Of a stretch of DNA of 64,000 nt, positions 1-64,000 are shown piece by piece. The DNA comes from Syntrophales bacterium (GTDB lineage: Bacteria; Desulfobacterota; Syntrophia; Syntrophales; PHBD01). The stretch covers positions 672,001 to 736,000 of the forward strand of contig OY764159.1 of the NCBI GenBank assembly GCA_963668175.1, in the 5' to 3' direction. The position numbers and the translations under genes are program-made. Each line of letters opens with the position of its first letter. Position 1 is the stretch's first letter. Under the pieces are notes generated by a model. It worked only from the letters and a program-made list of their open reading frames with translations. It did no database searches and was not told the DNA's origin.

Positions 1-326
1 AACAGGTTGGATGAGTTGATTTCCGTCTGGTTCCCGAGGATACGGGCCTCCCGGCCTTTAACAATAACGCCTCCCAAGGCCGTCGCGTTTCCCGTTACCA
101 GGGCTTCCCTGCCGAGGACCAGGGCATTGCCGACGACGGTCACATCGCCTTCCACCGTTCCCTCCACGGTAACCTGTCCGCCGATGGAGATAATGCTTCC
201 ACTCTTGGATCCTGCATCGACGACGACGGCACTGCCCACTTTGATCGTGAAATTCGCCGATGCGGCAGGCGTATGTCCCAGAAGCATTAGAAACGGGACA
301 AACCAATAAATAGCAATTCTCTTCAT
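1..326 (-). CDS. Exported protein with Gly/Val-rich beta-helix (bactofilin/polymer-forming-like) repeats; truncated by window edge
   Basis: Own translation from ATG at 326, not in ORF track: MKRIAIYWFVPFLMLLGHTPAASANFTIKVGSAVVVDAGSKSGSIISIGGQVTVEGTVEGDVTVVGNALVLGREALVTGNATALGGVIVKG... Signal peptide followed by VxGdv-type repeats; frame stays open to position 1. Confidence 0.6.
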   Translation of the reverse strand, partial: MKRIAIYWFVPFLMLLGHTPAASANFTIKVGSAVVVDAGSKSGSIISIGGQVTVEGTVEGDVTVVGNALVLGREALVTGNATALGGVIVKGREARILGNQTEINSSNL

Positions 327-353
327 ACGATACGTTCAGAAGGTTGTGCGTTT

Positions 354-995
354 TCAGGTCTTTTGCCGACTATGGCGGATATATTCCACAATTCCGGGCA
401 GGATGGATACGAAAATGATAGCCATGATAACGAACGTGAAGTTCTGCTTGACGAAGTGCAGATTGCCGAAATAATATCCGCCCAGGACAAACGTGGCCAC
501 CCAGGCAATGCCGCCGATTACATTATAGGAAATAAAACGTCCGTACGTCATGCTGCCGATACCGGCGACAAAAGGTGCGAACGTTCGGATAATTGGGACA
601 AAGCGTGCGATAATAATGGTTTTCCCGCCGTGTTTTTCATAAAATGCATGGGTCCGGTCGAGGTATTCCTTCTTGAAGAGGTATCCGTCGGCCCTTTGAA
701 AGACCTTCGGACCCAGAAATTTGCCGACCGCATAGTTTACCGTGTCGCCGATAATGGCAGCCAGGGATAGCAAAACGACAAGCAGCACCGGATCGAGGTC
801 TCCCTTGGCGGCGAAGGCTCCAAGACCGAACAGCAGCGAATCGCCTGGTAATATGGGGGTTACGACGAGACCCGTTTCACAAAATACGACCAGGAAAACG
901 ATCAGATAGGTCCAGCCGCCGAACATTTGGAGCACGGTACTGATATACTTGTCGAGATGAATAAAAAGATCAATAAATTTAAGGATGATATCCAT
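354..995 (-). CDS. dedA: DedA family membrane protein
   Basis: FCETGLVVTPILPGDSLLF, GDTVNY and IIIARFVPIIRTFAPFVAG motifs. Confidence 0.95.
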   Translation of the reverse strand: MDIILKFIDLFIHLDKYISTVLQMFGGWTYLIVFLVVFCETGLVVTPILPGDSLLFGLGAFAAKGDLDPVLLVVLLSLAAIIGDTVNYAVGKFLGPKVFQRADGYLFKKEYLDRTHAFYEKHGGKTIIIARFVPIIRTFAPFVAGIGSMTYGRFISYNVIGGIAWVATFVLGGYYFGNLHFVKQNFTFVIMAIIFVSILPGIVEYIRHSRQKT

Positions 996-1044
996 TATCT
1001 TTATGTCCGTAAGTTTGAGGACGCCATAATACAGAAAGGCTCTG

Positions 1045-2199
1045 ATGTCAAATATTAATCCAAACCGGAGCTTCAGGAAACAAATATTAACTCATATTCT
1101 TGACTGGTATACGAACTGCGGACGGTCTCTCCCCTGGCGGCAGAAATCCGATCCTTATCGCGTATGGTTATCCGAGGTTATGTTGCAGCAAACCCAGGTC
1201 GATACGGTTATTCCCTATTATTTACGCTTTCTTTCCAGATTTCCCGACATTAAAACGCTGGCGGAGGCACCCCTCGGGGATGTCCTTAAGGCCTGGGAGA
1301 ATCTGGGTTATTACCGGAGGGCCCATAATCTGCACCAGGCGGCCGGCGTCATCATGGAACGCTTCAGCGGTCGGGTACCGGAGACAATGGACGATTTGAT
1401 GGCCCTTCCCGGAGTGGGTTCTTATACCGCCGCCGCCATTCTCAGTATTGCCTTCGGTAAAGCCGCCGCGGCAGTCGACAGCAACATCCGAAGGATTATA
1501 TGCCGCCTCTTCGCGATCGCGGAAGCCCCGGAAGAGCCGGCGGTGCAAGAGCGGATTGCCGCTTATGCCCAGTTCCTCGTGCCGACGGACGGGCGGGCCG
1601 GATCTTTCAATCAGGCCTTGATGGATCTGGGGGCCACGGTTTGCACGGCGAGGTCCCCCCGTTGTGATGCCTGTCCGATAAGGCACGCATGCATCGCCCG
1701 CGCCCAGGGAAAACAGGATGTCCTGCCGTTAAAGACGAAGAAAAGGGCGGTTCCGCAGAGGCGGGGCGTCGCCGGCATCCTGCTTGACGGCGAGGGACGG
1801 GTTCTGGTGGTGCAAAGACCGAAACAGGGATTGCTGGCTTCGTTGTGGAAATTCCCGGGAGGGATGCTCGAAGGTGATGAATCCCCGGAAACGGGACTGC
1901 AGAGGACTGTGAAGGATGAGTTGGGGCTTCATGTGAAGCCCGAAAAGTCAGTTGCGATTATAAAACATGCCTATACGCATTTTCGGCTGATCCTCCATGT
2001 CTGGTCTTGCCGGCACGGGGATGGATCTGTTCAAGCATTGCAATGTCAGCAGTGGAAGTGGGTTTCCCCGAAAAATCTCAGCGGGCTTCCATTTTCCAAG
2101 GCCGACAGCATGGTGATTTCTACCCTCCCGTTCCTTGCGAAGAAGAAGCGAAACGCTGCCGGCTGTGGGAAAAGACATGCCGGGGCCACCGCGTCCTGA
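1045..2199 (+). CDS. mutY: A/G-specific adenine glycosylase MutY
   Basis: LPWR, VWLSEVMLQQTQV, LGYYRRA, HhH LPGVGSYTA, [4Fe-4S] motif CTARSPRCDACPIRHAC, C-terminal Nudix-like domain. Confidence 0.95.
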   Translation: MSNINPNRSFRKQILTHILDWYTNCGRSLPWRQKSDPYRVWLSEVMLQQTQVDTVIPYYLRFLSRFPDIKTLAEAPLGDVLKAWENLGYYRRAHNLHQAAGVIMERFSGRVPETMDDLMALPGVGSYTAAAILSIAFGKAAAAVDSNIRRIICRLFAIAEAPEEPAVQERIAAYAQFLVPTDGRAGSFNQALMDLGATVCTARSPRCDACPIRHACIARAQGKQDVLPLKTKKRAVPQRRGVAGILLDGEGRVLVVQRPKQGLLASLWKFPGGMLEGDESPETGLQRTVKDELGLHVKPEKSVAIIKHAYTHFRLILHVWSCRHGDGSVQALQCQQWKWVSPKNLSGLPFSKADSMVISTLPFLAKKKRNAAGCGKRHAGATAS

Positions 2200-2539
2200 A
2201 CAGGACCGATAAAGACACAGATTCCTTTCATCTTGCCTGATGATCGGTCGATGCTTATGATAATACTGCGGGGCGAATGACTGTCTTTACATATTCTTTG
2301 GATTACAGTATGTTCTGCAGTCGCATGCAGTCGAGATCGAAATCGCGCCACGTCGCTGGGGAATGATTTCCCGATGAGCCGGGCTGTAATCCAGATACGT
2401 CCCGGATGCGGGTTTTGACAAAACCCTGCGGGAGTTCATGGGCAAGAAGCACGCGCCCGGGACAGGGACTGGCGCATGACCGTCCGGCCGGTATGCAAAT
2501 ATTCCCTGATCCCTTGACGAAGTTATTCGGAATGCACAT

Positions 2540-3022
2540 ATGACAAGAGATAAGATTCCCGTGACCCCCGCCATTTTGATGCTCAAACGCAGCGATGCGA
2601 CATTCGAGTTGAGGCCGTACCGCTATGAGGAACGGGGAGGAACGCACGTATCGGCGCGGGAACTCGGCGTCGACGAGCATATCATCGTCAAGACGCTGGT
2701 AATGGAGGATGAAAGCAAGAAGCCGTTGATTATTCTCATGCATGGGGACAAGCAGGTATCGACGAAATCCCTTGCCCGGTTCCTCGGCGTCAAATCGGTT
2801 TCACCCTGTGATCCGCATATTGCCGAAAAGCACACGGGCTATAAAGTGGGCGGAACGTCCCCTTTCGGGACGCGAAAGAAGATGCCGATATATATGGAAG
2901 CATCGATCGCGTCTCTTCCCCAAATACTGATCAATGCCGGGAGCCGGGGGCTGCTCGCGGAATTGTCCCCCCGGGAGCTTGAGAGACTGCTCCATCCCGT
3001 GCCGGTGAATGTTGCCATTTGA
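2540..3022 (+). CDS. ybaK: Cys-tRNA(Pro) deacylase YbaK/EbsC
   Basis: IVKTLV, TGYKVGGTSPFG and INAGSRG motifs. Confidence 0.9.
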   Translation: MTRDKIPVTPAILMLKRSDATFELRPYRYEERGGTHVSARELGVDEHIIVKTLVMEDESKKPLIILMHGDKQVSTKSLARFLGVKSVSPCDPHIAEKHTGYKVGGTSPFGTRKKMPIYMEASIASLPQILINAGSRGLLAELSPRELERLLHPVPVNVAI

Positions 3023-3079
3023 GATGGTTTTAAATGGATCGGGCAAACGCAGGATAAGCATTCGGCAGGAGCCAGGATA

Positions 3080-3640
3080 ATGAGCCAGGACCATATGATC
3101 GTACGGTGTCTGAATTGCGGCACCAAAAACCGGATTCCGCAAAACCGGCTTCAGGAGCATCCGACCTGCGGCAAATGCCACGCACCGCTGGACGAGATGA
3201 TCATACGCTGCCTGCAATGCGGGACCAAGAACCGTATGCCGGAAACCCGCCTTAAAGATAAGCCGTTATGCGGAAAATGTGGGGCGCCGCTGGTCGTTAA
3301 GGGCGAGAATGATCAGCCGGTGACGATTACCGATGACGATTTTGACAAGGAGGTGCTTTCATCGAGCCTGGCGGTTTTGGTGGATTGCTGGGCGCCGTGG
3401 TGTGCCCCCTGCCGGGCGGTGGCCCCCATTCTCGATGATTTGGCCCGTCAATATTCCGGCAGCATGAGGGTTGCCAAACTCAATGTGGATGAGAATCCGA
3501 CGATCGCATCCCGGTATGTCATCCGCAGCATCCCCACCCTTCTGCTCTTCAAGGAGGGCAAACTTGTGGACCGCCTGGTCGGGGCTTTGCCCAAGGATGA
3601 GATCGAAAGACATATCGTGGCCGTGATGGATAAACGCTGA
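3080..3640 (+). CDS. trxC: Thioredoxin TrxC-type with duplicated N-terminal zinc ribbon
   Basis: Two CxxCGTKNR...CGKC repeats followed by a thioredoxin domain ([15 protein letters not shown]). Confidence 0.9.
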
Positions 3641-3731
3641 ACGCCCGCCACGGTTAAATACGATTTTGCCGGGGAGTTGCGCATACCGTCAAGGGGGGAT
3701 GCATCGCTCTCATTCGTGAAGAGCCCTCTCG

Positions 3732-4712
3732 TTATCTGACCTTGAACATCATGACGAATTGTTCAAACAGACCCTTGTGGAAATGTTCCCGCATCTCCTC
3801 GCCCATGAGCTTCAGGGCGTCGAAAGGCGCCATTTTCTGTTTATAAGACCTCTCCGCGGTCAGGGCGTCATAAACGTCGGCAATGGCGCAGATGCGGCCG
3901 TATATATGAATATCCGTTCCCTGGAGGCCTTGCGGGTAACCCTTGCCGTCATGCCTCTCGTGGTGCTGCAGCACGATCGTTTTGGCCTCGCCCGTCAATT
4001 GGTGTGTTTCGTTCAGGATTTTGAAACCCATCGTCGGATGACGCCTCATTTCCTGCATTTCCTCCTCCGTCAGTTTGCCGGGCTTATTGATGATGGCGTT
4101 GTCGATCTTTACCTTGCCCAGATCATGGAGGAAAAACCCGGCTCCCAAGGCATGCATGTCGTGACCGATAGAATTCCTGAAGTATTCCTTCGCAAGGGAA
4201 ATGGCAAGGACCCCGACGCTCACGGAGTGCGTATAGGTATAATAATCGTGCGACGTGATCTTCACGAGTTGAAACGTCGTTTCGGCATCGGTGAGGATGA
4301 GATCGACCACCTCCGAAATCCCCTGTTTGGCCTGCCTGATGGTGTCGGTTGTCGGATTCTCCAGAAGATTGCTCATCATGGTGATGGAGTGCCTCTGCAC
4401 GAGACGGGCCTTCTCTTCCGGGGGCAGATTCTTATCGTGGATGACCTCCTGGAGCTCATGGGGCACGACTCCATCGTTCATTATTTCGGGATTCGGGGGC
4501 TTCGGTTCCTCAAAAACCGGGAGTTCGGCCGTGACTCTGCTCTTGGCGGTATCTATCTTCACAACCTTGACGCCGAGTTGGCCGATCTGGCTGAGTTCCT
4601 TTGATGATGTGACGAGGAAATGATTTTTGAGAAAAGGATGTTCATGCCACGCGACAGGCAAAATGACGTACATACCTATTTTAAGGTCTGCCACTCGAAC
4701 ATCTTTCAGCAT
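3732..4712 (-). CDS. HD-GYP c-di-GMP phosphodiesterase with N-terminal DUF3391-like domain
   Basis: [33 protein letters not shown]-terminal LKIGMYV...W.EHPF. Confidence 0.9.
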
Positions 4713-4747
4713 ACAATATGCCCGATTTACATACCTGCGGCCGGGGT

Positions 4748-5248
4748 CTACTTGGAAACGGAACGCTCTCTTCTCTTCTCCAGTTGCAACTCCAGATTTT
4801 TCAGGAGCCGAATATCCTTCTTAAGCTGTTCGTTCTCCTGAACAAGCGTATTGCTTTCCGACTTATATTTCTCCAATTCCCTCGTAAGCCGTGTCTTTTC
4901 GCTCTGCAACTTCTCGATAAGCTGCAGGTCGGACTTCAACTTCTCATCGCCCAGGCGAATATTGTCGATTAAATGAATGAGCGTTTCCGAAAGGGTACGC
5001 CATTTACTCTTGGGATGGGCAATGACGAGCACTTCGAAATTGATTTTCGCCTTGATATAGTCGGGCTTCCCGCCGGCCTGATTTAAATAGGACAGGCCCT
5101 CTTCGAACAGGGCCGTGTCGTTCAGCGATACGTCCTTCTTGACCGGCTGTTGAGGAGCCGGAGCGGTCTTTTTTGCCGAGGAGGCGCACCCTGCCATGAA
5201 CATGATCAACAGGGCGATCGTCAAATATAAACCGGGTCCTCTGTTCAT
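4748..5248 (-). CDS. Lipoprotein with helical hairpin and C-terminal coiled coil
   Basis: Lipobox MAGC, HPKSKW hairpin, C-terminal heptads ending LKNLELQLEKRR; start overlaps upstream stop (ATGA). Confidence 0.75.
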   Translation of the reverse strand: MNRGPGLYLTIALLIMFMAGCASSAKKTAPAPQQPVKKDVSLNDTALFEEGLSYLNQAGGKPDYIKAKINFEVLVIAHPKSKWRTLSETLIHLIDNIRLGDEKLKSDLQLIEKLQSEKTRLTRELEKYKSESNTLVQENEQLKKDIRLLKNLELQLEKRRERSVSK

Positions 5249-6579
5249 GATTGCCCTTCCAAATCTTCCCGCTTGACGTAGTTACTGCCGGACAATGTTT
5301 TTCCGTATGTTTTTAATTCCGCGGCCTTCTTCGCCATGGATAAAGGGTTTTGGAACCGTGAACCGTCGTCGGTTACGATAGATGCCGTTACAGTGATCAG
5401 TGGGAATGATTGCGGCTGGCCCTTACGGTCCTTGCCGAGGATATACCCTTTCTGCCTGTCCTGTTCGCTGTAGTACGACTCGATGTAGCGGCTGAAATCC
5501 TGGACCAGTTTCTGGCACATCTTTTCCATCAATTCCGGTTCGGAGATCATGACGAAATCGTCTCCGCCGATATGACCGATGAATACGTCGTCGTGGCCGT
5601 TCGCACCGACGTGATTGGTCAGGATGTTGGCCACTTCCTTGATGACCTCGCTGCCCCAGGCATATCCGTACTTATCGGCGAAAGGTTTGAAATTGTCCAG
5701 GTCGACATGACAAAGGGAAAATGGAACTCTGCGGGCCAGCCGTTTTTCAAGTTCTTTTTCAATGGCCAGGTTGCCGGGCAATCCCGTAAGAGGACTCGCA
5801 TCCAGGTTCAGGGCCTCCAGGACCTTGAGGCGTTCGGCCATGACCGTAAAGGCATTTGCCAGCCTTCCGATTTCGTCGTTTCGATCCAGTTTGAAATCGT
5901 GATCGAATTGGCCTTCCGCGATCAATCCCGTCGCTTTCTCGAGCTTCTTCAGGGGTACAGATATATTGTAGGTAATCAATATGGCCAGGGCCAAGCCTCC
6001 GATCAGGCTGACGATGCTCAGGGCGATAGTCAGCCGGGACGCTTTGACGCCGCCGATATTGATCAGGTTCATCCGGCTGTCGATATTCTGCTCTGCTTTC
6101 TTCTGAATCGATTTCAGCTGGGACGTCATCTCTTCCACGGTTTTTTTGCTGTCGCCGTCGGAGAGCGCCATCGCCTCGGTCGCTTTATTCGCCTGGATCA
6201 GGTCCATCTCTTTTTGAAAAATCTCATCGTATTGCTTGCTTGATGCTGCCACTTTCGAAAATGTTTTCGACATCCCCGATGACCGGTACTGCTTCAAATC
6301 ATCCAGCTTGGTCGCGAATTCTTTGCTACGCGTCCAGAATATATCGGCCAGCGATCCGTCTTTCAGGATCAGGAACTTTTTCTCGGAGCTTTCTCTGGCG
6401 AGGAGAGAGTCCATAAGCGTCTTGCTGGTCTCGACGATGACGAAATCCTGTTCGATGATGGTATAGGCGAGGTCGTTGAGGTTATGAAAACTGTATACCG
6501 CATAAAGGCTGGCGACAAGGGTTAGAAAAGCCATGCCCAGATATCCGAGAAGAAGTTTGCGGCTTATCGTAAGCTTCAT
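5245..6579 (-). CDS. Membrane-bound diguanylate cyclase (periplasmic sensor-HAMP-GGDEF)
   Basis: Two TM segments, HAMP (PLKKL...DEIGRLANAF), DASPLTGLPG, DLDNFK, GHIGGDDF; start placed at MKLTIS (ORF track extends to 6600). Confidence 0.88.
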   Translation of the reverse strand: MKLTISRKLLLGYLGMAFLTLVASLYAVYSFHNLNDLAYTIIEQDFVIVETSKTLMDSLLARESSEKKFLILKDGSLADIFWTRSKEFATKLDDLKQYRSSGMSKTFSKVAASSKQYDEIFQKEMDLIQANKATEAMALSDGDSKKTVEEMTSQLKSIQKKAEQNIDSRMNLINIGGVKASRLTIALSIVSLIGGLALAILITYNISVPLKKLEKATGLIAEGQFDHDFKLDRNDEIGRLANAFTVMAERLKVLEALNLDASPLTGLPGNLAIEKELEKRLARRVPFSLCHVDLDNFKPFADKYGYAWGSEVIKEVANILTNHVGANGHDDVFIGHIGGDDFVMISEPELMEKMCQKLVQDFSRYIESYYSEQDRQKGYILGKDRKGQPQSFPLITVTASIVTDDGSRFQNPLSMAKKAAELKTYGKTLSGSNYVKREDLEGQS

Positions 6580-6852
6580 AGATGGTTTCGCTCTTATCAA
6601 CCGAAGTTATACGGGGGTAAGGCGTCCTGCGCTTCGTCTCCCCTGTATACATGGTTATATCCGCCCGATGAAGTTTATAAAGCGAGACAGCGTCTCGTGA
6701 TGCATTCACGAGGCTGGCATTACGTATCACATCAGAGGTGTTTCCGCAATTGAATTGACAACGGATTGGGAAGGCGCGGGCAAGAAATTGCTTGGCTTAT
6801 GTGAAGGCTCTCTGCTAAACAGGTTGACCAATTATATGCTCAAGGACGATAC

Positions 6853-7806
6853 ATGGCAAACGAGGTAGCGGAGTCCGAGCGGACGGCGATTCGCAAAGGA
6901 CTTCTGGATGGAATAAAAAAAGGATGGCGGGCGTTTCTCTGGATGATGAAGATCATCCTGCCCGTTTCCCTGCTGACTACTGTCCTCCAGTGGAGCGGGC
7001 TGCTCTCCAGTCTGGATTTTATTTTGCGGCCGGCCATGGCCGTCATGGGACTTCCCTCCCTGGCCGCGTTCCCGCTGCTTATCGGGATGCTGACGGGAAT
7101 TTACGGGGCCATCGCGGCGATGATCGTCCTTCCCTTTACGGAGACGCAAATGACCCTGACGGCCATTTTCCTGCTCATGGCCCACAACCTAATCCAGGAA
7201 GGCATCATCCAGGCCCAGTCCGGTCTTCATCCCGCGAAGGCCACGCTCTTTCGGATCGTCATGGCTTTTGTCACGGTCATGCTCGTCTCCCTTGTGATTC
7301 AGAACGGCGCCGCCCCTGCCGGTCCTGTGGCCTTGCCGGCGGCAGTACCGCCGACTTTTTATGAAACCATGAAGGAGTGGGGCGTCACGACGGCCTATCT
7401 GGTGATCAAGGTATTCTTCATTATCATGACCATCCTGACGTTCCTGGAAGTTCTCAAGACCATGGGATGGATAGCCTACGTCGTGCGCATCTTTTCGCCG
7501 CTGCTTTCCCTCATGGGCCTGGACCGTAAAGTGGGCATCCTCTGGATGACGGCCATCGTTTTCGGTCTTTCTTACGGCGGGGCCGTTATCGTCGAAGAAG
7601 CCCGGAACGGTCATCTCACCAAAGAAGAACTGGAGATGCTCCAACTGTCCATCGGGATTAACCATTCCATGGTGGAGGACCCGATGCTCTTTGTCGCTAT
7701 AGGGCTGAGCGCCTTCTGGCTCTATGTTCCCCGTCTCGTGATGGCGATTGTCTCAGTGCGGGTCGTGCGCCTATGGTATCGTTATTCCGAGAGAAATAGC
7801 GCATAA
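6853..7806 (+). CDS. Nucleoside-recognition (Gate) domain membrane protein
   Basis: Two hydrophobic Gate-like repeats (LRPAMAVMGLPS; FSPLLSLMGL...GLSYGG). Confidence 0.7.
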   Translation: MANEVAESERTAIRKGLLDGIKKGWRAFLWMMKIILPVSLLTTVLQWSGLLSSLDFILRPAMAVMGLPSLAAFPLLIGMLTGIYGAIAAMIVLPFTETQMTLTAIFLLMAHNLIQEGIIQAQSGLHPAKATLFRIVMAFVTVMLVSLVIQNGAAPAGPVALPAAVPPTFYETMKEWGVTTAYLVIKVFFIIMTILTFLEVLKTMGWIAYVVRIFSPLLSLMGLDRKVGILWMTAIVFGLSYGGAVIVEEARNGHLTKEELEMLQLSIGINHSMVEDPMLFVAIGLSAFWLYVPRLVMAIVSVRVVRLWYRYSERNSA

Positions 7807-7892
7807 AGTGAGGCAGGCCGTTTGCATTTACAATTGAAAACATCGACAGGATATGTTACGGACTGATCATCGCAGACATTAAGGAGAAGGTT

Positions 7893-10478
7893 ATGGAACG
7901 AAAATATAATCCATCGGAAATCGAAGAGAGGTGGCAGAAACACTGGGAAGAGCGGAATACGTTCAAGGTCAGGGAAGATCCCGGTAAGAAGAAATACTAC
8001 CTCTTGGAGATGTTTCCGTACCCTTCCGGTAAAATTCACATGGGCCACGTGAGAAATTATACGATCGGAGATGTCGTGGCGCGATACAAGAGAATGAAAG
8101 GCCTCAACGTCCTTCATCCCATGGGCTGGGACGCGTTCGGCATGCCGGCGGAGAATGCGGCCATCGAGCGCGGCATCCACCCGGCAAAGTGGACCCATGA
8201 CAATATTGCCGCCATGAAGGTCCAGTTGAAGCGGATGGGGTTTAGCTACGACTGGGACCGCGAACTGGCGACCTGCGAGCCGGAATACTACCGCTGGGAG
8301 CAGCTCTTCTTCCTCTGGATGTACGAAAAGGGGCTGGCCTATAAGAAAAGTTCCACGGTCAATTGGTGCCCCCAGTGCCAGACCGTGCTGGCCAACGAGC
8401 AGGTCGAAGCGGGATTGTGCTGGCGCTGCTCAAGTGAAGTCGTCGAGAAGTTTCTCGATCAATGGTTCTTCCGGATCACGGCCTATGTCGACGAACTCCT
8501 GGATTACTGCGATAAGCTGACGGGATGGCCTGAACGCGTCATCACGATGCAGAAGAACTGGATCGGGAAGAGCTACGGATGCGAGGTGTCGTTCCCGATG
8601 GCCGACGGCAAGGGGGACATCAAGGTGTTCACGACCCGCCAGGATACCCTCTACGGTGCGACTTTCATGCTGGTGGCGGCGGAACATCCCCTCGTCTTGG
8701 AATTGATCAAGGGCAAGGAACGGGAGGGTGAAGTCCGCGAATTCGTCGAAAAGATCAAGAAGCAGGACAAGCTGCTGCGGACCTCCGAACTGTACGAAAA
8801 GGAGGGTATCTTCCTCGATGCGTACTGCCTCAACCCATTGACCGGCCGGAAGATGCCCATCTATGCCGCCAATTTCGTCCTGGCCGACTACGGGACGGGG
8901 TGCGTCATGGCCGTGCCGACCCACGACCAGAGGGATTTCGAGTTCGCCCAGAAGTTCAATCTGCCCCTGATCGTCGTCATCCAGCCGCGGGACCGGGTTC
9001 TCAACACCCAGACCATGACCGAAGCCTACGTGGAGGAGGGCGTCCTGATCAATTCCGGTCCCTTCAACGGCATGGAAAACATGAAGGCCCTCGAAGCCAT
9101 TGCCGAGATGCTCGAAGCCAACGGCAAGGGGAAGAAGACCATTCAATACCGTCTCCGCGACTGGGGTATCTCCCGGCAGCGATACTGGGGGGCGCCCATT
9201 CCCATCGTGAACTGCGGGAAATGCGGAACGGTCCCTGTGCCGGAGTCAGCGCTTCCCGTTGTCCTGCCCGAGGATGTGGAATTCACGGGCGAAGGAGGAT
9301 CGCCGCTCCTGAAGCACAAGGCTTTCGTGGAGACGATCTGTCCGTCGTGCGGCGGACCGGCGAGGCGTGAGACCGACACCATGGACACCTTCGTGGAATC
9401 GTCCTGGTACTTTGATCGTTTCTGCTGTGCCAAATACGATCAAAAGCCGGGCCTGGACCGCAAAGCGCTCGATTACTGGATGCCCGTGGACCAGTATATC
9501 GGCGGCATCGAACACGCGATCCTCCATCTGCTCTATTCCCGTTTCTATACGAAGGTCCTGAGGGATTTCGGCGTGCTCGGCGCCGACGAACCGTTCCTGA
9601 ATCTTCTCACCCAGGGTATGGTCTGCAAGGAAACGATGCGCTGCCCCGAACACGGCTATCTTTTTCCGGGAGACGCAACCGACGGGAAATGCAATTCCTG
9701 TCAGAAGACCGTTATCATCGGCAAGACGGAAAAGATGTCCAAATCCCTAAAAAACGTCGTCGATCCCGATTATCTGATCAAGGAATATGGTGCTGATACG
9801 GCCCGGGCCTTCTGCCTCTTCGCATCTCCTCCGGAGAAAGACCTGGAGTGGAGCGATCAGGGTGTCGAAGGGTCGTTCCGTTTCTTAAGCAGACTCTGGC
9901 GCCTGGTCATGGATTACTTCGAAGACATCAAGGATGTGCCTGTTTATTCGAGCGATGCCGCGATCAACGGCGAACTCAAAAATCTCCGGCGCAAGATCCA
10001 CCAGACGATCCGCAAAGTCACGAGCGATATCGAGGACCGGTTCCGCTTCAATACGGCCATCAGCGCCGTCATGGAGCTTATCAACATGCTGTACCAGATC
10101 GAAAGGCCCGCCAAGGGCGATACGCTGGCGCTTTCCATCGTTAAGGAGGCCGTTGAGGCCGCCATCCTTCTCCTGGCGCCGATCGTTCCCCATATTACCG
10201 AGGAGCTCTGGTCCCTGTTGGGGCATGGAACGAGCCTGGCCGATACGGCCTGGCCGAAGTACGACCGCGAAGTGGCCTCCGAAGAGGAGATTACGATCGT
10301 CATACAGGTCAATGGCAAGGTGCGGAGCCGCATCGTCGTTCCCGCCGACGAGGAGGCCGACAGGATCAAGGCCCTGGCCCTGGCCGACGAAAAAACGGTG
10401 AAGGCCATCGGCGGCAAGGCGGTGCTCAAGGAGATATATGTACCGAAGAAACTCGTCAATATCGTCATTCAGGGGTGA
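7893..10478 (+). CDS. leuS: Leucine--tRNA ligase
   Basis: [13 protein letters not shown] (HIGH), KMSKS, GGIEHA, CP1 editing domain. Confidence 0.98.
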
Positions 10479-10482
10479 TGCA

Positions 10483-11019
10483 ATGTCCGCATGCGGCAGG
10501 CAATTATTGACGGCGATCTGCACGGCCCTGGCTCTGGCTCTGGCGGGGTGCGGCTACCACTTTGCAGGCGGCGGCGAGAATATCGATGTGTCCATCCAGA
10601 AGGTTTATGTGGATACCTTCATCAACGGGACGAGCGAGGCCGGTGTCGAAAACACGTTCCGATCCGCCTTCATCGATCAGTTCGTCCGGGGAGGGCGTTT
10701 TAAACTGGTCGACAACAGGGCGTCCGCCAATGCCGCCCTGAAGGGCAACATCAAGACGCTCAATACGTCGCCCCTGTCCCATACGCTCGGAAGCATTGCG
10801 GCCGAGCAGCGGTTGACGGTCGTCCTGGAACTCGTATTCGAGGAGTCTTCGGGAGACAAGAAGGTTATCTGGCTGAACAAGGATTTTTCCTGCACGGGCG
10901 ACTATACGGTCGATACGTCCAACTCCAGCGCGACGGAAATCGGACGCAAAAATGCCCTCACCAAGCTGGCTTCCGACACAGCCGAGAGGGCATACAGTAT
11001 GTTGATGTCTGGGTTTTAA
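10483..11019 (+). CDS. lptE: LPS-assembly lipoprotein LptE
   Basis: Lipobox LAGCGYHF; directly downstream of leuS, the conserved position. Confidence 0.8.
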   Translation: MSACGRQLLTAICTALALALAGCGYHFAGGGENIDVSIQKVYVDTFINGTSEAGVENTFRSAFIDQFVRGGRFKLVDNRASANAALKGNIKTLNTSPLSHTLGSIAAEQRLTVVLELVFEESSGDKKVIWLNKDFSCTGDYTVDTSNSSATEIGRKNALTKLASDTAERAYSMLMSGF

Positions 11020-11037
11020 ACGGAGAGGCCGCCGTTC

Positions 11038-11301
11038 CTACGCAAGGCCGTTCACTTTTTTGGTGAGCCGCGATATCTTCCGGGAAGCGGTCTTCTTGTG
11101 AAGAACGCCCTTGGCAGACGCCTTCTGGATATCCTTGACGGATTGCGCCAGCGCCGCCTTGGAGGCGTCCTTGTCCTTCCCTTCAACGGCAGCGACGACG
11201 CGCTTGATGCCGGTCTTGACTTCCGACTTGATGGTCGTATTTCTCAGGCGCCTTTTGTCGCTCTGCTTGCTTCTCTTTACCGCCGATTTATGGTTTGCCA
11301 A
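11038..11301 (-). CDS. rpsT: 30S ribosomal protein S20
   Basis: MANHKSAVKR...KGVLHKKTASRKISRL; TTG start with GGAGG RBS. Confidence 0.97.
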   Translation of the reverse strand: MANHKSAVKRSKQSDKRRLRNTTIKSEVKTGIKRVVAAVEGKDKDASKAALAQSVKDIQKASAKGVLHKKTASRKISRLTKKVNGLA

Positions 11302-11334
11302 ACGAACCTTCCTCCTTTTGGAATGCGTTTTCGG

Positions 11335-11455
11335 TTAACAGCTTGTCGAAAACCCGATTTTCAACTTTTAACAGGCTGTTCAAAAATGTCCAGATGTAAG
11401 GCGCGTCACCTGAAGGTGATAAACAACAGATGGGCGTTTTTCAACAGCCTGTTAA
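11335..11455. repeat. MITE/REP-like palindromic element
   Basis: 19-bp terminal inverted repeats TTAACAGGCTGTTCAAAAA (11368-11386) and TTTTTCAACAGCCTGTTAA (11437-11455) with 1 mismatch; preceded by a related short unit at 11335-11365. Confidence 0.7.
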
Positions 11456-11593
11456 GGGGTGGTCATTTATCCGAATTTACCGATCGTGTCAAGCTGAAAA
11501 ATTCTTGACTTAATGGCCCAAGGATATTATACCAACCGGCACATCCGGCGGGACTGCCGGATGCGGTCTTTCGATTCAAACGGCAAACCACGT

Positions 11594-11669
11594 GGGGATG
11601 TAGCTCAACTGGGAGAGCGCGGCGTTCGCAATGCCGAGGTCAGGGGTTCGAGCCCCCTCATCTCCACCA
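11594..11669 (+). tRNA. tRNA-Ala (anticodon CGC)
   Basis: GGGGATGTAGCTCAACTGGGAGAGCG, anticodon arm CGGCG-TT-CGC-AA-TGCCG, GGTTCGAG T-loop, encoded CCA; G3:U70 alanine identity pair. Confidence 0.96.
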
Positions 11670-11824
11670 TTTTATTATACCCATCCGTTTTCGACACTGC
11701 CTCTACGGAACATGACCACCCGCCGAACAATGCTGTTCTCTCCGCCATTCTTCGAACTACTCTATAACAATATCCCCTAGCTGAATTATCGTCAGCCGGC
11801 AAGATGTGTCATTCAAGGCAACGT

Positions 11825-12838
11825 TCAATAGATTTTCGCAAACCGCCATTTCTTCCGCTTCTTCCAGCTTCCCTTGTGATAGGCGTAGCTTGCGATCAGC
11901 GGCAGGACGGAGGTCGCCTCGGCGAAGACCATCTGCTCGAAGGAGACATCGACCTTCCCCCACGATGTCGCTTCCTTGAGCGTCGAGCTGGAGCAGGCGC
12001 CGTCGCGGACGTCCGCCACGGTGATCTGGACGGCGTACTTGTGCATGGGGACGTCCACGCCCAAAATCTCGGCGCATATCACCGTATCCTGCACGAAATT
12101 CTTGGGGACACCGCCGCCGATCATCATAAGGCCCGTTGTTTTCGCCTCGATCTTGAGCGCCGTCAGCTCCCGGAAATCCTTCACCGAATCGATGGACAGA
12201 TGCCGGTCGGGATTTTCGTGCTGGTGCAGGACCAGACCGAATCCGGCACTGCTGTCGGAAAACGCCGGGCAGAAGATGGGGACGTCGTTTTCATAGGCCG
12301 TCTGGACGAGGGAATGCTTCTTTTTCGCATGCTTCGTAAGATAGCGCCCCATTTCGCGGATGAACTCCCGGGACGAATACGGACGCGGCGGTAGGCCGTC
12401 GGCGATTTCCTTGACGGTCCGGTCGCAAACCTGGAGTTCCTCCTCGTCGATAAACGTGTCATAAATCCGGTCGATATACAGGCTCCGGAGCGTCGGGTCG
12501 TCCACATTGGGGGAACCCTGGTAGTGTTTGAAGCCCAGGGCCTCGAAGAAATCCATATCCACGATGGCGGCGCCCGTCGCCACAACAGCATCCACCATAT
12601 TGTATTTGACGAGGTCCGCAAAGAGCTGCATGCACCCGCCGGCGCCGCTGCTCCCCGCGATCGTAAGAATGACGGCGCATTTTTTGTCCGCAAGCATCCG
12701 GACGTAGATATCCGCCGCACGGCCAAGGTCCCGCGCCGTGAACGACATGCCCTTCATGGACTGTACCATCTGCGTCGCATCGAAACCCGTGAAGTCGATA
12801 TGTTTCACCGGTAGCTGTAAAAAATCCTTCTTGTTCAT
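11825..12838 (-). CDS. Deoxyhypusine synthase-like protein (probably polyamine/homospermidine metabolism)
   Basis: IDRIYDTF, PIFCPAFSDSSAG, IGGGVPKN, DGACSSSTLKEATSWGK (catalytic Lys motif). Confidence 0.88.
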   Translation of the reverse strand: MNKKDFLQLPVKHIDFTGFDATQMVQSMKGMSFTARDLGRAADIYVRMLADKKCAVILTIAGSSGAGGCMQLFADLVKYNMVDAVVATGAAIVDMDFFEALGFKHYQGSPNVDDPTLRSLYIDRIYDTFIDEEELQVCDRTVKEIADGLPPRPYSSREFIREMGRYLTKHAKKKHSLVQTAYENDVPIFCPAFSDSSAGFGLVLHQHENPDRHLSIDSVKDFRELTALKIEAKTTGLMMIGGGVPKNFVQDTVICAEILGVDVPMHKYAVQITVADVRDGACSSSTLKEATSWGKVDVSFEQMVFAEATSVLPLIASYAYHKGSWKKRKKWRFAKIY

Positions 12839-13000
12839 GGAAATAAACCTTCTCGTTTATCTTATAATATTGATAACATAATTCTTGACTGCTTAAATGT
12901 CAATGTCCCTCGCGGCGGGATACGGGATCGGCGGGCGGCGGAAAAAACCGCCTTGTCAACGGCTGAAATATCTGATACGTCCCTTTCTAAAGAGATAATT

Positions 13001-14341
13001 ATGCAGGATATCCTTAGCGTTACGCAATTAAACGAGCGCATCAGGCAGTTGCTTGAAGGCGAGTTCGGTCTGTTGTGGGTCGAAGGGGAGATCTCGAATT
13101 TGCGCCGTCCCGCATCGGGGCACATGTACTTTACGCTCAAGGACGACAAGAGTCAGATCAGGGCGGTCATGTTCCGCCATCCTGCCGCCGCCCTGGGAAA
13201 GAGGACCTTCGAACTGGAAGACGGCCTGCGCATCGTTTGCCGGTCGCGGCTCGGCGTCTATCAGCCCCGGGGCGAATATCAGCTGATCGTCGATTACGTG
13301 GAACCCCTAGGTATCGGCGCTCTCCAACGGGCTTTTGAACAGCTCAAGGCCCGCCTGTCGGCAGAGGGCCTCTTCGATCCCGCCCGGAAAAAAAGAATTC
13401 CTTTTATTCCGGGAAGAATTGGGGTAATCACTTCTCCGACCGGGGCTGTCATCAGGGACATCCTCCATGTCTCCCGGCGGCGCTTTTCCTCGATTGACAT
13501 TCTCATCGTTCCCGTCAGAGTACAGGGGCCGGAGTCCCCCGGCGAGATCGTCCGCGCCCTGGAGGATTTGCAGAATGTGAGTGGGGTGGACGTGATCATC
13601 CTGGCCCGCGGAGGCGGTTCCCTGGAAGATCTCGCCCCATTCAACGACGAAAGGGTCGCCAGGGCGATTGCGCGTTGTAAGCTTCCGGTTATTTCCGCCG
13701 TCGGGCATGAGACGGATTACACCATTGCCGATTTCGTCGCCGATCAGCGGGCACCGACGCCTTCGGCGGCGGCAGAGATGGCCGTGCCCGTGAAAGAGGA
13801 GCTTTTTATCCGGATGAACGCCCTTTTCGTGCGGCTGATCGACTCGCAAAAGCGGTCCCTTCGCGGACTGCGTGAATGGCAGAGCGAGCTGGCGGGCCGT
13901 TTAAGGGACCCGCGGCGTCTCATCGCCGACTGGCGTGTTGCCGTTGACGATCATCTCGTGCGGCTGCAGACAGACATGAATCGAATAACAACATCACGGC
14001 GGCAAGGACTGGAACACCTGGCGGGACGTCTTTCGGGCGTTAATCCGGCGCTCAAGGCCGGGCACGAACGGACCATACTGGGTCATTGGTCGGATGGCCT
14101 GATGAAAGCCTGGAGGCAGCATCACCTGCGGTTGAGGGGCCGGTTGCAGGCGGAGTCGGCCCTGCTGGATTCACTGAGTCCGCTGGCCATTTTGAAGCGG
14201 GGCTACAGCATTACGCGAAGAGCGTCCGACGGTAAGATCGTCAAGGATGCCGCCGAAGTGGCAATCGGAACCGGTCTTCAAATCAAATTGTCCTCCGGAC
14301 GTCTTGAAGCGGAAGTATTGAGAATTGACCGGGAGTCGTGA
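13001..14341 (+). CDS. xseA: Exodeoxyribonuclease VII large subunit
   Basis: WVEGEISN, SGHMYFTLKD, ARGGGSLEDL, SAVGHETD, RAPTPSAAAE. Confidence 0.96.
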   Translation: MQDILSVTQLNERIRQLLEGEFGLLWVEGEISNLRRPASGHMYFTLKDDKSQIRAVMFRHPAAALGKRTFELEDGLRIVCRSRLGVYQPRGEYQLIVDYVEPLGIGALQRAFEQLKARLSAEGLFDPARKKRIPFIPGRIGVITSPTGAVIRDILHVSRRRFSSIDILIVPVRVQGPESPGEIVRALEDLQNVSGVDVIILARGGGSLEDLAPFNDERVARAIARCKLPVISAVGHETDYTIADFVADQRAPTPSAAAEMAVPVKEELFIRMNALFVRLIDSQKRSLRGLREWQSELAGRLRDPRRLIADWRVAVDDHLVRLQTDMNRITTSRRQGLEHLAGRLSGVNPALKAGHERTILGHWSDGLMKAWRQHHLRLRGRLQAESALLDSLSPLAILKRGYSITRRASDGKIVKDAAEVAIGTGLQIKLSSGRLEAEVLRIDRES

Positions 14342-14342
14342 C

Positions 14343-14570
14343 ATGGCGAAAGAAAAATTCGAAGATGCCCTGGACAAACTGGAAGGCATCGTCCGGAAGA
14401 TGGAAACAGGGGAGTTGAGTCTTGAGGAATCGCTCAAGGCTTTTGAAGAAGGGATAAGACTCGCGCGGTTGTGTGCCGGCAAACTGGATGAAGCGGAAAG
14501 AAGGGTGGAAATCCTGCTGCGGGAGGGGGACGGGCTGTCCATCAAGCCTTTTCAGGGGAGTGATTCATGA
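14343..14570 (+). CDS. xseB: Exodeoxyribonuclease VII small subunit
   Basis: FEDALDKLEGIV...LEESLKAFEEG. Confidence 0.95.
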   Translation: MAKEKFEDALDKLEGIVRKMETGELSLEESLKAFEEGIRLARLCAGKLDEAERRVEILLREGDGLSIKPFQGSDS

Positions 14571-15475
14571 CAGAGGACAATGAAGCCTTTTTAGAGGCCT
14601 ATTTAAACGCCAGAAGAGGCATGGTCGACGCCGCCTTGAATAAGTATATGCCGGCCGAGGATGCCTATCCGCCGGAGATTTTCAAGGCGATACGCTACAG
14701 CCTGTTTGCGGGCGGCAAGAGGCTGCGCCCGATCCTTTGCCTGGCGGCCGCAGAAGCCGTGGGCGGCGATATCGAAAGAATCATGCCGGTGGCCTGCGCT
14801 TTGGAGTTGATCCACACCTATTCCCTGATACACGACGACCTGCCGGCCATCGACAACGACGATTACAGACGCGGTTTACCGACCAGCCACAAGGTCTTCG
14901 GGGAGGGCATGGCTGTTCTCGCCGGAGATGCCCTGCTTACGGAGGCATTCCATTTGATGTCGCGACAGGATTTGATGGCCGATATCAATCCCTCCCTGCT
15001 TCTGACCGTCATCAATGAAATAGCCGAGGCGGCGGGGTATACAGGCATGGTAGGCGGCCAGGTCGTCGATATGGAGTCGGAAGGGAAGGTTCCCGATTAT
15101 GAAACGCTTCATTATATTCACAGCCGCAAGACCGGGGTCATGATTCTGGCGGCCCTGAAATCGGGAGCAAGGCTTTCCGGCGCCACGGAGGAGGAGATCG
15201 ATGCCCTTTCCGAGTTCGGCCGGAATATCGGTTTGGCCTTTCAGATTGCCGACGACATGCTCAATGTCGACGGCGATCCGATTCTTATGGGCAAGGCGAC
15301 GGGAAGCGATGCGACCCGTGGAAAAATGACCTTTCCGGCCCTGATCGGGGTCGTCGCATCGCATAAAAAAGCATATGAACTCCTGGACATGGCCCTGGCG
15401 GGCATTGCCGGTCTCGATCACAAGGCGGACCCATTGCGTTTAATCGCCTCTTATGTCCTCGAAAGGAGAGCATAA
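14567..15475 (+). CDS. ispA: Polyprenyl (farnesyl/geranylgeranyl) diphosphate synthase
   Basis: GGKRLRP, HDDLPAIDNDDYRRG, FQIADD motifs; xseB-ispA-dxs synteny. Confidence 0.92.
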   Translation: MTEDNEAFLEAYLNARRGMVDAALNKYMPAEDAYPPEIFKAIRYSLFAGGKRLRPILCLAAAEAVGGDIERIMPVACALELIHTYSLIHDDLPAIDNDDYRRGLPTSHKVFGEGMAVLAGDALLTEAFHLMSRQDLMADINPSLLLTVINEIAEAAGYTGMVGGQVVDMESEGKVPDYETLHYIHSRKTGVMILAALKSGARLSGATEEEIDALSEFGRNIGLAFQIADDMLNVDGDPILMGKATGSDATRGKMTFPALIGVVASHKKAYELLDMALAGIAGLDHKADPLRLIASYVLERRA

Positions 15476-15607
15476 CCGGCGGAGAATTTATACTTGTGCC
15501 ATATCGCCTGCATCACGGTTCGATCTGAACCGGTTCAGGCCTTTCATGCTCAGCAGGCCTGCGACGCGGGAGCGGATAACGGTTATCTTAAAATGGGTGT
15601 GTAAATC

Positions 15608-17503
15608 ATGGAAGAAAAACGCGGCAGTACGCATTTCCTGGACAAGGTCAACGATCCTCGCGACATCAGAACGATGGACACTGCGGCATTGCAGGGGCTT
15701 GCCTCCGAAATCAGGGAGGTCATTCTGGATGTCGTCTCCAAGCACGGGGGGCACCTTGCATCTTCCCTGGGTGCCGTGGAGCTGACGCTGGCGATCCACT
15801 GCGTATTCAATACGCCCCATGATCGCATTGTCTGGGATGTCGGGCATCAGGCCTATGCCCATAAGATCATCACCGGCAGAAAAGATCGCTTCCATACCCT
15901 GCGTCAGAAGGGGGGCATCAGTGGCTTTCCCAAAAGGGAAGAGAGTTCCTACGATGTCTTTAATGTCGGCCACAGCGGCACATCCATCTCTGCGGCAACC
16001 GGCATGGTGGAGGCTTCCTGCCTCAAGAACGAAGACAGGAAGGTTGTCGTGGTCATCGGCGACGGGTCCATGACGTCGGGCATGGCCTACGAGGCGTTGA
16101 ACTGGGCAGGAGACCGCAAGAAGAACATCATTATCATCCTGAACGACAATGAAATGTCCATCTCTCCCAACGTCGGGGCGCTGTCGTCCTATCTCAACTG
16201 CGTCATGACAGGCCAGCGGGCGATGGCTTTCCGCAATGACGTCAAGCATCTCATGAAGCAGATCCCCCGTATCGGGGAGCAGGTGATCCGGTTCACCCGG
16301 CAGCTTGAGGAATCCGTGAAGGCATTGGTCGTCCCCGGGGCTCTTTTTGAAGATCTGGGTTATACCTATGTCGGACCGCTGGAAGGGCACCACCTGAACC
16401 ACCTCATCAGAAACCTGGAAAACGTGAAAAGCCTCAAGGGGCCCGTCCTGGTCCATGTCATCACCAAGAAAGGGAAAGGTTACAGGTTTGCCGAGGAACG
16501 TCCCCTTCTGTTCCACGGTATAGGACCCTTTAATATCGAAACGGGCGAGCCCGTCACCGGAGAAGATCACCCCGTCACTTTCTCACGAATGTTCGGCAAT
16601 ACCGTCACGAAGCTCGCCGGGAGCGACCCTTCTCTCGTCGCCATTTCGGCCGCCATGTGCGAGGGCACCGGGCTGGACGGATTTGCCAAGGCATTCCCCG
16701 ACCGTTTCTTCGATGTGGGCATCGCGGAACAGCACGCCGTAACATTGGCCGCCGGCTTTGCGATCGAAGGGTTCAGGCCGGTTGTCGCGATCTATTCTTC
16801 CTTCCTGCAGCGCGCCTACGACCAGATTCTGCATGACGTCTGCCTGCAGAAACTGCCTGTGACGTTTGCCCTCGACCGGGGCGGACTGGTCGGAGATGAC
16901 GGGCCGACCCACCACGGCGTATTCGATTATTCCTATCTGCGCGCCATTCCGAACATCGTTGTAATGGCGCCCAAGGACGAAAACGAACTGCAGCACATGC
17001 TCAAAACGGCCGTCGACTGCGGGGGTCCTGCCTCGGTCAGGTATCCCCGGGGCAGAGGGGAAGGCATACCCGTTGACGAGACACCCCATGCCCTGGAAAT
17101 CGGCAAGGGAGAAATCCTCGCCGAAGGGGGAGACTTGGCCATTTTGGCCATCGGTTCAGCGGTTTACCCGGCCCTGAACGCGGCGGGCAGGCTCCTCGCA
17201 GAGGGTATCCGTATCCGGGTTATCAACGCCCGTTTCGTCAAGCCGCTGGATAGCGAGCTCCTGTGCGCGACAGCGACCAAGATCAAAAAGATATTGACTG
17301 TCGAAGAGAACGTCCTGATGGGTGGATTCGGCAGTGCCGTTCTGGAACTCTTTGAAGAGCGGGGCATCCATGACGTCATCCTCAAGAGGCTGGGTGTTCG
17401 CGATGCATTTGTCGAACATGCCACACAGGCGGAATTGCGGCGGATGCTTGGCATTGATGAAGAAGGGATCATGGCTGCCGTTCGCCAGATGATAACCGGG
17501 TGA
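15608..17503 (+). CDS. dxs: 1-deoxy-D-xylulose-5-phosphate synthase
   Basis: GGHLASSLG, WDVGHQAY, GDGSM...NDNEMSIS, DVGIAEQHAV. Confidence 0.97.
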   Translation: MEEKRGSTHFLDKVNDPRDIRTMDTAALQGLASEIREVILDVVSKHGGHLASSLGAVELTLAIHCVFNTPHDRIVWDVGHQAYAHKIITGRKDRFHTLRQKGGISGFPKREESSYDVFNVGHSGTSISAATGMVEASCLKNEDRKVVVVIGDGSMTSGMAYEALNWAGDRKKNIIIILNDNEMSISPNVGALSSYLNCVMTGQRAMAFRNDVKHLMKQIPRIGEQVIRFTRQLEESVKALVVPGALFEDLGYTYVGPLEGHHLNHLIRNLENVKSLKGPVLVHVITKKGKGYRFAEERPLLFHGIGPFNIETGEPVTGEDHPVTFSRMFGNTVTKLAGSDPSLVAISAAMCEGTGLDGFAKAFPDRFFDVGIAEQHAVTLAAGFAIEGFRPVVAIYSSFLQRAYDQILHDVCLQKLPVTFALDRGGLVGDDGPTHHGVFDYSYLRAIPNIVVMAPKDENELQHMLKTAVDCGGPASVRYPRGRGEGIPVDETPHALEIGKGEILAEGGDLAILAIGSAVYPALNAAGRLLAEGIRIRVINARFVKPLDSELLCATATKIKKILTVEENVLMGGFGSAVLELFEERGIHDVILKRLGVRDAFVEHATQAELRRMLGIDEEGIMAAVRQMITG

Positions 17504-17510
17504 CGGATTC

Positions 17511-18254
17511 ATGGCCGGAGTTGCCAGATCCAGACTGGACAAGCTGCTGGTGGACAGGGGGCTTTCTCCGTCGCGGGAGAAGGCCCGGGCCTTGATTCTT
17601 GCCGGGTCAGTTATCGTCGGGGAAGCGCGGGTCGACAAGGCAGGGGCGCTTTTTCCGGATGACGTTCCTATCAGAATCAAGGGAGAGGACAATCCCTATG
17701 TCAGCCGCGGCGGTCTGAAATTGAGGTCCGCCCTGGACGTATTCGGGATTTCCGTCGCCGGCTTGATTGCGATGGATGTAGGGGCATCGACGGGCGGGTT
17801 TACCGATTGCCTCCTCCAGGCGGGGGCGGCGAAGGTCTACGCCATTGATGTCGGCTACGGTCAGCTTGCCTGGAAATTGCGCGAAGATTCGCGCGTGGTC
17901 GTTATAGAACGAACAAATATACGTTATTACCAGGGGCAGGATATCGCTGAAACGATCGACCTGGCCACCATCGATGCCTCGTTCATTTCGTTAAAACTGG
18001 TCATTCCCGCCGTGCTGCCGCTCATCGGCGCCGAGGCGTCCCTCATCGCCCTCATCAAACCTCAGTTCGAAGTAGGACGGGAAAACGTACAGAAGCATGG
18101 TGTCGTCAAAGACAGGCATTTGCATGAAAAAGTAGTGAAGGACCTGGGGGATTTCTGTCTGGGGCTGGGGCTGCATGTCTGGAATTCCTGCGAATCGCCG
18201 CTCCTGGGGCCGGCGGGAAACAAGGAATTTTTTATCCATGTAAGCAAGAGATAA
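17511..18254 (+). CDS. tlyA: TlyA family rRNA methyltransferase
   Basis: S4 domain, YVSRGGLKL, DVGASTGGFTD, LIKPQFE. Confidence 0.93.
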   Translation: MAGVARSRLDKLLVDRGLSPSREKARALILAGSVIVGEARVDKAGALFPDDVPIRIKGEDNPYVSRGGLKLRSALDVFGISVAGLIAMDVGASTGGFTDCLLQAGAAKVYAIDVGYGQLAWKLREDSRVVVIERTNIRYYQGQDIAETIDLATIDASFISLKLVIPAVLPLIGAEASLIALIKPQFEVGRENVQKHGVVKDRHLHEKVVKDLGDFCLGLGLHVWNSCESPLLGPAGNKEFFIHVSKR

Positions 18255-18294
18255 CAGGGCGAGATCTGCTCGCTGGAAAGGGCATCCGCAGCGG

Positions 18295-20043
18295 ATGAGT
18301 GTCAAGTTGGCCAAAACGGCGGGGTTTTGCATGGGCGTCAAGCGCGCCGTCGATATTGTGCTGGAAATGGCACAAAAGAAAGGCGGCAAGACGTTCTATA
18401 CCTTCGGTCCGCTTATCCACAACCCTCAAACTATCCAACTTCTGGAGAAAAGGGGAATTGTACCCGTACGCCATGTGGACGATATCGAGAAGGGGGACAA
18501 GGATGCGACCATCGTCATCAGGGCCCACGGCATATCCCCGGAAGAGCGGAGAAGGATCAAGGAGAGAAACATCCGGATCATCGACGCGACATGTCCTAAA
18601 GTGGCCCATGTCCAGGCAATCATAAAGAAACATGCTAAACAAGGCTGCCATATCGTCATCGTCGGCGACCCCGAGCATCCTGAGGTCAACGGCCTGCTCG
18701 GATACGCCGGGGGAAGGGGCAGCGTCGTCTGTTGCGACCGCGACGTGGACATTTTAAACGGACTGGACCGGGTTTGCGTTGTGGCCCAAACGACCCAGAA
18801 CCAGGAAGACTATGCCCGCATTGTCGCCCTGATCAAAGCAAAATTTCCCGAGACGGTCGTTTTCGATACCATTTGCGATTCGACGGAGAAGAGGCAGACC
18901 GAAGTGCGGGAATTGTCTTCCGAGATGGACGTTATGGTCATTGTCGGCGGCAGAAACAGCGCCAATACCATGAGGTTGGCAATGCTTTCCGAAGCGGGGG
19001 GCACTCCGACCTATCATATCGAGACGGTGGATGAGCTGAAACAGATCCAGCTTAATCACGGCGACCGGATAGGTATATCGGCCGGGGCATCCACGCCCAA
19101 TTGGATTATCGACCGCGTCGTAGAATATGTAAAACTGGTCCAGGGCCAAAACCGGGTTCGATTTTCAAGACTCCGCCATTTCTGGGCATTCAGCGTCATG
19201 ACCGACATCTATGCTTCGGTGGGGGCCGGGTGCCTGGCCTTCGCCAGTATGCTTCTCCAAAAATTCCCCGTGGATATGGTGCCGATTATAACGACCGCGC
19301 TGTTCGTCTTTTCCATGCATACGTTCAATCGTGTCATCAACCCCAGAACAAGCAGCATTCTCGGTTCTTTCCGGGAAGAGACCTATCAGAGATATACCCG
19401 TCTCTACACGGTCCTGGCCATGGCCTTTATGATGGCGGCACTGATCCTGTCGTTGTCGGCGGGGCTGGCGCCGTTTATTCTGCTGTTATGCATCTCCGTT
19501 TTGGGCGTGTTGTATAACACCAAGATCATGCCGGCAAGTTGGCGATTTGAAAGTCTGAAAGACCTGCCGGGCTCGAAAAATGTTTTCATGGCGGCCGCCT
19601 GGGCGCTGGTTGCCGTCATCCTACCCCAGATGACGTCCTTCAACCTTTTCAAACCCGGGATGATAGTTGCCTTTTTATTCATCTTTTCCGTCGTCTTCAT
19701 CCGGTCGGCCATGTCGGATATGCTCGATATCCAGAGCGACAAACTCATCGGTCGTGAGACCATCCCCGTTCTTATCGGGAAGGGGAATACGCAAAAACTG
19801 CTCAAGGGCATGTGGGGTGTTATGTTCGTCATCCTCTTGATTTCGCACCCCCTCGGCTGGGCGTCTTCGGTAAATTATGCCTTGTTAACCTGCCTATTTT
19901 ATATATGGATTTGTTTGAAACTTTGTGATAGAAGGACGGGGCTTTCCGGGGTCGCCCTGGAAGGGATTCTTGAAACCAGCTATCTCATAGCAGGGATAAG
20001 TGCGTTCTTTTGGCTGTTGTGGTTACATATCGCCGGATCATAG
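18295..20043 (+). CDS. ispH: 4-hydroxy-3-methylbut-2-enyl diphosphate reductase fused to a C-terminal UbiA-like membrane prenyltransferase domain
   Basis: AGFCMGVKRA, DATCPKV, DTICDST, SAGASTP; about 290 extra hydrophobic residues with KDLPGSKN and DMLDIQSD...GRETIPV (UbiA-type second Asp motif). Confidence 0.88.
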   Translation: MSVKLAKTAGFCMGVKRAVDIVLEMAQKKGGKTFYTFGPLIHNPQTIQLLEKRGIVPVRHVDDIEKGDKDATIVIRAHGISPEERRRIKERNIRIIDATCPKVAHVQAIIKKHAKQGCHIVIVGDPEHPEVNGLLGYAGGRGSVVCCDRDVDILNGLDRVCVVAQTTQNQEDYARIVALIKAKFPETVVFDTICDSTEKRQTEVRELSSEMDVMVIVGGRNSANTMRLAMLSEAGGTPTYHIETVDELKQIQLNHGDRIGISAGASTPNWIIDRVVEYVKLVQGQNRVRFSRLRHFWAFSVMTDIYASVGAGCLAFASMLLQKFPVDMVPIITTALFVFSMHTFNRVINPRTSSILGSFREETYQRYTRLYTVLAMAFMMAALILSLSAGLAPFILLLCISVLGVLYNTKIMPASWRFESLKDLPGSKNVFMAAAWALVAVILPQMTSFNLFKPGMIVAFLFIFSVVFIRSAMSDMLDIQSDKLIGRETIPVLIGKGNTQKLLKGMWGVMFVILLISHPLGWASSVNYALLTCLFYIWICLKLCDRRTGLSGVALEGILETSYLIAGISAFFWLLWLHIAGS

Positions 20044-20072
20044 TATCGAGTGCCGGGGAGGCATCATTAAGA

Positions 20073-20660
20073 ATGAAAAAATTACGGGTGCACTTGTTCC
20101 TTGCCATTGCGGTCGTAATTCTGTCGGGATGCAGTGGCCTGCGTTATACCGAATTTTCGCCCGAAGCCAAAAATTTCCATCCCAAGACTATCGGCATTCT
20201 TCCCGTCGATGTAGGCAAAAACGAAGAAGCCCGGGGGGTTATTGACAAAATCGTAGTCGATGCTTTACATAGGAAGAAATGGTTTGATAAAGTCGTGTCT
20301 CCCGACGACGTCAAACAGAGGATGACGGCCGATGAGGGGCTGCATAAGGGCATCGACCAATATCAGTCCAAACTCAATCTGCTGAATTTCTCCGATCCCC
20401 AGTTGAGTCAGAAGATCGGGGAAACATTCGGCGTGGAAGCGATACTTATGGTACGCGTCGATTATTGGCTTTATACGAAGGACAAGGGCGACGACATTGC
20501 CAAAGCGGGTTTGGATATGAAACTTGTCGATACCGGAAACGGCCGTCTAATATGGAGAGCGGGCCATCATATAGACAAGAGTTATACATTGTTTAAGCCG
20601 GCGATTCCCGACGTGGCGCAGGATGTTGCACGAAAAATGATTTCAGATTTGCCCCATTAA
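20073..20660 (+). CDS. Lipoprotein (GNA1162/DUF799-like)
   Basis: Lipobox LSGC; TIGILP and MKLVDTGNGRLIW pattern. Confidence 0.6.
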   Translation: MKKLRVHLFLAIAVVILSGCSGLRYTEFSPEAKNFHPKTIGILPVDVGKNEEARGVIDKIVVDALHRKKWFDKVVSPDDVKQRMTADEGLHKGIDQYQSKLNLLNFSDPQLSQKIGETFGVEAILMVRVDYWLYTKDKGDDIAKAGLDMKLVDTGNGRLIWRAGHHIDKSYTLFKPAIPDVAQDVARKMISDLPH

Positions 20661-20818
20661 GGGGAATTGAGGTTGTTCGTCGTGGTGGTGTGAGGCCATA
20701 AGTCGCGACTTTCACCCATGCATTGCAATCGGGCAAGAAACTGCCGAAGGACGGTATGCCGGATGTTTAGGTGCATAGGGCAAGGTACTGGATTTAGAGA
20801 AGAAAGGATCGAAAAACC

Positions 20819-21043
20819 ATGAAAGAATTGGTGCAAAAAGCCATTGACAGGATCCGTCCCAATCTCCAGGCTGATGGAGGAGATGTGGAATTGGTCGATG
20901 TCACGGATGAAGGTGTCGTCAATGTCAGACTGGTTGGGGCTTGTCGAGGGTGTCCCATGTCCCAGATGACCTTGAAACTGGGGATTCAGAAATTTCTGAA
21001 GCAGGAAGTCCCTGGGGTTAAAGAAGTCGTTTCCGTACCATAA
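20819..21043 (+). CDS. NifU C-terminal (Nfu) domain Fe-S carrier
   Basis: [15 protein letters not shown]...GACRGCPMS. Confidence 0.92.
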
Positions 21044-21098
21044 GGATATCGTTCTTTATCCATCCGGTATAAAAAATATCAATGAAGGAGAATAAAAA

Positions 21099-21278
21099 AT
21101 GGCATATGTAATTTCAGATGATTGTATTGCTTGCGGCTCCTGTGAGGACGAATGTCCTGTTGAAGCTATCAGCGAGGGTGAAGACAAGTACGTCATCGAT
21201 CCCAAGTTATGCACGGATTGCGGAGCTTGTGCAGATCAATGTCCGGTTGAAGCCATTGTTCCCGGTGACGAGAAATAG
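21099..21278 (+). CDS. fdx: 2[4Fe-4S] clostridial-type ferredoxin (59 aa; not in ORF track)
   Basis: MAYVISDDCIACGSCEDECPVEAISEGEDKYVIDPKLCTDCGACADQCPVEAIVPGDEK; AAGGAG RBS. Confidence 0.95.
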   Translation: MAYVISDDCIACGSCEDECPVEAISEGEDKYVIDPKLCTDCGACADQCPVEAIVPGDEK

Positions 21279-21403
21279 CGTTTCTGAGCAGTAAAACACG
21301 GTGGGGGAAACAGCCCGCGGAACAGGGTGTTTCCCCTGTTGATTTTTCATGAAACGAAGAGGGCCGCGGTGCATAAGACCGCGATGGATCACGGGGCACT
21401 CTG

Positions 21404-22066
21404 ATGGGGGTACTGGTCACTTTTGAAGGTATTGAAGGCTGCGGCAAGACCACCCAGATGGGGATGGCGGCAGCTTTCTTGAGGGATAAATCGTTCAAGA
21501 CCGTGACGACGGAGGAGCCGGGCGGGACGCCGTTAGGCAGGAAAATCAGGGAAATTCTTTTAAACAAATCTTCTTTCGATATCGGAACCGAAGCGGAATT
21601 GCTCCTTTTCCTGGCTGCCCGGGCTCAGCATGTACAGGACGTTATTCTGCCTGCCCTGCATGACGGCTGCTGGGTGCTTTGCGACCGTTTCTCCGATGCG
21701 ACCATCGCCTACCAGGGTTACGGCCGGGGCATTCCGATCGATCAAGTGATCGCCCGGATCAACTGTTTCTCATCGACGGCGTTAAAACCGGATCTCACAT
21801 TTCTGTTCGATCTGCCGGTGGAAAAAGGCCTTGGCCGTGCGATGATGAGAATTGCCGGCAATCAGGGACTGCCGGCGGAGGACCGGTTTGAACGGGAAGC
21901 CTTGGACTTCCACAAGCGGGTGAGGGAGGGGTATCTCGCCTTGTCCAGGAATGAACCGGAACGGTTCCGCGTCATCGACGCATCGGGCGGCATAACGGAG
22001 ATCCAGGAAGAGATACGCATTCACCTTTCTCTATTCAATACGCAACATACAAAAGACAAAGGTTAG
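21404..22066 (+). CDS. tmk: Thymidylate kinase
   Basis: FEGIEGCGKTTQ, EPGG, LCDRF, AYQG. Confidence 0.96.
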   Translation: MGVLVTFEGIEGCGKTTQMGMAAAFLRDKSFKTVTTEEPGGTPLGRKIREILLNKSSFDIGTEAELLLFLAARAQHVQDVILPALHDGCWVLCDRFSDATIAYQGYGRGIPIDQVIARINCFSSTALKPDLTFLFDLPVEKGLGRAMMRIAGNQGLPAEDRFEREALDFHKRVREGYLALSRNEPERFRVIDASGGITEIQEEIRIHLSLFNTQHTKDKG

Positions 22067-22089
22067 TACCTTATCGCCCAGGGGGCAGC

Positions 22090-23061
22090 ATGTCGTTTGC
22101 AAAGGTTTTCGGCCATCAGAAACAGATTGCGATCTTGAAGAGCAGCCTGGAGCGGGACCGGGTTCCCCATGCGTATCTGTTTTTCGGTATGCCGGGTATC
22201 GGTAAACGGACGACGGCCGAGATATTCGCGAGAGCCCTCAACTGCGAAAAAGGAATTGCCGATGCATGCGATGAATGTCCGTCCTGTCGCAAAATGGAGC
22301 ACGGCAACCACCCGGATGTTTTCTTCGTCAGGGCGGACGGTCAATTCATTCGCATCAAAGACATCCGAAATATGCAGGAACAGACCCGTTTTCGGCCTTT
22401 TGCGGGCGGAAGGAGAATTTTTATACTGGTCGACGCCGACAAGATGAACGCGGAAGCGGCCAATGCACTTTTGAAGACCCTTGAAGAACCCTCCCAGGCC
22501 ACGACGCTGATTCTGTTGAGCGCCCGCCACCACTCCCTGCCGCTGACGATTCTGTCGCGATGTCAGCATCTGCGATTCAATCCCTTGCCGCCGGAGACCG
22601 TCGCCTCGTTTTTGCGGAGTCGTCTGTCTATCAGCGAGGAGGACGCTATGCTCCTGGCGGCTTCGTCGGGCGGAAGCATAAGAAAAGCCCTCGACATGAA
22701 TCAGGACGGTTTCCTTAAACCCCGGAATGAAATTGTGGATCAGGTGGTAAAAAGTCATACCAATGATCCTTTGAAGATGTTATCATTTCTGGGCAGTATG
22801 GGGAAAGATAAGCAGGACGTATTGAGCAGGCTTGAAATCTTGAAGATATGCTACCGGGATGCCATGGTGTTCAAGGAAACGGGCGAAATAGGGCTCCTCT
22901 TGAACCAGGACCGCCTGGAATCGATCAAAGATATTGCCGGGAGACTTTCGTCCCATAAAATGTTGGACAATATTAAAAATATAGATGCAACATACCGGGC
23001 CATAGAGCAGAACGCCAATCGATCGCTGGTCTTGGAAGCTTTGGCCTTCAAGCTTGTGTAG
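22090..23061 (+). CDS. holB: DNA polymerase III subunit delta'
   Basis: HAYLFFG..GIGK, Zn motif CDECPSC, HPD, ANALLKTLEEP, TILSRC; follows tmk. Confidence 0.92.
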   Translation: MSFAKVFGHQKQIAILKSSLERDRVPHAYLFFGMPGIGKRTTAEIFARALNCEKGIADACDECPSCRKMEHGNHPDVFFVRADGQFIRIKDIRNMQEQTRFRPFAGGRRIFILVDADKMNAEAANALLKTLEEPSQATTLILLSARHHSLPLTILSRCQHLRFNPLPPETVASFLRSRLSISEEDAMLLAASSGGSIRKALDMNQDGFLKPRNEIVDQVVKSHTNDPLKMLSFLGSMGKDKQDVLSRLEILKICYRDAMVFKETGEIGLLLNQDRLESIKDIAGRLSSHKMLDNIKNIDATYRAIEQNANRSLVLEALAFKLV

Positions 23062-23093
23062 CTCTAATTCAGGCAAACGGGGAGACGGGACTG

Positions 23094-23882
23094 TTGAAAA
23101 GAATAGTCGGGGTGAAGTTTAAAAAAGAAGGGAAGATATATCATTTCCACGCCTCCGATCTGCCTCTGCAAAAGGACGATCAGGTCGTGGTCCACACGGA
23201 CAGCGGTCCCGCCCTTGGAGTGGCGGCAACCGACGTGAGCGACGTTCCGGTCGACAAGCTGCCGGCAAATCTGAAAGATGTCTTGCGGGTTGCGACCGAG
23301 GCCGATCTGAAGAACCGGGAGGATATCCATCTCTTGGAGAAGGAATGTGGCCGGTTTTGCGGGGAGCGGATCCGGGAGCGGAATCTGCCGATGAAGCTGA
23401 TCAATGTGGAATGCCTATTTGACCGCAGCAAGGTCATCTTCTATTTTACGGCCGACAACCGGGTCGATTTCCGGGAACTGGTGAAAGACCTTGTTCAGAA
23501 GTTCAAGACCAGGATTGAATTGAGACAGATCGGCGCCCGCCATGAAGCACGGATCGTCAAAGGGATAGCCATTTGCGGGAGGGAAGTCTGTTGTGCCAAC
23601 ATGCTTATGAATCTTGATCGTGTTTCCGTCAAGATGGCCAAAGAACAGTCCATGTCTCTCAATCCGGAGAAAATTTCCGGGTTGTGCGGCCGGTTGATGT
23701 GTTGTCTGGCATTCGAATACGAAACATATGCCGGGATCAAGAAGCATTTGCCGAAATGCGGAAAGATCATTCAGACGGAACAAGGCGCGGGCAAAGTCAT
23801 CAGGCAGAATATCCTGGGCGGAGAGGTTACCGTGGAAATGGAGGACGGTAAGGAAATCACCGTTAAAATGGCTGATCTGTAA
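23094..23882 (+). CDS. PSP1/RicT (YaaT-like) protein
   Basis: FYFTADNRVDFRELVKDL, CGREVCC, KISGLCGRLMCCL. Confidence 0.9.
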   Translation: MKRIVGVKFKKEGKIYHFHASDLPLQKDDQVVVHTDSGPALGVAATDVSDVPVDKLPANLKDVLRVATEADLKNREDIHLLEKECGRFCGERIRERNLPMKLINVECLFDRSKVIFYFTADNRVDFRELVKDLVQKFKTRIELRQIGARHEARIVKGIAICGREVCCANMLMNLDRVSVKMAKEQSMSLNPEKISGLCGRLMCCLAFEYETYAGIKKHLPKCGKIIQTEQGAGKVIRQNILGGEVTVEMEDGKEITVKMADL

Positions 23883-23945
23883 AACCGGAGCCGGTACTAC
23901 CTCCCCTGGCAAGGTCATCACCATTCAGTGCAGAAAGGATCGCTG

Positions 23946-25844
23946 ATGAAAGAAGCTTATTATATAACGACGCCGATTTATTACGTTAATGCATCCCCGC
24001 ACATCGGCCACGCCTATACGACGATCGTCGCCGATGTCCTGGCAAGGTATCACCGTCTCAACGGTTATCGAACCTTCTTTCTGACCGGTACGGACGAACA
24101 TGGCGATAAGATCGCCGAAGCCGCGGCCAAGGCCGGCATCAATCCGAAGGAGTATACGGACGCGGTCAGCGCCCAGTTCAGGGAACTTTGGCCGGAATTG
24201 TCCATCACGAACGACTACTTCATCCGTACGACCGATGCCGACCATGTCGCCACGGTGCAATCCATCCTGCAAAAAATCTACGATACGGGGGATATCTACT
24301 TCGGGCATTATGAAGGTTTCTATTGTGTGGGCTGCGAGCGCTTCTATACGGAAAAGGAGCTTGTGGACGGCAAATGCCCGGATCATCAGACTGTTCCCGA
24401 ATACCGGAAAGAGAGCAATTATTTCTTCAAGATGAGCAAGTATCAGGATTGGCTGATCGAATACATCAACCGGAATCCCGATTTTATCCGCCCGGAACGA
24501 TACCGAAACGAAGTCCTCGCGTTTCTGCGGGAGCCCCTGGACGATTTGTGTATATCGAGACCAAAGACCCGCCTCACCTGGGGCATCAATCTGCCCTTCG
24601 ACGACCAGTACGTTACGTACGTCTGGTTTGACGCTCTGATCAATTATATTACTGCCCTGGGCTATCCGGACGGAGATAAATTCAAGACCTTCTGGCCTGT
24701 GGCCGAGCATCTCACCGCCAAGGACATTTTGAAACCCCACGGCATTTATTGGCCGACCATGTTGAAAGCGGCCGGCATCGATCCCTATCGGCATTTGAAT
24801 GTCCACGGCTATTGGAACGTCGACCAGAGCAAGATGTCCAAGAGCCTCGGCAATGTCGTGAAACCCTTAGACCTCAAGGACAAATACGGACTCGACGCTT
24901 TCCGGTATTTTCTGCTCAGGGACATGGTTTTCGGCCTTGATTCGAGCTTCAGCGAAGAAGCCTTCGTGCAGCGGGTCAACTCCGACCTGGCGAACGATCT
25001 GGGAAATCTGGTGAGCCGCAGCCTGACGATGGCCGTCAAGTATTGCAGCGGAAAGGTTCCCGCGTCAGCCCCGCTCTCTGAGGAAGAGCGGACGCTGACC
25101 GAAACGGCGGAGAAGACCGTCCGGGAAGTGAAGGAATGTTTCGCAGATATGTCGCTGCACAAGGCCCTGATCGCCATATGGGAATTCATCAACGCCGCCA
25201 ATAAATATATCGTGTCGTGCGAACCCTGGGTCCTGGCCAAAGATTCGGCCAATCAGGCCCGGCTTGAAGCCGTTATGTACCACCTGCTCGAATCGCTCCG
25301 GGTCATAGCGATACTGATTACGCCCTTTATGCCGGGCACCGCGAAAAGAATACTGGCACAACTGGGTATCGCCGATGAAGGTGGACTGAACTTCAGTCAC
25401 ATTGCCGCTTGGGGGGGGCTGCAACCGGGACTGGCCCTTCAAAAAACGGATTCTCTGTTCCCCCGGATCGAAGTGAAGAAGGACGAGAAGGTAAAGGAGA
25501 AAAAGATGACCGTGGATATCAAACCGGAAATAACCTATGACGAATTCGAAAAAGTAGATTTTAGGGTTGCGGAAATCCTGGAGGCGGAACCGGTTCCCAA
25601 ATCGAACAAACTGGTGCGGCTCAAAATCGATATCGGGGAAGAGAGGCAGATCGTGGCAGGCATCGCCAAGGACTACAAACCGGAAGAACTGGTGGGTAAA
25701 AAAATCGTGGTTGTCGCCAATCTGAAACCGACCAAGCTGATGGGTGTGGAGTCCCGGGGCATGCTTCTGGCCACGGATGCGGAGAACGGTTTGTCGCTGA
25801 TCGGTTTCGACCGGGTTCCCAAGACCGGGGCCAAGGTGCGCTGA
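23946..25844 (+). CDS. metG: Methionine--tRNA ligase with C-terminal tRNA-binding domain
   Basis: TTPIYYVN..PHIGH, YVWFDAL, KMSKS, C-terminal OB fold (NLKPTKLMGVESRGM). Confidence 0.97.
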   Translation: MKEAYYITTPIYYVNASPHIGHAYTTIVADVLARYHRLNGYRTFFLTGTDEHGDKIAEAAAKAGINPKEYTDAVSAQFRELWPELSITNDYFIRTTDADHVATVQSILQKIYDTGDIYFGHYEGFYCVGCERFYTEKELVDGKCPDHQTVPEYRKESNYFFKMSKYQDWLIEYINRNPDFIRPERYRNEVLAFLREPLDDLCISRPKTRLTWGINLPFDDQYVTYVWFDALINYITALGYPDGDKFKTFWPVAEHLTAKDILKPHGIYWPTMLKAAGIDPYRHLNVHGYWNVDQSKMSKSLGNVVKPLDLKDKYGLDAFRYFLLRDMVFGLDSSFSEEAFVQRVNSDLANDLGNLVSRSLTMAVKYCSGKVPASAPLSEEERTLTETAEKTVREVKECFADMSLHKALIAIWEFINAANKYIVSCEPWVLAKDSANQARLEAVMYHLLESLRVIAILITPFMPGTAKRILAQLGIADEGGLNFSHIAAWGGLQPGLALQKTDSLFPRIEVKKDEKVKEKKMTVDIKPEITYDEFEKVDFRVAEILEAEPVPKSNKLVRLKIDIGEERQIVAGIAKDYKPEELVGKKIVVVANLKPTKLMGVESRGMLLATDAENGLSLIGFDRVPKTGAKVR

Positions 25845-25916
25845 CAACGACTGTATTATCCGTTAGCAGGGGGGGGGGGACGGATCGAATAGATCAAAAA
25901 CCATTTAGGAGGGACG

Positions 25917-26555
25917 ATGATGTACGACTATTCGAAGTTCGCTAAACTCGTAATATGCTTCGTCGCAGCAGCGGCACTGCTGGGATGCGGCGCCGGCGGC
26001 ATGAAGGTGACCCTGAAACAGGATAATTACAAGCCCGGCTTCAGGTCGGGGGAATTCAGCCGTTACAAGGGCAAAACGGTTATTCTGGACAATTTCATCA
26101 ATCAGGCCGCCAATACGAGGTCCTGGAGTTATGCCAGTGCCGATCAGAAGGTCACCTACGAGGCCACGGAGCACCTGGAATCGTACATGTGGTATTGCTT
26201 CAAGAAGGCCTTCGATTTCACCGGCATGAAAGTTCTCGATGCCACCTATGGGGGGAATTATAATCCCTATTACCATCCCTGGTGGGGGCCGCGGCCTTAC
26301 CAGCAGCCTGCCGCAGGGGTTCCGAAAGGTGTTTCCGATTTCCAACTGGTCTTAAAGTCTCTGACGGATCAGGAATGGGTGGTTCAGGTACTGGTGTTTA
26401 AAGACGGTGAAACCAAACTGCAGAAAGACTTTACGGTAACGGTCCCGCCGACGACAAGCCAGGACAAGGCCGAGCTTGAAGCACGGGCGTATCGGACGGT
26501 GGATCAGCTGGTGACGACCGTTTTCCGCGATCGGGAATTCCAGAGAGCCTTTTAA
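25917..26555 (+). CDS. Hypothetical lipoprotein
   Basis: Lipobox LLGC; AGGAGG RBS; no recognisable domain. Confidence 0.65.
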   Translation: MMYDYSKFAKLVICFVAAAALLGCGAGGMKVTLKQDNYKPGFRSGEFSRYKGKTVILDNFINQAANTRSWSYASADQKVTYEATEHLESYMWYCFKKAFDFTGMKVLDATYGGNYNPYYHPWWGPRPYQQPAAGVPKGVSDFQLVLKSLTDQEWVVQVLVFKDGETKLQKDFTVTVPPTTSQDKAELEARAYRTVDQLVTTVFRDREFQRAF

Positions 26556-26593
26556 CAGCTTGTCGAAAGACGCGATTTTCAACAGCCTTGTAA
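26552..26593. repeat. Short copy of the palindromic element at 11335-11455
   Basis: TTAACAGCTTGTCGAAA and CGATTTTCAAC are identical to 11335-11365; ends AGCCTTGTAA. Confidence 0.6.
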
Positions 26594-26596
26594 TAG

Positions 26597-26632
26597 AAGG
26601 CCGCCCCGGATCCGTTCCGCGGCGGCCTTTTC
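26597..26632. terminator. Probable intrinsic terminator between convergent genes
   Basis: AAGGCCGCC...GGCGGCCTT stem followed by T residues. Confidence 0.6.
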
Positions 26633-26660
26633 GTTGAGGGTATTTTAAAACCGATTCCCG

Positions 26661-28022
26661 TCAGGGTTTCGGAAAACCTGCGATAGCCTTCAAAGCCCTC
26701 TCAATCTCCGCATCGGGCAGTTCGTAAGGCAGGAGCTGTCCCGACAGGAACGCATCGTATGCGGCCAGATCGATGATGCCGTGGCCGCTCCAGTTGAAGA
26801 GGATCGTTTTCTCCTTGCCTTCCTCCTTGGCCCGTCTCGCTTCCGCGACAACGGCGGCGATGACGTGATTGGTTTCCGGCGCCGGGATGAAGCCTTCGGC
26901 CCGCGCCCATTTTATCCCCGCTTCAAAGGTTTCCACCTGGTTGTAGGATTGCGCCTCGACGATCTTCTCCTTGACCAAGTGGCTTATGATCGGCGCCATG
27001 CCGTGATAGCGGAGACCGCCGGCATGGATGGGCGCCGGTACGTAATCGTGGCCCAGGGTGTACATGGCGAGGAGAGGCGTCATCCTGGCGAGATCACCGA
27101 AATCGTAAGCGAAGGGACCCCGCGTCATCGTCGGGCAGGACGAGGGTTCCGCCCCGACGATGCGGACTGTCTTGCCGTGGATCTTGTCCCGGACATAAGG
27201 CAGGGAGATGCCGGCGAAATTGCTGCCGCCGCCGGCGCAGCCCATAACCACGTCGGGATAGACGCCGATCTTTTCCATCTGTTTTTGTGCTTCCAGTCCG
27301 ATGATGGTCTGGTAGAGGAGGACGTGGTTCAAAACGCTGCCCAGCGAATAGCGTGAATTGGCATGGGTCACGGCATCTTCGACGGCTTCGCTGATGGCGA
27401 TTCCCAGGCTGCCCGGAGAATCGGGATGCTCGGCGAGGATGCGCCTGCCCGTTTCGGTAAGGTTGCTCGGACTGGGAATGCATTCCGCCCCCCATGTCTT
27501 CATCATTAGCCGACGGTAGGGTTTCTGCTCGTAGCTCACCCGGACCATGAATACACGGCATTCCAGGCCGAACATCTGACACGCCATGGAGAGCGCGCTT
27601 CCCCACTGCCCCGCCCCGGTTTCCGTGGCAAGGCGTTTAATGCCGAACTCTTTATTGTAATAGGCCTGCGGAATGGAGGCATTCGGTTTATGGGAACCCG
27701 CCGGGCTGACTCCCTCGTTTTTGTAGTAGATCTTTACCGGCGCATCCAGAAGTTTCTCGAAATTACGGGCGCGATACAGAGGTGAGGGCCGCCAGAGAAG
27801 ATACTTCTCCAACACGGGCTCGGGGATGTCGATCCACCTCTCCGTGCTGACTTCCTGCTCGATGATGTTCATGGGGAATATCGGCGCCAGGTCCTCGGCT
27901 GCCACCGGCTTCCCCGTTCCCGGATGGAGCGGCGGGCTCATTGGGGTGGGCATATCCGCCATGATATTATACCATTGCCTCGGTATTTCCCGATCCTCCA
28001 AGATGATTTTACTCTGTTCCAT
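26661..28022 (-). CDS. trpB2: Stand-alone tryptophan synthase beta-2 (TrpB2)
   Basis: IPRQWYN, GSHKPN (PLP Lys), ETGAGQWG, HAGGLRYHG, PAPETNH; no trpA nearby. Confidence 0.92.
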   Translation of the reverse strand: MEQSKIILEDREIPRQWYNIMADMPTPMSPPLHPGTGKPVAAEDLAPIFPMNIIEQEVSTERWIDIPEPVLEKYLLWRPSPLYRARNFEKLLDAPVKIYYKNEGVSPAGSHKPNASIPQAYYNKEFGIKRLATETGAGQWGSALSMACQMFGLECRVFMVRVSYEQKPYRRLMMKTWGAECIPSPSNLTETGRRILAEHPDSPGSLGIAISEAVEDAVTHANSRYSLGSVLNHVLLYQTIIGLEAQKQMEKIGVYPDVVMGCAGGGSNFAGISLPYVRDKIHGKTVRIVGAEPSSCPTMTRGPFAYDFGDLARMTPLLAMYTLGHDYVPAPIHAGGLRYHGMAPIISHLVKEKIVEAQSYNQVETFEAGIKWARAEGFIPAPETNHVIAAVVAEARRAKEEGKEKTILFNWSGHGIIDLAAYDAFLSGQLLPYELPDAEIERALKAIAGFPKP

Positions 28023-28117
28023 GATTCCTCTCCTTTTTTGTCCTCCCTGCGGTATTTTTCCGGCCGTCAAGCGAGACGGTTGAAATTATGCATATCCGTT
28101 CGAGACACAAGCCAGTG

Positions 28118-29323
28118 CTATACGTCGACATTGGACATCAAGCCCTTATGTCTTCGATACCAAAGATTCGGAGCGATCCGATAAAACAGTCGCGATATCG
28201 GACCGATGTATTCGTTGGTGCGGCGGTCGAATTGACACGCCTGAATGACTTGCTCCTTGATCTGACTCCGCGTGCTCCCTTCGTTGAATATCTTATAGGC
28301 GCAATGAAACAGCGGGCTGTACATGTTTTTCTTTTCCAGGTATTTATAAACGTTACGTATGGTGTTAGGGCCTTCCGGCGTCCCGTCGATGCGCTCCAGG
28401 ACCTTCAGATTGGTTTCAATGGGATTGCCCGTGTAATATTCGTAGAAATACTTCCCGTACCGGTAGTTCTTGCTGGCCTCGGACGAAATGGTGACATACA
28501 TGTCCCCCACGCCTGCCTGGCTGAAAAAGGCCTGAAAACTGCCTCCCAACAGCCTCGACAGGGAACGGACTTCGACACCCGACCTGGCAAAAATGGTGCC
28601 CGGGATGGAGCTGCCGAGTTCGAGGGAATCGGAGAGCCCCTTGATGTTGGCCACGATATTCTTGAGGGAGCCGCACGCCTCCACGCCGATCATGTCGAAG
28701 TTGTAATAGGACGTGAATTCCCTGCGGTTGAATTTGATGATATTGTTTTTGATAATCGTCGATATGCGCTTCTTGCCCGCCACCGTCACACAGACCGGGT
28801 TTCCCAGGGCGATATCGATATCGAAGAAGGGTCCGCCGATACAGGCAATTTCGTACTTATGGCGAATTTTGTAGAGGTTGCTGTTGATGAGTTGTGAAGG
28901 CGTCATCAGTTCTCTTGTCATCTCGTCGGCGGTGAGGCCCTTGATCGGGGAGATGAGGCAGGTACTGCCGGTCTTCTTTTCAAGCAGAGGTCTTAAATCG
29001 GCCAGAAAATTGGAGAGGCGGTTCATGGTAATGGTTGTCACGATGAAGTCGTTGTCTTCTACGAGTCTCTCGAGATCGTTAGTGGCAAAAACTTTAGGCG
29101 CCAGGCGCGGCACGTTGTCGATACCGCCGAGCTTTTTGGCCAGGTCTTCCGTGAGATGGATCGGGTTGAGATGATCCTGGTTTATGGCCCGACATACGCC
29201 GACGTCATGGTAATAGATGGTAACCTTCTTATTGTCCCTGCCGAACTTGTACGCAAAGGACGTTCCGAGTCTGCCGGGGCCTATAATGCCTATTCTGCCA
29301 GTATCATATTCCGGTGTCGCCAT
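28118..29323 (-). CDS. Divergent NAD(P)H-dependent glycerol-3-phosphate dehydrogenase family protein
   Basis: Rossmann GPGRLG, IKGL, GGP, GVEACGSLKN (catalytic Lys), AGVGDMYVT..S..SKN. Confidence 0.75.
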   Translation of the reverse strand: MATPEYDTGRIGIIGPGRLGTSFAYKFGRDNKKVTIYYHDVGVCRAINQDHLNPIHLTEDLAKKLGGIDNVPRLAPKVFATNDLERLVEDNDFIVTTITMNRLSNFLADLRPLLEKKTGSTCLISPIKGLTADEMTRELMTPSQLINSNLYKIRHKYEIACIGGPFFDIDIALGNPVCVTVAGKKRISTIIKNNIIKFNRREFTSYYNFDMIGVEACGSLKNIVANIKGLSDSLELGSSIPGTIFARSGVEVRSLSRLLGGSFQAFFSQAGVGDMYVTISSEASKNYRYGKYFYEYYTGNPIETNLKVLERIDGTPEGPNTIRNVYKYLEKKNMYSPLFHCAYKIFNEGSTRSQIKEQVIQACQFDRRTNEYIGPISRLFYRIAPNLWYRRHKGLMSNVDV

Positions 29324-29524
29324 TAAATAACCATGCTCCCGATTCGATTCCGTTCATCAAAACCTAAGCGTCACCTTATATGTAAATTAATGCATACCTG
29401 TCAAACATAATGTTCCCCATGATTTGATTCGCCCTTGCCGGTTCTTAAGATTCCCAAAGGGTCTTTATACGACTTGAGGACGTCATGTCCTGCTATGAAT
29501 CGATAAGACATGGCGAATGAGAGA

Positions 29525-30604
29525 TTATCGCTGAATAATATGGATGGCGGTGGCTTTAAACGATGCCGTCACGCTCATATCTTTGCGGAGCGACATGTTA
29601 TCGAGGGATTCTCCGGTAATGTAGGCGGCAAGGGGAAAACCGCAATCCAGAATGATTTTAAAAAATGGTCCCATGGCCCGGATATCGCGGATGACGGCCG
29701 GCAGGACGTTTCTGGCACTCGTGGCGGCCGATAGATGGTTCGTGCCGATGGTGACGTGTTCAGGCCGGATGCAGCACAGCACCCTGCCTTCCGTCGCTGT
29801 TCCCGCCACAGCCCGGATAAGCCGATTGTTGACGGACACGGTCAGGTCGCCGTCCCTGTTCGCGACCACTTGTCCTTCCAGGATCGTATCCGTTCCTACG
29901 AAGGAGGCGACGAAAGCGTTGCAGGGGTGGTTGATGATTTCCGAGGGAGTGCCTGTCTGAATAATTCTTCCCTCGTTCATGATAGCCATACGGTCGGCAA
30001 GACGAAGCGCCTCCATCTGATCGTGGGTCGCCATCAGAGCCGTCGTCCGGGTCTCGCGGAGTATTTTGAGGAGATCTTCGATAAGTCCCTCCCGCGTGGG
30101 CGGATCGAGAGATGCGAAAGGCTCGTCGAGAAAAATGATCTCCGGCTTTACGGCAAAGGCCCGGGCAAGATTCGTCCGTTGCGCCTCGCCCCCGGAAAGT
30201 TTGCGTGCGGAACGCCCGGCCAGGTGACGAATGCCGAATTGCTCCAAGGCTTCAGGGACCCGATCTTCGATTTCCGCTGTTGTCTTCTTCCTGATCCTGA
30301 GTCCTGCGGCTACATTGCCGAAGACGGTCGTGTCCAGAAGTAAAGGTTCCTGGAAAACGAAAGCAATCTGCCGTCGGTAGACCACAAGATTGTTACGGGC
30401 GATTTCCCGATCCTTGAAGCAGATCCGGCCCCGGTAAATGCCCAAAAGTCCGGCCAATGCCAGAAGAAAGGTTGATTTGCCTGTGCCGTTCGGACCGATC
30501 AGGGAAAAGATGGAACCTTCATCGACGGCAAAAGCAGGAATATCAAGAACGGTCACGCCGCCGCGTCTGACAACCAGGTTTTCTCCGGAAAGAAAATGCT
30601 TCAT
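29525..30604 (-). CDS. tupC: Tungstate ABC transporter ATP-binding protein with TOBE domains
   Basis: GPNGTGKST, LSGGEAQR, LDEP; C-terminal SARN...FKATA TOBE. Confidence 0.85.
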   Translation of the reverse strand: MKHFLSGENLVVRRGGVTVLDIPAFAVDEGSIFSLIGPNGTGKSTFLLALAGLLGIYRGRICFKDREIARNNLVVYRRQIAFVFQEPLLLDTTVFGNVAAGLRIRKKTTAEIEDRVPEALEQFGIRHLAGRSARKLSGGEAQRTNLARAFAVKPEIIFLDEPFASLDPPTREGLIEDLLKILRETRTTALMATHDQMEALRLADRMAIMNEGRIIQTGTPSEIINHPCNAFVASFVGTDTILEGQVVANRDGDLTVSVNNRLIRAVAGTATEGRVLCCIRPEHVTIGTNHLSAATSARNVLPAVIRDIRAMGPFFKIILDCGFPLAAYITGESLDNMSLRKDMSVTASFKATAIHIIQR

Positions 30605-30613
30605 GGTGTTCTG

Positions 30614-31312
30614 TTATCTCGGCCGTTCTCTCTGTTGGATGTGGGTAAGGAGGGCATTGATCGAAAACGCTAAAATAAGCAGGATAAATCCCAGGGCCAT
30701 GGCCAGATCGAAATTGCCCTTGCTCGTCTCCATGACGGTTGCGGTGGTCAACACGCGGGAGTAGCCCTTGATATTGCCACCGACCATGATGGACGCCCCG
30801 ACCTCCGAAATGACACCTCCGAATCCCGCCATAACGGCGGCGAGGAGCGGGAGGCGAGCTTCCTTGGCCAGCAGCCAGAGCATCTGGGCCCGGGTCGCTC
30901 CCAATGCCAGGATCTGGAGCCTTAAATTTCTCGGAAGCTGTTGAATAGCTGCCAGCGTGATTCCCATGACGATCGGTGTGGCGATGATGGCTTGGGCGAT
31001 GACGATAGCGGCCGGTGTGTAGAGAATGCCTAAGAATCCCAGCGGGCCGTTACGCCAAAGGAAGATCGTCACGAAAAGGCCGACCACAACCGGCGGGAGC
31101 CCCATCCCCGTGTTGACGAGACTCACGACTAACCTGCGGCCGGCGAAGCGGGAGAGGGCCAGTGCCATGCCGCCGGGGATACCTATGAAGAGGCTGATCA
31201 ATGTCGCCAACCCGGATATTTCCAGGGAGAGCAAGGTGATCCCCAGGACTTCCGGGTCCATCGTCACGAGCAGATAAAAGGCCTGCTTGAGGCCTTCGAG
31301 AATGATGTCCAT
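30614..31312 (-). CDS. tupB: Tungstate ABC transporter permease
   Basis: NTGMGLPPVVVGL, GFGGVISEVGA..VGGNI. Confidence 0.9.
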   Translation of the reverse strand: MDIILEGLKQAFYLLVTMDPEVLGITLLSLEISGLATLISLFIGIPGGMALALSRFAGRRLVVSLVNTGMGLPPVVVGLFVTIFLWRNGPLGFLGILYTPAAIVIAQAIIATPIVMGITLAAIQQLPRNLRLQILALGATRAQMLWLLAKEARLPLLAAVMAGFGGVISEVGASIMVGGNIKGYSRVLTTATVMETSKGNFDLAMALGFILLILAFSINALLTHIQQRERPR

Positions 31313-32179
31313 TTATCGGCCCAGGGCTTCCTCTTTTTTGCCGGCATCGGGGAAAAAGAGCGGCGATCCGTATTTTTGCACCCCGAAGGTCTTAATAATA
31401 GCCTGGGTGTCCTTGGATACCATGAAATCGGCGAAAGCCCTGGCTCCATCCACATTGATTTTAGGCCACTTCGCCGGATTGATCTCGATGACGTGATAGA
31501 TATTGAGGAGGATGGCATCGCCTTCTAGCAGGATATCGAGCCCCAGGCTCTTTTGCAGGGCCAGATACGTGCCCCGATCCGTCACCGTATAGGCCTTCTT
31601 TTCCGCGGCAACGCCCAGAGTCTGTCCCATGCCCAGACCCGTCTGCTGATACCATCTCTGGCCCTCGGGCTTGATGCCTGCGGCTCCCCATATCTTTTTC
31701 TCCGTCGCGTGTGTGCCCGAGTTGTCGCCCCGGGAAATAAAGAGCGCGCCGCCGGCGGCTATCTTCTTGAAGGCCTCCGTCGCGTTCCCGATCTTATTGA
31801 TGTGCGCGGGGTCGCTCTTAGGACCGACAATGATGAAATCGTTATGCATGACCAGTCTTCTGTTGACACCGTAACCTTCCGTTATGAATTTTTTCTCCGC
31901 GTCGGGTGAATGGACCAACAGGACATCGGCCTCACCCTTCCGTCCCATGGTCATGGCTTGTCCGGAACCTACGGCGATCGTTTTTACGAAGTAACCCGTA
32001 TTCTTGTTGAAAATGGGGATAAGGACATCCAGTAGTCCCGTATCCTGAGTGCTCGTAGTCGTCGCCAGAATGATATTCTTTTCCCCACCCGCAGCCGCAA
32101 ACGATGATACCGTACAAGGAAACCACATCGAAAATACGGCCAGTAAAATAAAGACGGATACTAAAAAGCGCTTCGTCAT
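31313..32179 (-). CDS. tupA: Tungstate ABC transporter substrate-binding protein
   Basis: Diagnostic ATTTSTQDTGLL, SRGDNSGTH, DRGTY; signal peptide. Confidence 0.92.
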   Translation of the reverse strand: MTKRFLVSVFILLAVFSMWFPCTVSSFAAAGGEKNIILATTTSTQDTGLLDVLIPIFNKNTGYFVKTIAVGSGQAMTMGRKGEADVLLVHSPDAEKKFITEGYGVNRRLVMHNDFIIVGPKSDPAHINKIGNATEAFKKIAAGGALFISRGDNSGTHATEKKIWGAAGIKPEGQRWYQQTGLGMGQTLGVAAEKKAYTVTDRGTYLALQKSLGLDILLEGDAILLNIYHVIEINPAKWPKINVDGARAFADFMVSKDTQAIIKTFGVQKYGSPLFFPDAGKKEEALGR

Positions 32180-32556
32180 ATCGGATGCACCTCCTGTTTG
32201 TGTCGAATGTTGCTTCCTGCCTCTCATTTTCGCGATCATCCTCAGGTCCGTATCAGGAACGTACGGTTGATTACGGGTCCCTTTTCTCCATCCCGTCAAT
32301 AGGTTATCTATATAAGAAGCGGTCTAAAATAACAACGGAAATCTATGTCTGTATGACACGGTATGCACTGCAAGGTCGAAGGTGACCCTTTCGCGTTGAC
32401 AGAAGGGCCCATTTCCCTGTAGCATCTCTTATGACGGCCCTTTATGGAGGAGCCTGCTTCCCGTTCTGCAGCCGTCATCGGAACTGTCCTGGCCGTGATC
32501 TTCAGCAGGAACCGGCAAGTTCAACCCAAGTACTATCCGTGTATCGCGCAGACGCC

Positions 32557-34071
32557 ATGACGAAAATACGGAAAATTTTCCTTATAGTTCTTCTTTTCAG
32601 CGCCGTCTGTCCGTTATGGCAGGGTATTGCCGGGGCGTCGCCTCCCGTTCGCCTGACTATCCTCCACGTCAACGATTTTCATGGACATCTCCTGCCGTTT
32701 GTCGAAAAAGCCATTAGGAATGAACCTGTCGGCGGCGCAGCTTCCTTGGCGGCAGCGATTACGGCGAAAAGGACCCGGAACCCGGACGGGACCCTGCTTC
32801 TATCGGCTGGCGACATGTTCCAGGGAGCGCCCGTATCGGACCTTTTCCGCGGGCAACCGGTTCTGGAGATGATGAATGCATCCCGTTTCGATGCCATGGC
32901 CCTCGGCAATCATGAGTTCGACTGGGGCCTGGATGTTTTAGACCGGTTGAGGGCAAGCGCCGCATTCCCTTTCCTGGCTGCAAATATTGTCGATTCAAGA
33001 GGAAAATATCTTCCGGGAGTCCAACCTTACGCCCTGTTTCAAAGAAAAGGAATCAAGATTGCCGTCATCGGCTTGACCACAACAGGAACGCCCTATGCAA
33101 CAAAACCGGACAACGTCAAGGGCCTTACGTTCATCGAACCGGCAGCGGTCTTACCGACGATCATGGCTGACGCGAAGGCGAATGGCGCCGGATTCTTCAT
33201 CGTCTTGTCCCACCTGGGCTTCGATAAAGACCGCGAGCTCGCACGACAGGTTCCCGGCATCCATATCATCGTCGGCGGTCACAGCCATACGATCCTCCCC
33301 AATCCGGTTATCGCCGGAGAAACACTCATCGTCCAGGCGGGCTATTACGGCATATACCTCGGGGCCCTGGATCTCGATATCGATCCGCTGAGCGGCAGGA
33401 TTGTCAACTATCCCCGAAAGGGCGTTCTGCAACTCATCGTACCGAACGATGCGGCGAACCGGACGCCGGTTTTTGTCGAAAAATACGACAAGCTGGTGCG
33501 GGCCGAATTCAATCGCATCGTGGGCCGCGCCGCAGTCGATCTGGTCAGAGCCGATGCCGGCGAGTCCAATATCGGCAATATGATAAGTGATGCCATCAGA
33601 GAAAGCACGGGCGCCGATGTGGCGTTTATGAACGGCGGCGGCATCCGGGCCGATATCCCTGCCGGCGAGATCACGATGGAACAGGTCTATACGATGGAGC
33701 CTTTTGACAATATCGTCGTTGCCATGGATTTGACGGGAAGACAGCTCGTGGACATCCTTGAAGAGAGCGCATCGGGGAGGCACCGCCTCATGCAGATGTC
33801 AGGATTGACGGTTCGCTACGACGCGGCAAGGCCGTCGGGTAAGCGCGTCGTCGCCGCGGCCGTTGCGGGCAGACCGATTGTCCATGACCGGGTTTACCGG
33901 GTGGCGGCCCACGATTTTCTTGCCGCCGGCGGAGATCAATATGTGACATTCCTTCACGGTAAGCGCGTGGCATACGGAGATTCCCTGCGGGATGTCATTC
34001 TTGCTTACATGAAACATCATGCGCCCGTTTCGCCCAAGATCGAAGGGCGGATTACCATTACAGGCCGATGA
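32557..34071 (+). CDS. Periplasmic 5'-nucleotidase/UDP-sugar hydrolase family metallophosphoesterase
   Basis: NDFHG, AGD, GNHEFD, LSHLG, GGHSH; C-terminal NGGGIR...PFDN domain; signal peptide. Confidence 0.9.
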   Translation: MTKIRKIFLIVLLFSAVCPLWQGIAGASPPVRLTILHVNDFHGHLLPFVEKAIRNEPVGGAASLAAAITAKRTRNPDGTLLLSAGDMFQGAPVSDLFRGQPVLEMMNASRFDAMALGNHEFDWGLDVLDRLRASAAFPFLAANIVDSRGKYLPGVQPYALFQRKGIKIAVIGLTTTGTPYATKPDNVKGLTFIEPAAVLPTIMADAKANGAGFFIVLSHLGFDKDRELARQVPGIHIIVGGHSHTILPNPVIAGETLIVQAGYYGIYLGALDLDIDPLSGRIVNYPRKGVLQLIVPNDAANRTPVFVEKYDKLVRAEFNRIVGRAAVDLVRADAGESNIGNMISDAIRESTGADVAFMNGGGIRADIPAGEITMEQVYTMEPFDNIVVAMDLTGRQLVDILEESASGRHRLMQMSGLTVRYDAARPSGKRVVAAAVAGRPIVHDRVYRVAAHDFLAAGGDQYVTFLHGKRVAYGDSLRDVILAYMKHHAPVSPKIEGRITITGR

Positions 34072-34283
34072 AGACGTACATAACCGTATCGGTAAACAAG
34101 GAACAGATCCGTATCCACCGGGGGATGACGGTCAAACATGCCCTCATCGCCTGCGACCAGGCCCTGTATGAGGCGGCGATGAAAGGGGATATCTCGCTGG
34201 AAGATGCCCGCGGTTTTCAAATCGGCCTGGACGGCGGGCTTGAAGACGGAGCGGAAATCGTCGCCCGATTTTGGTCCCGGTGA
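34068..34283 (+). CDS. Small hypothetical protein, possible beta-grasp fold
   Basis: ATGA overlap with nucleotidase stop; ITVSVN...GMTVKHAL...LEDGAEI pattern. Confidence 0.55.
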   Translation: MKTYITVSVNKEQIRIHRGMTVKHALIACDQALYEAAMKGDISLEDARGFQIGLDGGLEDGAEIVARFWSR

Positions 34284-34541
34284 TCCAACGTAAAGCCCGA
34301 GATTGGAGGTCGCCGCCCGGGCTCTGTGAACAACCGCCTGCCTTCACCTGGCAGGTCGGCCCGTCATGGTTCCTTTGACGCTGCAATTCTTCTCCATCAG
34401 GTCCTTGTGCAGGATAGGCAGGATTGTTATAATAAAGCATGAAAAGGAAGCGGTCTGTGAAAAATTTCCATGTACCATAGTAGTATGTAACGGCTGCATG
34501 GCGATCCTTTTGCAGACCGGTTCAGGGAGGCGAACCGCAGC

Positions 34542-37214
34542 ATGAGCGATTTGGGAAGGATGTTCAATCCGTCGTCGATTGCCCTGATCGGGGCAACGGA
34601 GGCTGAAGGTACCGTCGGCAGAAGAATACTGGAAAACCTCCTCCTGTCGGAAAAGCGCAAGATATTTCCCGTTAACCCCAACAGGAAAGAGGTGTTGGGA
34701 ATCCCATGTTATGCGCGGATGAGGGATGTTCCCGTCCATGTCGATCTGGCGATCGTTGCGGTTCCTCTCGATTCGCTGGCTTCCGTGACCGAAGAATGCG
34801 CCAAATCGCAGGCCGGCGGCGTTGTGATCACTTCGTCCCTGAACGGAACATCCGATCGGATGGACGGTTCGCTGGAAAGAATCCTCCTCGGCATCCGCCG
34901 GGAATACGGCATGCGCATACTCGGTCCGGAATGTCTCGGTTTCATCCGGCCCCACACGGGCCTGAACACGACACCGGTGTCCGGCATACCGGATAAGGGC
35001 GAAATTGCCCTGATCACGCAAAGTGTCGCCTTCGGCAAGTCGCTCTTTGACTGGGGTATCAGTTCAAATGTCGGCTTCAGCATGTTCGCATCCCTGGGGA
35101 TGGCTATGGATGTCGGTTTCGGGGATATCATCGATTATCTCGGCACGGATCCTCACACGCGCAGCATTATGATTTATATGGAGAGGAATCTGGGCGACGT
35201 GAAGAAATTTTTCGGTGCGGCCCGCGCGTATGCCCGGAACAAGCCGATCGTGATCCTCAAGCCCCAGGAATTTCCCGGGCAGAAGCAGGAAGCCATGTCT
35301 CATACATCCGTTCTGGCCGGGCCCGAAGAGGTGTATGACGCGGTCTTCCGTCGCCTCGGCGTCGTGCGCGTCTGGGAGGTCAAGGATCTTTTCAATACGG
35401 CGGCGGTCCTTTACGCCAAACAACTTCCCAAAGGGCCGAGACTGGCGATCATTACCAATGCCGGCGGGGCCGCCACCATGGCGGCAAACCGGCTGGTGCG
35501 TTCGGGAGGCCAACTGGCCGTACTGTCTCCGGAAACCGTGGCTCGCCTGGACGACGTCCTGCCGGCGCGATGGAATCGACGCAACCCGGTTGATATCTTC
35601 CGTACGGCCGGTGTCGAGCAATATATGGAAGCCGTCAGGGTGTCTCTCGATTCGCCGGACGTCGACGGCATCCTCGTGGTCTATACGCCGCTGAACGGCG
35701 CCCGCTCGGAAGAACTGGCCCATGCCCTGGGGCCTGTCGCCAAAGGAGCCCATAAGCCGATCATTACGACCTGGCTGGGAGGAAAGAATGTCCTGGCCGG
35801 GCGGGAAATCCTGGCCGGTTATAATATCCCGACATACGACACCCCGGAGGATGCCGTCCGGACGTACATCTATATGTACAGCTACGAAAGAAACCTGCAA
35901 CTGCTCTATGAAACGCCTTCGGAATTGCCCCTCAACGAAGCGCCGCCGAAGAATCATCTCAAAAATATGATCCGCAAGGCCTGCAAGGAAGCGGTGCCGA
36001 TCCTCACGGAGGAGGAATCGCGGAAATTTCTGGTCAATTACGGCATACCGACCCTGGAGACGAAAACGGCATCCAGCGCCGAAGAGGCGATCCGTTACGC
36101 CCATGCTATAGGCTATCCCGTGGTGCTCAAGATAGCATCTCCGGACATCATCTATCGGCAGGACGTCGGCGGTGTGATCATGGATGTGAATTCCGACGAT
36201 GTCCTGAAGACGGAATACGATAAAATCCTCAGGCGCGTCAGTCAGTATGCCCCAGATGCGGAAATTCGGGGTGTGTCGATTCAGAAAATGATCGAAGTCA
36301 TCGATTACGAATTGATTCTCGGGGCGCGGAAGGATCAGCTTTTCGGCTCCGTCATCCTGTTCGGGATGGGCGGAATCGGCGTTCAGTTGTACCGGGACTT
36401 TGCGATCGGCCTCCCTCCGCTGAACCAGGCGCTGGCGAGGCGCATCATCGAGGATACGGGAGTTTATAAGATGCTCCAGGGCTACCGGGGCAAGGCCCCT
36501 GCCGATCTTCGACAGCTTGAGCAGATCATCGTCAGTTTTTCCAACATGATCGTCGACTTCCCGGAGATTTTCGAGATGGATATCAATCCGATTGCGGTGA
36601 GCAACGGCAAGGCGTTCGCCCTGGGTTCGAGGATCATCCTCGATTCCGCCTGCCGGGATATCGGCGGGTCCTATACGCATCTGGTCATAACACCCTATCC
36701 GACGCGGTATATGTCGCCATGGCGCCTTTCCGACGGGACGGAGATCCTTTTGAGGCCGATCAGGCCGGAGGATGAGCCCTTGGAACATGAAATGTTCATG
36801 ACGCTTTCCGAGGAAAGCCTGCGGGGGCGCTACTATCAATCCGTCAGAAATATCAGCCATATGATGCATGTCCGTTCCTGCAATATTGACTACGACCGCG
36901 TGATGGCCATCGTGGCCGAACTGAGGGAAAACGGCAAACGCAGGCTTATCGGCATAGGCAGTTTCGAAATCGAGCCCGACTTCAAGAAATGCGAATTTGC
37001 CATTATGGTCCACGACGCGTTCCAGGGCAGGGGGCTGGCTTACAAGCTGCTCGACGTTCTGATCGGCATTGCCCGGGAGAAGCGCCTGGAAGAATTCTAC
37101 GGATATATCGAAATGCAGAACAAGAAGATGGTTCAGCTTTGCGAAAAACTCGGCATGATAAGAGAAGCCGGCGACGACGATGAGTTGTACAAGGTCAGGC
37201 TTTTTCTTCATTGA
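34542..37214 (+). CDS. Acyl-CoA synthetase (NDP-forming)-like/GNAT protein lysine acetyltransferase (Pat/PatZ family)
   Basis: FNPSSIALIGA, TNAGG, NPVD, GYPVVLKI, DINP, C-terminal GNAT (LRPIRPED...FQGRGL). Confidence 0.88.
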   Translation: MSDLGRMFNPSSIALIGATEAEGTVGRRILENLLLSEKRKIFPVNPNRKEVLGIPCYARMRDVPVHVDLAIVAVPLDSLASVTEECAKSQAGGVVITSSLNGTSDRMDGSLERILLGIRREYGMRILGPECLGFIRPHTGLNTTPVSGIPDKGEIALITQSVAFGKSLFDWGISSNVGFSMFASLGMAMDVGFGDIIDYLGTDPHTRSIMIYMERNLGDVKKFFGAARAYARNKPIVILKPQEFPGQKQEAMSHTSVLAGPEEVYDAVFRRLGVVRVWEVKDLFNTAAVLYAKQLPKGPRLAIITNAGGAATMAANRLVRSGGQLAVLSPETVARLDDVLPARWNRRNPVDIFRTAGVEQYMEAVRVSLDSPDVDGILVVYTPLNGARSEELAHALGPVAKGAHKPIITTWLGGKNVLAGREILAGYNIPTYDTPEDAVRTYIYMYSYERNLQLLYETPSELPLNEAPPKNHLKNMIRKACKEAVPILTEEESRKFLVNYGIPTLETKTASSAEEAIRYAHAIGYPVVLKIASPDIIYRQDVGGVIMDVNSDDVLKTEYDKILRRVSQYAPDAEIRGVSIQKMIEVIDYELILGARKDQLFGSVILFGMGGIGVQLYRDFAIGLPPLNQALARRIIEDTGVYKMLQGYRGKAPADLRQLEQIIVSFSNMIVDFPEIFEMDINPIAVSNGKAFALGSRIILDSACRDIGGSYTHLVITPYPTRYMSPWRLSDGTEILLRPIRPEDEPLEHEMFMTLSEESLRGRYYQSVRNISHMMHVRSCNIDYDRVMAIVAELRENGKRRLIGIGSFEIEPDFKKCEFAIMVHDAFQGRGLAYKLLDVLIGIAREKRLEEFYGYIEMQNKKMVQLCEKLGMIREAGDDDELYKVRLFLH

Positions 37215-37286
37215 TTGCTTCCATCCTCTTTCGCGGAGCCGTAAGCGTTGATCGCAGGTCCCATTAACCCATACAGGAGGTGTGAT

Positions 37287-37751
37287 ATGGCAGAGAAGAA
37301 AGTGATATCCGTCGGGAAAAAAGCGGCCGATTTCGTCCTCAGGGACCAGAATAACAAGGATGTCAAACTCTCCGATTATCGGGGCAAGAAAGTCGTTCTC
37401 TCTTTTCACCCATTGGCCTGGACCCCCGTTTGCGCCGAACAGATGAAGAACCTGGAAAAAAGCAGCAAGGTGTTCGAGAAGCTCAATGCCGTGGCTTTCG
37501 GGATCAGTGTAGACAGCGTTCCCTGCAAAGCTGCCTGGGCCAAGTCCCTGAAGCTTAAAAAGACCCGCCTGCTGGCCGATTTCTGGCCGCATGGGAAGGT
37601 GGCCAAATCCCTGGGCTTGCTTCGTGCCGAGGGCATCTCCGAACGGGCCCATATTATTCTCGATGAAAAGGGACGGGTCATTTATACCAAAGTCTATCCC
37701 ATCCGGCAGCTGCCGCCGATGGACGAGATTATTGCGGCCCTGAAGCCATAG
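37287..37751 (+). CDS. Peroxiredoxin (AhpC/TSA, AhpE-like)
   Basis: FHPLAWTPVC (PxxxTxxC), LLADFWPHG, ERA; AGGAGG RBS. Confidence 0.88.
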   Translation: MAEKKVISVGKKAADFVLRDQNNKDVKLSDYRGKKVVLSFHPLAWTPVCAEQMKNLEKSSKVFEKLNAVAFGISVDSVPCKAAWAKSLKLKKTRLLADFWPHGKVAKSLGLLRAEGISERAHIILDEKGRVIYTKVYPIRQLPPMDEIIAALKP

Positions 37752-37964
37752 GCCGCGTGCGAAGCGGTAGATACTCGCCGGCTGTTTTTCATGGTATCCA
37801 CTTGTTGCGGAGATAGAAAACAGTGCGATTCGTTGCGATTATCATAATCGGGAATAATTCGTGACCGATTATAGGGTATCGTCATTGGCTTTCCGGCCGT
37901 GAATCGGATACGTATCATAAATAATTGCTCATTCCATGGATGAACATGGAAGTGGATAACGTTA

Positions 37965-39143
37965 ATGGATGTGCAGGAAAATCCGGACACCGGGGTCATA
38001 TATTTAGATAACGCCGCGACTTCATGGCCCAAGCCCGAAGCGACGCTTCAGGCCATGGAACGGTATATGCGTTTTACAGGAGGCAGTCCCGGCCGTTCGG
38101 GCCACCGCCTGTCCATTGAGGCCGGAAGGATCGTGTTCGACACCCGGGACGCCCTGGCGGAGTTGTTCGGCATCGCCGACTCTTCCCGGATCGTTTTCAC
38201 GAAGAATGCGACGGAGGCGCTCAATCTGACCATTTCCGGTTTGCTCAATTCAGGCGATCATGTCATCTGTTCCGGGATGGAGCACAATTCGGTCATGAGG
38301 CCGCTCAATGCCATGACCGAACGGGGTGTTGAATATTCCATCGTTCCATGTGCCGGGACCGGCGAACTTGATCCGCAGTTCCTGGCCAAAGCCATTCGGA
38401 AAAACACCCGGGCCGTCTATCTGACCCACGCATCCAATGTCACGGGAGGCATCATGCCGATTGCGGAAGTCGGTGCCGTCGCGCGGGAGCATGGATTGAT
38501 TTTCTGTGTGGATGCGGCCCAAACGGCAGGAGCGCTGCCCATTGACGTCGCAACCATGAATGTCGACTTGCTCGCATTTACGGGACATAAGTCGCTCTTT
38601 GGACCGCCCGGGACGGGCGGTTTGTACATCGGGAAAGATCTTGAGGGACAAATCCGCCCCATACTTCGAGGCGGTACGGGAAGCCGGTCCGAATCGGAAT
38701 ATCAGCCCGATTTTCTTCCCGACAAGTATGAATCGGGGACGCCGAACACCGCCGGGCTGGCCGGGCTGGGTGCCGGCGTCCGGTTTGTACTTACGGAGAC
38801 CGTCGAGAAGATTCGCGCGAAAGAGCTTCAATTGACCTCTTTCTTCCTGGAAGGAATAACTGCAATTTCCGGTATCAGGATATATGGTCCGGGAAGCTTG
38901 GCAGGAAGAATTCCGGTAATATCTTTTGCTTTGGACGGGATGGACCCGGCGCAGGTGGCGCTGATGCTTGACGAAGAGTTCGGTATCATGTCCAGGCCCG
39001 GGCTGCACTGCTCCCCTCAAGCCCATAAAACAATCGGTACTTACCCGACCGGCACCGTCCGGTTCAGTTTCGGGTATTTCAACACGGAAGATCAACTTAT
39101 CAGCGCCCTGGCCGCTTTGGCTCAGATAAGACGCCACCGCTGA
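37965..39143 (+). CDS. Class V aminotransferase, cysteine desulfurase/selenocysteine lyase family
   Basis: YLDNAATS, EHNSV, DAAQTAG, TGHKSL, RPGLHC. Confidence 0.9.
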   Translation: MDVQENPDTGVIYLDNAATSWPKPEATLQAMERYMRFTGGSPGRSGHRLSIEAGRIVFDTRDALAELFGIADSSRIVFTKNATEALNLTISGLLNSGDHVICSGMEHNSVMRPLNAMTERGVEYSIVPCAGTGELDPQFLAKAIRKNTRAVYLTHASNVTGGIMPIAEVGAVAREHGLIFCVDAAQTAGALPIDVATMNVDLLAFTGHKSLFGPPGTGGLYIGKDLEGQIRPILRGGTGSRSESEYQPDFLPDKYESGTPNTAGLAGLGAGVRFVLTETVEKIRAKELQLTSFFLEGITAISGIRIYGPGSLAGRIPVISFALDGMDPAQVALMLDEEFGIMSRPGLHCSPQAHKTIGTYPTGTVRFSFGYFNTEDQLISALAALAQIRRHR

Positions 39144-39167
39144 ATCATTGCAATCGGAGGAAATCCT

Positions 39168-39791
39168 ATGATGAGGGAGATGCAGGTTGTCGATGCCCGC
39201 GGTCTTGCCTGCCCGCAACCCGTTATTCTCGCGAAGCAGGCCGTCGAAAAGCACCGGAGTGTCGAGGTGATTGTCGACGATACAATTGCACGGGAAAACA
39301 TCCGGCGCATGGCAAAAAAGCTGGGTTGCACCATCCAGATCGAAGAGAGGGAAAAGGGGATATTCCATATCCTGCTTACCCTCTCCGGCGGAGAGACCTC
39401 GGAAAAGCAGGGGGATATCTCCGCCGAATCCTTCTGTGGTCCGGTCCGGTCCCAAGGAACCCTGGTCGTTGTCTTTTCCGAAAATAAAATGGGAAGGGGA
39501 AATCAGGAACTTGGCGAAGTGTTGGTCAAAGCCTTCATCCATACGTTGAGTGAACAGGAAGAAGTTCCCGATACGATCATTTTCTATAATACCGGCGTGT
39601 TTTTAACGGTGAAGGACGGGGATAGCGTCGCTGATTTGAAGAAAATGGCCGACGCGGGGGCCAATATCCTCGTCTGCGGCACTTGCGCCAATTATTTCAA
39701 TATATCGAAGGATATCGCCGTGGGTGTCATATCCAACATGTACGATATCGCCGAGACCATGTGCCGGGCAGGACGCTTGGTGATGCCGTGA
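39168..39791 (+). CDS. yedF: YedF-type sulfur/selenium carrier (TusA/SirA + DsrE-like domains)
   Basis: DARGLACPQPV, MGRGNQELG, CGTC, ISNMYDI. Confidence 0.85.
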   Translation: MMREMQVVDARGLACPQPVILAKQAVEKHRSVEVIVDDTIARENIRRMAKKLGCTIQIEEREKGIFHILLTLSGGETSEKQGDISAESFCGPVRSQGTLVVVFSENKMGRGNQELGEVLVKAFIHTLSEQEEVPDTIIFYNTGVFLTVKDGDSVADLKKMADAGANILVCGTCANYFNISKDIAVGVISNMYDIAETMCRAGRLVMP

Positions 39792-40015
39792 TCGATGGTA
39801 AATCATATGGCGTCATTCTGTTCGATTCGGTGCATCATGCCCTGAAAGCGGAGAAGATGCTGAAAAAGAACGATATCGTCTTCAAATTGATTCCCGTCCC
39901 GAAGCACATCAGTTCCGATTGCGGTGTGTGCTTGCGTTTTCTTTTGGAAGACCGGGTATTGATTGAAGACGCCCTTGCCGACAAGGTGGCCTATCGAGAA
40001 ATCAGAGCATTGTAA
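39788..40015 (+). CDS. DUF3343 family putative S/Se carrier
   Basis: FDSVHHALKAEK...IPVPKHISSDCGVCL; GTG start overlapping upstream TGA. Confidence 0.8.
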   Translation: MIDGKSYGVILFDSVHHALKAEKMLKKNDIVFKLIPVPKHISSDCGVCLRFLLEDRVLIEDALADKVAYREIRAL

Positions 40016-40483
40016 ATCGCTGTAATGTCTCATGCCAGCCCGACTGCGTGACGAAGCCCATTAACGACAGGATAAGAAAATCATTTCACGCCGAGTTTTT
40101 ATGCCCGGCAGCAAATGGTTTTCGGGACCCGGGCCTCGTCATCGTCCTCATCCGGCCGTCGGGACTCACCTTACGCCTCCTCACCATATTCATTGACAAC
40201 AGGATCAATTTCGCTTAATATTCAATTACATCACGAGTTCGTTCATATGGTTGATCCGGCGATGATGAATCCTCTTCAAGATGATATGCCATAGAGAATC
40301 CATGTTCACCGCAAGGACCGACCGTGTACGCCGGCTTTTAATTCGGCGTTGCGATTTCTTCCTCCGCATCGGAAAATCCGGCGCAGATATTTCAATCCGG
40401 TGGTTTTTTGAAACAGACGGATGTTGATTCGATTTTCCGGGGGGGGACAGCGAAAGACATCAAGGCCTACGAAGTAAGCGAAA

Positions 40484-43093
40484 ATGCTGATTGAAAGCCT
40501 GTCACATTTTCTTGACGGACATCCCAGTCCCGTTCTTCATATCAGTAAGGACGGTGCTATCGTATATGCCAATAAGGCCAGCTCACCGCTTCTCGATGCC
40601 TGGAAAGCCCAGGCGGGCAGTCGGCTGCCCGAAGAATTCCACCAACTTGTCCTGAAGTCGCTTGAGAACGGCGCAAAGATGCAGACCGAGACGACCGCCA
40701 ACGGGGCAACATATACTCTGGAGATTACACCTCTCAAAGACGGACAAGGCGCCGGTATCTACGGCACCGATATCACGAAACTGAAATTTACCGAGAAAGC
40801 CTTAAAAGAATCAGAAGACCGTTTAAGGATCATTGCCGAACATACCTATGACTGGGAGTGCTGGCTGGATCCTGACGGCGTCTACCTTTTCACCTCTCCT
40901 TCCTGTGAAAGAATAACGGGCTATAAAGCGGCAGCGTTCGCGGCGGATCAAAATCTGATGACGAGGATCGTTCATCCGGAAGACCAGCCTGCCTACCGCC
41001 GGTTCTTACAGCAACAGGACGGCACGCCCGAAGATCCGTTCCGTTTTCGTATCGTTCATCGGGACGGTACCCTGCGCTGGCTGGGCCAGTCTTGTGAAAC
41101 GGTCCGGGATGGTGCCGGCAGTTACCTCGGCAAACGTTGCAGCATCCGCGACATAACGGATCAGAAATGGGCCGAAGAGGAACTGAAGATCAGGAACATC
41201 CTTTTGACGGCCCAGCAAGAGGCGTCCATCTACGGCATTTTGATCGTTGATGACCGGGACAGAATCCTTCGTTTCAACAAGCAACTCACGGATATGTGGG
41301 GACTTACTGCGGAAGAGCTTCACGGGATATCGGGAAGATCCGTCCTGGAAAAGGTAGCGGATAAAGTATCGGAACGGCAGCAATATCTGGACAGAGTAGC
41401 GTTTCTTTACGGGCACAAGGCCGAAAACAGCCAGGATCAGATCATCCTGAAAGACGGTCGGATGTTCGAGTGGTATTCGGCCACGACGTTTGGATCCGAC
41501 GGCGAATATTACGGAAAAATTCTGTATTTTAGAGATATTACTGCTCGCAACCAGGCGGAGCGCGCCCTTCGGGAAAGCAGGGAGCTTTACGAGAATCTGG
41601 CGGAAAAGTCGCTGGCCGGCGTTTTCGTGGTCCAGGACGGTAAATTCAAGTTCATCAATTCCCAGGGGATTGCCTTTTCGGGTTACGAGCCGGAAGAAAT
41701 ACTGGAGAAGGATGCCTCCATGCTCATCCATGACGAGGACAGGGACCACGTCATGAAGAACGCCAAGAGAATGCTCTCGGGAGAGCAGACAAGCCCTTAC
41801 GAATTCCGGATTGTGACGAAACAGGGAACACATCGGTGGGTCATGGGCATGGTGACTGCCATCCAATACAGCGGCCGTCCGGCTATTCTCGGCAACACCA
41901 TGGATATCACGGAGCAAAAGAAGGCGGAAGAAGATAAACGGAGCTTGGAAAAACAATTGCGGCAGGCGCAAAAGATGGAGGCCATCGGAACCCTGGCGTC
42001 GGGGATCGCCCATGATTTTAACAATATCCTGGGCGCTATTTCGGGTTATACCGAGATGGCCATGGAAGAGGCTGACAGGGAAACAGGCCTGTATGCCTAT
42101 CTCGATCAGATATTCCGGGGATCGAAGCGGGCCATCGACCTGGTCAGGCAGATTCTGGCTTTCAGCCGTCAGACGGAGCAGGAACTGAGACCGATAAGTT
42201 TTGACAGGATCACCAAGGAGACGCTGAAACTCATGCGGGCTACCCTGCCGTCGACCATCAGGATTATCCATCACCTCGAATGCGACCATGACATCGTTCT
42301 TGCCGATCCCGGACAGATTCAACAAGTCTTGATGAACCTCTGTACCAACGCGGCCGATGCCATGCGCGACCGGGGCGGGACCCTGGAGGTGAATCTTGTC
42401 AGCCGATCGATAAGTTCCCAGGATGCCGTCAATTACGGGTCGTTGCCTCCCGGCCCCTATCTGGAGCTTTCGGTCAAGGATGACGGTGAAGGTATTCATC
42501 CGGATATTATCGACCGTGTATTCGATCCCTTTTTTACAACCAAGAATAATGGTACGGGCATGGGCCTGTCCGTCGTGCACGGTATCATCAAGAACCATGG
42601 GGGGGAAATCGCTGTGGAGTCCGATTGGGGGCACGGGAGTATATTCCGGGTCTATCTCCCCAGTCTCGAGGCAGACCCGCGTCCCCTCGATCAGGATTTA
42701 AATGCGGAGTTGCCTAAAGGGCGGGAGAGAATCCTCTTTATCGATGACGAAGAGATTCTGGTCAAGCTCGGTCAGGTCATGCTGTCGAAGTTGGGGTACA
42801 AAGTCGAAGGCGAATGCAGCAGTTTCACGGCCCTGGAAAAATTCAAAGCCGATCCGGAACGTTATGATTTGGTCATTACCGACATGACGATGCCCGGCAT
42901 GACGGGGGTGGAGCTTGCCCGGGAACTCCTCTCGATAAGAGAAGATCTGCCCATGATTCTCTGTACGGGATTCCACGATTCCATTTCCCCCGTGAAGGCG
43001 AAGCAGCTTGGTTTCCGCGAGTTTGTGCTGAAACCCATATTGATGCAGCAGATTGCCGGAATTATTAGACGAATATTGGACCAGCCCTTTTGA
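40484..43093 (+). CDS. Cytoplasmic multi-PAS hybrid sensor histidine kinase
   Basis: Several PAS/PAC repeats, H-box IAHDFNN, N-box NLCTNA, GTGMGL, receiver DDEE...TDMTMP...KP. Confidence 0.93.
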   Translation: MLIESLSHFLDGHPSPVLHISKDGAIVYANKASSPLLDAWKAQAGSRLPEEFHQLVLKSLENGAKMQTETTANGATYTLEITPLKDGQGAGIYGTDITKLKFTEKALKESEDRLRIIAEHTYDWECWLDPDGVYLFTSPSCERITGYKAAAFAADQNLMTRIVHPEDQPAYRRFLQQQDGTPEDPFRFRIVHRDGTLRWLGQSCETVRDGAGSYLGKRCSIRDITDQKWAEEELKIRNILLTAQQEASIYGILIVDDRDRILRFNKQLTDMWGLTAEELHGISGRSVLEKVADKVSERQQYLDRVAFLYGHKAENSQDQIILKDGRMFEWYSATTFGSDGEYYGKILYFRDITARNQAERALRESRELYENLAEKSLAGVFVVQDGKFKFINSQGIAFSGYEPEEILEKDASMLIHDEDRDHVMKNAKRMLSGEQTSPYEFRIVTKQGTHRWVMGMVTAIQYSGRPAILGNTMDITEQKKAEEDKRSLEKQLRQAQKMEAIGTLASGIAHDFNNILGAISGYTEMAMEEADRETGLYAYLDQIFRGSKRAIDLVRQILAFSRQTEQELRPISFDRITKETLKLMRATLPSTIRIIHHLECDHDIVLADPGQIQQVLMNLCTNAADAMRDRGGTLEVNLVSRSISSQDAVNYGSLPPGPYLELSVKDDGEGIHPDIIDRVFDPFFTTKNNGTGMGLSVVHGIIKNHGGEIAVESDWGHGSIFRVYLPSLEADPRPLDQDLNAELPKGRERILFIDDEEILVKLGQVMLSKLGYKVEGECSSFTALEKFKADPERYDLVITDMTMPGMTGVELARELLSIREDLPMILCTGFHDSISPVKAKQLGFREFVLKPILMQQIAGIIRRILDQPF

Positions 43094-43109
43094 TGAAGGA
43101 GAGCCGTAG

Positions 43110-44504
43110 ATGGCGACCATACTTATTGTGGACGACGAAAAGATTATGTCCAACATGATCAAGGACATGGTGACGCAAATGGGCCATGAAGCCGTTACCG
43201 TTTATACGCTTAAAGACGGTGTCGCCGAGGCTTCTGACCGCCCTTTCGATGTTGTCTTCCTGGATGTGAGACTTCCCGACGGTAACGGCCTGGATGCCCT
43301 GCCGCAGATTCAGGCTACTTCTTCGACGCCGGAAGTTGTTATTATTACGGGTTATGGCGATCCCGACGGGGCGGAACTGGCCATGAAAAATGGTGCCTGG
43401 GATTACCTGGAAAAGACATCGTCCTTGAAAACCATTAAACTGTGCCTGGAAAGGGCAATCCAATATCGGGAAATCAAAAAGGAGAAAAGAACGCCCCTGG
43501 TGTTCAACCGGGAGCAGATTATCGGCGGCAGCACCAAGATGATGTCGTGCCTGGATCTCCTGGCACAAGCAGCTGTGACCGATGCCGATGTGCTCATTTT
43601 TGGCGAAACGGGTACCGGCAAGGAACTGTTTGCACAGGCCATCCATAAGAACAGCAAGAGATCGCAGGGCAATTTCATCATTGTCGATTGCGCCGCCCTG
43701 CCGCCGACCATTGTGGAGAGCATCCTGTTCGGTCATGAAAAGGGTGCCTTTACCGGCGCCGACAAGGCCAGGGAAGGGCTTATCGGCCAGGCCGACGGGG
43801 GGACGCTCTTTCTGGATGAAGTGGGAGAACTGCCCCTTGTGGTTCAAAAGGCCTTTCTGCGGGTACTTCAGGAAAGGTCTTACCGCCCCGTAGGAGGAAA
43901 AGTCGAACATAAGAGCAATTTCCGGTTGGTTTCGGCCACGAATCGGGACCTGGATCAGATGGTCAAGAACAACCAGTTCCGCGACGATTTTCTCTTCCGC
44001 CTGAAGACGATTACCATCGAGCTGCCGCCGCTCAGGGAACATAGCGAGGACATCGGAGAACTTGTCTTCTATTACCTTGGGAAATTCTGCGAACGCTACG
44101 ATATGAAGCCCAAGAGTCTTTCCTCCGAATTCCTGGACAGTCTCGTAGCTTATTCCTGGCCCGGCAATGTCCGGGAATTGGTCCATACCTTGGAAAGGGT
44201 CCTGGCGGTGACGAGGGACGAAACCATTCTTTATCCGCAGCACCTTCCCACGGAGATAAGGGTTAAGCTAGCCCGGGCTTCATTGACGAGAAAGAAACCC
44301 AGCACGAGTTTAGGTTTTACTTTCGATGTCGCATCAGGGTATCCGAAGTTTGCTGAGTACCGGAAAACCGTCGATGAGGAATATTTACGCGGCCTGATGA
44401 CTTTGACAAGCAGCAACATCAAAGAAGCATGCGCCATTTCAGGGCTTTCCAGATCACACTTGTATGCCCTGTTGAAGGATCACGGTTTGCAGCAGCCGGA
44501 ATGA
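43110..44504 (+). CDS. Sigma54-dependent response regulator (NtrC family)
   Basis: Receiver LDVRLPD, GETGTGKE, GAFTGA, LFLDE, WPGNVREL, C-terminal HTH. Confidence 0.95.
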   Translation: MATILIVDDEKIMSNMIKDMVTQMGHEAVTVYTLKDGVAEASDRPFDVVFLDVRLPDGNGLDALPQIQATSSTPEVVIITGYGDPDGAELAMKNGAWDYLEKTSSLKTIKLCLERAIQYREIKKEKRTPLVFNREQIIGGSTKMMSCLDLLAQAAVTDADVLIFGETGTGKELFAQAIHKNSKRSQGNFIIVDCAALPPTIVESILFGHEKGAFTGADKAREGLIGQADGGTLFLDEVGELPLVVQKAFLRVLQERSYRPVGGKVEHKSNFRLVSATNRDLDQMVKNNQFRDDFLFRLKTITIELPPLREHSEDIGELVFYYLGKFCERYDMKPKSLSSEFLDSLVAYSWPGNVRELVHTLERVLAVTRDETILYPQHLPTEIRVKLARASLTRKKPSTSLGFTFDVASGYPKFAEYRKTVDEEYLRGLMTLTSSNIKEACAISGLSRSHLYALLKDHGLQQPE

Positions 44505-44556
44505 CACTCTGCCAAGGAGGGGAGCCCAGCCGGGAGCCTTTCCCCCTGAGAATCAA

Positions 44557-44591
44557 GTCCGATATTTTGGATGCCGTCCGGCATTTCGGAC
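44557..44591 (+). promoter_or_regulatory. Candidate tandem enhancer (bEBP) sites
   Basis: GTCCGATATTTTGGAT and GTCCGGCATTTCGGAC (GTCCG-N6-CGGAC palindromes), starts 19 bp apart. Confidence 0.55.
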
Positions 44592-44698
44592 AACCCAGCC
44601 TATCGTCAGTTCCAATTCTATAACGCCGTCAAATAAGCGAAAAGTTTAACTAGCTGAATAAATTATTCATTCAAATATTTTTCGCCTGCGATGCGCTA

Positions 44699-44714
44699 TG
44701 GCACAATTATTGGT
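44699..44714 (+). promoter_or_regulatory. Candidate sigma54 -24/-12 promoter
   Basis: TGGCAC-AATTA-TTGGT versus consensus TGGCAC-N5-TTGCW; AT-rich spacer upstream. Confidence 0.55.
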
Positions 44715-44766
44715 TAGATAATACCTTAGTTCTTTTACGGGGGAGAATCAGGAATTCAAGAAAGCA

Positions 44767-45147
44767 GTGATGTCGATGTCGATACTGATCTATTATACCG
44801 ACTCAACAGAGGCCGGCGAAAGCCTGAGGCAGGCCATCGAACAATCGGTTCAGGACGAGACGATCGAAGTCTACAGGGAAATAGGTGCTTTGTCGAAAAG
44901 GCTGCATCGTCCCTCTTTTGATCTTTCGGTTGTGATCCTGTTTTGCTGTTCCAAGGACGACCTCATGGATGTTCTCACTTTACAGAACCTGTTGAAAGAT
45001 GTGCGTATTATCCTGATTCTTCCGGATGACGACGACGATACCCTGGCCAAAGGGCATGCTTTAGGTCCAAGGTTCCTCAGCTACCGCGACGAGGGTTTTC
45101 GCGATGTTGCCGGCGTACTGAGCCGCATGATCGGCAAGCGGGAATAG
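44767..45147 (+). CDS. Hypothetical protein, degenerate receiver-like alpha/beta domain
   Basis: Alternating strands (ILIYY, VVILF, IILIL) and helices, about 120 aa; lacks canonical phospho-Asp pocket. Confidence 0.6.
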   Translation: MMSMSILIYYTDSTEAGESLRQAIEQSVQDETIEVYREIGALSKRLHRPSFDLSVVILFCCSKDDLMDVLTLQNLLKDVRIILILPDDDDDTLAKGHALGPRFLSYRDEGFRDVAGVLSRMIGKRE

Positions 45148-45524
45148 CCGTCACGGGTTATCGGTTCCCGTACAGTCCTGATCGGGATAGATGATCGGCG
45201 GATTGATCTAGGGGAAGGAGGAGTGGAAGTGCTTACCCCCCCCATTATGAGTGCCAAGCTCCTCTCTTTCCCTTTTTTTATTCGTTTGTTACGACTCTTA
45301 AGGCGTCAGGGGAGAGAGTTCGACCGCAGTACGGCAACCGTCAATCCGGGGCCGCTGCCATTATGATCTTGACACGTGTGTCTAAAATACACGTCGCATG
45401 ACCATCCTATATATTGGTCATACAAATCGTGCGGCAATATGAAAAGCGCGATCGATGCAAGGTTAACGGGACGGTATCAATATTGATCTTGCCGATATCT
45501 GAACAGGAATATACCGTTTTCATG

Positions 45525-45554
45525 AAGGGGGAGACATCAATCCCCCTTTTTTTT
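45525..45554 (+). terminator. Intrinsic terminator
   Basis: AAGGGGGA-8 nt loop-TCCCCCTT stem running into a T8 tract. Confidence 0.6.
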
Positions 45555-45847
45555 CGCCGTCTTCGGTTTCCTGGCAACAGACACCAACGCCATCGTGCCG
45601 TTCCGGAATTCTCAGTCGTCGCTCGCCGAAGCGACGGCTCGCTTCCCGCGGGGCGCTGCCTGGCCAGTGGGCGTCCACGGTCCGTTACATTGAATCCTTG
45701 CGGGTTCCGAAAGATTCTCAGCCGCCAGTCTTTTGCACCGGCATGACGCCGTAATAAAAAAATTGACAACATCCCTTAATATTCAGTAAATAGTCCAATT
45801 CCCGATGATCTCTTCGATTATCATCCATCCGTATGAGGTGTAACCAT

Positions 45848-47947
45848 ATGCGAATAAGACGACTCATGATTGCCATGATTGTGCTTCTGGTTGCCGCTCA
45901 AGCCCATTCTGCGAGTTCGATCAACAAGTGGGTATCCCTTGACTCGGATTCCAAGAGCCGCATCAAGAAAATCATTCAGTCCGAAGTCGAAGGACAGGAA
46001 GGGTTTTCGACGTCGCAGGAAGAAAAAATGAACACGAGAGTTGTAGAACAGGAACGCACCAAGGAACTCTCGTCCTTCAAGGCGGCTATTGACGGCGCCA
46101 ATAAGGAGTTCGTTCGGACAAAGAAGAGGCGGGATGATATATCGGCCCAGTTTCAGACGGCATCATATGATTTCGAAGAGCTGCAGAAAAACGTCAAGAC
46201 CATGACGACGGGCATCGAGAATATCAACAACCAGATTGTCCGGTATGAGCAGGATATCAAGACGCAGCAGGCGGCCCTGAAAAAATGGCTGCAAACGGAA
46301 AAACAAGGCGAAGCGGTAGTTGCCGTCATCTATACGCGGGGCTTCAAGGATAAAGCCCACGATCTGGAAGCCCTTGCCGATCAGGCGTCTTCGCCGCTCA
46401 TGGCCCAGCATATGGGTACCTATATCCGCTCGTTCAGCAAGGTCATAGATAAGGTCCTCACGGCCGACTTCATTCAGGCCATCGAAGAAGGTTCGGCGAA
46501 ATGGAATAATGAAGAACCGCTTCGTATAGAGCTTGATAAAGGCAACCGGGGAACAACCTATCTCCGGCTCAAGAGGTATGAGCTGTATCCTTTCCAGGAC
46601 CCGAAGACGGGCCGCGTTCGTCCCAATGCCGAAGCGAAGAAGATGAAAGCGGCTCTTGTGACTTCTCCAAAAGAATTGGAAGCATTTCTCGCTCAGAACA
46701 AGTTCTCGCCTAAGGAATTCGACCTCAGCAGGGCGGATTATATGATCCGTGAAACCCTCCAGAACGACAAGCAGGCCGAAGAAGGTTTGAAAGAACAGGT
46801 GGGCTCCTTCCGCGAGAGGATATCTGCCCTTCAGGAAAAGATCACTTCCTCCCGGTCGGACCGCGAGCAGGAGACGTCCCAGGTCAAGAAGAAACAGCTT
46901 CAGTTCGACAAGATGCGCCTGGATTTGAATGGCCTGAAGCAAAAGAAGGATGCCGCCGAGAAGGCATTTCAGGACGCCCAGACGGCGCTCCACGATATCA
47001 AGCGCACGCACGAGTCGATCATCATCAAGACGAGTCTTGCGACGACCAAAGGTTCCCAGACGCCCGCCGAGGCGTCGGCCGAAGCCATCATCGATAAGCT
47101 CGAAGAGGTTCGCAACGATGCCAAAATGCAGCATTCCACTTCAACGACCGAGGTGATGAACTATCAGGTCACGAAAGAGTCGTCGGCCCAGGCCGTCACC
47201 GAAGCGAAAATTATCGCCGTGCGGCTGATCTCCTTTGTGAATGAAGGCGACAGTGTCCGGGTAAAGATGGCGTTTCGCGTCAAGACGTCGCTCGAGGAAC
47301 AGAAGACAGGAAAACAGGAAAAAGGATTCTTCGACGGAGTGTTTGGTTCTTCCTCTCAGGAAGAACCGCCGCCCAAAGCGGTCGAAAAGAAAGAACCCCC
47401 GCCGAAGTCCGTCGCCAAGTATGAACCCGCGCCGGAAGTCCCAAAGGCTGCAGAGGTTAGAAAGCCCGCTCCGGAACCCGAGAAAGCCGCGCCGGCTACC
47501 CCCAAGCGGCCGACGAAGGCGATTGCTTCCGGACAGTCCAATGAATTTATCTTCGATTTAATCAGTGCCCAGATTTCGGGAGACCAGGTTACGTTTACAG
47601 TGGCAGCCACGAACAATGCCTCGGGCACCAAGTATATCACCCTGTATGATGAAACGTCGGGACGCTATAAAAGGTCGTCGCTGACGGACTATGCGGGAAA
47701 AACATATGAAGTGAACGAAGTCTACCTGTGGCGCGGAGAGCAGAAGACCCCGGCAAGAGATGCCTACAGGGGCATTCCGGTGGAGGCAGGAGAGAGCATT
47801 ATAGCCCAACTGATCTTCAAGAAAATGTCGCCCCGTACCCGGGGAGTCAAACTCCTGACGCTTCATCCATTTACGGCGGTCCGGGTCATGTTCTTTAAAT
47901 GGCGTGACGAAGATCTGGTTTTTTCCAATATCCCTGTGCGCCGTTAG
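45848..47947 (+). CDS. Large exported coiled-coil protein with Pro/Lys/Glu-rich linker and C-terminal beta-rich domain
   Basis: Signal peptide ending AQAHS-A, two long heptad regions, EEPPPKAVEKKEPPP linker. Confidence 0.75.
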   Translation: MRIRRLMIAMIVLLVAAQAHSASSINKWVSLDSDSKSRIKKIIQSEVEGQEGFSTSQEEKMNTRVVEQERTKELSSFKAAIDGANKEFVRTKKRRDDISAQFQTASYDFEELQKNVKTMTTGIENINNQIVRYEQDIKTQQAALKKWLQTEKQGEAVVAVIYTRGFKDKAHDLEALADQASSPLMAQHMGTYIRSFSKVIDKVLTADFIQAIEEGSAKWNNEEPLRIELDKGNRGTTYLRLKRYELYPFQDPKTGRVRPNAEAKKMKAALVTSPKELEAFLAQNKFSPKEFDLSRADYMIRETLQNDKQAEEGLKEQVGSFRERISALQEKITSSRSDREQETSQVKKKQLQFDKMRLDLNGLKQKKDAAEKAFQDAQTALHDIKRTHESIIIKTSLATTKGSQTPAEASAEAIIDKLEEVRNDAKMQHSTSTTEVMNYQVTKESSAQAVTEAKIIAVRLISFVNEGDSVRVKMAFRVKTSLEEQKTGKQEKGFFDGVFGSSSQEEPPPKAVEKKEPPPKSVAKYEPAPEVPKAAEVRKPAPEPEKAAPATPKRPTKAIASGQSNEFIFDLISAQISGDQVTFTVAATNNASGTKYITLYDETSGRYKRSSLTDYAGKTYEVNEVYLWRGEQKTPARDAYRGIPVEAGESIIAQLIFKKMSPRTRGVKLLTLHPFTAVRVMFFKWRDEDLVFSNIPVRR

Positions 47948-47965
47948 AGAAGCGTATTATCAGAA

Positions 47966-48349
47966 ATGGTCTGCAAGGGACGACGCCTCTTGTTTATCAT
48001 AAGAAAAATGATGCGGCATCTGGCAAAGACGGACTTTGTCCGGCGTGCCCTGGCCGAAGAAACGGATTTGAGTATCTTAAGGCGAAAGCCGACAGCACGT
48101 ACCTACACGGGCCTTTTCCTGATTCTGTTCAGTTACGTTATAGGCTGGCCTGCCGTGGCGCTCACGGGATTCCTCGCTTTCCACACCGGGGAACCGCTGA
48201 TTGCCGTCGTCGGAGGCCCCGTCATGTACGGATTGTCCCACCTTGTTTTTCTAGCCGGCGCCTATCTCGCCGGAATTGACTATGCAAGGGTTTTCCTGTT
48301 ATGGGCTACGCGCGCAGCCTATAAGAGGGTACTCGATCATCGGGATTAA
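47966..48349 (+). CDS. Hypothetical small membrane protein
   Basis: Hydrophobic segments (FSYVIGWPAV...GGPVMYGLSH); start uncertain. Confidence 0.6.
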   Translation: MVCKGRRLLFIIRKMMRHLAKTDFVRRALAEETDLSILRRKPTARTYTGLFLILFSYVIGWPAVALTGFLAFHTGEPLIAVVGGPVMYGLSHLVFLAGAYLAGIDYARVFLLWATRAAYKRVLDHRD

Positions 48350-48449
48350 GCACCGCCGAAATTGCAGATGCGCAAAAAGCCGAATCAGGGTGTCTATATG
48401 AATAATTCACCAGGCGGTGAATTTGATAATGAACGGAGGATAGAGGTTC

Positions 48450-48704
48450 ATGGATGAATTGGTCAAGGAACTAAAAGTAAAGATTATCGAAACATTGGGG
48501 TTGCTGGACGTCACGCCTGACGATATTGACGAATCGGGACAACTGGTTGGAGGCGATCTCGGCCTCGATTCCATCGATGTCCTGGAGTTGGTCATGATGA
48601 TCGAGAAAGATTACGGGATTAAAATCGACAACAAGGAACTCGGCGTTAAAGTTTTTGCCTCTGTAAGGGCGTTGGCCGAACATATCCAGGCCAATCGTAC
48701 TTAA
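48450..48704 (+). CDS. Acyl carrier protein 1
   Basis: LGLDSIDVLEL phosphopantetheine site; acidic, 84 aa. Confidence 0.92.
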   Translation: MDELVKELKVKIIETLGLLDVTPDDIDESGQLVGGDLGLDSIDVLELVMMIEKDYGIKIDNKELGVKVFASVRALAEHIQANRT

Positions 48705-48741
48705 GTGTAAAAATTCTTTTCAGTCCTGCGAAGAGACAACG

Positions 48742-50214
48742 ATGACGGATACAGTTCAGGAGTCTGCCGAGATAGTCATCATCGGTTCCGGTATTGGCGG
48801 CCTTTCCGCGGGTATCATCTTGGCAAGACTCGGTTACCGGGTCGTCCTCGTCGAAAAGAACCGGCGTCCCGGCGGGTTGATGAGGGGCTACCGAAGGAGA
48901 GGATACGATTGCCCCGTAGGCATCCATTATCTGGGATCGCTGGCCGAAGGCCAGGTTATGCACCGGATGTTTCAATATCTCGGTGTCATGGACAGGATTC
49001 CTCTGGAGCGCATGGGGCGCGAAGGGATTATCGACCGTTACATCTTCCGTGATTTTATCTTCGATCTTCCCGAAGGCATTCAGGCGTTCGCAGAAAACCT
49101 GAGATCGGCCTTTCCGGGCGATCGGGACCTTATAGACGGAATAATCGGCAATATCACCGATATTGCCGCCCGTCTCGATACCCTCGAATTCCTCTACTCT
49201 CCGTCTCTTTCCATCTCATCGTTCGAGCATTTGGAATCGATGGATTCTTTTTTGACGAGGCACGGCTGCTCGCCGCGTCTCCGCGCCGTGCTGGGGGTGC
49301 CGCCTTCCTGGATAGGCCTTTCCCTCCGTGATTGCCCCGTCCTCTATCACCATATGGCTTTGGTCTCCTATCTCTTGTCCGCCTGGCGCTTAAAGAAAGA
49401 CGGTTCACAGATGGCCGATGTCCTGGTCGACCGCTTCCGGGAGTTGGGCGGACAGGTCCTGACCGGTGAAGAGGTCGAACGGATTCTCGTGAACAACTCT
49501 GTTGTCGAAGGCGTCGTCTGCAAGTCAGGGCTTCTACTCAAAACCGCATCCGTCATTGCCGCCGTCCATCCCGGAGTGGTCGTCGGGATGATTCCACCGC
49601 CTGATCTGAAGCCGTCTTATCGGCGCCGCGTCAGAGAGATGGAGAATACGCCCGGAATCTTTTCCGCAAGTTTCGTCGTCAACGACCTGTCATGCCCGGA
49701 TTATCCTTACAATATTTTCGATGTCGAGGATGACGACGAGGGCAATGTCGACACCGGAGCCTTTTATCAGCTGAGAAGGAGTCCGGAAGACGGAAAAGTC
49801 CTTCTCTCTATCCTTGTGCCGGAAACCATTGAACCCTGGCGGGCATGGGAAAATTCTCGATCGGGGCAGCGCGGCGATGCCTATCTCGAAGCCAAGGAGA
49901 AGAAGGCGGAACATTTACTAGAGACGGCAGTGACGGTCATAGGTCCCTTAAAGGATGTCGAACTCCTCGACACTTATACGCCGCTGACGATACGGGATTG
50001 GGTCGGAAGTCCCGACGGATCGGCCTATGGCGTTTCCCGCTCTACAAAACAGCTTCTTCACACGGCGACCTTAAGCCGTCCGGCCGTCCGCGGGTTGTAT
50101 TTCGCCGGGCAGAATGTCCTGCTCCCGGGCATCGTCGGTACCGTATTCGCATCGTTTCATACGGTCAAACAGATCATCGGTTATGAATGTTTTTGCAGCG
50201 AGGTCTCCTTATAG
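48742..50214 (+). CDS. Phytoene desaturase/retinol saturase family FAD-dependent oxidoreductase
   Basis: IIGSGIGG, VEKN..PGG, GIHY, TPLT.RDWVGSPDGSAYG, LYFAGQN..PGIVG. Confidence 0.85.
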   Translation: MTDTVQESAEIVIIGSGIGGLSAGIILARLGYRVVLVEKNRRPGGLMRGYRRRGYDCPVGIHYLGSLAEGQVMHRMFQYLGVMDRIPLERMGREGIIDRYIFRDFIFDLPEGIQAFAENLRSAFPGDRDLIDGIIGNITDIAARLDTLEFLYSPSLSISSFEHLESMDSFLTRHGCSPRLRAVLGVPPSWIGLSLRDCPVLYHHMALVSYLLSAWRLKKDGSQMADVLVDRFRELGGQVLTGEEVERILVNNSVVEGVVCKSGLLLKTASVIAAVHPGVVVGMIPPPDLKPSYRRRVREMENTPGIFSASFVVNDLSCPDYPYNIFDVEDDDEGNVDTGAFYQLRRSPEDGKVLLSILVPETIEPWRAWENSRSGQRGDAYLEAKEKKAEHLLETAVTVIGPLKDVELLDTYTPLTIRDWVGSPDGSAYGVSRSTKQLLHTATLSRPAVRGLYFAGQNVLLPGIVGTVFASFHTVKQIIGYECFCSEVSL

Positions 50215-50273
50215 GGGCGTACAGTTCTTCTACTGCGGGATTCATGGTATATCAGGAAACCTTCCCCTTCGCT

Positions 50274-51707
50274 TCATCTCTGTTGATCAGGCTCAAATTG
50301 CCGTCTGGCGGCGGCAAAAGACGGAAGGTGACGCAGCAAATGGAAAAGACTCCACCGGTGCTGCCATAACCGTCCGGCAAAGCGTTTGCGCCACGCCCGA
50401 TCCGAATAGAACCTCTTGACGTGCGTGTTGTAGAGAAAATCCAGTTTCTCCTTCGATTCTATCCCGCGGGGTATGAAGACAAAATTGAGGCAATTCATCA
50501 ACCGCCAGTCCTCGTGAAAAAGGCCCTCTTCATGCAGGGCTGTCCAGATGGGCGCTCCCGGAAAGGGCGTAAACTTCGACATGTTCATGTCGTCGAGCCC
50601 AAGCGACAGGGTAAAGTCGCTCGTCTTCCGGATCGACTCTTCCGTTTCGCCGGGGAGGCCCATCATGAAGAGTCCCTTGGCCCGGAGCCCGGAAGCCTTG
50701 ATCCTTGCGACGGTGTCCTCGACCTCGGCCGTCGTGACGCCCGCCTTATGGCGTTCAAGCATGGCGGGATCGGCCGATTCGATACCGATGGATACCATGA
50801 GGCAGCCGGCTTCTTTGAGCATCTTCAGCAATGCGTCATCGGCATGCCCCACCCGGACCGCACAGTTGAACTGAACGCCCAGCGGCCTTGCCGTCAGCAG
50901 GCGGCACAATTCGGCGATCCGCGGCCTGTTTAACGTGAAGAGATCGTCATAGATATTGATATGCCGGACTCCGAACCCGGTTCGGAGATGACGCATATGT
51001 TCATAGATATAACCGGCGGAATTGAAACGATGGGAGCGTTTGAAGACGGAGCGGTCGCAATACGAGCATTGATAAGGGCAGCCGCGGCTGGTCGTCATGG
51101 TAGCCCCGGGAAAATGGATGAAACTGAAAAGGGGGAGGTTGTATCCTCCGGGAAACCCTTTCAGGGAGGCATAATCGGGGAAAGGAAGCCGATCCATGTC
51201 CGGCAGCGGCTGTCGGGGTGGGTTCGTGACGATTTCGTCGCCGCGTCGCCAGATCAGACCGTCGATGTCGGCTTCTTCCCGGCCGGACGCCAGTTCGGAG
51301 AGAGTCGCTTCTCCTTCTCCGAGGCAGAGATAGTCGATTTTTTCGTACTTTTCGAGCAGCGATGCGCCCAATGCGGAGACGTGCACGCCGCCGAAGACGA
51401 CCTTGATTTCGGGACGGGCCTTCTTAATCATCGACGCCATGTCGCAACCGTCGAGAAAACTTGAAGTCGTCGTGGAGAATCCGATCATATCCGGTCTAAC
51501 GCGGAGAGCGGCCTTCACATTGGCCTCGATACCCTCGGGGGCAAAAGGGCCCAGGCAGTCGTGGACAAACACCTCGTGGCCGCCCTGCTTAAGATAGGCG
51601 GCGATGGATAGCAGTCCGAGGGGGGCCATCCGATTTGCCGTTGCCGCTATGTCCTTCCTGCCGGGCATCCAGTTGTACCCGGCCGGATGAATGAGCATGA
51701 CCCGCAT
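50274..51707 (-). CDS. Cobalamin-binding radical SAM protein
   Basis: PLGLLSIAAYL, GGVHVS, GEGE, TSRGCPYQCSYC, GIES, FMMGLPGET. Confidence 0.9.
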   Translation of the reverse strand: MRVMLIHPAGYNWMPGRKDIAATANRMAPLGLLSIAAYLKQGGHEVFVHDCLGPFAPEGIEANVKAALRVRPDMIGFSTTTSSFLDGCDMASMIKKARPEIKVVFGGVHVSALGASLLEKYEKIDYLCLGEGEATLSELASGREEADIDGLIWRRGDEIVTNPPRQPLPDMDRLPFPDYASLKGFPGGYNLPLFSFIHFPGATMTTSRGCPYQCSYCDRSVFKRSHRFNSAGYIYEHMRHLRTGFGVRHINIYDDLFTLNRPRIAELCRLLTARPLGVQFNCAVRVGHADDALLKMLKEAGCLMVSIGIESADPAMLERHKAGVTTAEVEDTVARIKASGLRAKGLFMMGLPGETEESIRKTSDFTLSLGLDDMNMSKFTPFPGAPIWTALHEEGLFHEDWRLMNCLNFVFIPRGIESKEKLDFLYNTHVKRFYSDRAWRKRFAGRLWQHRWSLFHLLRHLPSFAAARRQFEPDQQR

Positions 51708-51829
51708 AGTCCGTTTGCGAGGCCTCCAAATTTATTTGCCAACTTTCGATTCATTAGCTATAGAATGACGTATAACATTTTCGATGCCATATCAATGGTT
51801 GTATTGATCCCCGGAGGCTAAGGGAATTC

Positions 51830-53182
51830 TTGAGAGTACTGCTGATATCGCCCAACATATTGACCGCACCCTATCCCGTCTACCCCATCGGGCTGGATTA
51901 CGTGGCCGGCGCCCTTGAGGGCCGTCATGATATAAGGATTCTCGATCTTAATCGGGAATCGGGTCCCGATGTGCTTCAACGTGCCATCGATGGTTTCAGA
52001 CCCGACATCATCGGTTTCTCCATCAGGAATGTGGATAACACCGACGCCTCCAATTCGCAGAGCTTCATCGCCGGTTATAAAAGCGTGGTCGATGGGATCC
52101 GGAAATACAGTAACGCCCCCCTGGTTCTGGGCGGCAGCGGATTCACGATCTTCCCGGAAGCGCTTATGAATGCGCTGAATGCCGATTACGGCATCCAGGG
52201 CGACGGCGAATCGATGGTATGTCTTGCGGATGCCCTGGAGAATCACGGCGACCCCACTGCAATTCCCGGTGTGATGGTAAAGGGCTTTCATGCCTCGCGT
52301 CCGCCCGATCTCCCGGATAGCACTTTCCGTCGGCGTTTCAATCGGGATGACGGTCATGTCGAATATTACCTCAAGCGCGGCGGCATGTTGAACATTCAGA
52401 CAAAGCGGGGCTGTCCTTTCCGTTGCGTCTATTGTACGTATCCTCACATAGACGGTGGCCGCCTGCGGTTGACCGATCCCGACGGCGTCGCCGAAACGGC
52501 GATCGCTCTTCAAAACGCCGGCGCCAAATACCTCTTCATCACCGATTCGACGTTCAACTGCAGTGTCTCCCACAGTCTTGCAGTTGCCAAGGCCTTCATC
52601 CGGGCCGGCCTTTCCATTCCATGGGGGGCCTTTTTTGCCCCTCTCGATGTGCCCCACGACTATTACCGGATCATGGCGGATGCCGGACTGGCCCATGTCG
52701 AATTCGGCACGGAGTCCCTGACCGACGCGGTTCTTGCCGCCTACGGCAAGCCGTTCCGGAAGGCGGACGTCTTCCGGGCCCATCGTATGGCCCTCGACGC
52801 CGGGGTCCATGTCGCCCACTATCTTATGCCCGGCGGGCCCGGGGAGGACGAAGCAACGCTTTCCGAAACCCTTTCTGTGGCCGACAAGCTGGAAAAGACC
52901 GTGCTCTTTTTCTTCTGCGGCGTTCGTATTTATCCCCATACCGCCCTGTATAACCTTGCCTTGCGGGAAGGCCAGATATCGCCCGGGCAGGATTTGCTGA
53001 CGCCCGTCTTTTATCAATCGGGCAAGCTGACAAGCGATGCGATCAAGGAAGAATTGACCGCACATGCGGATGGACGCTCCCATTGGCTGATCGGTTCCGG
53101 GGGGGATAAAACGGCGAAAGTGGTCTCCCGGCTGTATGCCCGCGGACACCATGGCCCCTTATGGGAGCTTCTGACGCCATGA
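51830..53182 (+). CDS. Cobalamin-binding radical SAM protein resembling the lipid-biosynthesis (ladderane-island-associated) family
   Basis: LLISPN...PYPVYPIGL, SIRNVDN, GGSGF, QTKRGCPFRCVYCTYP, FGTES, GGPGE, GVRIYPHT. Confidence 0.85.
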   Translation: MRVLLISPNILTAPYPVYPIGLDYVAGALEGRHDIRILDLNRESGPDVLQRAIDGFRPDIIGFSIRNVDNTDASNSQSFIAGYKSVVDGIRKYSNAPLVLGGSGFTIFPEALMNALNADYGIQGDGESMVCLADALENHGDPTAIPGVMVKGFHASRPPDLPDSTFRRRFNRDDGHVEYYLKRGGMLNIQTKRGCPFRCVYCTYPHIDGGRLRLTDPDGVAETAIALQNAGAKYLFITDSTFNCSVSHSLAVAKAFIRAGLSIPWGAFFAPLDVPHDYYRIMADAGLAHVEFGTESLTDAVLAAYGKPFRKADVFRAHRMALDAGVHVAHYLMPGGPGEDEATLSETLSVADKLEKTVLFFFCGVRIYPHTALYNLALREGQISPGQDLLTPVFYQSGKLTSDAIKEELTAHADGRSHWLIGSGGDKTAKVVSRLYARGHHGPLWELLTP

Positions 53183-54654
53183 CGAAGACCGGAGCGACCA
53201 TCTGTCCCATCTCTCCCGGCGACCTGACCGGACTGGCGGCGATTAAATTGTCCATCATCCTGGCTTTTTTTCAACCCACCCTTTCCGCCGTTCCTCTCGT
53301 CGCTTACCTCTTCGCATGCGCCGCTTTGTCCCTGATTCCGACGTCGCGTTTTTTCCTTCCGGTGATCAGCCGTGGACGGACCGGAAAAGGGATCGTCGCC
53401 CTCACCTTCGACGATGGGCCCGATCCGGCCACGACGGAGAAATTGCTTGGCCTCTTGTCCCGTCATAACGTGAAGGCGACTTTTTTCGTGCCGGGCCGGC
53501 GGGCGTCGCAGCATCCCGAACTGGTCAGGAAAATACTCTCCGAAGGACACGACATCGGTAACCATTCCTGCAGCCACGATCCCTTCCTGATGCTGCGGAG
53601 CAAAGCGGTCATCGAACGTGAAATCGCATCCGGGCAGGAGATATTGACCGCCTTTGGGGTTGTGCCCCTGGCGTTCAGGCCTCCCGTCGGCACCACGAAT
53701 CCCAGGCTTTGGCGGATACTGCTCGGTCAGGGACTCATTTGCGTCACTTTCAACCGCAGGGCGGGGGATTTCGGCAACCGGCGAACGAAGGATCTCGCCG
53801 GCAGAATATTGCGCAAGGTCCGACCGGACGACATCGTCATGCTGCATGATGTCATGCCCGGACGAGGCATGGATGTGGATCTTTGGCTTCAGGAGATAGA
53901 GAAGATACTTTCAGGCTTGAAGAGTAAAGGCCTTAAGGTTGCACGACTGGCGGAAGTCATCGGGCAGCCGGTCATGGTTCCGGCCGACGCCGGCGCGGCG
54001 GTGAACCCCGTGGCGACCTTTTACGATAACCTGGCGGACGACTACGATCACGAACAGTTCGCTTCCGGAGTTTCCCTTGCCAAGAAAAAAGAGTCGGAAG
54101 CCGTATTGTCCCGGTTGCCGGGACTGGTTTCCGCGACAGACAGGGTGCTTGAAATCGGTGCCGGCACGGGTATTTTCAGCATGCCGATCGCCGGACTGTG
54201 CCGGGAGTTGGTTGCCGTCGACATATCCGGGAGGATGCTCTCGGTGCTTGAACGAAAAGCGGCCGCGGGGCATATAAACAATATCCGGTGTATTGCCGGA
54301 AATATCACGACCATGAATATCCCCGGCACCTTCGATGCAGTCTGTGCTTTTTCCTCCCTGGAATATGTTCCCAATATGACGGGGCTTTTAAAAAGATTGA
54401 CGCCGCACTTAAAACCCGGCGGCCGTTTATATTTTACGACAGCTCATTGTTCGTTCTTTCGTTTCTTTACCCAGGTTGGAAATGCCATGAGACAGGGGGT
54501 ATGGCTCCATGCCCGGACCAGAAGCGAGGTTATACGGATGCTTGCAGCTGCCGGTATGAGACCGGTGAGGATCGAAACCCATCTTATGAAGATCTTTCCC
54601 GGGGGTGGCATGATTCTTGAAATTGAAGCAATCAAAGAAGGGGCAACCCCATAG
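53179..54654 (+). CDS. Membrane-anchored polysaccharide deacetylase fused to a class I SAM methyltransferase
   Basis: N-terminal TM, LTFDDGP, GNHSCSH, FRPPVG, MLHD; then VLEIGAGTG, VDIS, LKPGG. Confidence 0.85.
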   Translation: MTKTGATICPISPGDLTGLAAIKLSIILAFFQPTLSAVPLVAYLFACAALSLIPTSRFFLPVISRGRTGKGIVALTFDDGPDPATTEKLLGLLSRHNVKATFFVPGRRASQHPELVRKILSEGHDIGNHSCSHDPFLMLRSKAVIEREIASGQEILTAFGVVPLAFRPPVGTTNPRLWRILLGQGLICVTFNRRAGDFGNRRTKDLAGRILRKVRPDDIVMLHDVMPGRGMDVDLWLQEIEKILSGLKSKGLKVARLAEVIGQPVMVPADAGAAVNPVATFYDNLADDYDHEQFASGVSLAKKKESEAVLSRLPGLVSATDRVLEIGAGTGIFSMPIAGLCRELVAVDISGRMLSVLERKAAAGHINNIRCIAGNITTMNIPGTFDAVCAFSSLEYVPNMTGLLKRLTPHLKPGGRLYFTTAHCSFFRFFTQVGNAMRQGVWLHARTRSEVIRMLAAAGMRPVRIETHLMKIFPGGGMILEIEAIKEGATP

Positions 54655-54682
54655 AAACGAAAGTATAAGGTTTTATTTTCGC

Positions 54683-56206
54683 GTGACCAGGAAACATATC
54701 TATCTCATCAATCCCAAGAGCCCGGACAATTTCTGGGCCATGAAAGGCGCACTCGATATCATCGATAAGCATAAGACCCTTATGCCGAATGCCGCGCTCC
54801 TGACCTTGATCGCCCTGACCCCGGACGATCTCGATATTCAATATACATACTGCGATGAGAATGTCGGAACGATCGATTGGAATCTCCCCTGCGATCTTGT
54901 CGGCATTACAGGCTATACCATCCAGTGGGAGCGCATGCAGGAGATTATCTCCCGCTTCAGGGCGCGCGGCATCCCCGTGGCGTGCGGCGGTGTCTATGCG
55001 ACCCTCGATGCCGACAGGGTCGGGGCCGTAGTGGATTATCTCTTTGTCGGGGAGGCGGAGTATACATGGCCCAGGTTTCTCAGGGAATGGTGCAATGGCG
55101 GCGCCGGCCGGGTTTACAGGCAGGAATCGTTCGTCAATATCGAGGATACGCCTGCTCCGGACTTTTCTTATATAAAACCGGAAGATTACCATTACTATTC
55201 CGTCCAGACGAGCCGGGGTTGCCCCAACAACTGCCAGTTCTGCGACGTTGTTCTGTTTGCCGGCCGGAAGTACCGCTGCAAAACGATCGGGCAGATCTTG
55301 CGGGAAGTGCAACAGGCATCGGATTGCGGGGCGGAGACGGTCTTCTTTTCCGATGACAACTTTCTGGTGGATAAGGCGTTCACCGTCGGACTTCTGAAAG
55401 AACTTATCGCCTGGAACAGACAACAGGACCGTCCCTTGTCCTTCAGCACCCAGGCGACGGTGATGGTAGGAGACGACGAAGAAATCCTGCGCCTGCTGGC
55501 CGATGCGCGCTTCAGCGTTATTTTCCTCGGGCTGGAGTCCATCAGTAAGGAATGCCTTCAGGAAGTGAATAAAGGACAACTGGCCCGTTTCGACCCCTAC
55601 GAGGTCATCCCCCGTATATCGAGTTACGGAATCGTTCCATTCCTGGGAATGATCGTCGGGTTCGATCACGATACACCCGCCGTATTCCGGGAGATAGACG
55701 AATTCCTTAACGAAACGGGGAGCCCGATCGCGTCGATCAGCGTCCTTAACGCACCGAAAAACACACCTCTGTATGCGAAAATGAAGAGGGAAGGCCGTAT
55801 CATCGAGGATTTCAACGGGCTATGGCACCAGACCTCCAATATCGTGCCCAAGCAGATGAGCCTGGACGAGCTTCATCGCGGGCATAAAGAACTTTTTAAG
55901 AAGATTTATGAACCTCGACACTTCGAATACCGCATGATCCGCTGGCTTGAAAATGTGAAATACTTCACCGATTTGTATTCCACGCGGAAAAAAAATCTGT
56001 TTCGGGTGTTGACGATTGTGAAGATATTCCGCCATTTCAACTTTCGCGTATCCCCGCAGGAGCGGCGAATGTTCTGGCGGGTTCTCGTCGCCGCCTGGAG
56101 GATCGATCCGCGCCTTATTTCACGAACCGTCTCCATGATGGTTCAATATTGGCATTATCGCGATTTTTCGCAGAAGGAGGCATGGCAGCAAGGGGAAATC
56201 GGCTGA
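54683..56206 (+). CDS. Cobalamin-binding radical SAM protein (DUF4070-like C-terminus)
   Basis: DENV, GGVYAT, GEAE, QTSRGCPNNCQFC, DDNF, GLES, IVGFDHD; GTG start chosen (ORF track extends to 54617). Confidence 0.85.
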   Translation: MTRKHIYLINPKSPDNFWAMKGALDIIDKHKTLMPNAALLTLIALTPDDLDIQYTYCDENVGTIDWNLPCDLVGITGYTIQWERMQEIISRFRARGIPVACGGVYATLDADRVGAVVDYLFVGEAEYTWPRFLREWCNGGAGRVYRQESFVNIEDTPAPDFSYIKPEDYHYYSVQTSRGCPNNCQFCDVVLFAGRKYRCKTIGQILREVQQASDCGAETVFFSDDNFLVDKAFTVGLLKELIAWNRQQDRPLSFSTQATVMVGDDEEILRLLADARFSVIFLGLESISKECLQEVNKGQLARFDPYEVIPRISSYGIVPFLGMIVGFDHDTPAVFREIDEFLNETGSPIASISVLNAPKNTPLYAKMKREGRIIEDFNGLWHQTSNIVPKQMSLDELHRGHKELFKKIYEPRHFEYRMIRWLENVKYFTDLYSTRKKNLFRVLTIVKIFRHFNFRVSPQERRMFWRVLVAAWRIDPRLISRTVSMMVQYWHYRDFSQKEAWQQGEIG

Positions 56207-56243
56207 AATGACGGTTAAAGATATCGGTATTTCACATGAATTA

Positions 56244-56288
56244 AAGATGAAAGTTCATCTTGACAGTACAATGACCCCTTGATATGTG
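56244..56288 (+). promoter_or_regulatory. Sigma70-like promoter with overlapping palindromic operator
   Basis: AAGATGAA-AG-TTCATCTT palindrome overlapping TTGACA (56260-56265), then N17 and TATGTG. Confidence 0.45.
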
Positions 56289-56325
56289 AAGACTTTATGT
56301 CTTATAATGTATTTATCGGATTATC

Positions 56326-56700
56326 ATGACGGAAGACAAATGGCATTCCCTTGAATGCAAGGCTGGGAACAGTGCCGACGGCGTTGTTGCAGACGCCCTT
56401 GTCGAACCAGGTTCTCCGTGGTTCTCCGGTCACTTCCCGGGCTGGCCCATTCTTCCGGGCGTCGCCATGTTGTCCATGGTCGGCGAGGCCGTCCGGCATG
56501 ACGAGCGGAAGCGCGGCGTGAAGGTGAGAATAAACGGCGTCAAGAGGGTGCGGTTCCGGCAGCCGATCCGTCCCGACGATCCGATATCGATATCCCTCTC
56601 CCGCACGGAGGGGGAAAGAGAGAATTCGTATAACTTCAAAATCGTCGTTCGGCAGGACATTGCCTGTTCGGGGGTTATGACGGCAAAAAGGATTGATTAA
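56326..56700 (+). CDS. Hotdog-fold 3-hydroxyacyl-ACP dehydratase (FabZ/ApeI-like)
   Basis: WFSGHFPGWPILPGV, VRFRQPIRP. Confidence 0.85.
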   Translation: MTEDKWHSLECKAGNSADGVVADALVEPGSPWFSGHFPGWPILPGVAMLSMVGEAVRHDERKRGVKVRINGVKRVRFRQPIRPDDPISISLSRTEGERENSYNFKIVVRQDIACSGVMTAKRID

Positions 56701-56779
56701 GCCGAACGACGGATAATTCATAGAAGGCATATGGAATAGTGCACCATACCCTATGTGATTTCAGGAGGAAATGAGTTAA

Positions 56780-57058
56780 ATGCCTGCAAATGGTGATAAA
56801 CAATCGATCATAACGCGCGTTGCCGACATCATTATTTCGGAACTCAAGCTGGAAGATGTGACCGCGGCAACCTTTGACCCCGATCTTGATCTGGTGGATG
56901 AACTAGGCATCGACAGCATGGATTTGGCGACGGTAGCCCTGATCCTTCAGGACGAATACGGTATTGTCATCGACGAGGACGACTATCCGAAGCTTGTGAA
57001 TGTCCGTCTTATCGCCGAGTATATTATGGAAAAGTTATCCAGCTCCGATAAACAGTAA
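56780..57058 (+). CDS. Acyl carrier protein 2
   Basis: LGIDSMDL site; very acidic; AGGAGG RBS. Confidence 0.92.
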   Translation: MPANGDKQSIITRVADIIISELKLEDVTAATFDPDLDLVDELGIDSMDLATVALILQDEYGIVIDEDDYPKLVNVRLIAEYIMEKLSSSDKQ

Positions 57059-57072
57059 ATGGTTGTCCGCTG

Positions 57073-58161
57073 ATGCGATTGGTTCCGAAACCCATAGGTA
57101 AACACACCGACAGGACCGCCGGTCAAAAATGGCGGTTTGCGGACCTGCTCGGCGAAGAGGCTGTCCGCCTCCGCTGGGAAAAAGTCAGGCAATATTTTTT
57201 CCTCAGGGAGTCGACCTATGACATGACCAATCGCTGCAACATCCGTTGCGAGGGATGCTATTACTACGAAGGTGAAAAGCAGTTTGCCGAAGAGAATGCC
57301 GATCCCGCCGCCTGGCGCAAACTGATGCGCGAAGAAAAGGAGCGCGGGATCACCTATGTTGTCCTTGCCGGGGCGGAACCCTCCCTGGTTCCAGAGTTGT
57401 TGGCGGTATGCTTCGAGGAGATGCCGCTCGGCTCCATCGCTTCGAACGGCTTCCGCCGTATTCCCGAAACCGTCGGATATAGAATCCACGTGTCCGTCTG
57501 GGGCAACGATAAGACCAGCCGGCGCATACGCGGGGCCAAGGGACTTCTCGCCAAGCAGATTGAAAATTATCAGGCCGATCCGAGGGCCGTGTTCGTTTAT
57601 ACTTTCACGCGGGATAACATCGATGAAGTCTACGAAGTGATGGAATCCATCGTTGCCCACGGCTGTAAAATAACATTCAACATGTTTTCTTCGCCGGTGG
57701 GTTACACGGGACCGCTTCGTCACGATAAATCGTCGCTGGCGCGCACGCGTCGGGTCATGCTCGACCTCTTGTCCCGGTACCCGCGGGAGGTGTTGTTCTC
57801 ACCCTACAATGTCATGGCTCATACCCATGCTTACGGACTCCATGCCCTTTATGAATGTCCGTACCCGAGGATGAATCCTTCAACGGCGATCGGTCTCGGC
57901 CGCTCTTTCCGACAGTACCGCACCGATCTATCCTGGGACAGAAATGTGGCCTGCTGTGTCCCCGATACGGATTGCGAAGATTGCCGGCACTACGCCTCCG
58001 GAAGTGCCGTCGTTACAGCGCGTCTTTTCCGGCATGCGACCGACCCCGATAAATTCAAGGCGTGGCTCGATTACGTCGATACCTATTTGGCGGTCTGGCT
58101 CATGGGATACGAAAAGGGTGAAAACCTGTGCCGGGACATCGTGGAGCCCCCGGGGGCTTGA
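57073..58161 (+). CDS. Radical SAM protein (no B12 domain) with C-terminal Cys cluster, paralog A
   Basis: YDMTNRCNIRCEGCYYY, GAEP, SNG, VSVWG; ECP...CC....CEDC. Confidence 0.85.
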   Translation: MRLVPKPIGKHTDRTAGQKWRFADLLGEEAVRLRWEKVRQYFFLRESTYDMTNRCNIRCEGCYYYEGEKQFAEENADPAAWRKLMREEKERGITYVVLAGAEPSLVPELLAVCFEEMPLGSIASNGFRRIPETVGYRIHVSVWGNDKTSRRIRGAKGLLAKQIENYQADPRAVFVYTFTRDNIDEVYEVMESIVAHGCKITFNMFSSPVGYTGPLRHDKSSLARTRRVMLDLLSRYPREVLFSPYNVMAHTHAYGLHALYECPYPRMNPSTAIGLGRSFRQYRTDLSWDRNVACCVPDTDCEDCRHYASGSAVVTARLFRHATDPDKFKAWLDYVDTYLAVWLMGYEKGENLCRDIVEPPGA

Positions 58162-58259
58162 ATGCAGAGGGATACATCGACGACGTGTGTTTTCCGGGAA
58201 TCCGGCCGCGATCGTTTGACGAGTAAAATGCAGCAAAGGAAGAGATACGATATTATATA

Positions 58260-59258
58260 ATGAATACCGTCAGTTCGTTGCTCGACCAGGCATGGTACGA
58301 GCGCTACAAGAGAATTTCACGCCTGAATATCCGCAGTTCGATATACGATGTCACCAATCAATGCAACCTGCGTTGCAAGGGATGTTTCTTTTTTTCGTCG
58401 GATGAGCACAAAGCGGCGCCGGAAGAAACCGACCTATCCAAGTGGGAGGCCTTCGTCGACGGAGAAAAAAACCGGGGCGTCAATCTGGCCATTCTCATCG
58501 GTGGTGAGCCGACCCTTCACCTGGACCGGGTAGAGATCTTCTATAAGAGACTTCCCTCGTATTGCGCGACCAACGGTTTGATCAAGGTTCCCAGGGACCG
58601 TTTCCCGGACATGATGGTCGGTATTTCGCTATGGGGGGATGAAACCGACGAAAAGACGCTGCGGGGCAAGGATACCTTTGCCGTTTCCAGCAAGAATTAC
58701 GAGAACGACCCGTATACCTACTATCTGTATACCATTACACCGAAGCAATTGGGACGGACGGAACGTGTTATCAAGAGGATTGCCGATGCGGGCCTGAAGG
58801 TCCATATGCAGCTTTTGTCCAACGACGAAAAGGTCGACGGGTTTTTCTGGTCGCCGCAGGAACTGCAGGAGATCCGTGCGGAAATGGACGAGATGCTGGA
58901 CAAATATCCCCGGACGGTCGTGTCGTGCAAGTATTACCATGAGATCATCTGTTCCGGGAGGATGTTCGGCCGCCCCTTCGGATGGGGGGAATGCCCCTCC
59001 GTGACGGAAACGGTCGACCACAGAGACCCCAAACCCAAGCGGCTTATCCATTTCATCCGCTGGGCCTCGGACCTGAACACTATGCATCGCTGCTGCACGT
59101 CGGCCACCCGCGATTGCGGAACGTGCAAGGACGGTGCGGCCCATATGAGCTGGGTCATGGTGAATAAGCGGGAACATCTGCGGTCGACGAAAGACCTTCA
59201 GAACTGGATAGAAGTATATGAGATGTTCGCGAAACTTTACAGTTTCATCCCCTGGTAG
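58260..59258 (+). CDS. Radical SAM protein (no B12 domain) with C-terminal Cys cluster, paralog B
   Basis: YDVTNQCNLRCKGCFFF, GGEP, TNG, ISLWG; ECP...CC.....CGTC. Confidence 0.85.
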   Translation: MNTVSSLLDQAWYERYKRISRLNIRSSIYDVTNQCNLRCKGCFFFSSDEHKAAPEETDLSKWEAFVDGEKNRGVNLAILIGGEPTLHLDRVEIFYKRLPSYCATNGLIKVPRDRFPDMMVGISLWGDETDEKTLRGKDTFAVSSKNYENDPYTYYLYTITPKQLGRTERVIKRIADAGLKVHMQLLSNDEKVDGFFWSPQELQEIRAEMDEMLDKYPRTVVSCKYYHEIICSGRMFGRPFGWGECPSVTETVDHRDPKPKRLIHFIRWASDLNTMHRCCTSATRDCGTCKDGAAHMSWVMVNKREHLRSTKDLQNWIEVYEMFAKLYSFIPW

Positions 59259-59389
59259 TTTGTCGAGCCTTCATGTATCCTATTCCCAAGCAAGATATCT
59301 AAATCTCCGATCTTTTAGGTGAAAGGCGCTCCTGTTTTAGGGGTATTCGATTCGGGACAATATCATTAGAGAGGGATCAGAAGACAGGT

Positions 59390-60640
59390 ATGACTGAAAG
59401 CCGTCCCGTCATATTGGGTTATGATGCCGCCTCCCCGCTCGGTACGGACATGAAGACCCAGTGGGAAAGGGCGACGGAAGGCAAGAGCGGCGTCAGGCCC
59501 CTGACGCGGTTCTCTCTCCGCGATGGGTTTCCGGTCCGCGTTGCCGGCGAGGTTGACGACATCGACATCGGGCCCTATCCGTTTCTCAAGCCCCGGGAAA
59601 TGGCCCATTGGACGTCGCCGATTTTCAAATATGCGATGCTGGTTGTGCACCGGGCCCTCCGGAAGAGCGGAATCGAGATGACGCCCGACATCGCGCCGCG
59701 GGTCGCCACGACCTTCAGCACGGCCATCGGCGGGCTGGATGCCGTGATCCAGGCGGATCGCCTCATGGTCGCCGAGGGAAAGCTGCCCCACCCCTTTACC
59801 AATCCGAATTCCTGCATTAACATGGTGGGGGGGAAGGTCTCCATCCTCACCACGGCGTCCGGTCCGATCTGTTCGCCGGTTACGGCCTGCGCCACGGGCT
59901 CCTCGTCGATGATCATGGGGGCGATGTTCCTTGAACAGGGTATGGCGGATGTGGCCATATGCGGGGCCGTCGATTTCGCCCTTGTTGAACCGATTGTCGG
60001 CGGTTTTGCCACGATGAACGGCGCCTACCGGCCGAAGGAAGGGCAGCCGGAAGAACCGGCGGAATCTCTGAGCCGCCCCTTCTCCCTGAACCGCCGCGGC
60101 TTCATTGTTTCCGAGGGTGCCGGGTGCGTGGTCATTGCGACGCGGGAATTCGCCAGGTCCCACGGGCTTGAAGCGCATATCGAAATGGCGGGGTGGGCCA
60201 TGACCGCGGACGCCTGTCATTTTGTAGCGCCGAACTACGCGACGGTCAGGCGCTGTATGTCCGAGTGCATCACTCACGCCGGGATCGATCCTGCCGATAT
60301 CGACGCCGTCAATGCCCATGCGGCTTCAACGAAAGTGGGTGACAAGGTGGAGGCGGACGCCCTGCATGATGTCTTTAATGGTGCCGTGCCGCCCGTTTCG
60401 GCCAACAAATCGCTCATCGGGCATGCCATGGGGGCCTCCAGCGCCATCGAGTCCATCTTTGCCATGGAAGGTATGCTGAACGACACGATCCTGCCGACGA
60501 TCAACTACAAGCCCGATCCGGCCATTGTAATCGATTGTGTCCCGGAGGGGGCGCGGCATTCGGAGCAGGAGTATGTTTTGAAGAATGCGTTCGGTTTCGG
60601 CGGCTGCAATGCCTGCATTATATTTCACAGGATAGATTAA
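59390..60640 (+). CDS. Beta-ketoacyl-ACP synthase (FabF-like) 1
   Basis: TACATG (Cys), NAHAAST (His), KSLIGH (His), NAFGFGG. Confidence 0.92.
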   Translation: MTESRPVILGYDAASPLGTDMKTQWERATEGKSGVRPLTRFSLRDGFPVRVAGEVDDIDIGPYPFLKPREMAHWTSPIFKYAMLVVHRALRKSGIEMTPDIAPRVATTFSTAIGGLDAVIQADRLMVAEGKLPHPFTNPNSCINMVGGKVSILTTASGPICSPVTACATGSSSMIMGAMFLEQGMADVAICGAVDFALVEPIVGGFATMNGAYRPKEGQPEEPAESLSRPFSLNRRGFIVSEGAGCVVIATREFARSHGLEAHIEMAGWAMTADACHFVAPNYATVRRCMSECITHAGIDPADIDAVNAHAASTKVGDKVEADALHDVFNGAVPPVSANKSLIGHAMGASSAIESIFAMEGMLNDTILPTINYKPDPAIVIDCVPEGARHSEQEYVLKNAFGFGGCNACIIFHRID

Positions 60641-60651
60641 CGGCGGATTTC

Positions 60652-61917
60652 ATGAAAGCTCCCTTGAACAGACGTGTCTTTGTCATAGGCTACGGTGCAG
60701 CCACCCCGCTGGGCGGGACCTTCTCCCAAACCTGGGAACGGGCGGTGAAAGGTGAGGCGGGATTCAGAAAGGTTACCCGCTGCGACGTGAAAACGGTTTG
60801 CGACGTCGTCGGCGAGATTCCTGACTGGAATCCCCGGATGTTCGATTTTACGACGGCCAAAGAGGCCTATAACTGGAACGCTGCCTTTGTTCTTCTGACC
60901 ATGGGTGTCTGCAAGGAGGCTTTGAATCACGCCCGCCTCGAAATGAATGCCGAAACGGGGCCCCGCACGGCTTGCCTGATCGGGTCCGCCCTGAACGGAA
61001 CGGATGCCTTCCGGGTCGCCGTCAACAATCTGCGCGAGAAGGGGGCCCTGAAGATCAGTCCCTATCTGCTTCCCAATTTGTGCGCAAACCTTCCTTCCGG
61101 CAAGGCGGGTATCCTCCTCGGCTTTACGGGACCGATCTTCTCCCCCCAGGGTGCTTGCGCTTCGGGAAATCATGCCGTCGGCATCGGGGCCAGGATGATC
61201 AGGGACGGCGATTGCGATTTTGTCCTTGCCGGGGGCGTGGATATGGCCCTTGTTCCAGAGTTGATTCACGGCTTTGAGAACATGAACGCGACGGTCAAGA
61301 TGACGCCGAAAGACAGGGCCTATCAGGATCCGACCCAGGCTTCCAGGCCTTTCAGCATCGACCGCAAGGGGTTTGTACTGTCAGAAGGAGCGGGGGTTTT
61401 GGTTCTCGCTGCGGAAGAGATGCTGGCCGCCCACGGTCTTACCCCCAAGGCGGAGGTGCTCGGCATCGGGTGGACGTCGGACGCCTTCCATTTCACGAAT
61501 CCCAACCCCGAGACGATCGTCCGGGCCATCAAGGAAGCCGTCGACGATGCGGGTCTTGCGCCCCAGGATATCGAATACGTCAATACGCACGGGACGTCCA
61601 CGCCCAAGGGCGACCTCGTCGAAGTCCAGTGCCTCAGGAAAATATTCGGAGACTATTTGGGGAAGATGCCCATATCGTCCAACAAATCCCAGATCGGCCA
61701 TACGCTGGGCGCCGCGGCGGCCATAGAGGCCGCCCTGACGATCGAGGGCATGAATCGGGGTATTGTCCTGCCGACAATCAACCATATGCCGGACCCCCGC
61801 CTCGACGACGTCGACGTGGTTCCTAATCAGGCCCGCAGGAAACAGGTGGAGATCGCCCTGTCCAATGCGTTCGGGTTCGGTGGGACGAATTGCTGCGTCA
61901 TCTTCAAGGGGGCATGA
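60652..61917 (+). CDS. Beta-ketoacyl-ACP synthase (FabF-like) 2
   Basis: GACASG (Cys), NTHGTST (His), KSQIGH (His), NAFGFGG. Confidence 0.92.
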   Translation: MKAPLNRRVFVIGYGAATPLGGTFSQTWERAVKGEAGFRKVTRCDVKTVCDVVGEIPDWNPRMFDFTTAKEAYNWNAAFVLLTMGVCKEALNHARLEMNAETGPRTACLIGSALNGTDAFRVAVNNLREKGALKISPYLLPNLCANLPSGKAGILLGFTGPIFSPQGACASGNHAVGIGARMIRDGDCDFVLAGGVDMALVPELIHGFENMNATVKMTPKDRAYQDPTQASRPFSIDRKGFVLSEGAGVLVLAAEEMLAAHGLTPKAEVLGIGWTSDAFHFTNPNPETIVRAIKEAVDDAGLAPQDIEYVNTHGTSTPKGDLVEVQCLRKIFGDYLGKMPISSNKSQIGHTLGAAAAIEAALTIEGMNRGIVLPTINHMPDPRLDDVDVVPNQARRKQVEIALSNAFGFGGTNCCVIFKGA

Positions 61918-61918
61918 T

Positions 61919-62398
61919 ATGAAGCCAAAACCTTTCCGGCCGGAGCCCTTCTCTGCCGATGAGCGCTACGTGAGGGACACGACGACGGGCCTGACCTGGC
62001 ACCGCTGCCGCAACCGCACGCTCTATGCCGATACGGACCGATCCGCCGTCGTCTACCACGCCAATTATCTGCGCTACTTCGAGCTGGGCCGGGCGACGCT
62101 GATGCGGGATGCGGCCTATCCGTACCGTGAAGTCGAGGACGACGGCTATGTGTACCCGATTATCGAAACGGGCATTACCTTTTACCAGCCGCTATATTAC
62201 GACGACCCCATGTGGGTCCATACCAGGCCGGCCGAGTTGGAGAGGGTACGCCTTAAATTCGAATACGCCGTCACCCACGCGGACACCCAGGTCCTTATCT
62301 GCAAAGGGTTCACCCGGCACTGCGCCCTCAACAAGTCGGGGAGGCCCGTGTCCGTAGATCCCAAGACCGTTCAGCTCTGGAAAAATTTTCCTGCATGA
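61919..62398 (+). CDS. Acyl-CoA/ACP thioesterase (YbgC/4HBT family)
   Basis: YADTDRSAVVYHANYLRYFELGR motif. Confidence 0.88.
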   Translation: MKPKPFRPEPFSADERYVRDTTTGLTWHRCRNRTLYADTDRSAVVYHANYLRYFELGRATLMRDAAYPYREVEDDGYVYPIIETGITFYQPLYYDDPMWVHTRPAELERVRLKFEYAVTHADTQVLICKGFTRHCALNKSGRPVSVDPKTVQLWKNFPA

Positions 62399-63240
62399 AA
62401 GAGACGACACGTAAACCTCTCTCCATCGAGGTTCTACCCTATCTACGGGACCACCGGTCCGAAGGGAAAACGGTCCTCCCGGCGGTGGAGGCCCTGCAGC
62501 GGCTGGCGCTGTCCGTCCGGGAGCACTTCCCGGCAATCCATACGCAGGCCATGTATCGCGCCTCTTTCCCGAGGTTTCTCGTCATCGAGCCGGAAGATAG
62601 GAACATCAACGCCTATGGCGAGTTTTTGACGAACGACGGAGGTTATCTCCGTGCGGATCTCGTCACGCTCAGCGTTTCCCCGAAAATGCGGATCGGCCGG
62701 TCCAAAGTCTATGCCTCGGTCTGTTTTAAGGAAAATCCCCCCGATATCGACTTTCCTGAAAGGGATAACGCCTTCGCGGCGGGAGAAGGAGCCTTCACCT
62801 TGTCGGCGGAGCAACTGTACCGGGAACTGGTCCCACTGGGGCCGTCGTACCGCAATGCCTGTGAACCGATCCGCCTGGGACGCCTGGGCGCCACGGGGTA
62901 CCTGAAAGCGCCGGTTCTGCCTGCGCCCGTCGAGCCGCTCGGATCGCCGTTCCCGTTCGATGCCGCGATGCACTGCGCCTGTGCGTGGTCCCAAAGGTAT
63001 TATGGCGTCATCGCCTTTCCTGTCGGTTTCGAACGGCGGATCATCCGCCGCAATACCCGCCCCGGCGGAAACTACCGGTGCCGGATCGTTCCCGTATCGG
63101 AAGAGAAGGGCGTCCTGACCTTCGATATCCGGATTGACGATGAGCAGGACGATCTCTGTGAACTCATAACGGGCGTGAAGATGCAGGATGTCACCGCCGG
63201 CAGGTTGAGCCCGCCCCGGTGGGTCCGGGATAGTGCTTGA
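62395..63240 (+). CDS. Stand-alone PKS-type (double hotdog) dehydratase
   Basis: YLRDHRSEGKTVLP (HxxxGxxxxP), LY...GPSY, FDAAMH (DxxxH), FPVGF. Confidence 0.75.
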   Translation: MKETTRKPLSIEVLPYLRDHRSEGKTVLPAVEALQRLALSVREHFPAIHTQAMYRASFPRFLVIEPEDRNINAYGEFLTNDGGYLRADLVTLSVSPKMRIGRSKVYASVCFKENPPDIDFPERDNAFAAGEGAFTLSAEQLYRELVPLGPSYRNACEPIRLGRLGATGYLKAPVLPAPVEPLGSPFPFDAAMHCACAWSQRYYGVIAFPVGFERRIIRRNTRPGGNYRCRIVPVSEEKGVLTFDIRIDDEQDDLCELITGVKMQDVTAGRLSPPRWVRDSA

Positions 63241-63271
63241 CAGGACGGAAAAATTCATATTTAGGTGCATT

Positions 63272-63541
63272 ATGACACGTGAAGAGATACTTGCTGAAAT
63301 TATAAGAATATTTCACGAAGAGTTCGAAATCGACAACCCCGGTTTGGACGACAATTTACGGGAAAAATATCATTTTGACAGCATCGATGCCATTGAGTTG
63401 CTCGTGGAAATAGAGAGAATGCTGCGGTCGGAGTTGACCCAGGAAGAGAAGAAGGGGGCGATGGACATAAGGACCATCAACGACATCTGCGACTATATCG
63501 AAGCCCTTATCCGAAAAAGATCGGCTCCGGTGGGCGGTTAG
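63272..63541 (+). CDS. Acyl carrier protein 3
   Basis: FDSIDAIELL site; IRTINDICDYI. Confidence 0.9.
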   Translation: MTREEILAEIIRIFHEEFEIDNPGLDDNLREKYHFDSIDAIELLVEIERMLRSELTQEEKKGAMDIRTINDICDYIEALIRKRSAPVGG

Positions 63542-63654
63542 AGCTTCCCCTGACGGCCTGACTTGACGGGCCGGCTCCTTCCGGTCGGTTCGCCGACCGG
63601 ACGTCATGAGCGCATTCTTCAGTTTGACGAAATATTAAGGATAACCTGGAATAT

Positions 63655-64000
63655 ATGGCAAGAAGAGTCGTTATTACGGCCGGTGCGGCCATTACGCCCA
63701 TCGGTCACGGCAAGCAGGAGATCATCGCGAGTCTCTTAAACGGCGTCTCCGGCGTCAAGAGTCTCCGTGAAGACGGGGTCCTGACAGGTTACATCCATTC
63801 GAAGGTCTTCGGAACCGTCGATTATCCGATCGCCTACGATTTTAAGAGGCTGTACCGCAAGACCATGGGGCCCGTCGCCTTTTATGCGTGCCAGGTGGCC
63901 AAGGAAGTCCTGGAACAGGCAGGTCTGGACAGCCAATTTATCACGTCGGGCCGTTTGGGGGTTGCGTTCGGCTCGACACACGGCAGCCCGACCGTCCAGA
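63655..64000 (+). CDS. Beta-ketoacyl-ACP synthase 3 (N-terminal part; truncated by window edge; not in ORF track)
   Basis: Own translation: MARRVVITAGAAITPIGHGKQEIIASLLNGVSGV...RKTMGPVAFYA...SGRLGVAFGSTHGSPTVQ. Confidence 0.85.
   Translation, partial: MARRVVITAGAAITPIGHGKQEIIASLLNGVSGVKSLREDGVLTGYIHSKVFGTVDYPIAYDFKRLYRKTMGPVAFYACQVAKEVLEQAGLDSQFITSGRLGVAFGSTHGSPTVQ

Follow-up and report, generated by a model that had tools for sequence, protein, structure and literature searches.

We consider it probable, with some reserve, that the window (the whole 64,000-nucleotide stretch of Syntrophales DNA that was analyzed) carries near its right-hand end an intact orphan lipid cluster of the ladderane and aryl-polyene types, in which an acyl chain is made on the cluster's own ACPs, altered by radical SAM (rSAM) enzymes while carrier-bound, and put into a membrane glycerolipid. 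The cluster itself is real and widely conserved, and its host is an anaerobe-type bacterium. Dozens of genomes carry these genes in one and the same order, so that the grouping is far beyond chance, and the catalytic residues were invariant across all orthologues examined.

Gene types were assigned from ORF calls and Pfam and NCBIfam profiles. The cluster spans positions 48450 to about 65670 in window coordinates, extending about 1.7 kb beyond the window edge; sequence past position 64000 was taken from the genome and is given in window-equivalent coordinates. It encodes three ACPs, three ketosynthases, two dehydratases, one thioesterase, one flavoprotein, one fused deacetylase-methyltransferase, three B12-type and two twitch-type rSAM enzymes, and a PlsC-type acyltransferase, which is the last gene and lies outside the window. 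A sequence-only reading of the window had listed the same ACPs, dehydratases, thioesterase, flavoprotein, fusion, and five rSAMs, all of which were found, together with at least three ketosynthases, of which there proved to be exactly three. Its claim that the cluster runs beyond the edge was also correct; the remainder of the third ketosynthase and the acyltransferase were found there, to position 65668. One rSAM of the five is on the opposite strand (50274–51707). The cluster itself lacks genes for a ketoreductase, an enoyl reductase, and a malonyl transferase. The best promoter-like site of the region, identified by consensus match only (TTGATA-18-TATAAT, 11/12 matches), is at 56279–56308 (+), ahead of the core cassette.

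Linkage was counted in 52 fully flanked related loci; their selection by similarity, and the relatedness of the organisms that carry them, mean that the counts lack independence. The cluster organization is modular. An eight-gene core, consisting of the FabZ-like dehydratase, ACP2, the twin rSAMs, ketosynthases KS1 and KS2, the thioesterase, and the second dehydratase (DH2), was present in 48–52 of the 52 loci (rSAM 'e' and KS1, 52; ACP2, 51; KS2 and thioesterase, 50; DH2, 49; FabZ-like, 48), and the co-conservation that the sequence-only reading presupposed was thus borne out for these genes. The core proteins were 63–79% identical, with both dehydratases lower at about 40%. A module of ACP1, a B12 rSAM, and the deacetylase was found in about 37/52 loci, and one of ACP3, an ApeR-like ketosynthase, the acyltransferase, and the flavoprotein in 15–19/52. 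The remaining two B12 rSAMs, 'a' and 'c', were found in 7/52 and 4/52 loci; the five rSAMs had been treated as one system, which held for the three that are commonly linked but not for these two. In related loci PlsY lies directly downstream of DH2 in 30 of 63 eligible cases, and accessory genes include a KS-CLF fusion (28/65), a LolA-like gene (11/64), and an LpxL-like acyltransferase (8/63); no exporter conserved beside the core was found among them. One genome (G082) has the cassette, and no match was found in a 98% complete genome of the same genus (G180).

All three ACPs matched PF00550. ACP1 (48450–48704, +) also passed NF006617 (72.3 bits; cut-off 70) and was present in 37/52 loci with a median identity of 70%. 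The phosphopantetheine serine of ACP2 (56780–57058, +), the carrier of the core cassette, was kept in 90/90 sequences; ACP3 (63233–63541, +) was found in 19/52 loci. The Cys-His-His triad is intact in all three ketosynthases. KS1 (59390–60640, +) and KS2 (60652–61917, +) are FabF-like by Pfam, with the triad kept in 80/80 and 73/73 sequences, respectively; the true start of KS2 is likely 60652 rather than the listed ORF start, 60535. KS3 (63655–64890, +; truncated in the window, which ends at 64000) is ApeR/FabB-like and was present in 19/52 loci. Its top PDB matches were 4ewg (324 bits), termed an ApeR homologue in the available excerpt of PMC8358021, and 7f27 (320 bits), which features in the same paper; FabB scored 227 bits. 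The PlsC-type acyltransferase (64898–65668) directly follows the KS3 gene and was found in 18/52 loci. A small membrane protein of 127 aa with two predicted TM helices (47966–48349, +) had no Pfam or NCBIfam match; its homologues lie no more than 10 kb from the core in 27/52 loci, and it is probably the first gene of the cluster.

The single-hotdog dehydratase of the core (56326–56700, +) is FabZ/ApeI-like (PF07977, 39.7 bits). It scored 28.4 bits against the ApeI-like family PF22818 (cut-off 28.5), and an orthologue reached 37.2; its top PDB matches were 3esi, FabZs, and 6qsr, and the catalytic His was kept in 76/76 sequences. DH2 (62395–63240, +), a stand-alone PKS-type double-hotdog dehydratase, had Pfam scores under threshold and was identified by its fold, which is confirmed by an AF2 model (pLDDT 92.2) whose nearest folds are the PKS DH domains of MlnB (5hst, TM 0.76), CurJ, and AlnB; the His of HxxxGxxxxP and the Asp of DxxxH/Q were each kept in 65/65. 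The thioesterase (61919–62398, +) is a 4HBT/YbgC-type hotdog protein (PF13279, PF03061) that scored 75.8 bits against TIGR00051 (cut-off 68.7), with its Asp kept in 42/42; its start is likely 61919 instead of the ORF start at 61763. The FAD flavoprotein (48742–50214, +; PF13450, PF01593) belongs to the amine-oxidase/CrtI (phytoene desaturase) superfamily. It was found in 15/52 loci, scored just 97 bits against the CrtD model (cut-off 550), and was matched by solved structures in the FAD-binding N-terminus only. The membrane-anchored fusion of a CE4 deacetylase and a class I SAM methyltransferase is a single 497-aa ORF (53161–54654, +) with PF01522 (polysaccharide deacetylase) at residues 72–187 and PF13649/PF08241 (methyltransferase) at residues 329–425. 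Its deacetylase part was present in 36/52 loci with a median query coverage of 0.55, meaning that the methyltransferase domain is usually absent; the fused form (about 497 aa) was found in eight loci, this one included. The combination of five rSAMs with this fusion is what is notable in this copy.

Among the B12-binding rSAMs, 'a' (50274–51707, −; PF02310, PF04055) is a BchE/HpnJ-like accessory protein that scored 185 bits against HpnJ and 164 bits against BchE, each far under the cut-off, and 'c' (54617–56206, +; PF04055, PF13282, weak PF02310) is an accessory protein with DUF4070. Because these two are rare neighbors and this genome has more than 20 B12-rSAM paralogues, their role in the pathway is the least certain. 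rSAM 'b' (51830–53182, +; 37/52 loci) passed TIGR04072 with 393.9 bits (cut-off 360), a model curated by NCBI as 'rSAM_ladder_B12', 'lipid biosynthesis B12-binding/radical SAM protein'; the runner-up models were BzaD (188 bits) and tryptophan 2-C-methyltransferase (155 bits). In the phylum, 55 of 301 genomes have a protein above the TIGR04072 cut-off, and rSAM 'b' sits in the lower score tier, other genomes reaching 560–672 bits.

The twin rSAMs lack the B12 domain and are paralogues with 25% identity. rSAM 'd' (57073–58161, +), a twitch/SPASM-like protein of an unnamed family, has invariant CX3CX2C, GAEP, and C-terminal CC-x5-C-x2-C motifs. Its AF2 model (pLDDT 86.8) had SuiB, SkfB, anSME, viperin, and MoaA as top folds (TM ≤0.49), and its profile score against SkfB was 50 bits; as modeled, it is a radical SAM core with a conserved four-Cys C-terminal motif and without a close solved relative. 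Within the phylum, 24 of 301 genomes have an orthologue, and at least 595 stretches of species genomes matched it. Some far relatives are fused to assembly-line parts; in one (P0238) the rSAM is joined to a TubC_N docking domain and a thioesterase, and in another (P0265) to an AMP-binding piece; these fusions are consistent with action on carrier-bound thioesters. rSAM 'e' (58260–59258, +) always adjoins 'd', has a median identity of 79%, and kept its seven Cys in 84/84 sequences.

The core cassette brings together one ACP, one thioesterase, two active ketosynthases, the ApeI/FabZ-like and PKS-type dehydratases, and the paralogous pair of twitch-type rSAMs. Because the core lacks a ketoreductase, enoyl reductase, and malonyl transferase, we propose that FabD and FabG are borrowed from the primary FAS, although this dependence on borrowed enzymes counts against the preferred explanation. 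The genome has a housekeeping acpP-fabF pair at 668813–670327, apart from the cluster, and FabA-like and KS genes near 4.02 Mb; this rules out the cluster as the primary FAS, a possibility that had been raised as fatal to the sequence-only reading. KS1 and KS2 would each catalyze particular elongation steps on ACP2, and because there is no dedicated enoyl reductase, enoyl or dienoyl intermediates would remain after the dehydratases have acted. rSAMs 'd' and 'e' may then each carry out one hydrogen-abstraction-based step on the unsaturated ACP2-bound chain, candidate reactions being C-C bond or ring formation, desaturation, and heteroatom insertion. The (poly)unsaturated ACP-tethered intermediate and its radical reworking, as put forward in the sequence-only reading, are thus plausible as a hypothesis. 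The TIGR04072 enzyme, which among named proteins is most closely related to the methyltransferases BzaD and TsrM, is predicted to act as a C-methylase on a chain made on ACP1, and KS3, ACP3, and the acyltransferase are predicted to lengthen the product and move it to a lysolipid.

Linkage of acyltransferases to the core (PlsC type, 18/52; PlsY, 30/63) supports a glycerolipid, although these counts amount to only about a third or half of the loci. The lower-tier score of rSAM 'b' weighs against the preferred explanation, and the core thioesterase argues for free-acid release over direct lipid transfer. That last point favors a small molecule released by the thioesterase, such as a signal or a secondary metabolite derived from a fatty acid, as do the many loci without an acyltransferase and the PKS/NRPS-type fusions of the far rSAM relatives. 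Such a product is nevertheless quite unlikely, because identities of 70–80% across families are very high, a level seen more often in lipid genes of the housekeeping type than in secondary metabolism, many loci have a linked PlsY or PlsC, and the core has no conserved exporter beside it. An outer-membrane lipid with a conjugated polyene chain, aryl-polyene-like but possibly non-aryl, acting as a redox or stress protectant and tailored by the rSAMs, is a tentative alternative that we hold to be unlikely. It would account for the closeness of KS3 to ApeR ketosynthases, the ApeI-like FabZ, the NF006617 match of ACP1, the LPLAT-type acyltransferase, the missing enoyl reductase, and the KS-CLF, LolA-like, and LpxL-like genes of relatives; however, a CLF, an aryl-starter adenylation enzyme, and an ApeQ-type ketoreductase are all absent from this cluster, its most conserved part is foreign to that pathway as given in PMC8358021, and PlsY linkage in relatives suggests that glycerol phosphate is acylated at sn-1. 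Counting against the preferred explanation, the ApeR-like KS, the ApeI-like dehydratase, and the LolA-like and LpxL-like genes of relatives are as compatible with a minor pigment lipid of the outer membrane as with a bulk membrane lipid.

For the genes that Kuenenia and Desulfotalea share, Rattray et al. suggested a route to (poly)unsaturated fatty acids or hydrocarbons that needs no oxygen (PMC2649909); in the present cluster, the flavoprotein and rSAMs would then be desaturases. The CrtI-superfamily flavoprotein and two dehydratases fit this route, and the passages of that paper on Desulfotalea, which bears a similar cluster, describe polyunsaturated hydrocarbons without ladderanes. We regard it as very unlikely here; the flavoprotein is beside the core in few loci, the separate FabA-like and KS genes could make ordinary unsaturated fatty acids, and the excerpted text of PMC4790861 reports that Kuenenia CrtI homologues were inactive on phytoene and that no novel fatty acids appeared when the candidate genes were expressed in E. 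coli. True ladderanes, fatty acids with concatenated cyclobutanes, are extremely improbable, since only a family resemblance (the TIGR04072 match and the FAS II, rSAM, and CrtI-like content) favors them and features of the anammox 'Cluster I' are missing. The FabZ-like dehydratase is closer to ApeI-like proteins than to chains 7qv0 and 8ay*, which we take to be amxFabZ. The Desulfotalea result above also argues against ladderanes. They are described as restricted to anammox bacteria in the relevant passages of PMC2649909 and PMC9902471.

The orphan lipid cluster of the preferred reading has no match among characterized BGCs. The cluster is nevertheless a member of a 'ladderane-like' type noted since 2009 and is not new in kind, so the earlier view that it matched no known pathway and was the best novel candidate was overstated. 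As excerpted, Rattray 2009 describes FAS II and rSAM clusters in deltaproteobacteria with product unknown (PMC2649909), genome mining with antiSMASH lists 'ladderane' BGCs of unknown function in Desulfobacterota (PMC9902471), and a 2026 review calls the rSAM roles still unproven (PMC13459092). It was accurate to call the architecture a ladderane-island and aryl-polyene hybrid, as the TIGR04072 match, KS3, and the FabZ-like protein attest. Unlike the anammox 'Cluster I', this cluster has no mutated-triad ketosynthase, and nothing in the APE pathway as characterized in the excerpt of PMC8358021 corresponds to its twin-rSAM cassette. Where relatives have PlsY straight after DH2, this locus has the PlsC-type acyltransferase module, and with aryl-polyene clusters it shares an ApeR-like ketosynthase and an ApeI-like dehydratase.

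The cluster extends from 47966 to 65668 in a closed, 4.57-Mb genome, and its genes are tightly spaced, some of them overlapping. It begins with a small 2-TM protein (47966–48349), ACP1 (48450–48704), and a CrtI/amine-oxidase-superfamily flavoprotein (48742–50214), followed by three B12-type radical SAM enzymes (rSAMs), a (50274–51707, minus strand), b (51830–53182), and c, which contains DUF4070 (54617–56206); between b and c lies a membrane-anchored CE4 deacetylase fused to a SAM methyltransferase (53161–54654). The next genes encode a FabZ/ApeI-like dehydratase (56326–56700; FabZ-like), ACP2 (56780–57058), the sister enzymes rSAM_d (57073–58161) and rSAM_e (58260–59258), ketosynthases KS1 (59390–60640) and KS2 (approximately 60652–61917), a 4HBT thioesterase (TE; approximately 61919–62398), the dehydratase DH2 (62395–63240), and ACP3 (63233–63541). 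Every gene type named by the sequence-only reading was found again in the ORF listing and the Pfam and NCBIfam searches, and its expectation that the cluster runs past the window edge was correct: reading the genome to the right supplied the rest of KS3 (63655–64890) and a PlsC-type acyltransferase (64898–65668). The cluster lacks genes for a ketoreductase, an enoyl reductase, and a malonyl transferase, and Pfam detected no AMP-binding or SDR domain between 47966 and 65668. The cluster DNA was whole in four sequencing runs carrying a single organism label; none of the runs listed was of RNA.

Candidate members on either side were rejected. Neither the sigma-54 activator (43110–44504) nor the 704-aa coiled-coil protein (45833–47947) showed conserved linkage in related loci. 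A gene of the DUF4139/DUF4140 "mucoidy inhibitor MuiA family" (65675–67405; L001:2675-4405) lies on the same strand 7 bp past the acyltransferase; despite this spacing it was left out of the cluster, because it was present in 0 of 52 related loci. A sigma-54 promoter scan of the whole window gave 18 matches, compared with 22.8 expected by chance, and none was in front of the cluster. The best sigma-54-type site (44699–44714, one mismatch), just downstream of the activator gene, precedes an unrelated 126-aa ORF (44767–45147) and not the cluster. By consensus matching, the strongest promoter-like match in the region (11 of 12 bases) is at 56279, immediately 5' of the FabZ-like gene. Rfam at gathering thresholds gave zero matches, to riboswitches or otherwise, between 40000 and 64000.

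The sequence-only reading was to be abandoned if these ketosynthase and ACP genes proved to be the organism's only primary FAS. They are not: a separate acpP-fabF pair is located at genome positions 668813–670327, beside yceD, and further ketosynthase genes are found elsewhere in the genome. Two FabA/FabZ-family genes adjoining a ketosynthase (G000:C1:4019215-4022154, minus strand) are candidates for ordinary unsaturated fatty acid synthesis apart from the cluster. Two other regions of the genome also encode an ACP and ketosynthases. At approximately 6–6975 of one stretch (L020, G000:C1:4430001-4450000), genes for a ketosynthase, an ACP, an SDR, and a nitroreductase-family protein are interspersed among those of a biotin-type operon (BioA-like aminotransferase, BioF-like, BioD-like), an arrangement that resembles an FAS module dedicated to the pimelate arm. 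A second cluster of type II PKS-like make-up occupies approximately 2577–17566 of L019 (G000:C1:4450001-4470000). Its KS-family genes comprise an adjacent pair and one more, and with them are encoded an ACP 43% identical to ACP1, two AMP-binding enzymes, an aromatic amino acid ammonia-lyase, an enoyl-CoA hydratase, a D-Ala-D-Ala-ligase-like ATP-grasp protein, and an ABC-2 transporter; this could be a polyene pathway with an aryl starter.

Homologues of rSAM_d were found in 25 of the 301 phylum genomes sampled (21 of 260 high-quality genomes and 16 of 201 genera); 24 of them were clear orthologues (E 1e-120 or better) and one was a 38% relative. A second match, the paralogue, was present in 22 of the 24 orthologue genomes, and adjoined the first in every genome for which both positions were listed. 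Among species genomes, at least 595 stretches encode an rSAM_d relative. The best 80 of these were all 70–78% identical, and their titles named Syntrophaceae, Syntrophales, Smithella, Syntrophus, Desulfonema, Desulfosarcina, Desulfobacterales, and "delta proteobacterium" MAGs, together with 10 Spirochaetota-labelled MAGs and one Gammaproteobacteria-labelled MAG. In the tree of rSAM_d, rSAM_e, and KS1, nine of the ten Spirochaetota-labelled loci (L037, L038, L040, L056, L060, L063, L071, L092, and L096) formed one clade beside Syntrophales-type sequences, and the tenth (L082) lay apart from it; the clade could represent an old transfer or a consistently labelled lineage.

Gene neighborhoods were compared in the 52 loci, of 95 with an orthologue, that had at least 9 kb on both sides. 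Because these loci were chosen by similarity and come from kin, the counts describe linkage, not independent events. The sequence-only reading had called for a survey of conservation, and the survey revealed a core whose members co-occur with rSAM_d in 48–52 of the 52 fully flanked loci: rSAM_e and KS1 were present in all 52, ACP2 in 51, KS2 and TE in 50 each, DH2 in 49, and the FabZ-like dehydratase in 48. The twin-rSAM cassette is under strong constraint. The remaining genes were less regular. ACP1 and B12-rSAM b (37 loci each), the deacetylase, mostly without the methyltransferase domain (36), and the 2-TM protein (27) make up module A; ACP3 and KS3 (19 each), the acyltransferase (18), and the flavoprotein (15) make up module B; B12-rSAMs a and c, found in 7 and 4 of the 52 loci, are accessories. 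The fused deacetylase-methyltransferase form occurred in 8 loci. Unbiased clustering of all ORFs in the loci, with eligible loci as denominators, also identified recurrent neighbors that are absent from the host cluster: PlsY directly 3' of DH2 (30/63), a 724-aa KS-CLF fusion (28/65), flavin reductase-rubredoxin (16/65), a FabG-like SDR (14/65), a PPTase-domain protein (12/62), a FabA-like protein (11/67), a LolA-like protein (11/64), and an LpxL-like acyltransferase (8/63).

Catalytic residues were checked at the motif positions usual for these enzyme families. The Cys-His-His triad was kept in all examined orthologues of KS1 (80/80), KS2 (73/73), and KS3 (24/24), as were the catalytic His of the FabZ-like dehydratase (76/76), the Asp of TE (42/42), the Ser of ACP2 (90/90), and, in DH2, both the His of HxxxGxxxxP and the Asp of DxxxH/Q (65/65 each). 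DH2 fell below Pfam thresholds, yet its structure model (pLDDT 92.2) is a double hotdog with PKS dehydratase domains as best structural matches (up to TM 0.76). B12-rSAM b passed the NCBI curated model TIGR04072, "rSAM_ladder_B12" (393.9 bits, cut-off 360), and is predicted to be a C-methyltransferase because of its nearest named relatives, the next-best named models being BzaD and tryptophan 2-C-methyltransferase. Proteins above the TIGR04072 cut-off were found in 55 of the 301 phylum genomes and fell into two tiers, 560–672 bits and 360–430 bits, with B12-rSAM b in the lower. In another genome of the phylum (G286), a top-tier TIGR04072 protein (640.6 bits; G286:C29:132294-133622, just upstream of locus L008) is encoded next to ACP1-like and KS-like genes approximately 10 kb from a twin-rSAM cassette, so that the "classical" TIGR04072 module and the cassette can sit side by side.

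No NCBIfam or Pfam subfamily was found to cover rSAM d and e. In rSAM_d, C55, C59, and C62 (CX3CX2C), GAEP at 100–103, and C294, C295, C301, and C304, which form a C-terminal CC-x5-C-x2-C motif, were invariant or nearly so; in rSAM_e, seven Cys were kept in 84 of 84 orthologues. Judged from these sequences, the twins have a CX3CX2C motif, a GGEP-type motif, and a C-terminal Cys cluster that could hold a putative auxiliary Fe-S center. At 50% clustering the rSAM_d orthologues merged into one full-length cluster, with further relatives at 28–42%. The structure model of rSAM_d (pLDDT 86.8) matched SuiB, SkfB, anSME, ChlB, viperin, MoaA, BlsE, and GDGT-MAS, all of them generic twitch/SPASM matches at TM 0.49 or below, and in a profile search SkfB (50 bits) was its sole clear solved relative. 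The twins share the rSAM core fold, CX3CX2C, and a Cys-rich C-terminal segment with the solved twitch/SPASM enzymes (SkfB 6efn, SuiB 5v1q, anSME 4k36, MoaA 1tv7, BlsE 7vob, and GDGT-MAS 7tom), but are only 13–21% identical to them at these low TM scores, have four conserved C-terminal Cys instead of the seven-Cys SPASM pattern, and have an ACP as their presumed partner where the solved enzymes have a peptide.

Two distant relatives of rSAM_d are fusions: P0238 (724 aa) combines a TubC_N docking domain, a type I thioesterase, and a radical SAM domain, and P0265 (562 aa) combines a radical SAM domain with part of an AMP-binding domain. The family thus also occurs inside PKS/NRPS-type assembly lines, which by analogy weakly favors action of the twins on carrier-bound thioesters. 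Among the named cluster members for 10 distant relatives, only Alphaproteobacteria and Sphingomonadaceae appeared and none was from anammox bacteria; two Atlas searches likewise returned only Thermodesulfobacteriota and Verrucomicrobiota clusters, with no anammox members.

From the make-up of the core, in which ketosynthases, dehydratases, and sister rSAMs come in pairs alongside a single ACP and a single thioesterase and reductases are lacking, we drew a four-part reading. A chain would be lengthened on ACP2 in defined elongation steps, for which FabD and FabG would be borrowed; dehydration without enoyl reduction would leave it unsaturated; rSAM_d and rSAM_e would each perform one radical step on the unsaturated, carrier-bound chain; and the chain would then be released or passed on. 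That acyltransferases are linked to the core, PlsC-type here and PlsY in relatives, suggests that the product ends up in a glycerolipid. We consider this overall sequence of elongation, dehydration, radical steps, and glycerolipid destination somewhat better than an even bet. Far less confidence attaches to any specific radical chemistry, for which ring or C-C bond formation, desaturation, and heteroatom insertion are the options. One such version, in which the core of these ordinary anaerobes elongates, dehydrates, and then closes rings by radical chemistry, so that small carbocycles become part of the fatty acyl chain as it grows, we regard as a long shot. If it were true, these organisms would offer a culturable model for the stepwise ("type c") ladderane chemistry, which has been proposed and never shown, and could be one origin of cyclic or branched lipids in sediments that have yet to be explained.

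This is a real, conserved orphan cluster of an already known kind, and as a discovery it adds little, since the cluster type is already in print. We found no characterized product of such clusters in the open-access literature. The host copy is unusually rich in rSAMs, with five, of which two are rare accessories; it also has the fused deacetylase-methyltransferase, lacks a KS-CLF gene, and lies in a closed genome. The cluster bears on the radical SAM chemistry of fatty-acyl chains. Working it out would put a name to a new class of lipids in syntrophic and sulfate-reducer-type anaerobes, and also to a new rSAM reaction on carrier-bound substrates; in the accessible part of a 2026 review, the ketoacyl lipids proposed to undergo rSAM modification are limited to ladderanes and the Jaw5 product (PMC13459092). 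A genetic system is lacking for anammox bacteria (PMC10139942). The distribution of the twin-rSAM cassette is far wider than theirs (24 of 301 phylum genomes; at least 595 stretches in species genomes), and the four runs, single organism label, and closed genome suggest that there may be a strain or enrichment on which lipidomics and enzymology could be done.

Clusters of this kind were described in Kuenenia, where, according to the accessible part of Rattray 2009 (PMC2649909), FAS II clusters contain SAM radical and methylase, phytoene-dehydrogenase-like, and deacetylase-like genes and many FabF paralogues. The same text reports similar loci in Desulfotalea, Geobacter, and Pelobacter, naming Desulfotalea psychrophila, and states that ladderanes were not found in Desulfotalea. 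Javidpour 2016 (PMC4790861, in part) listed genes kuste3335-3352, whose expression in E. coli gave no new fatty acids. A 2023 survey (PMC9902471, accessible text) found clusters of the antiSMASH "ladderane" class in Desulfobacterota as well as in other phyla, without assigning them a function; ladderanes themselves are described as confined to anammox bacteria in the available portions of PMC2649909 and PMC9902471, and the roles of the rSAMs are still treated as unproven in that of the 2026 review (PMC13459092). The host cluster has features of this class, namely a TIGR04072 enzyme and three ACPs and three ketosynthases apart from the housekeeping FAS. With the kuste3335-3352 type it shares extra ACPs, several FabF/FabB paralogues, a FabZ-like dehydratase, B12-type and other rSAMs, a small membrane protein, a phytoene-desaturase-like flavoprotein, a polysaccharide-deacetylase-like protein, and a SAM methyltransferase, the likeness to kuste3336, kuste3351, kuste3338, and kuste3347 being at the domain level only; a search of the PDB with the methyltransferase fusion listed no anammox methyltransferase. 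It differs in having five rSAMs and a fused deacetylase and methyltransferase, and in lacking the phenylacetyl-CoA-ligase-like gene, glycosyltransferase, FabG, and mutated-triad ketosynthase.

The host cluster is different from the anammox-specific Cluster I (kuste3603-3608), which is described as found in ladderane producers only and encodes amxACP, amxFabZ, an amxFabF2/amxFabFmut heterodimer, a PDH-like protein, and a B12 rSAM; the heterodimer is KS/CLF-like, one FabF homologue having a non-functional triad (PMC10139942, bioRxiv 10.64898/2026.05.19.726425). The general recipe is present in the host: an ACP, a FabZ-like dehydratase, two adjacent FabF homologues, a CrtI-like flavoprotein, and a B12 rSAM. 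A heterodimer with a dead triad is not, because all three host ketosynthases keep Cys-His-His. By sequence score, KS1 and KS2 are nearer to ordinary FabF (247 and 286 bits) than to the 9s5h_B and 9s5h_C chains (135 and 125 bits for KS1; 202 bits against 9s5h_B for KS2). The FabZ-like dehydratase scored only 20–24 bits against chains 7qv0 and 8ay*, which we take to be amxFabZ, compared with 35 bits against 3esi and 33 bits against ordinary FabZ; on that identification, it is not of the amxFabZ type.

A further comparison is with the aryl-polyene (APE) clusters (ApeA-R) of Gram-negative bacteria. The best solved relatives of KS3 were 4ewg (324 bits) and 7f27 (320 bits), ahead of FabB (227 bits); 4ewg is an ApeR homologue, and the structure of AbApeR is reported in the accessible part of PMC8358021. 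KS3 thus represents in the host cluster the ApeR-type, homodimer-type FabB-like ketosynthase of APE clusters. The likeness of the FabZ-like protein to the ApeI-like hotdog dehydratase is at threshold level (28.4 bits against PF22818, cut-off 28.5; 37.2 bits for an orthologue). Common to both are several dedicated ACPs, a thioesterase, an LPLAT-type acyltransferase, and the lack of a dedicated enoyl reductase. The host cluster is without the CLF of the ApeO-ApeC pair, although 28 of 65 related loci contain the fusion, and it lacks the ApeH-type aryl-starter adenylation enzyme, the ApeQ ketoreductase, and the LolA/MMPL export genes; unlike it, the characterized APE clusters, as covered by the accessible text of PMC8358021, contain no radical SAM enzymes. 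The resemblance to aryl-polyene clusters is real but partial.
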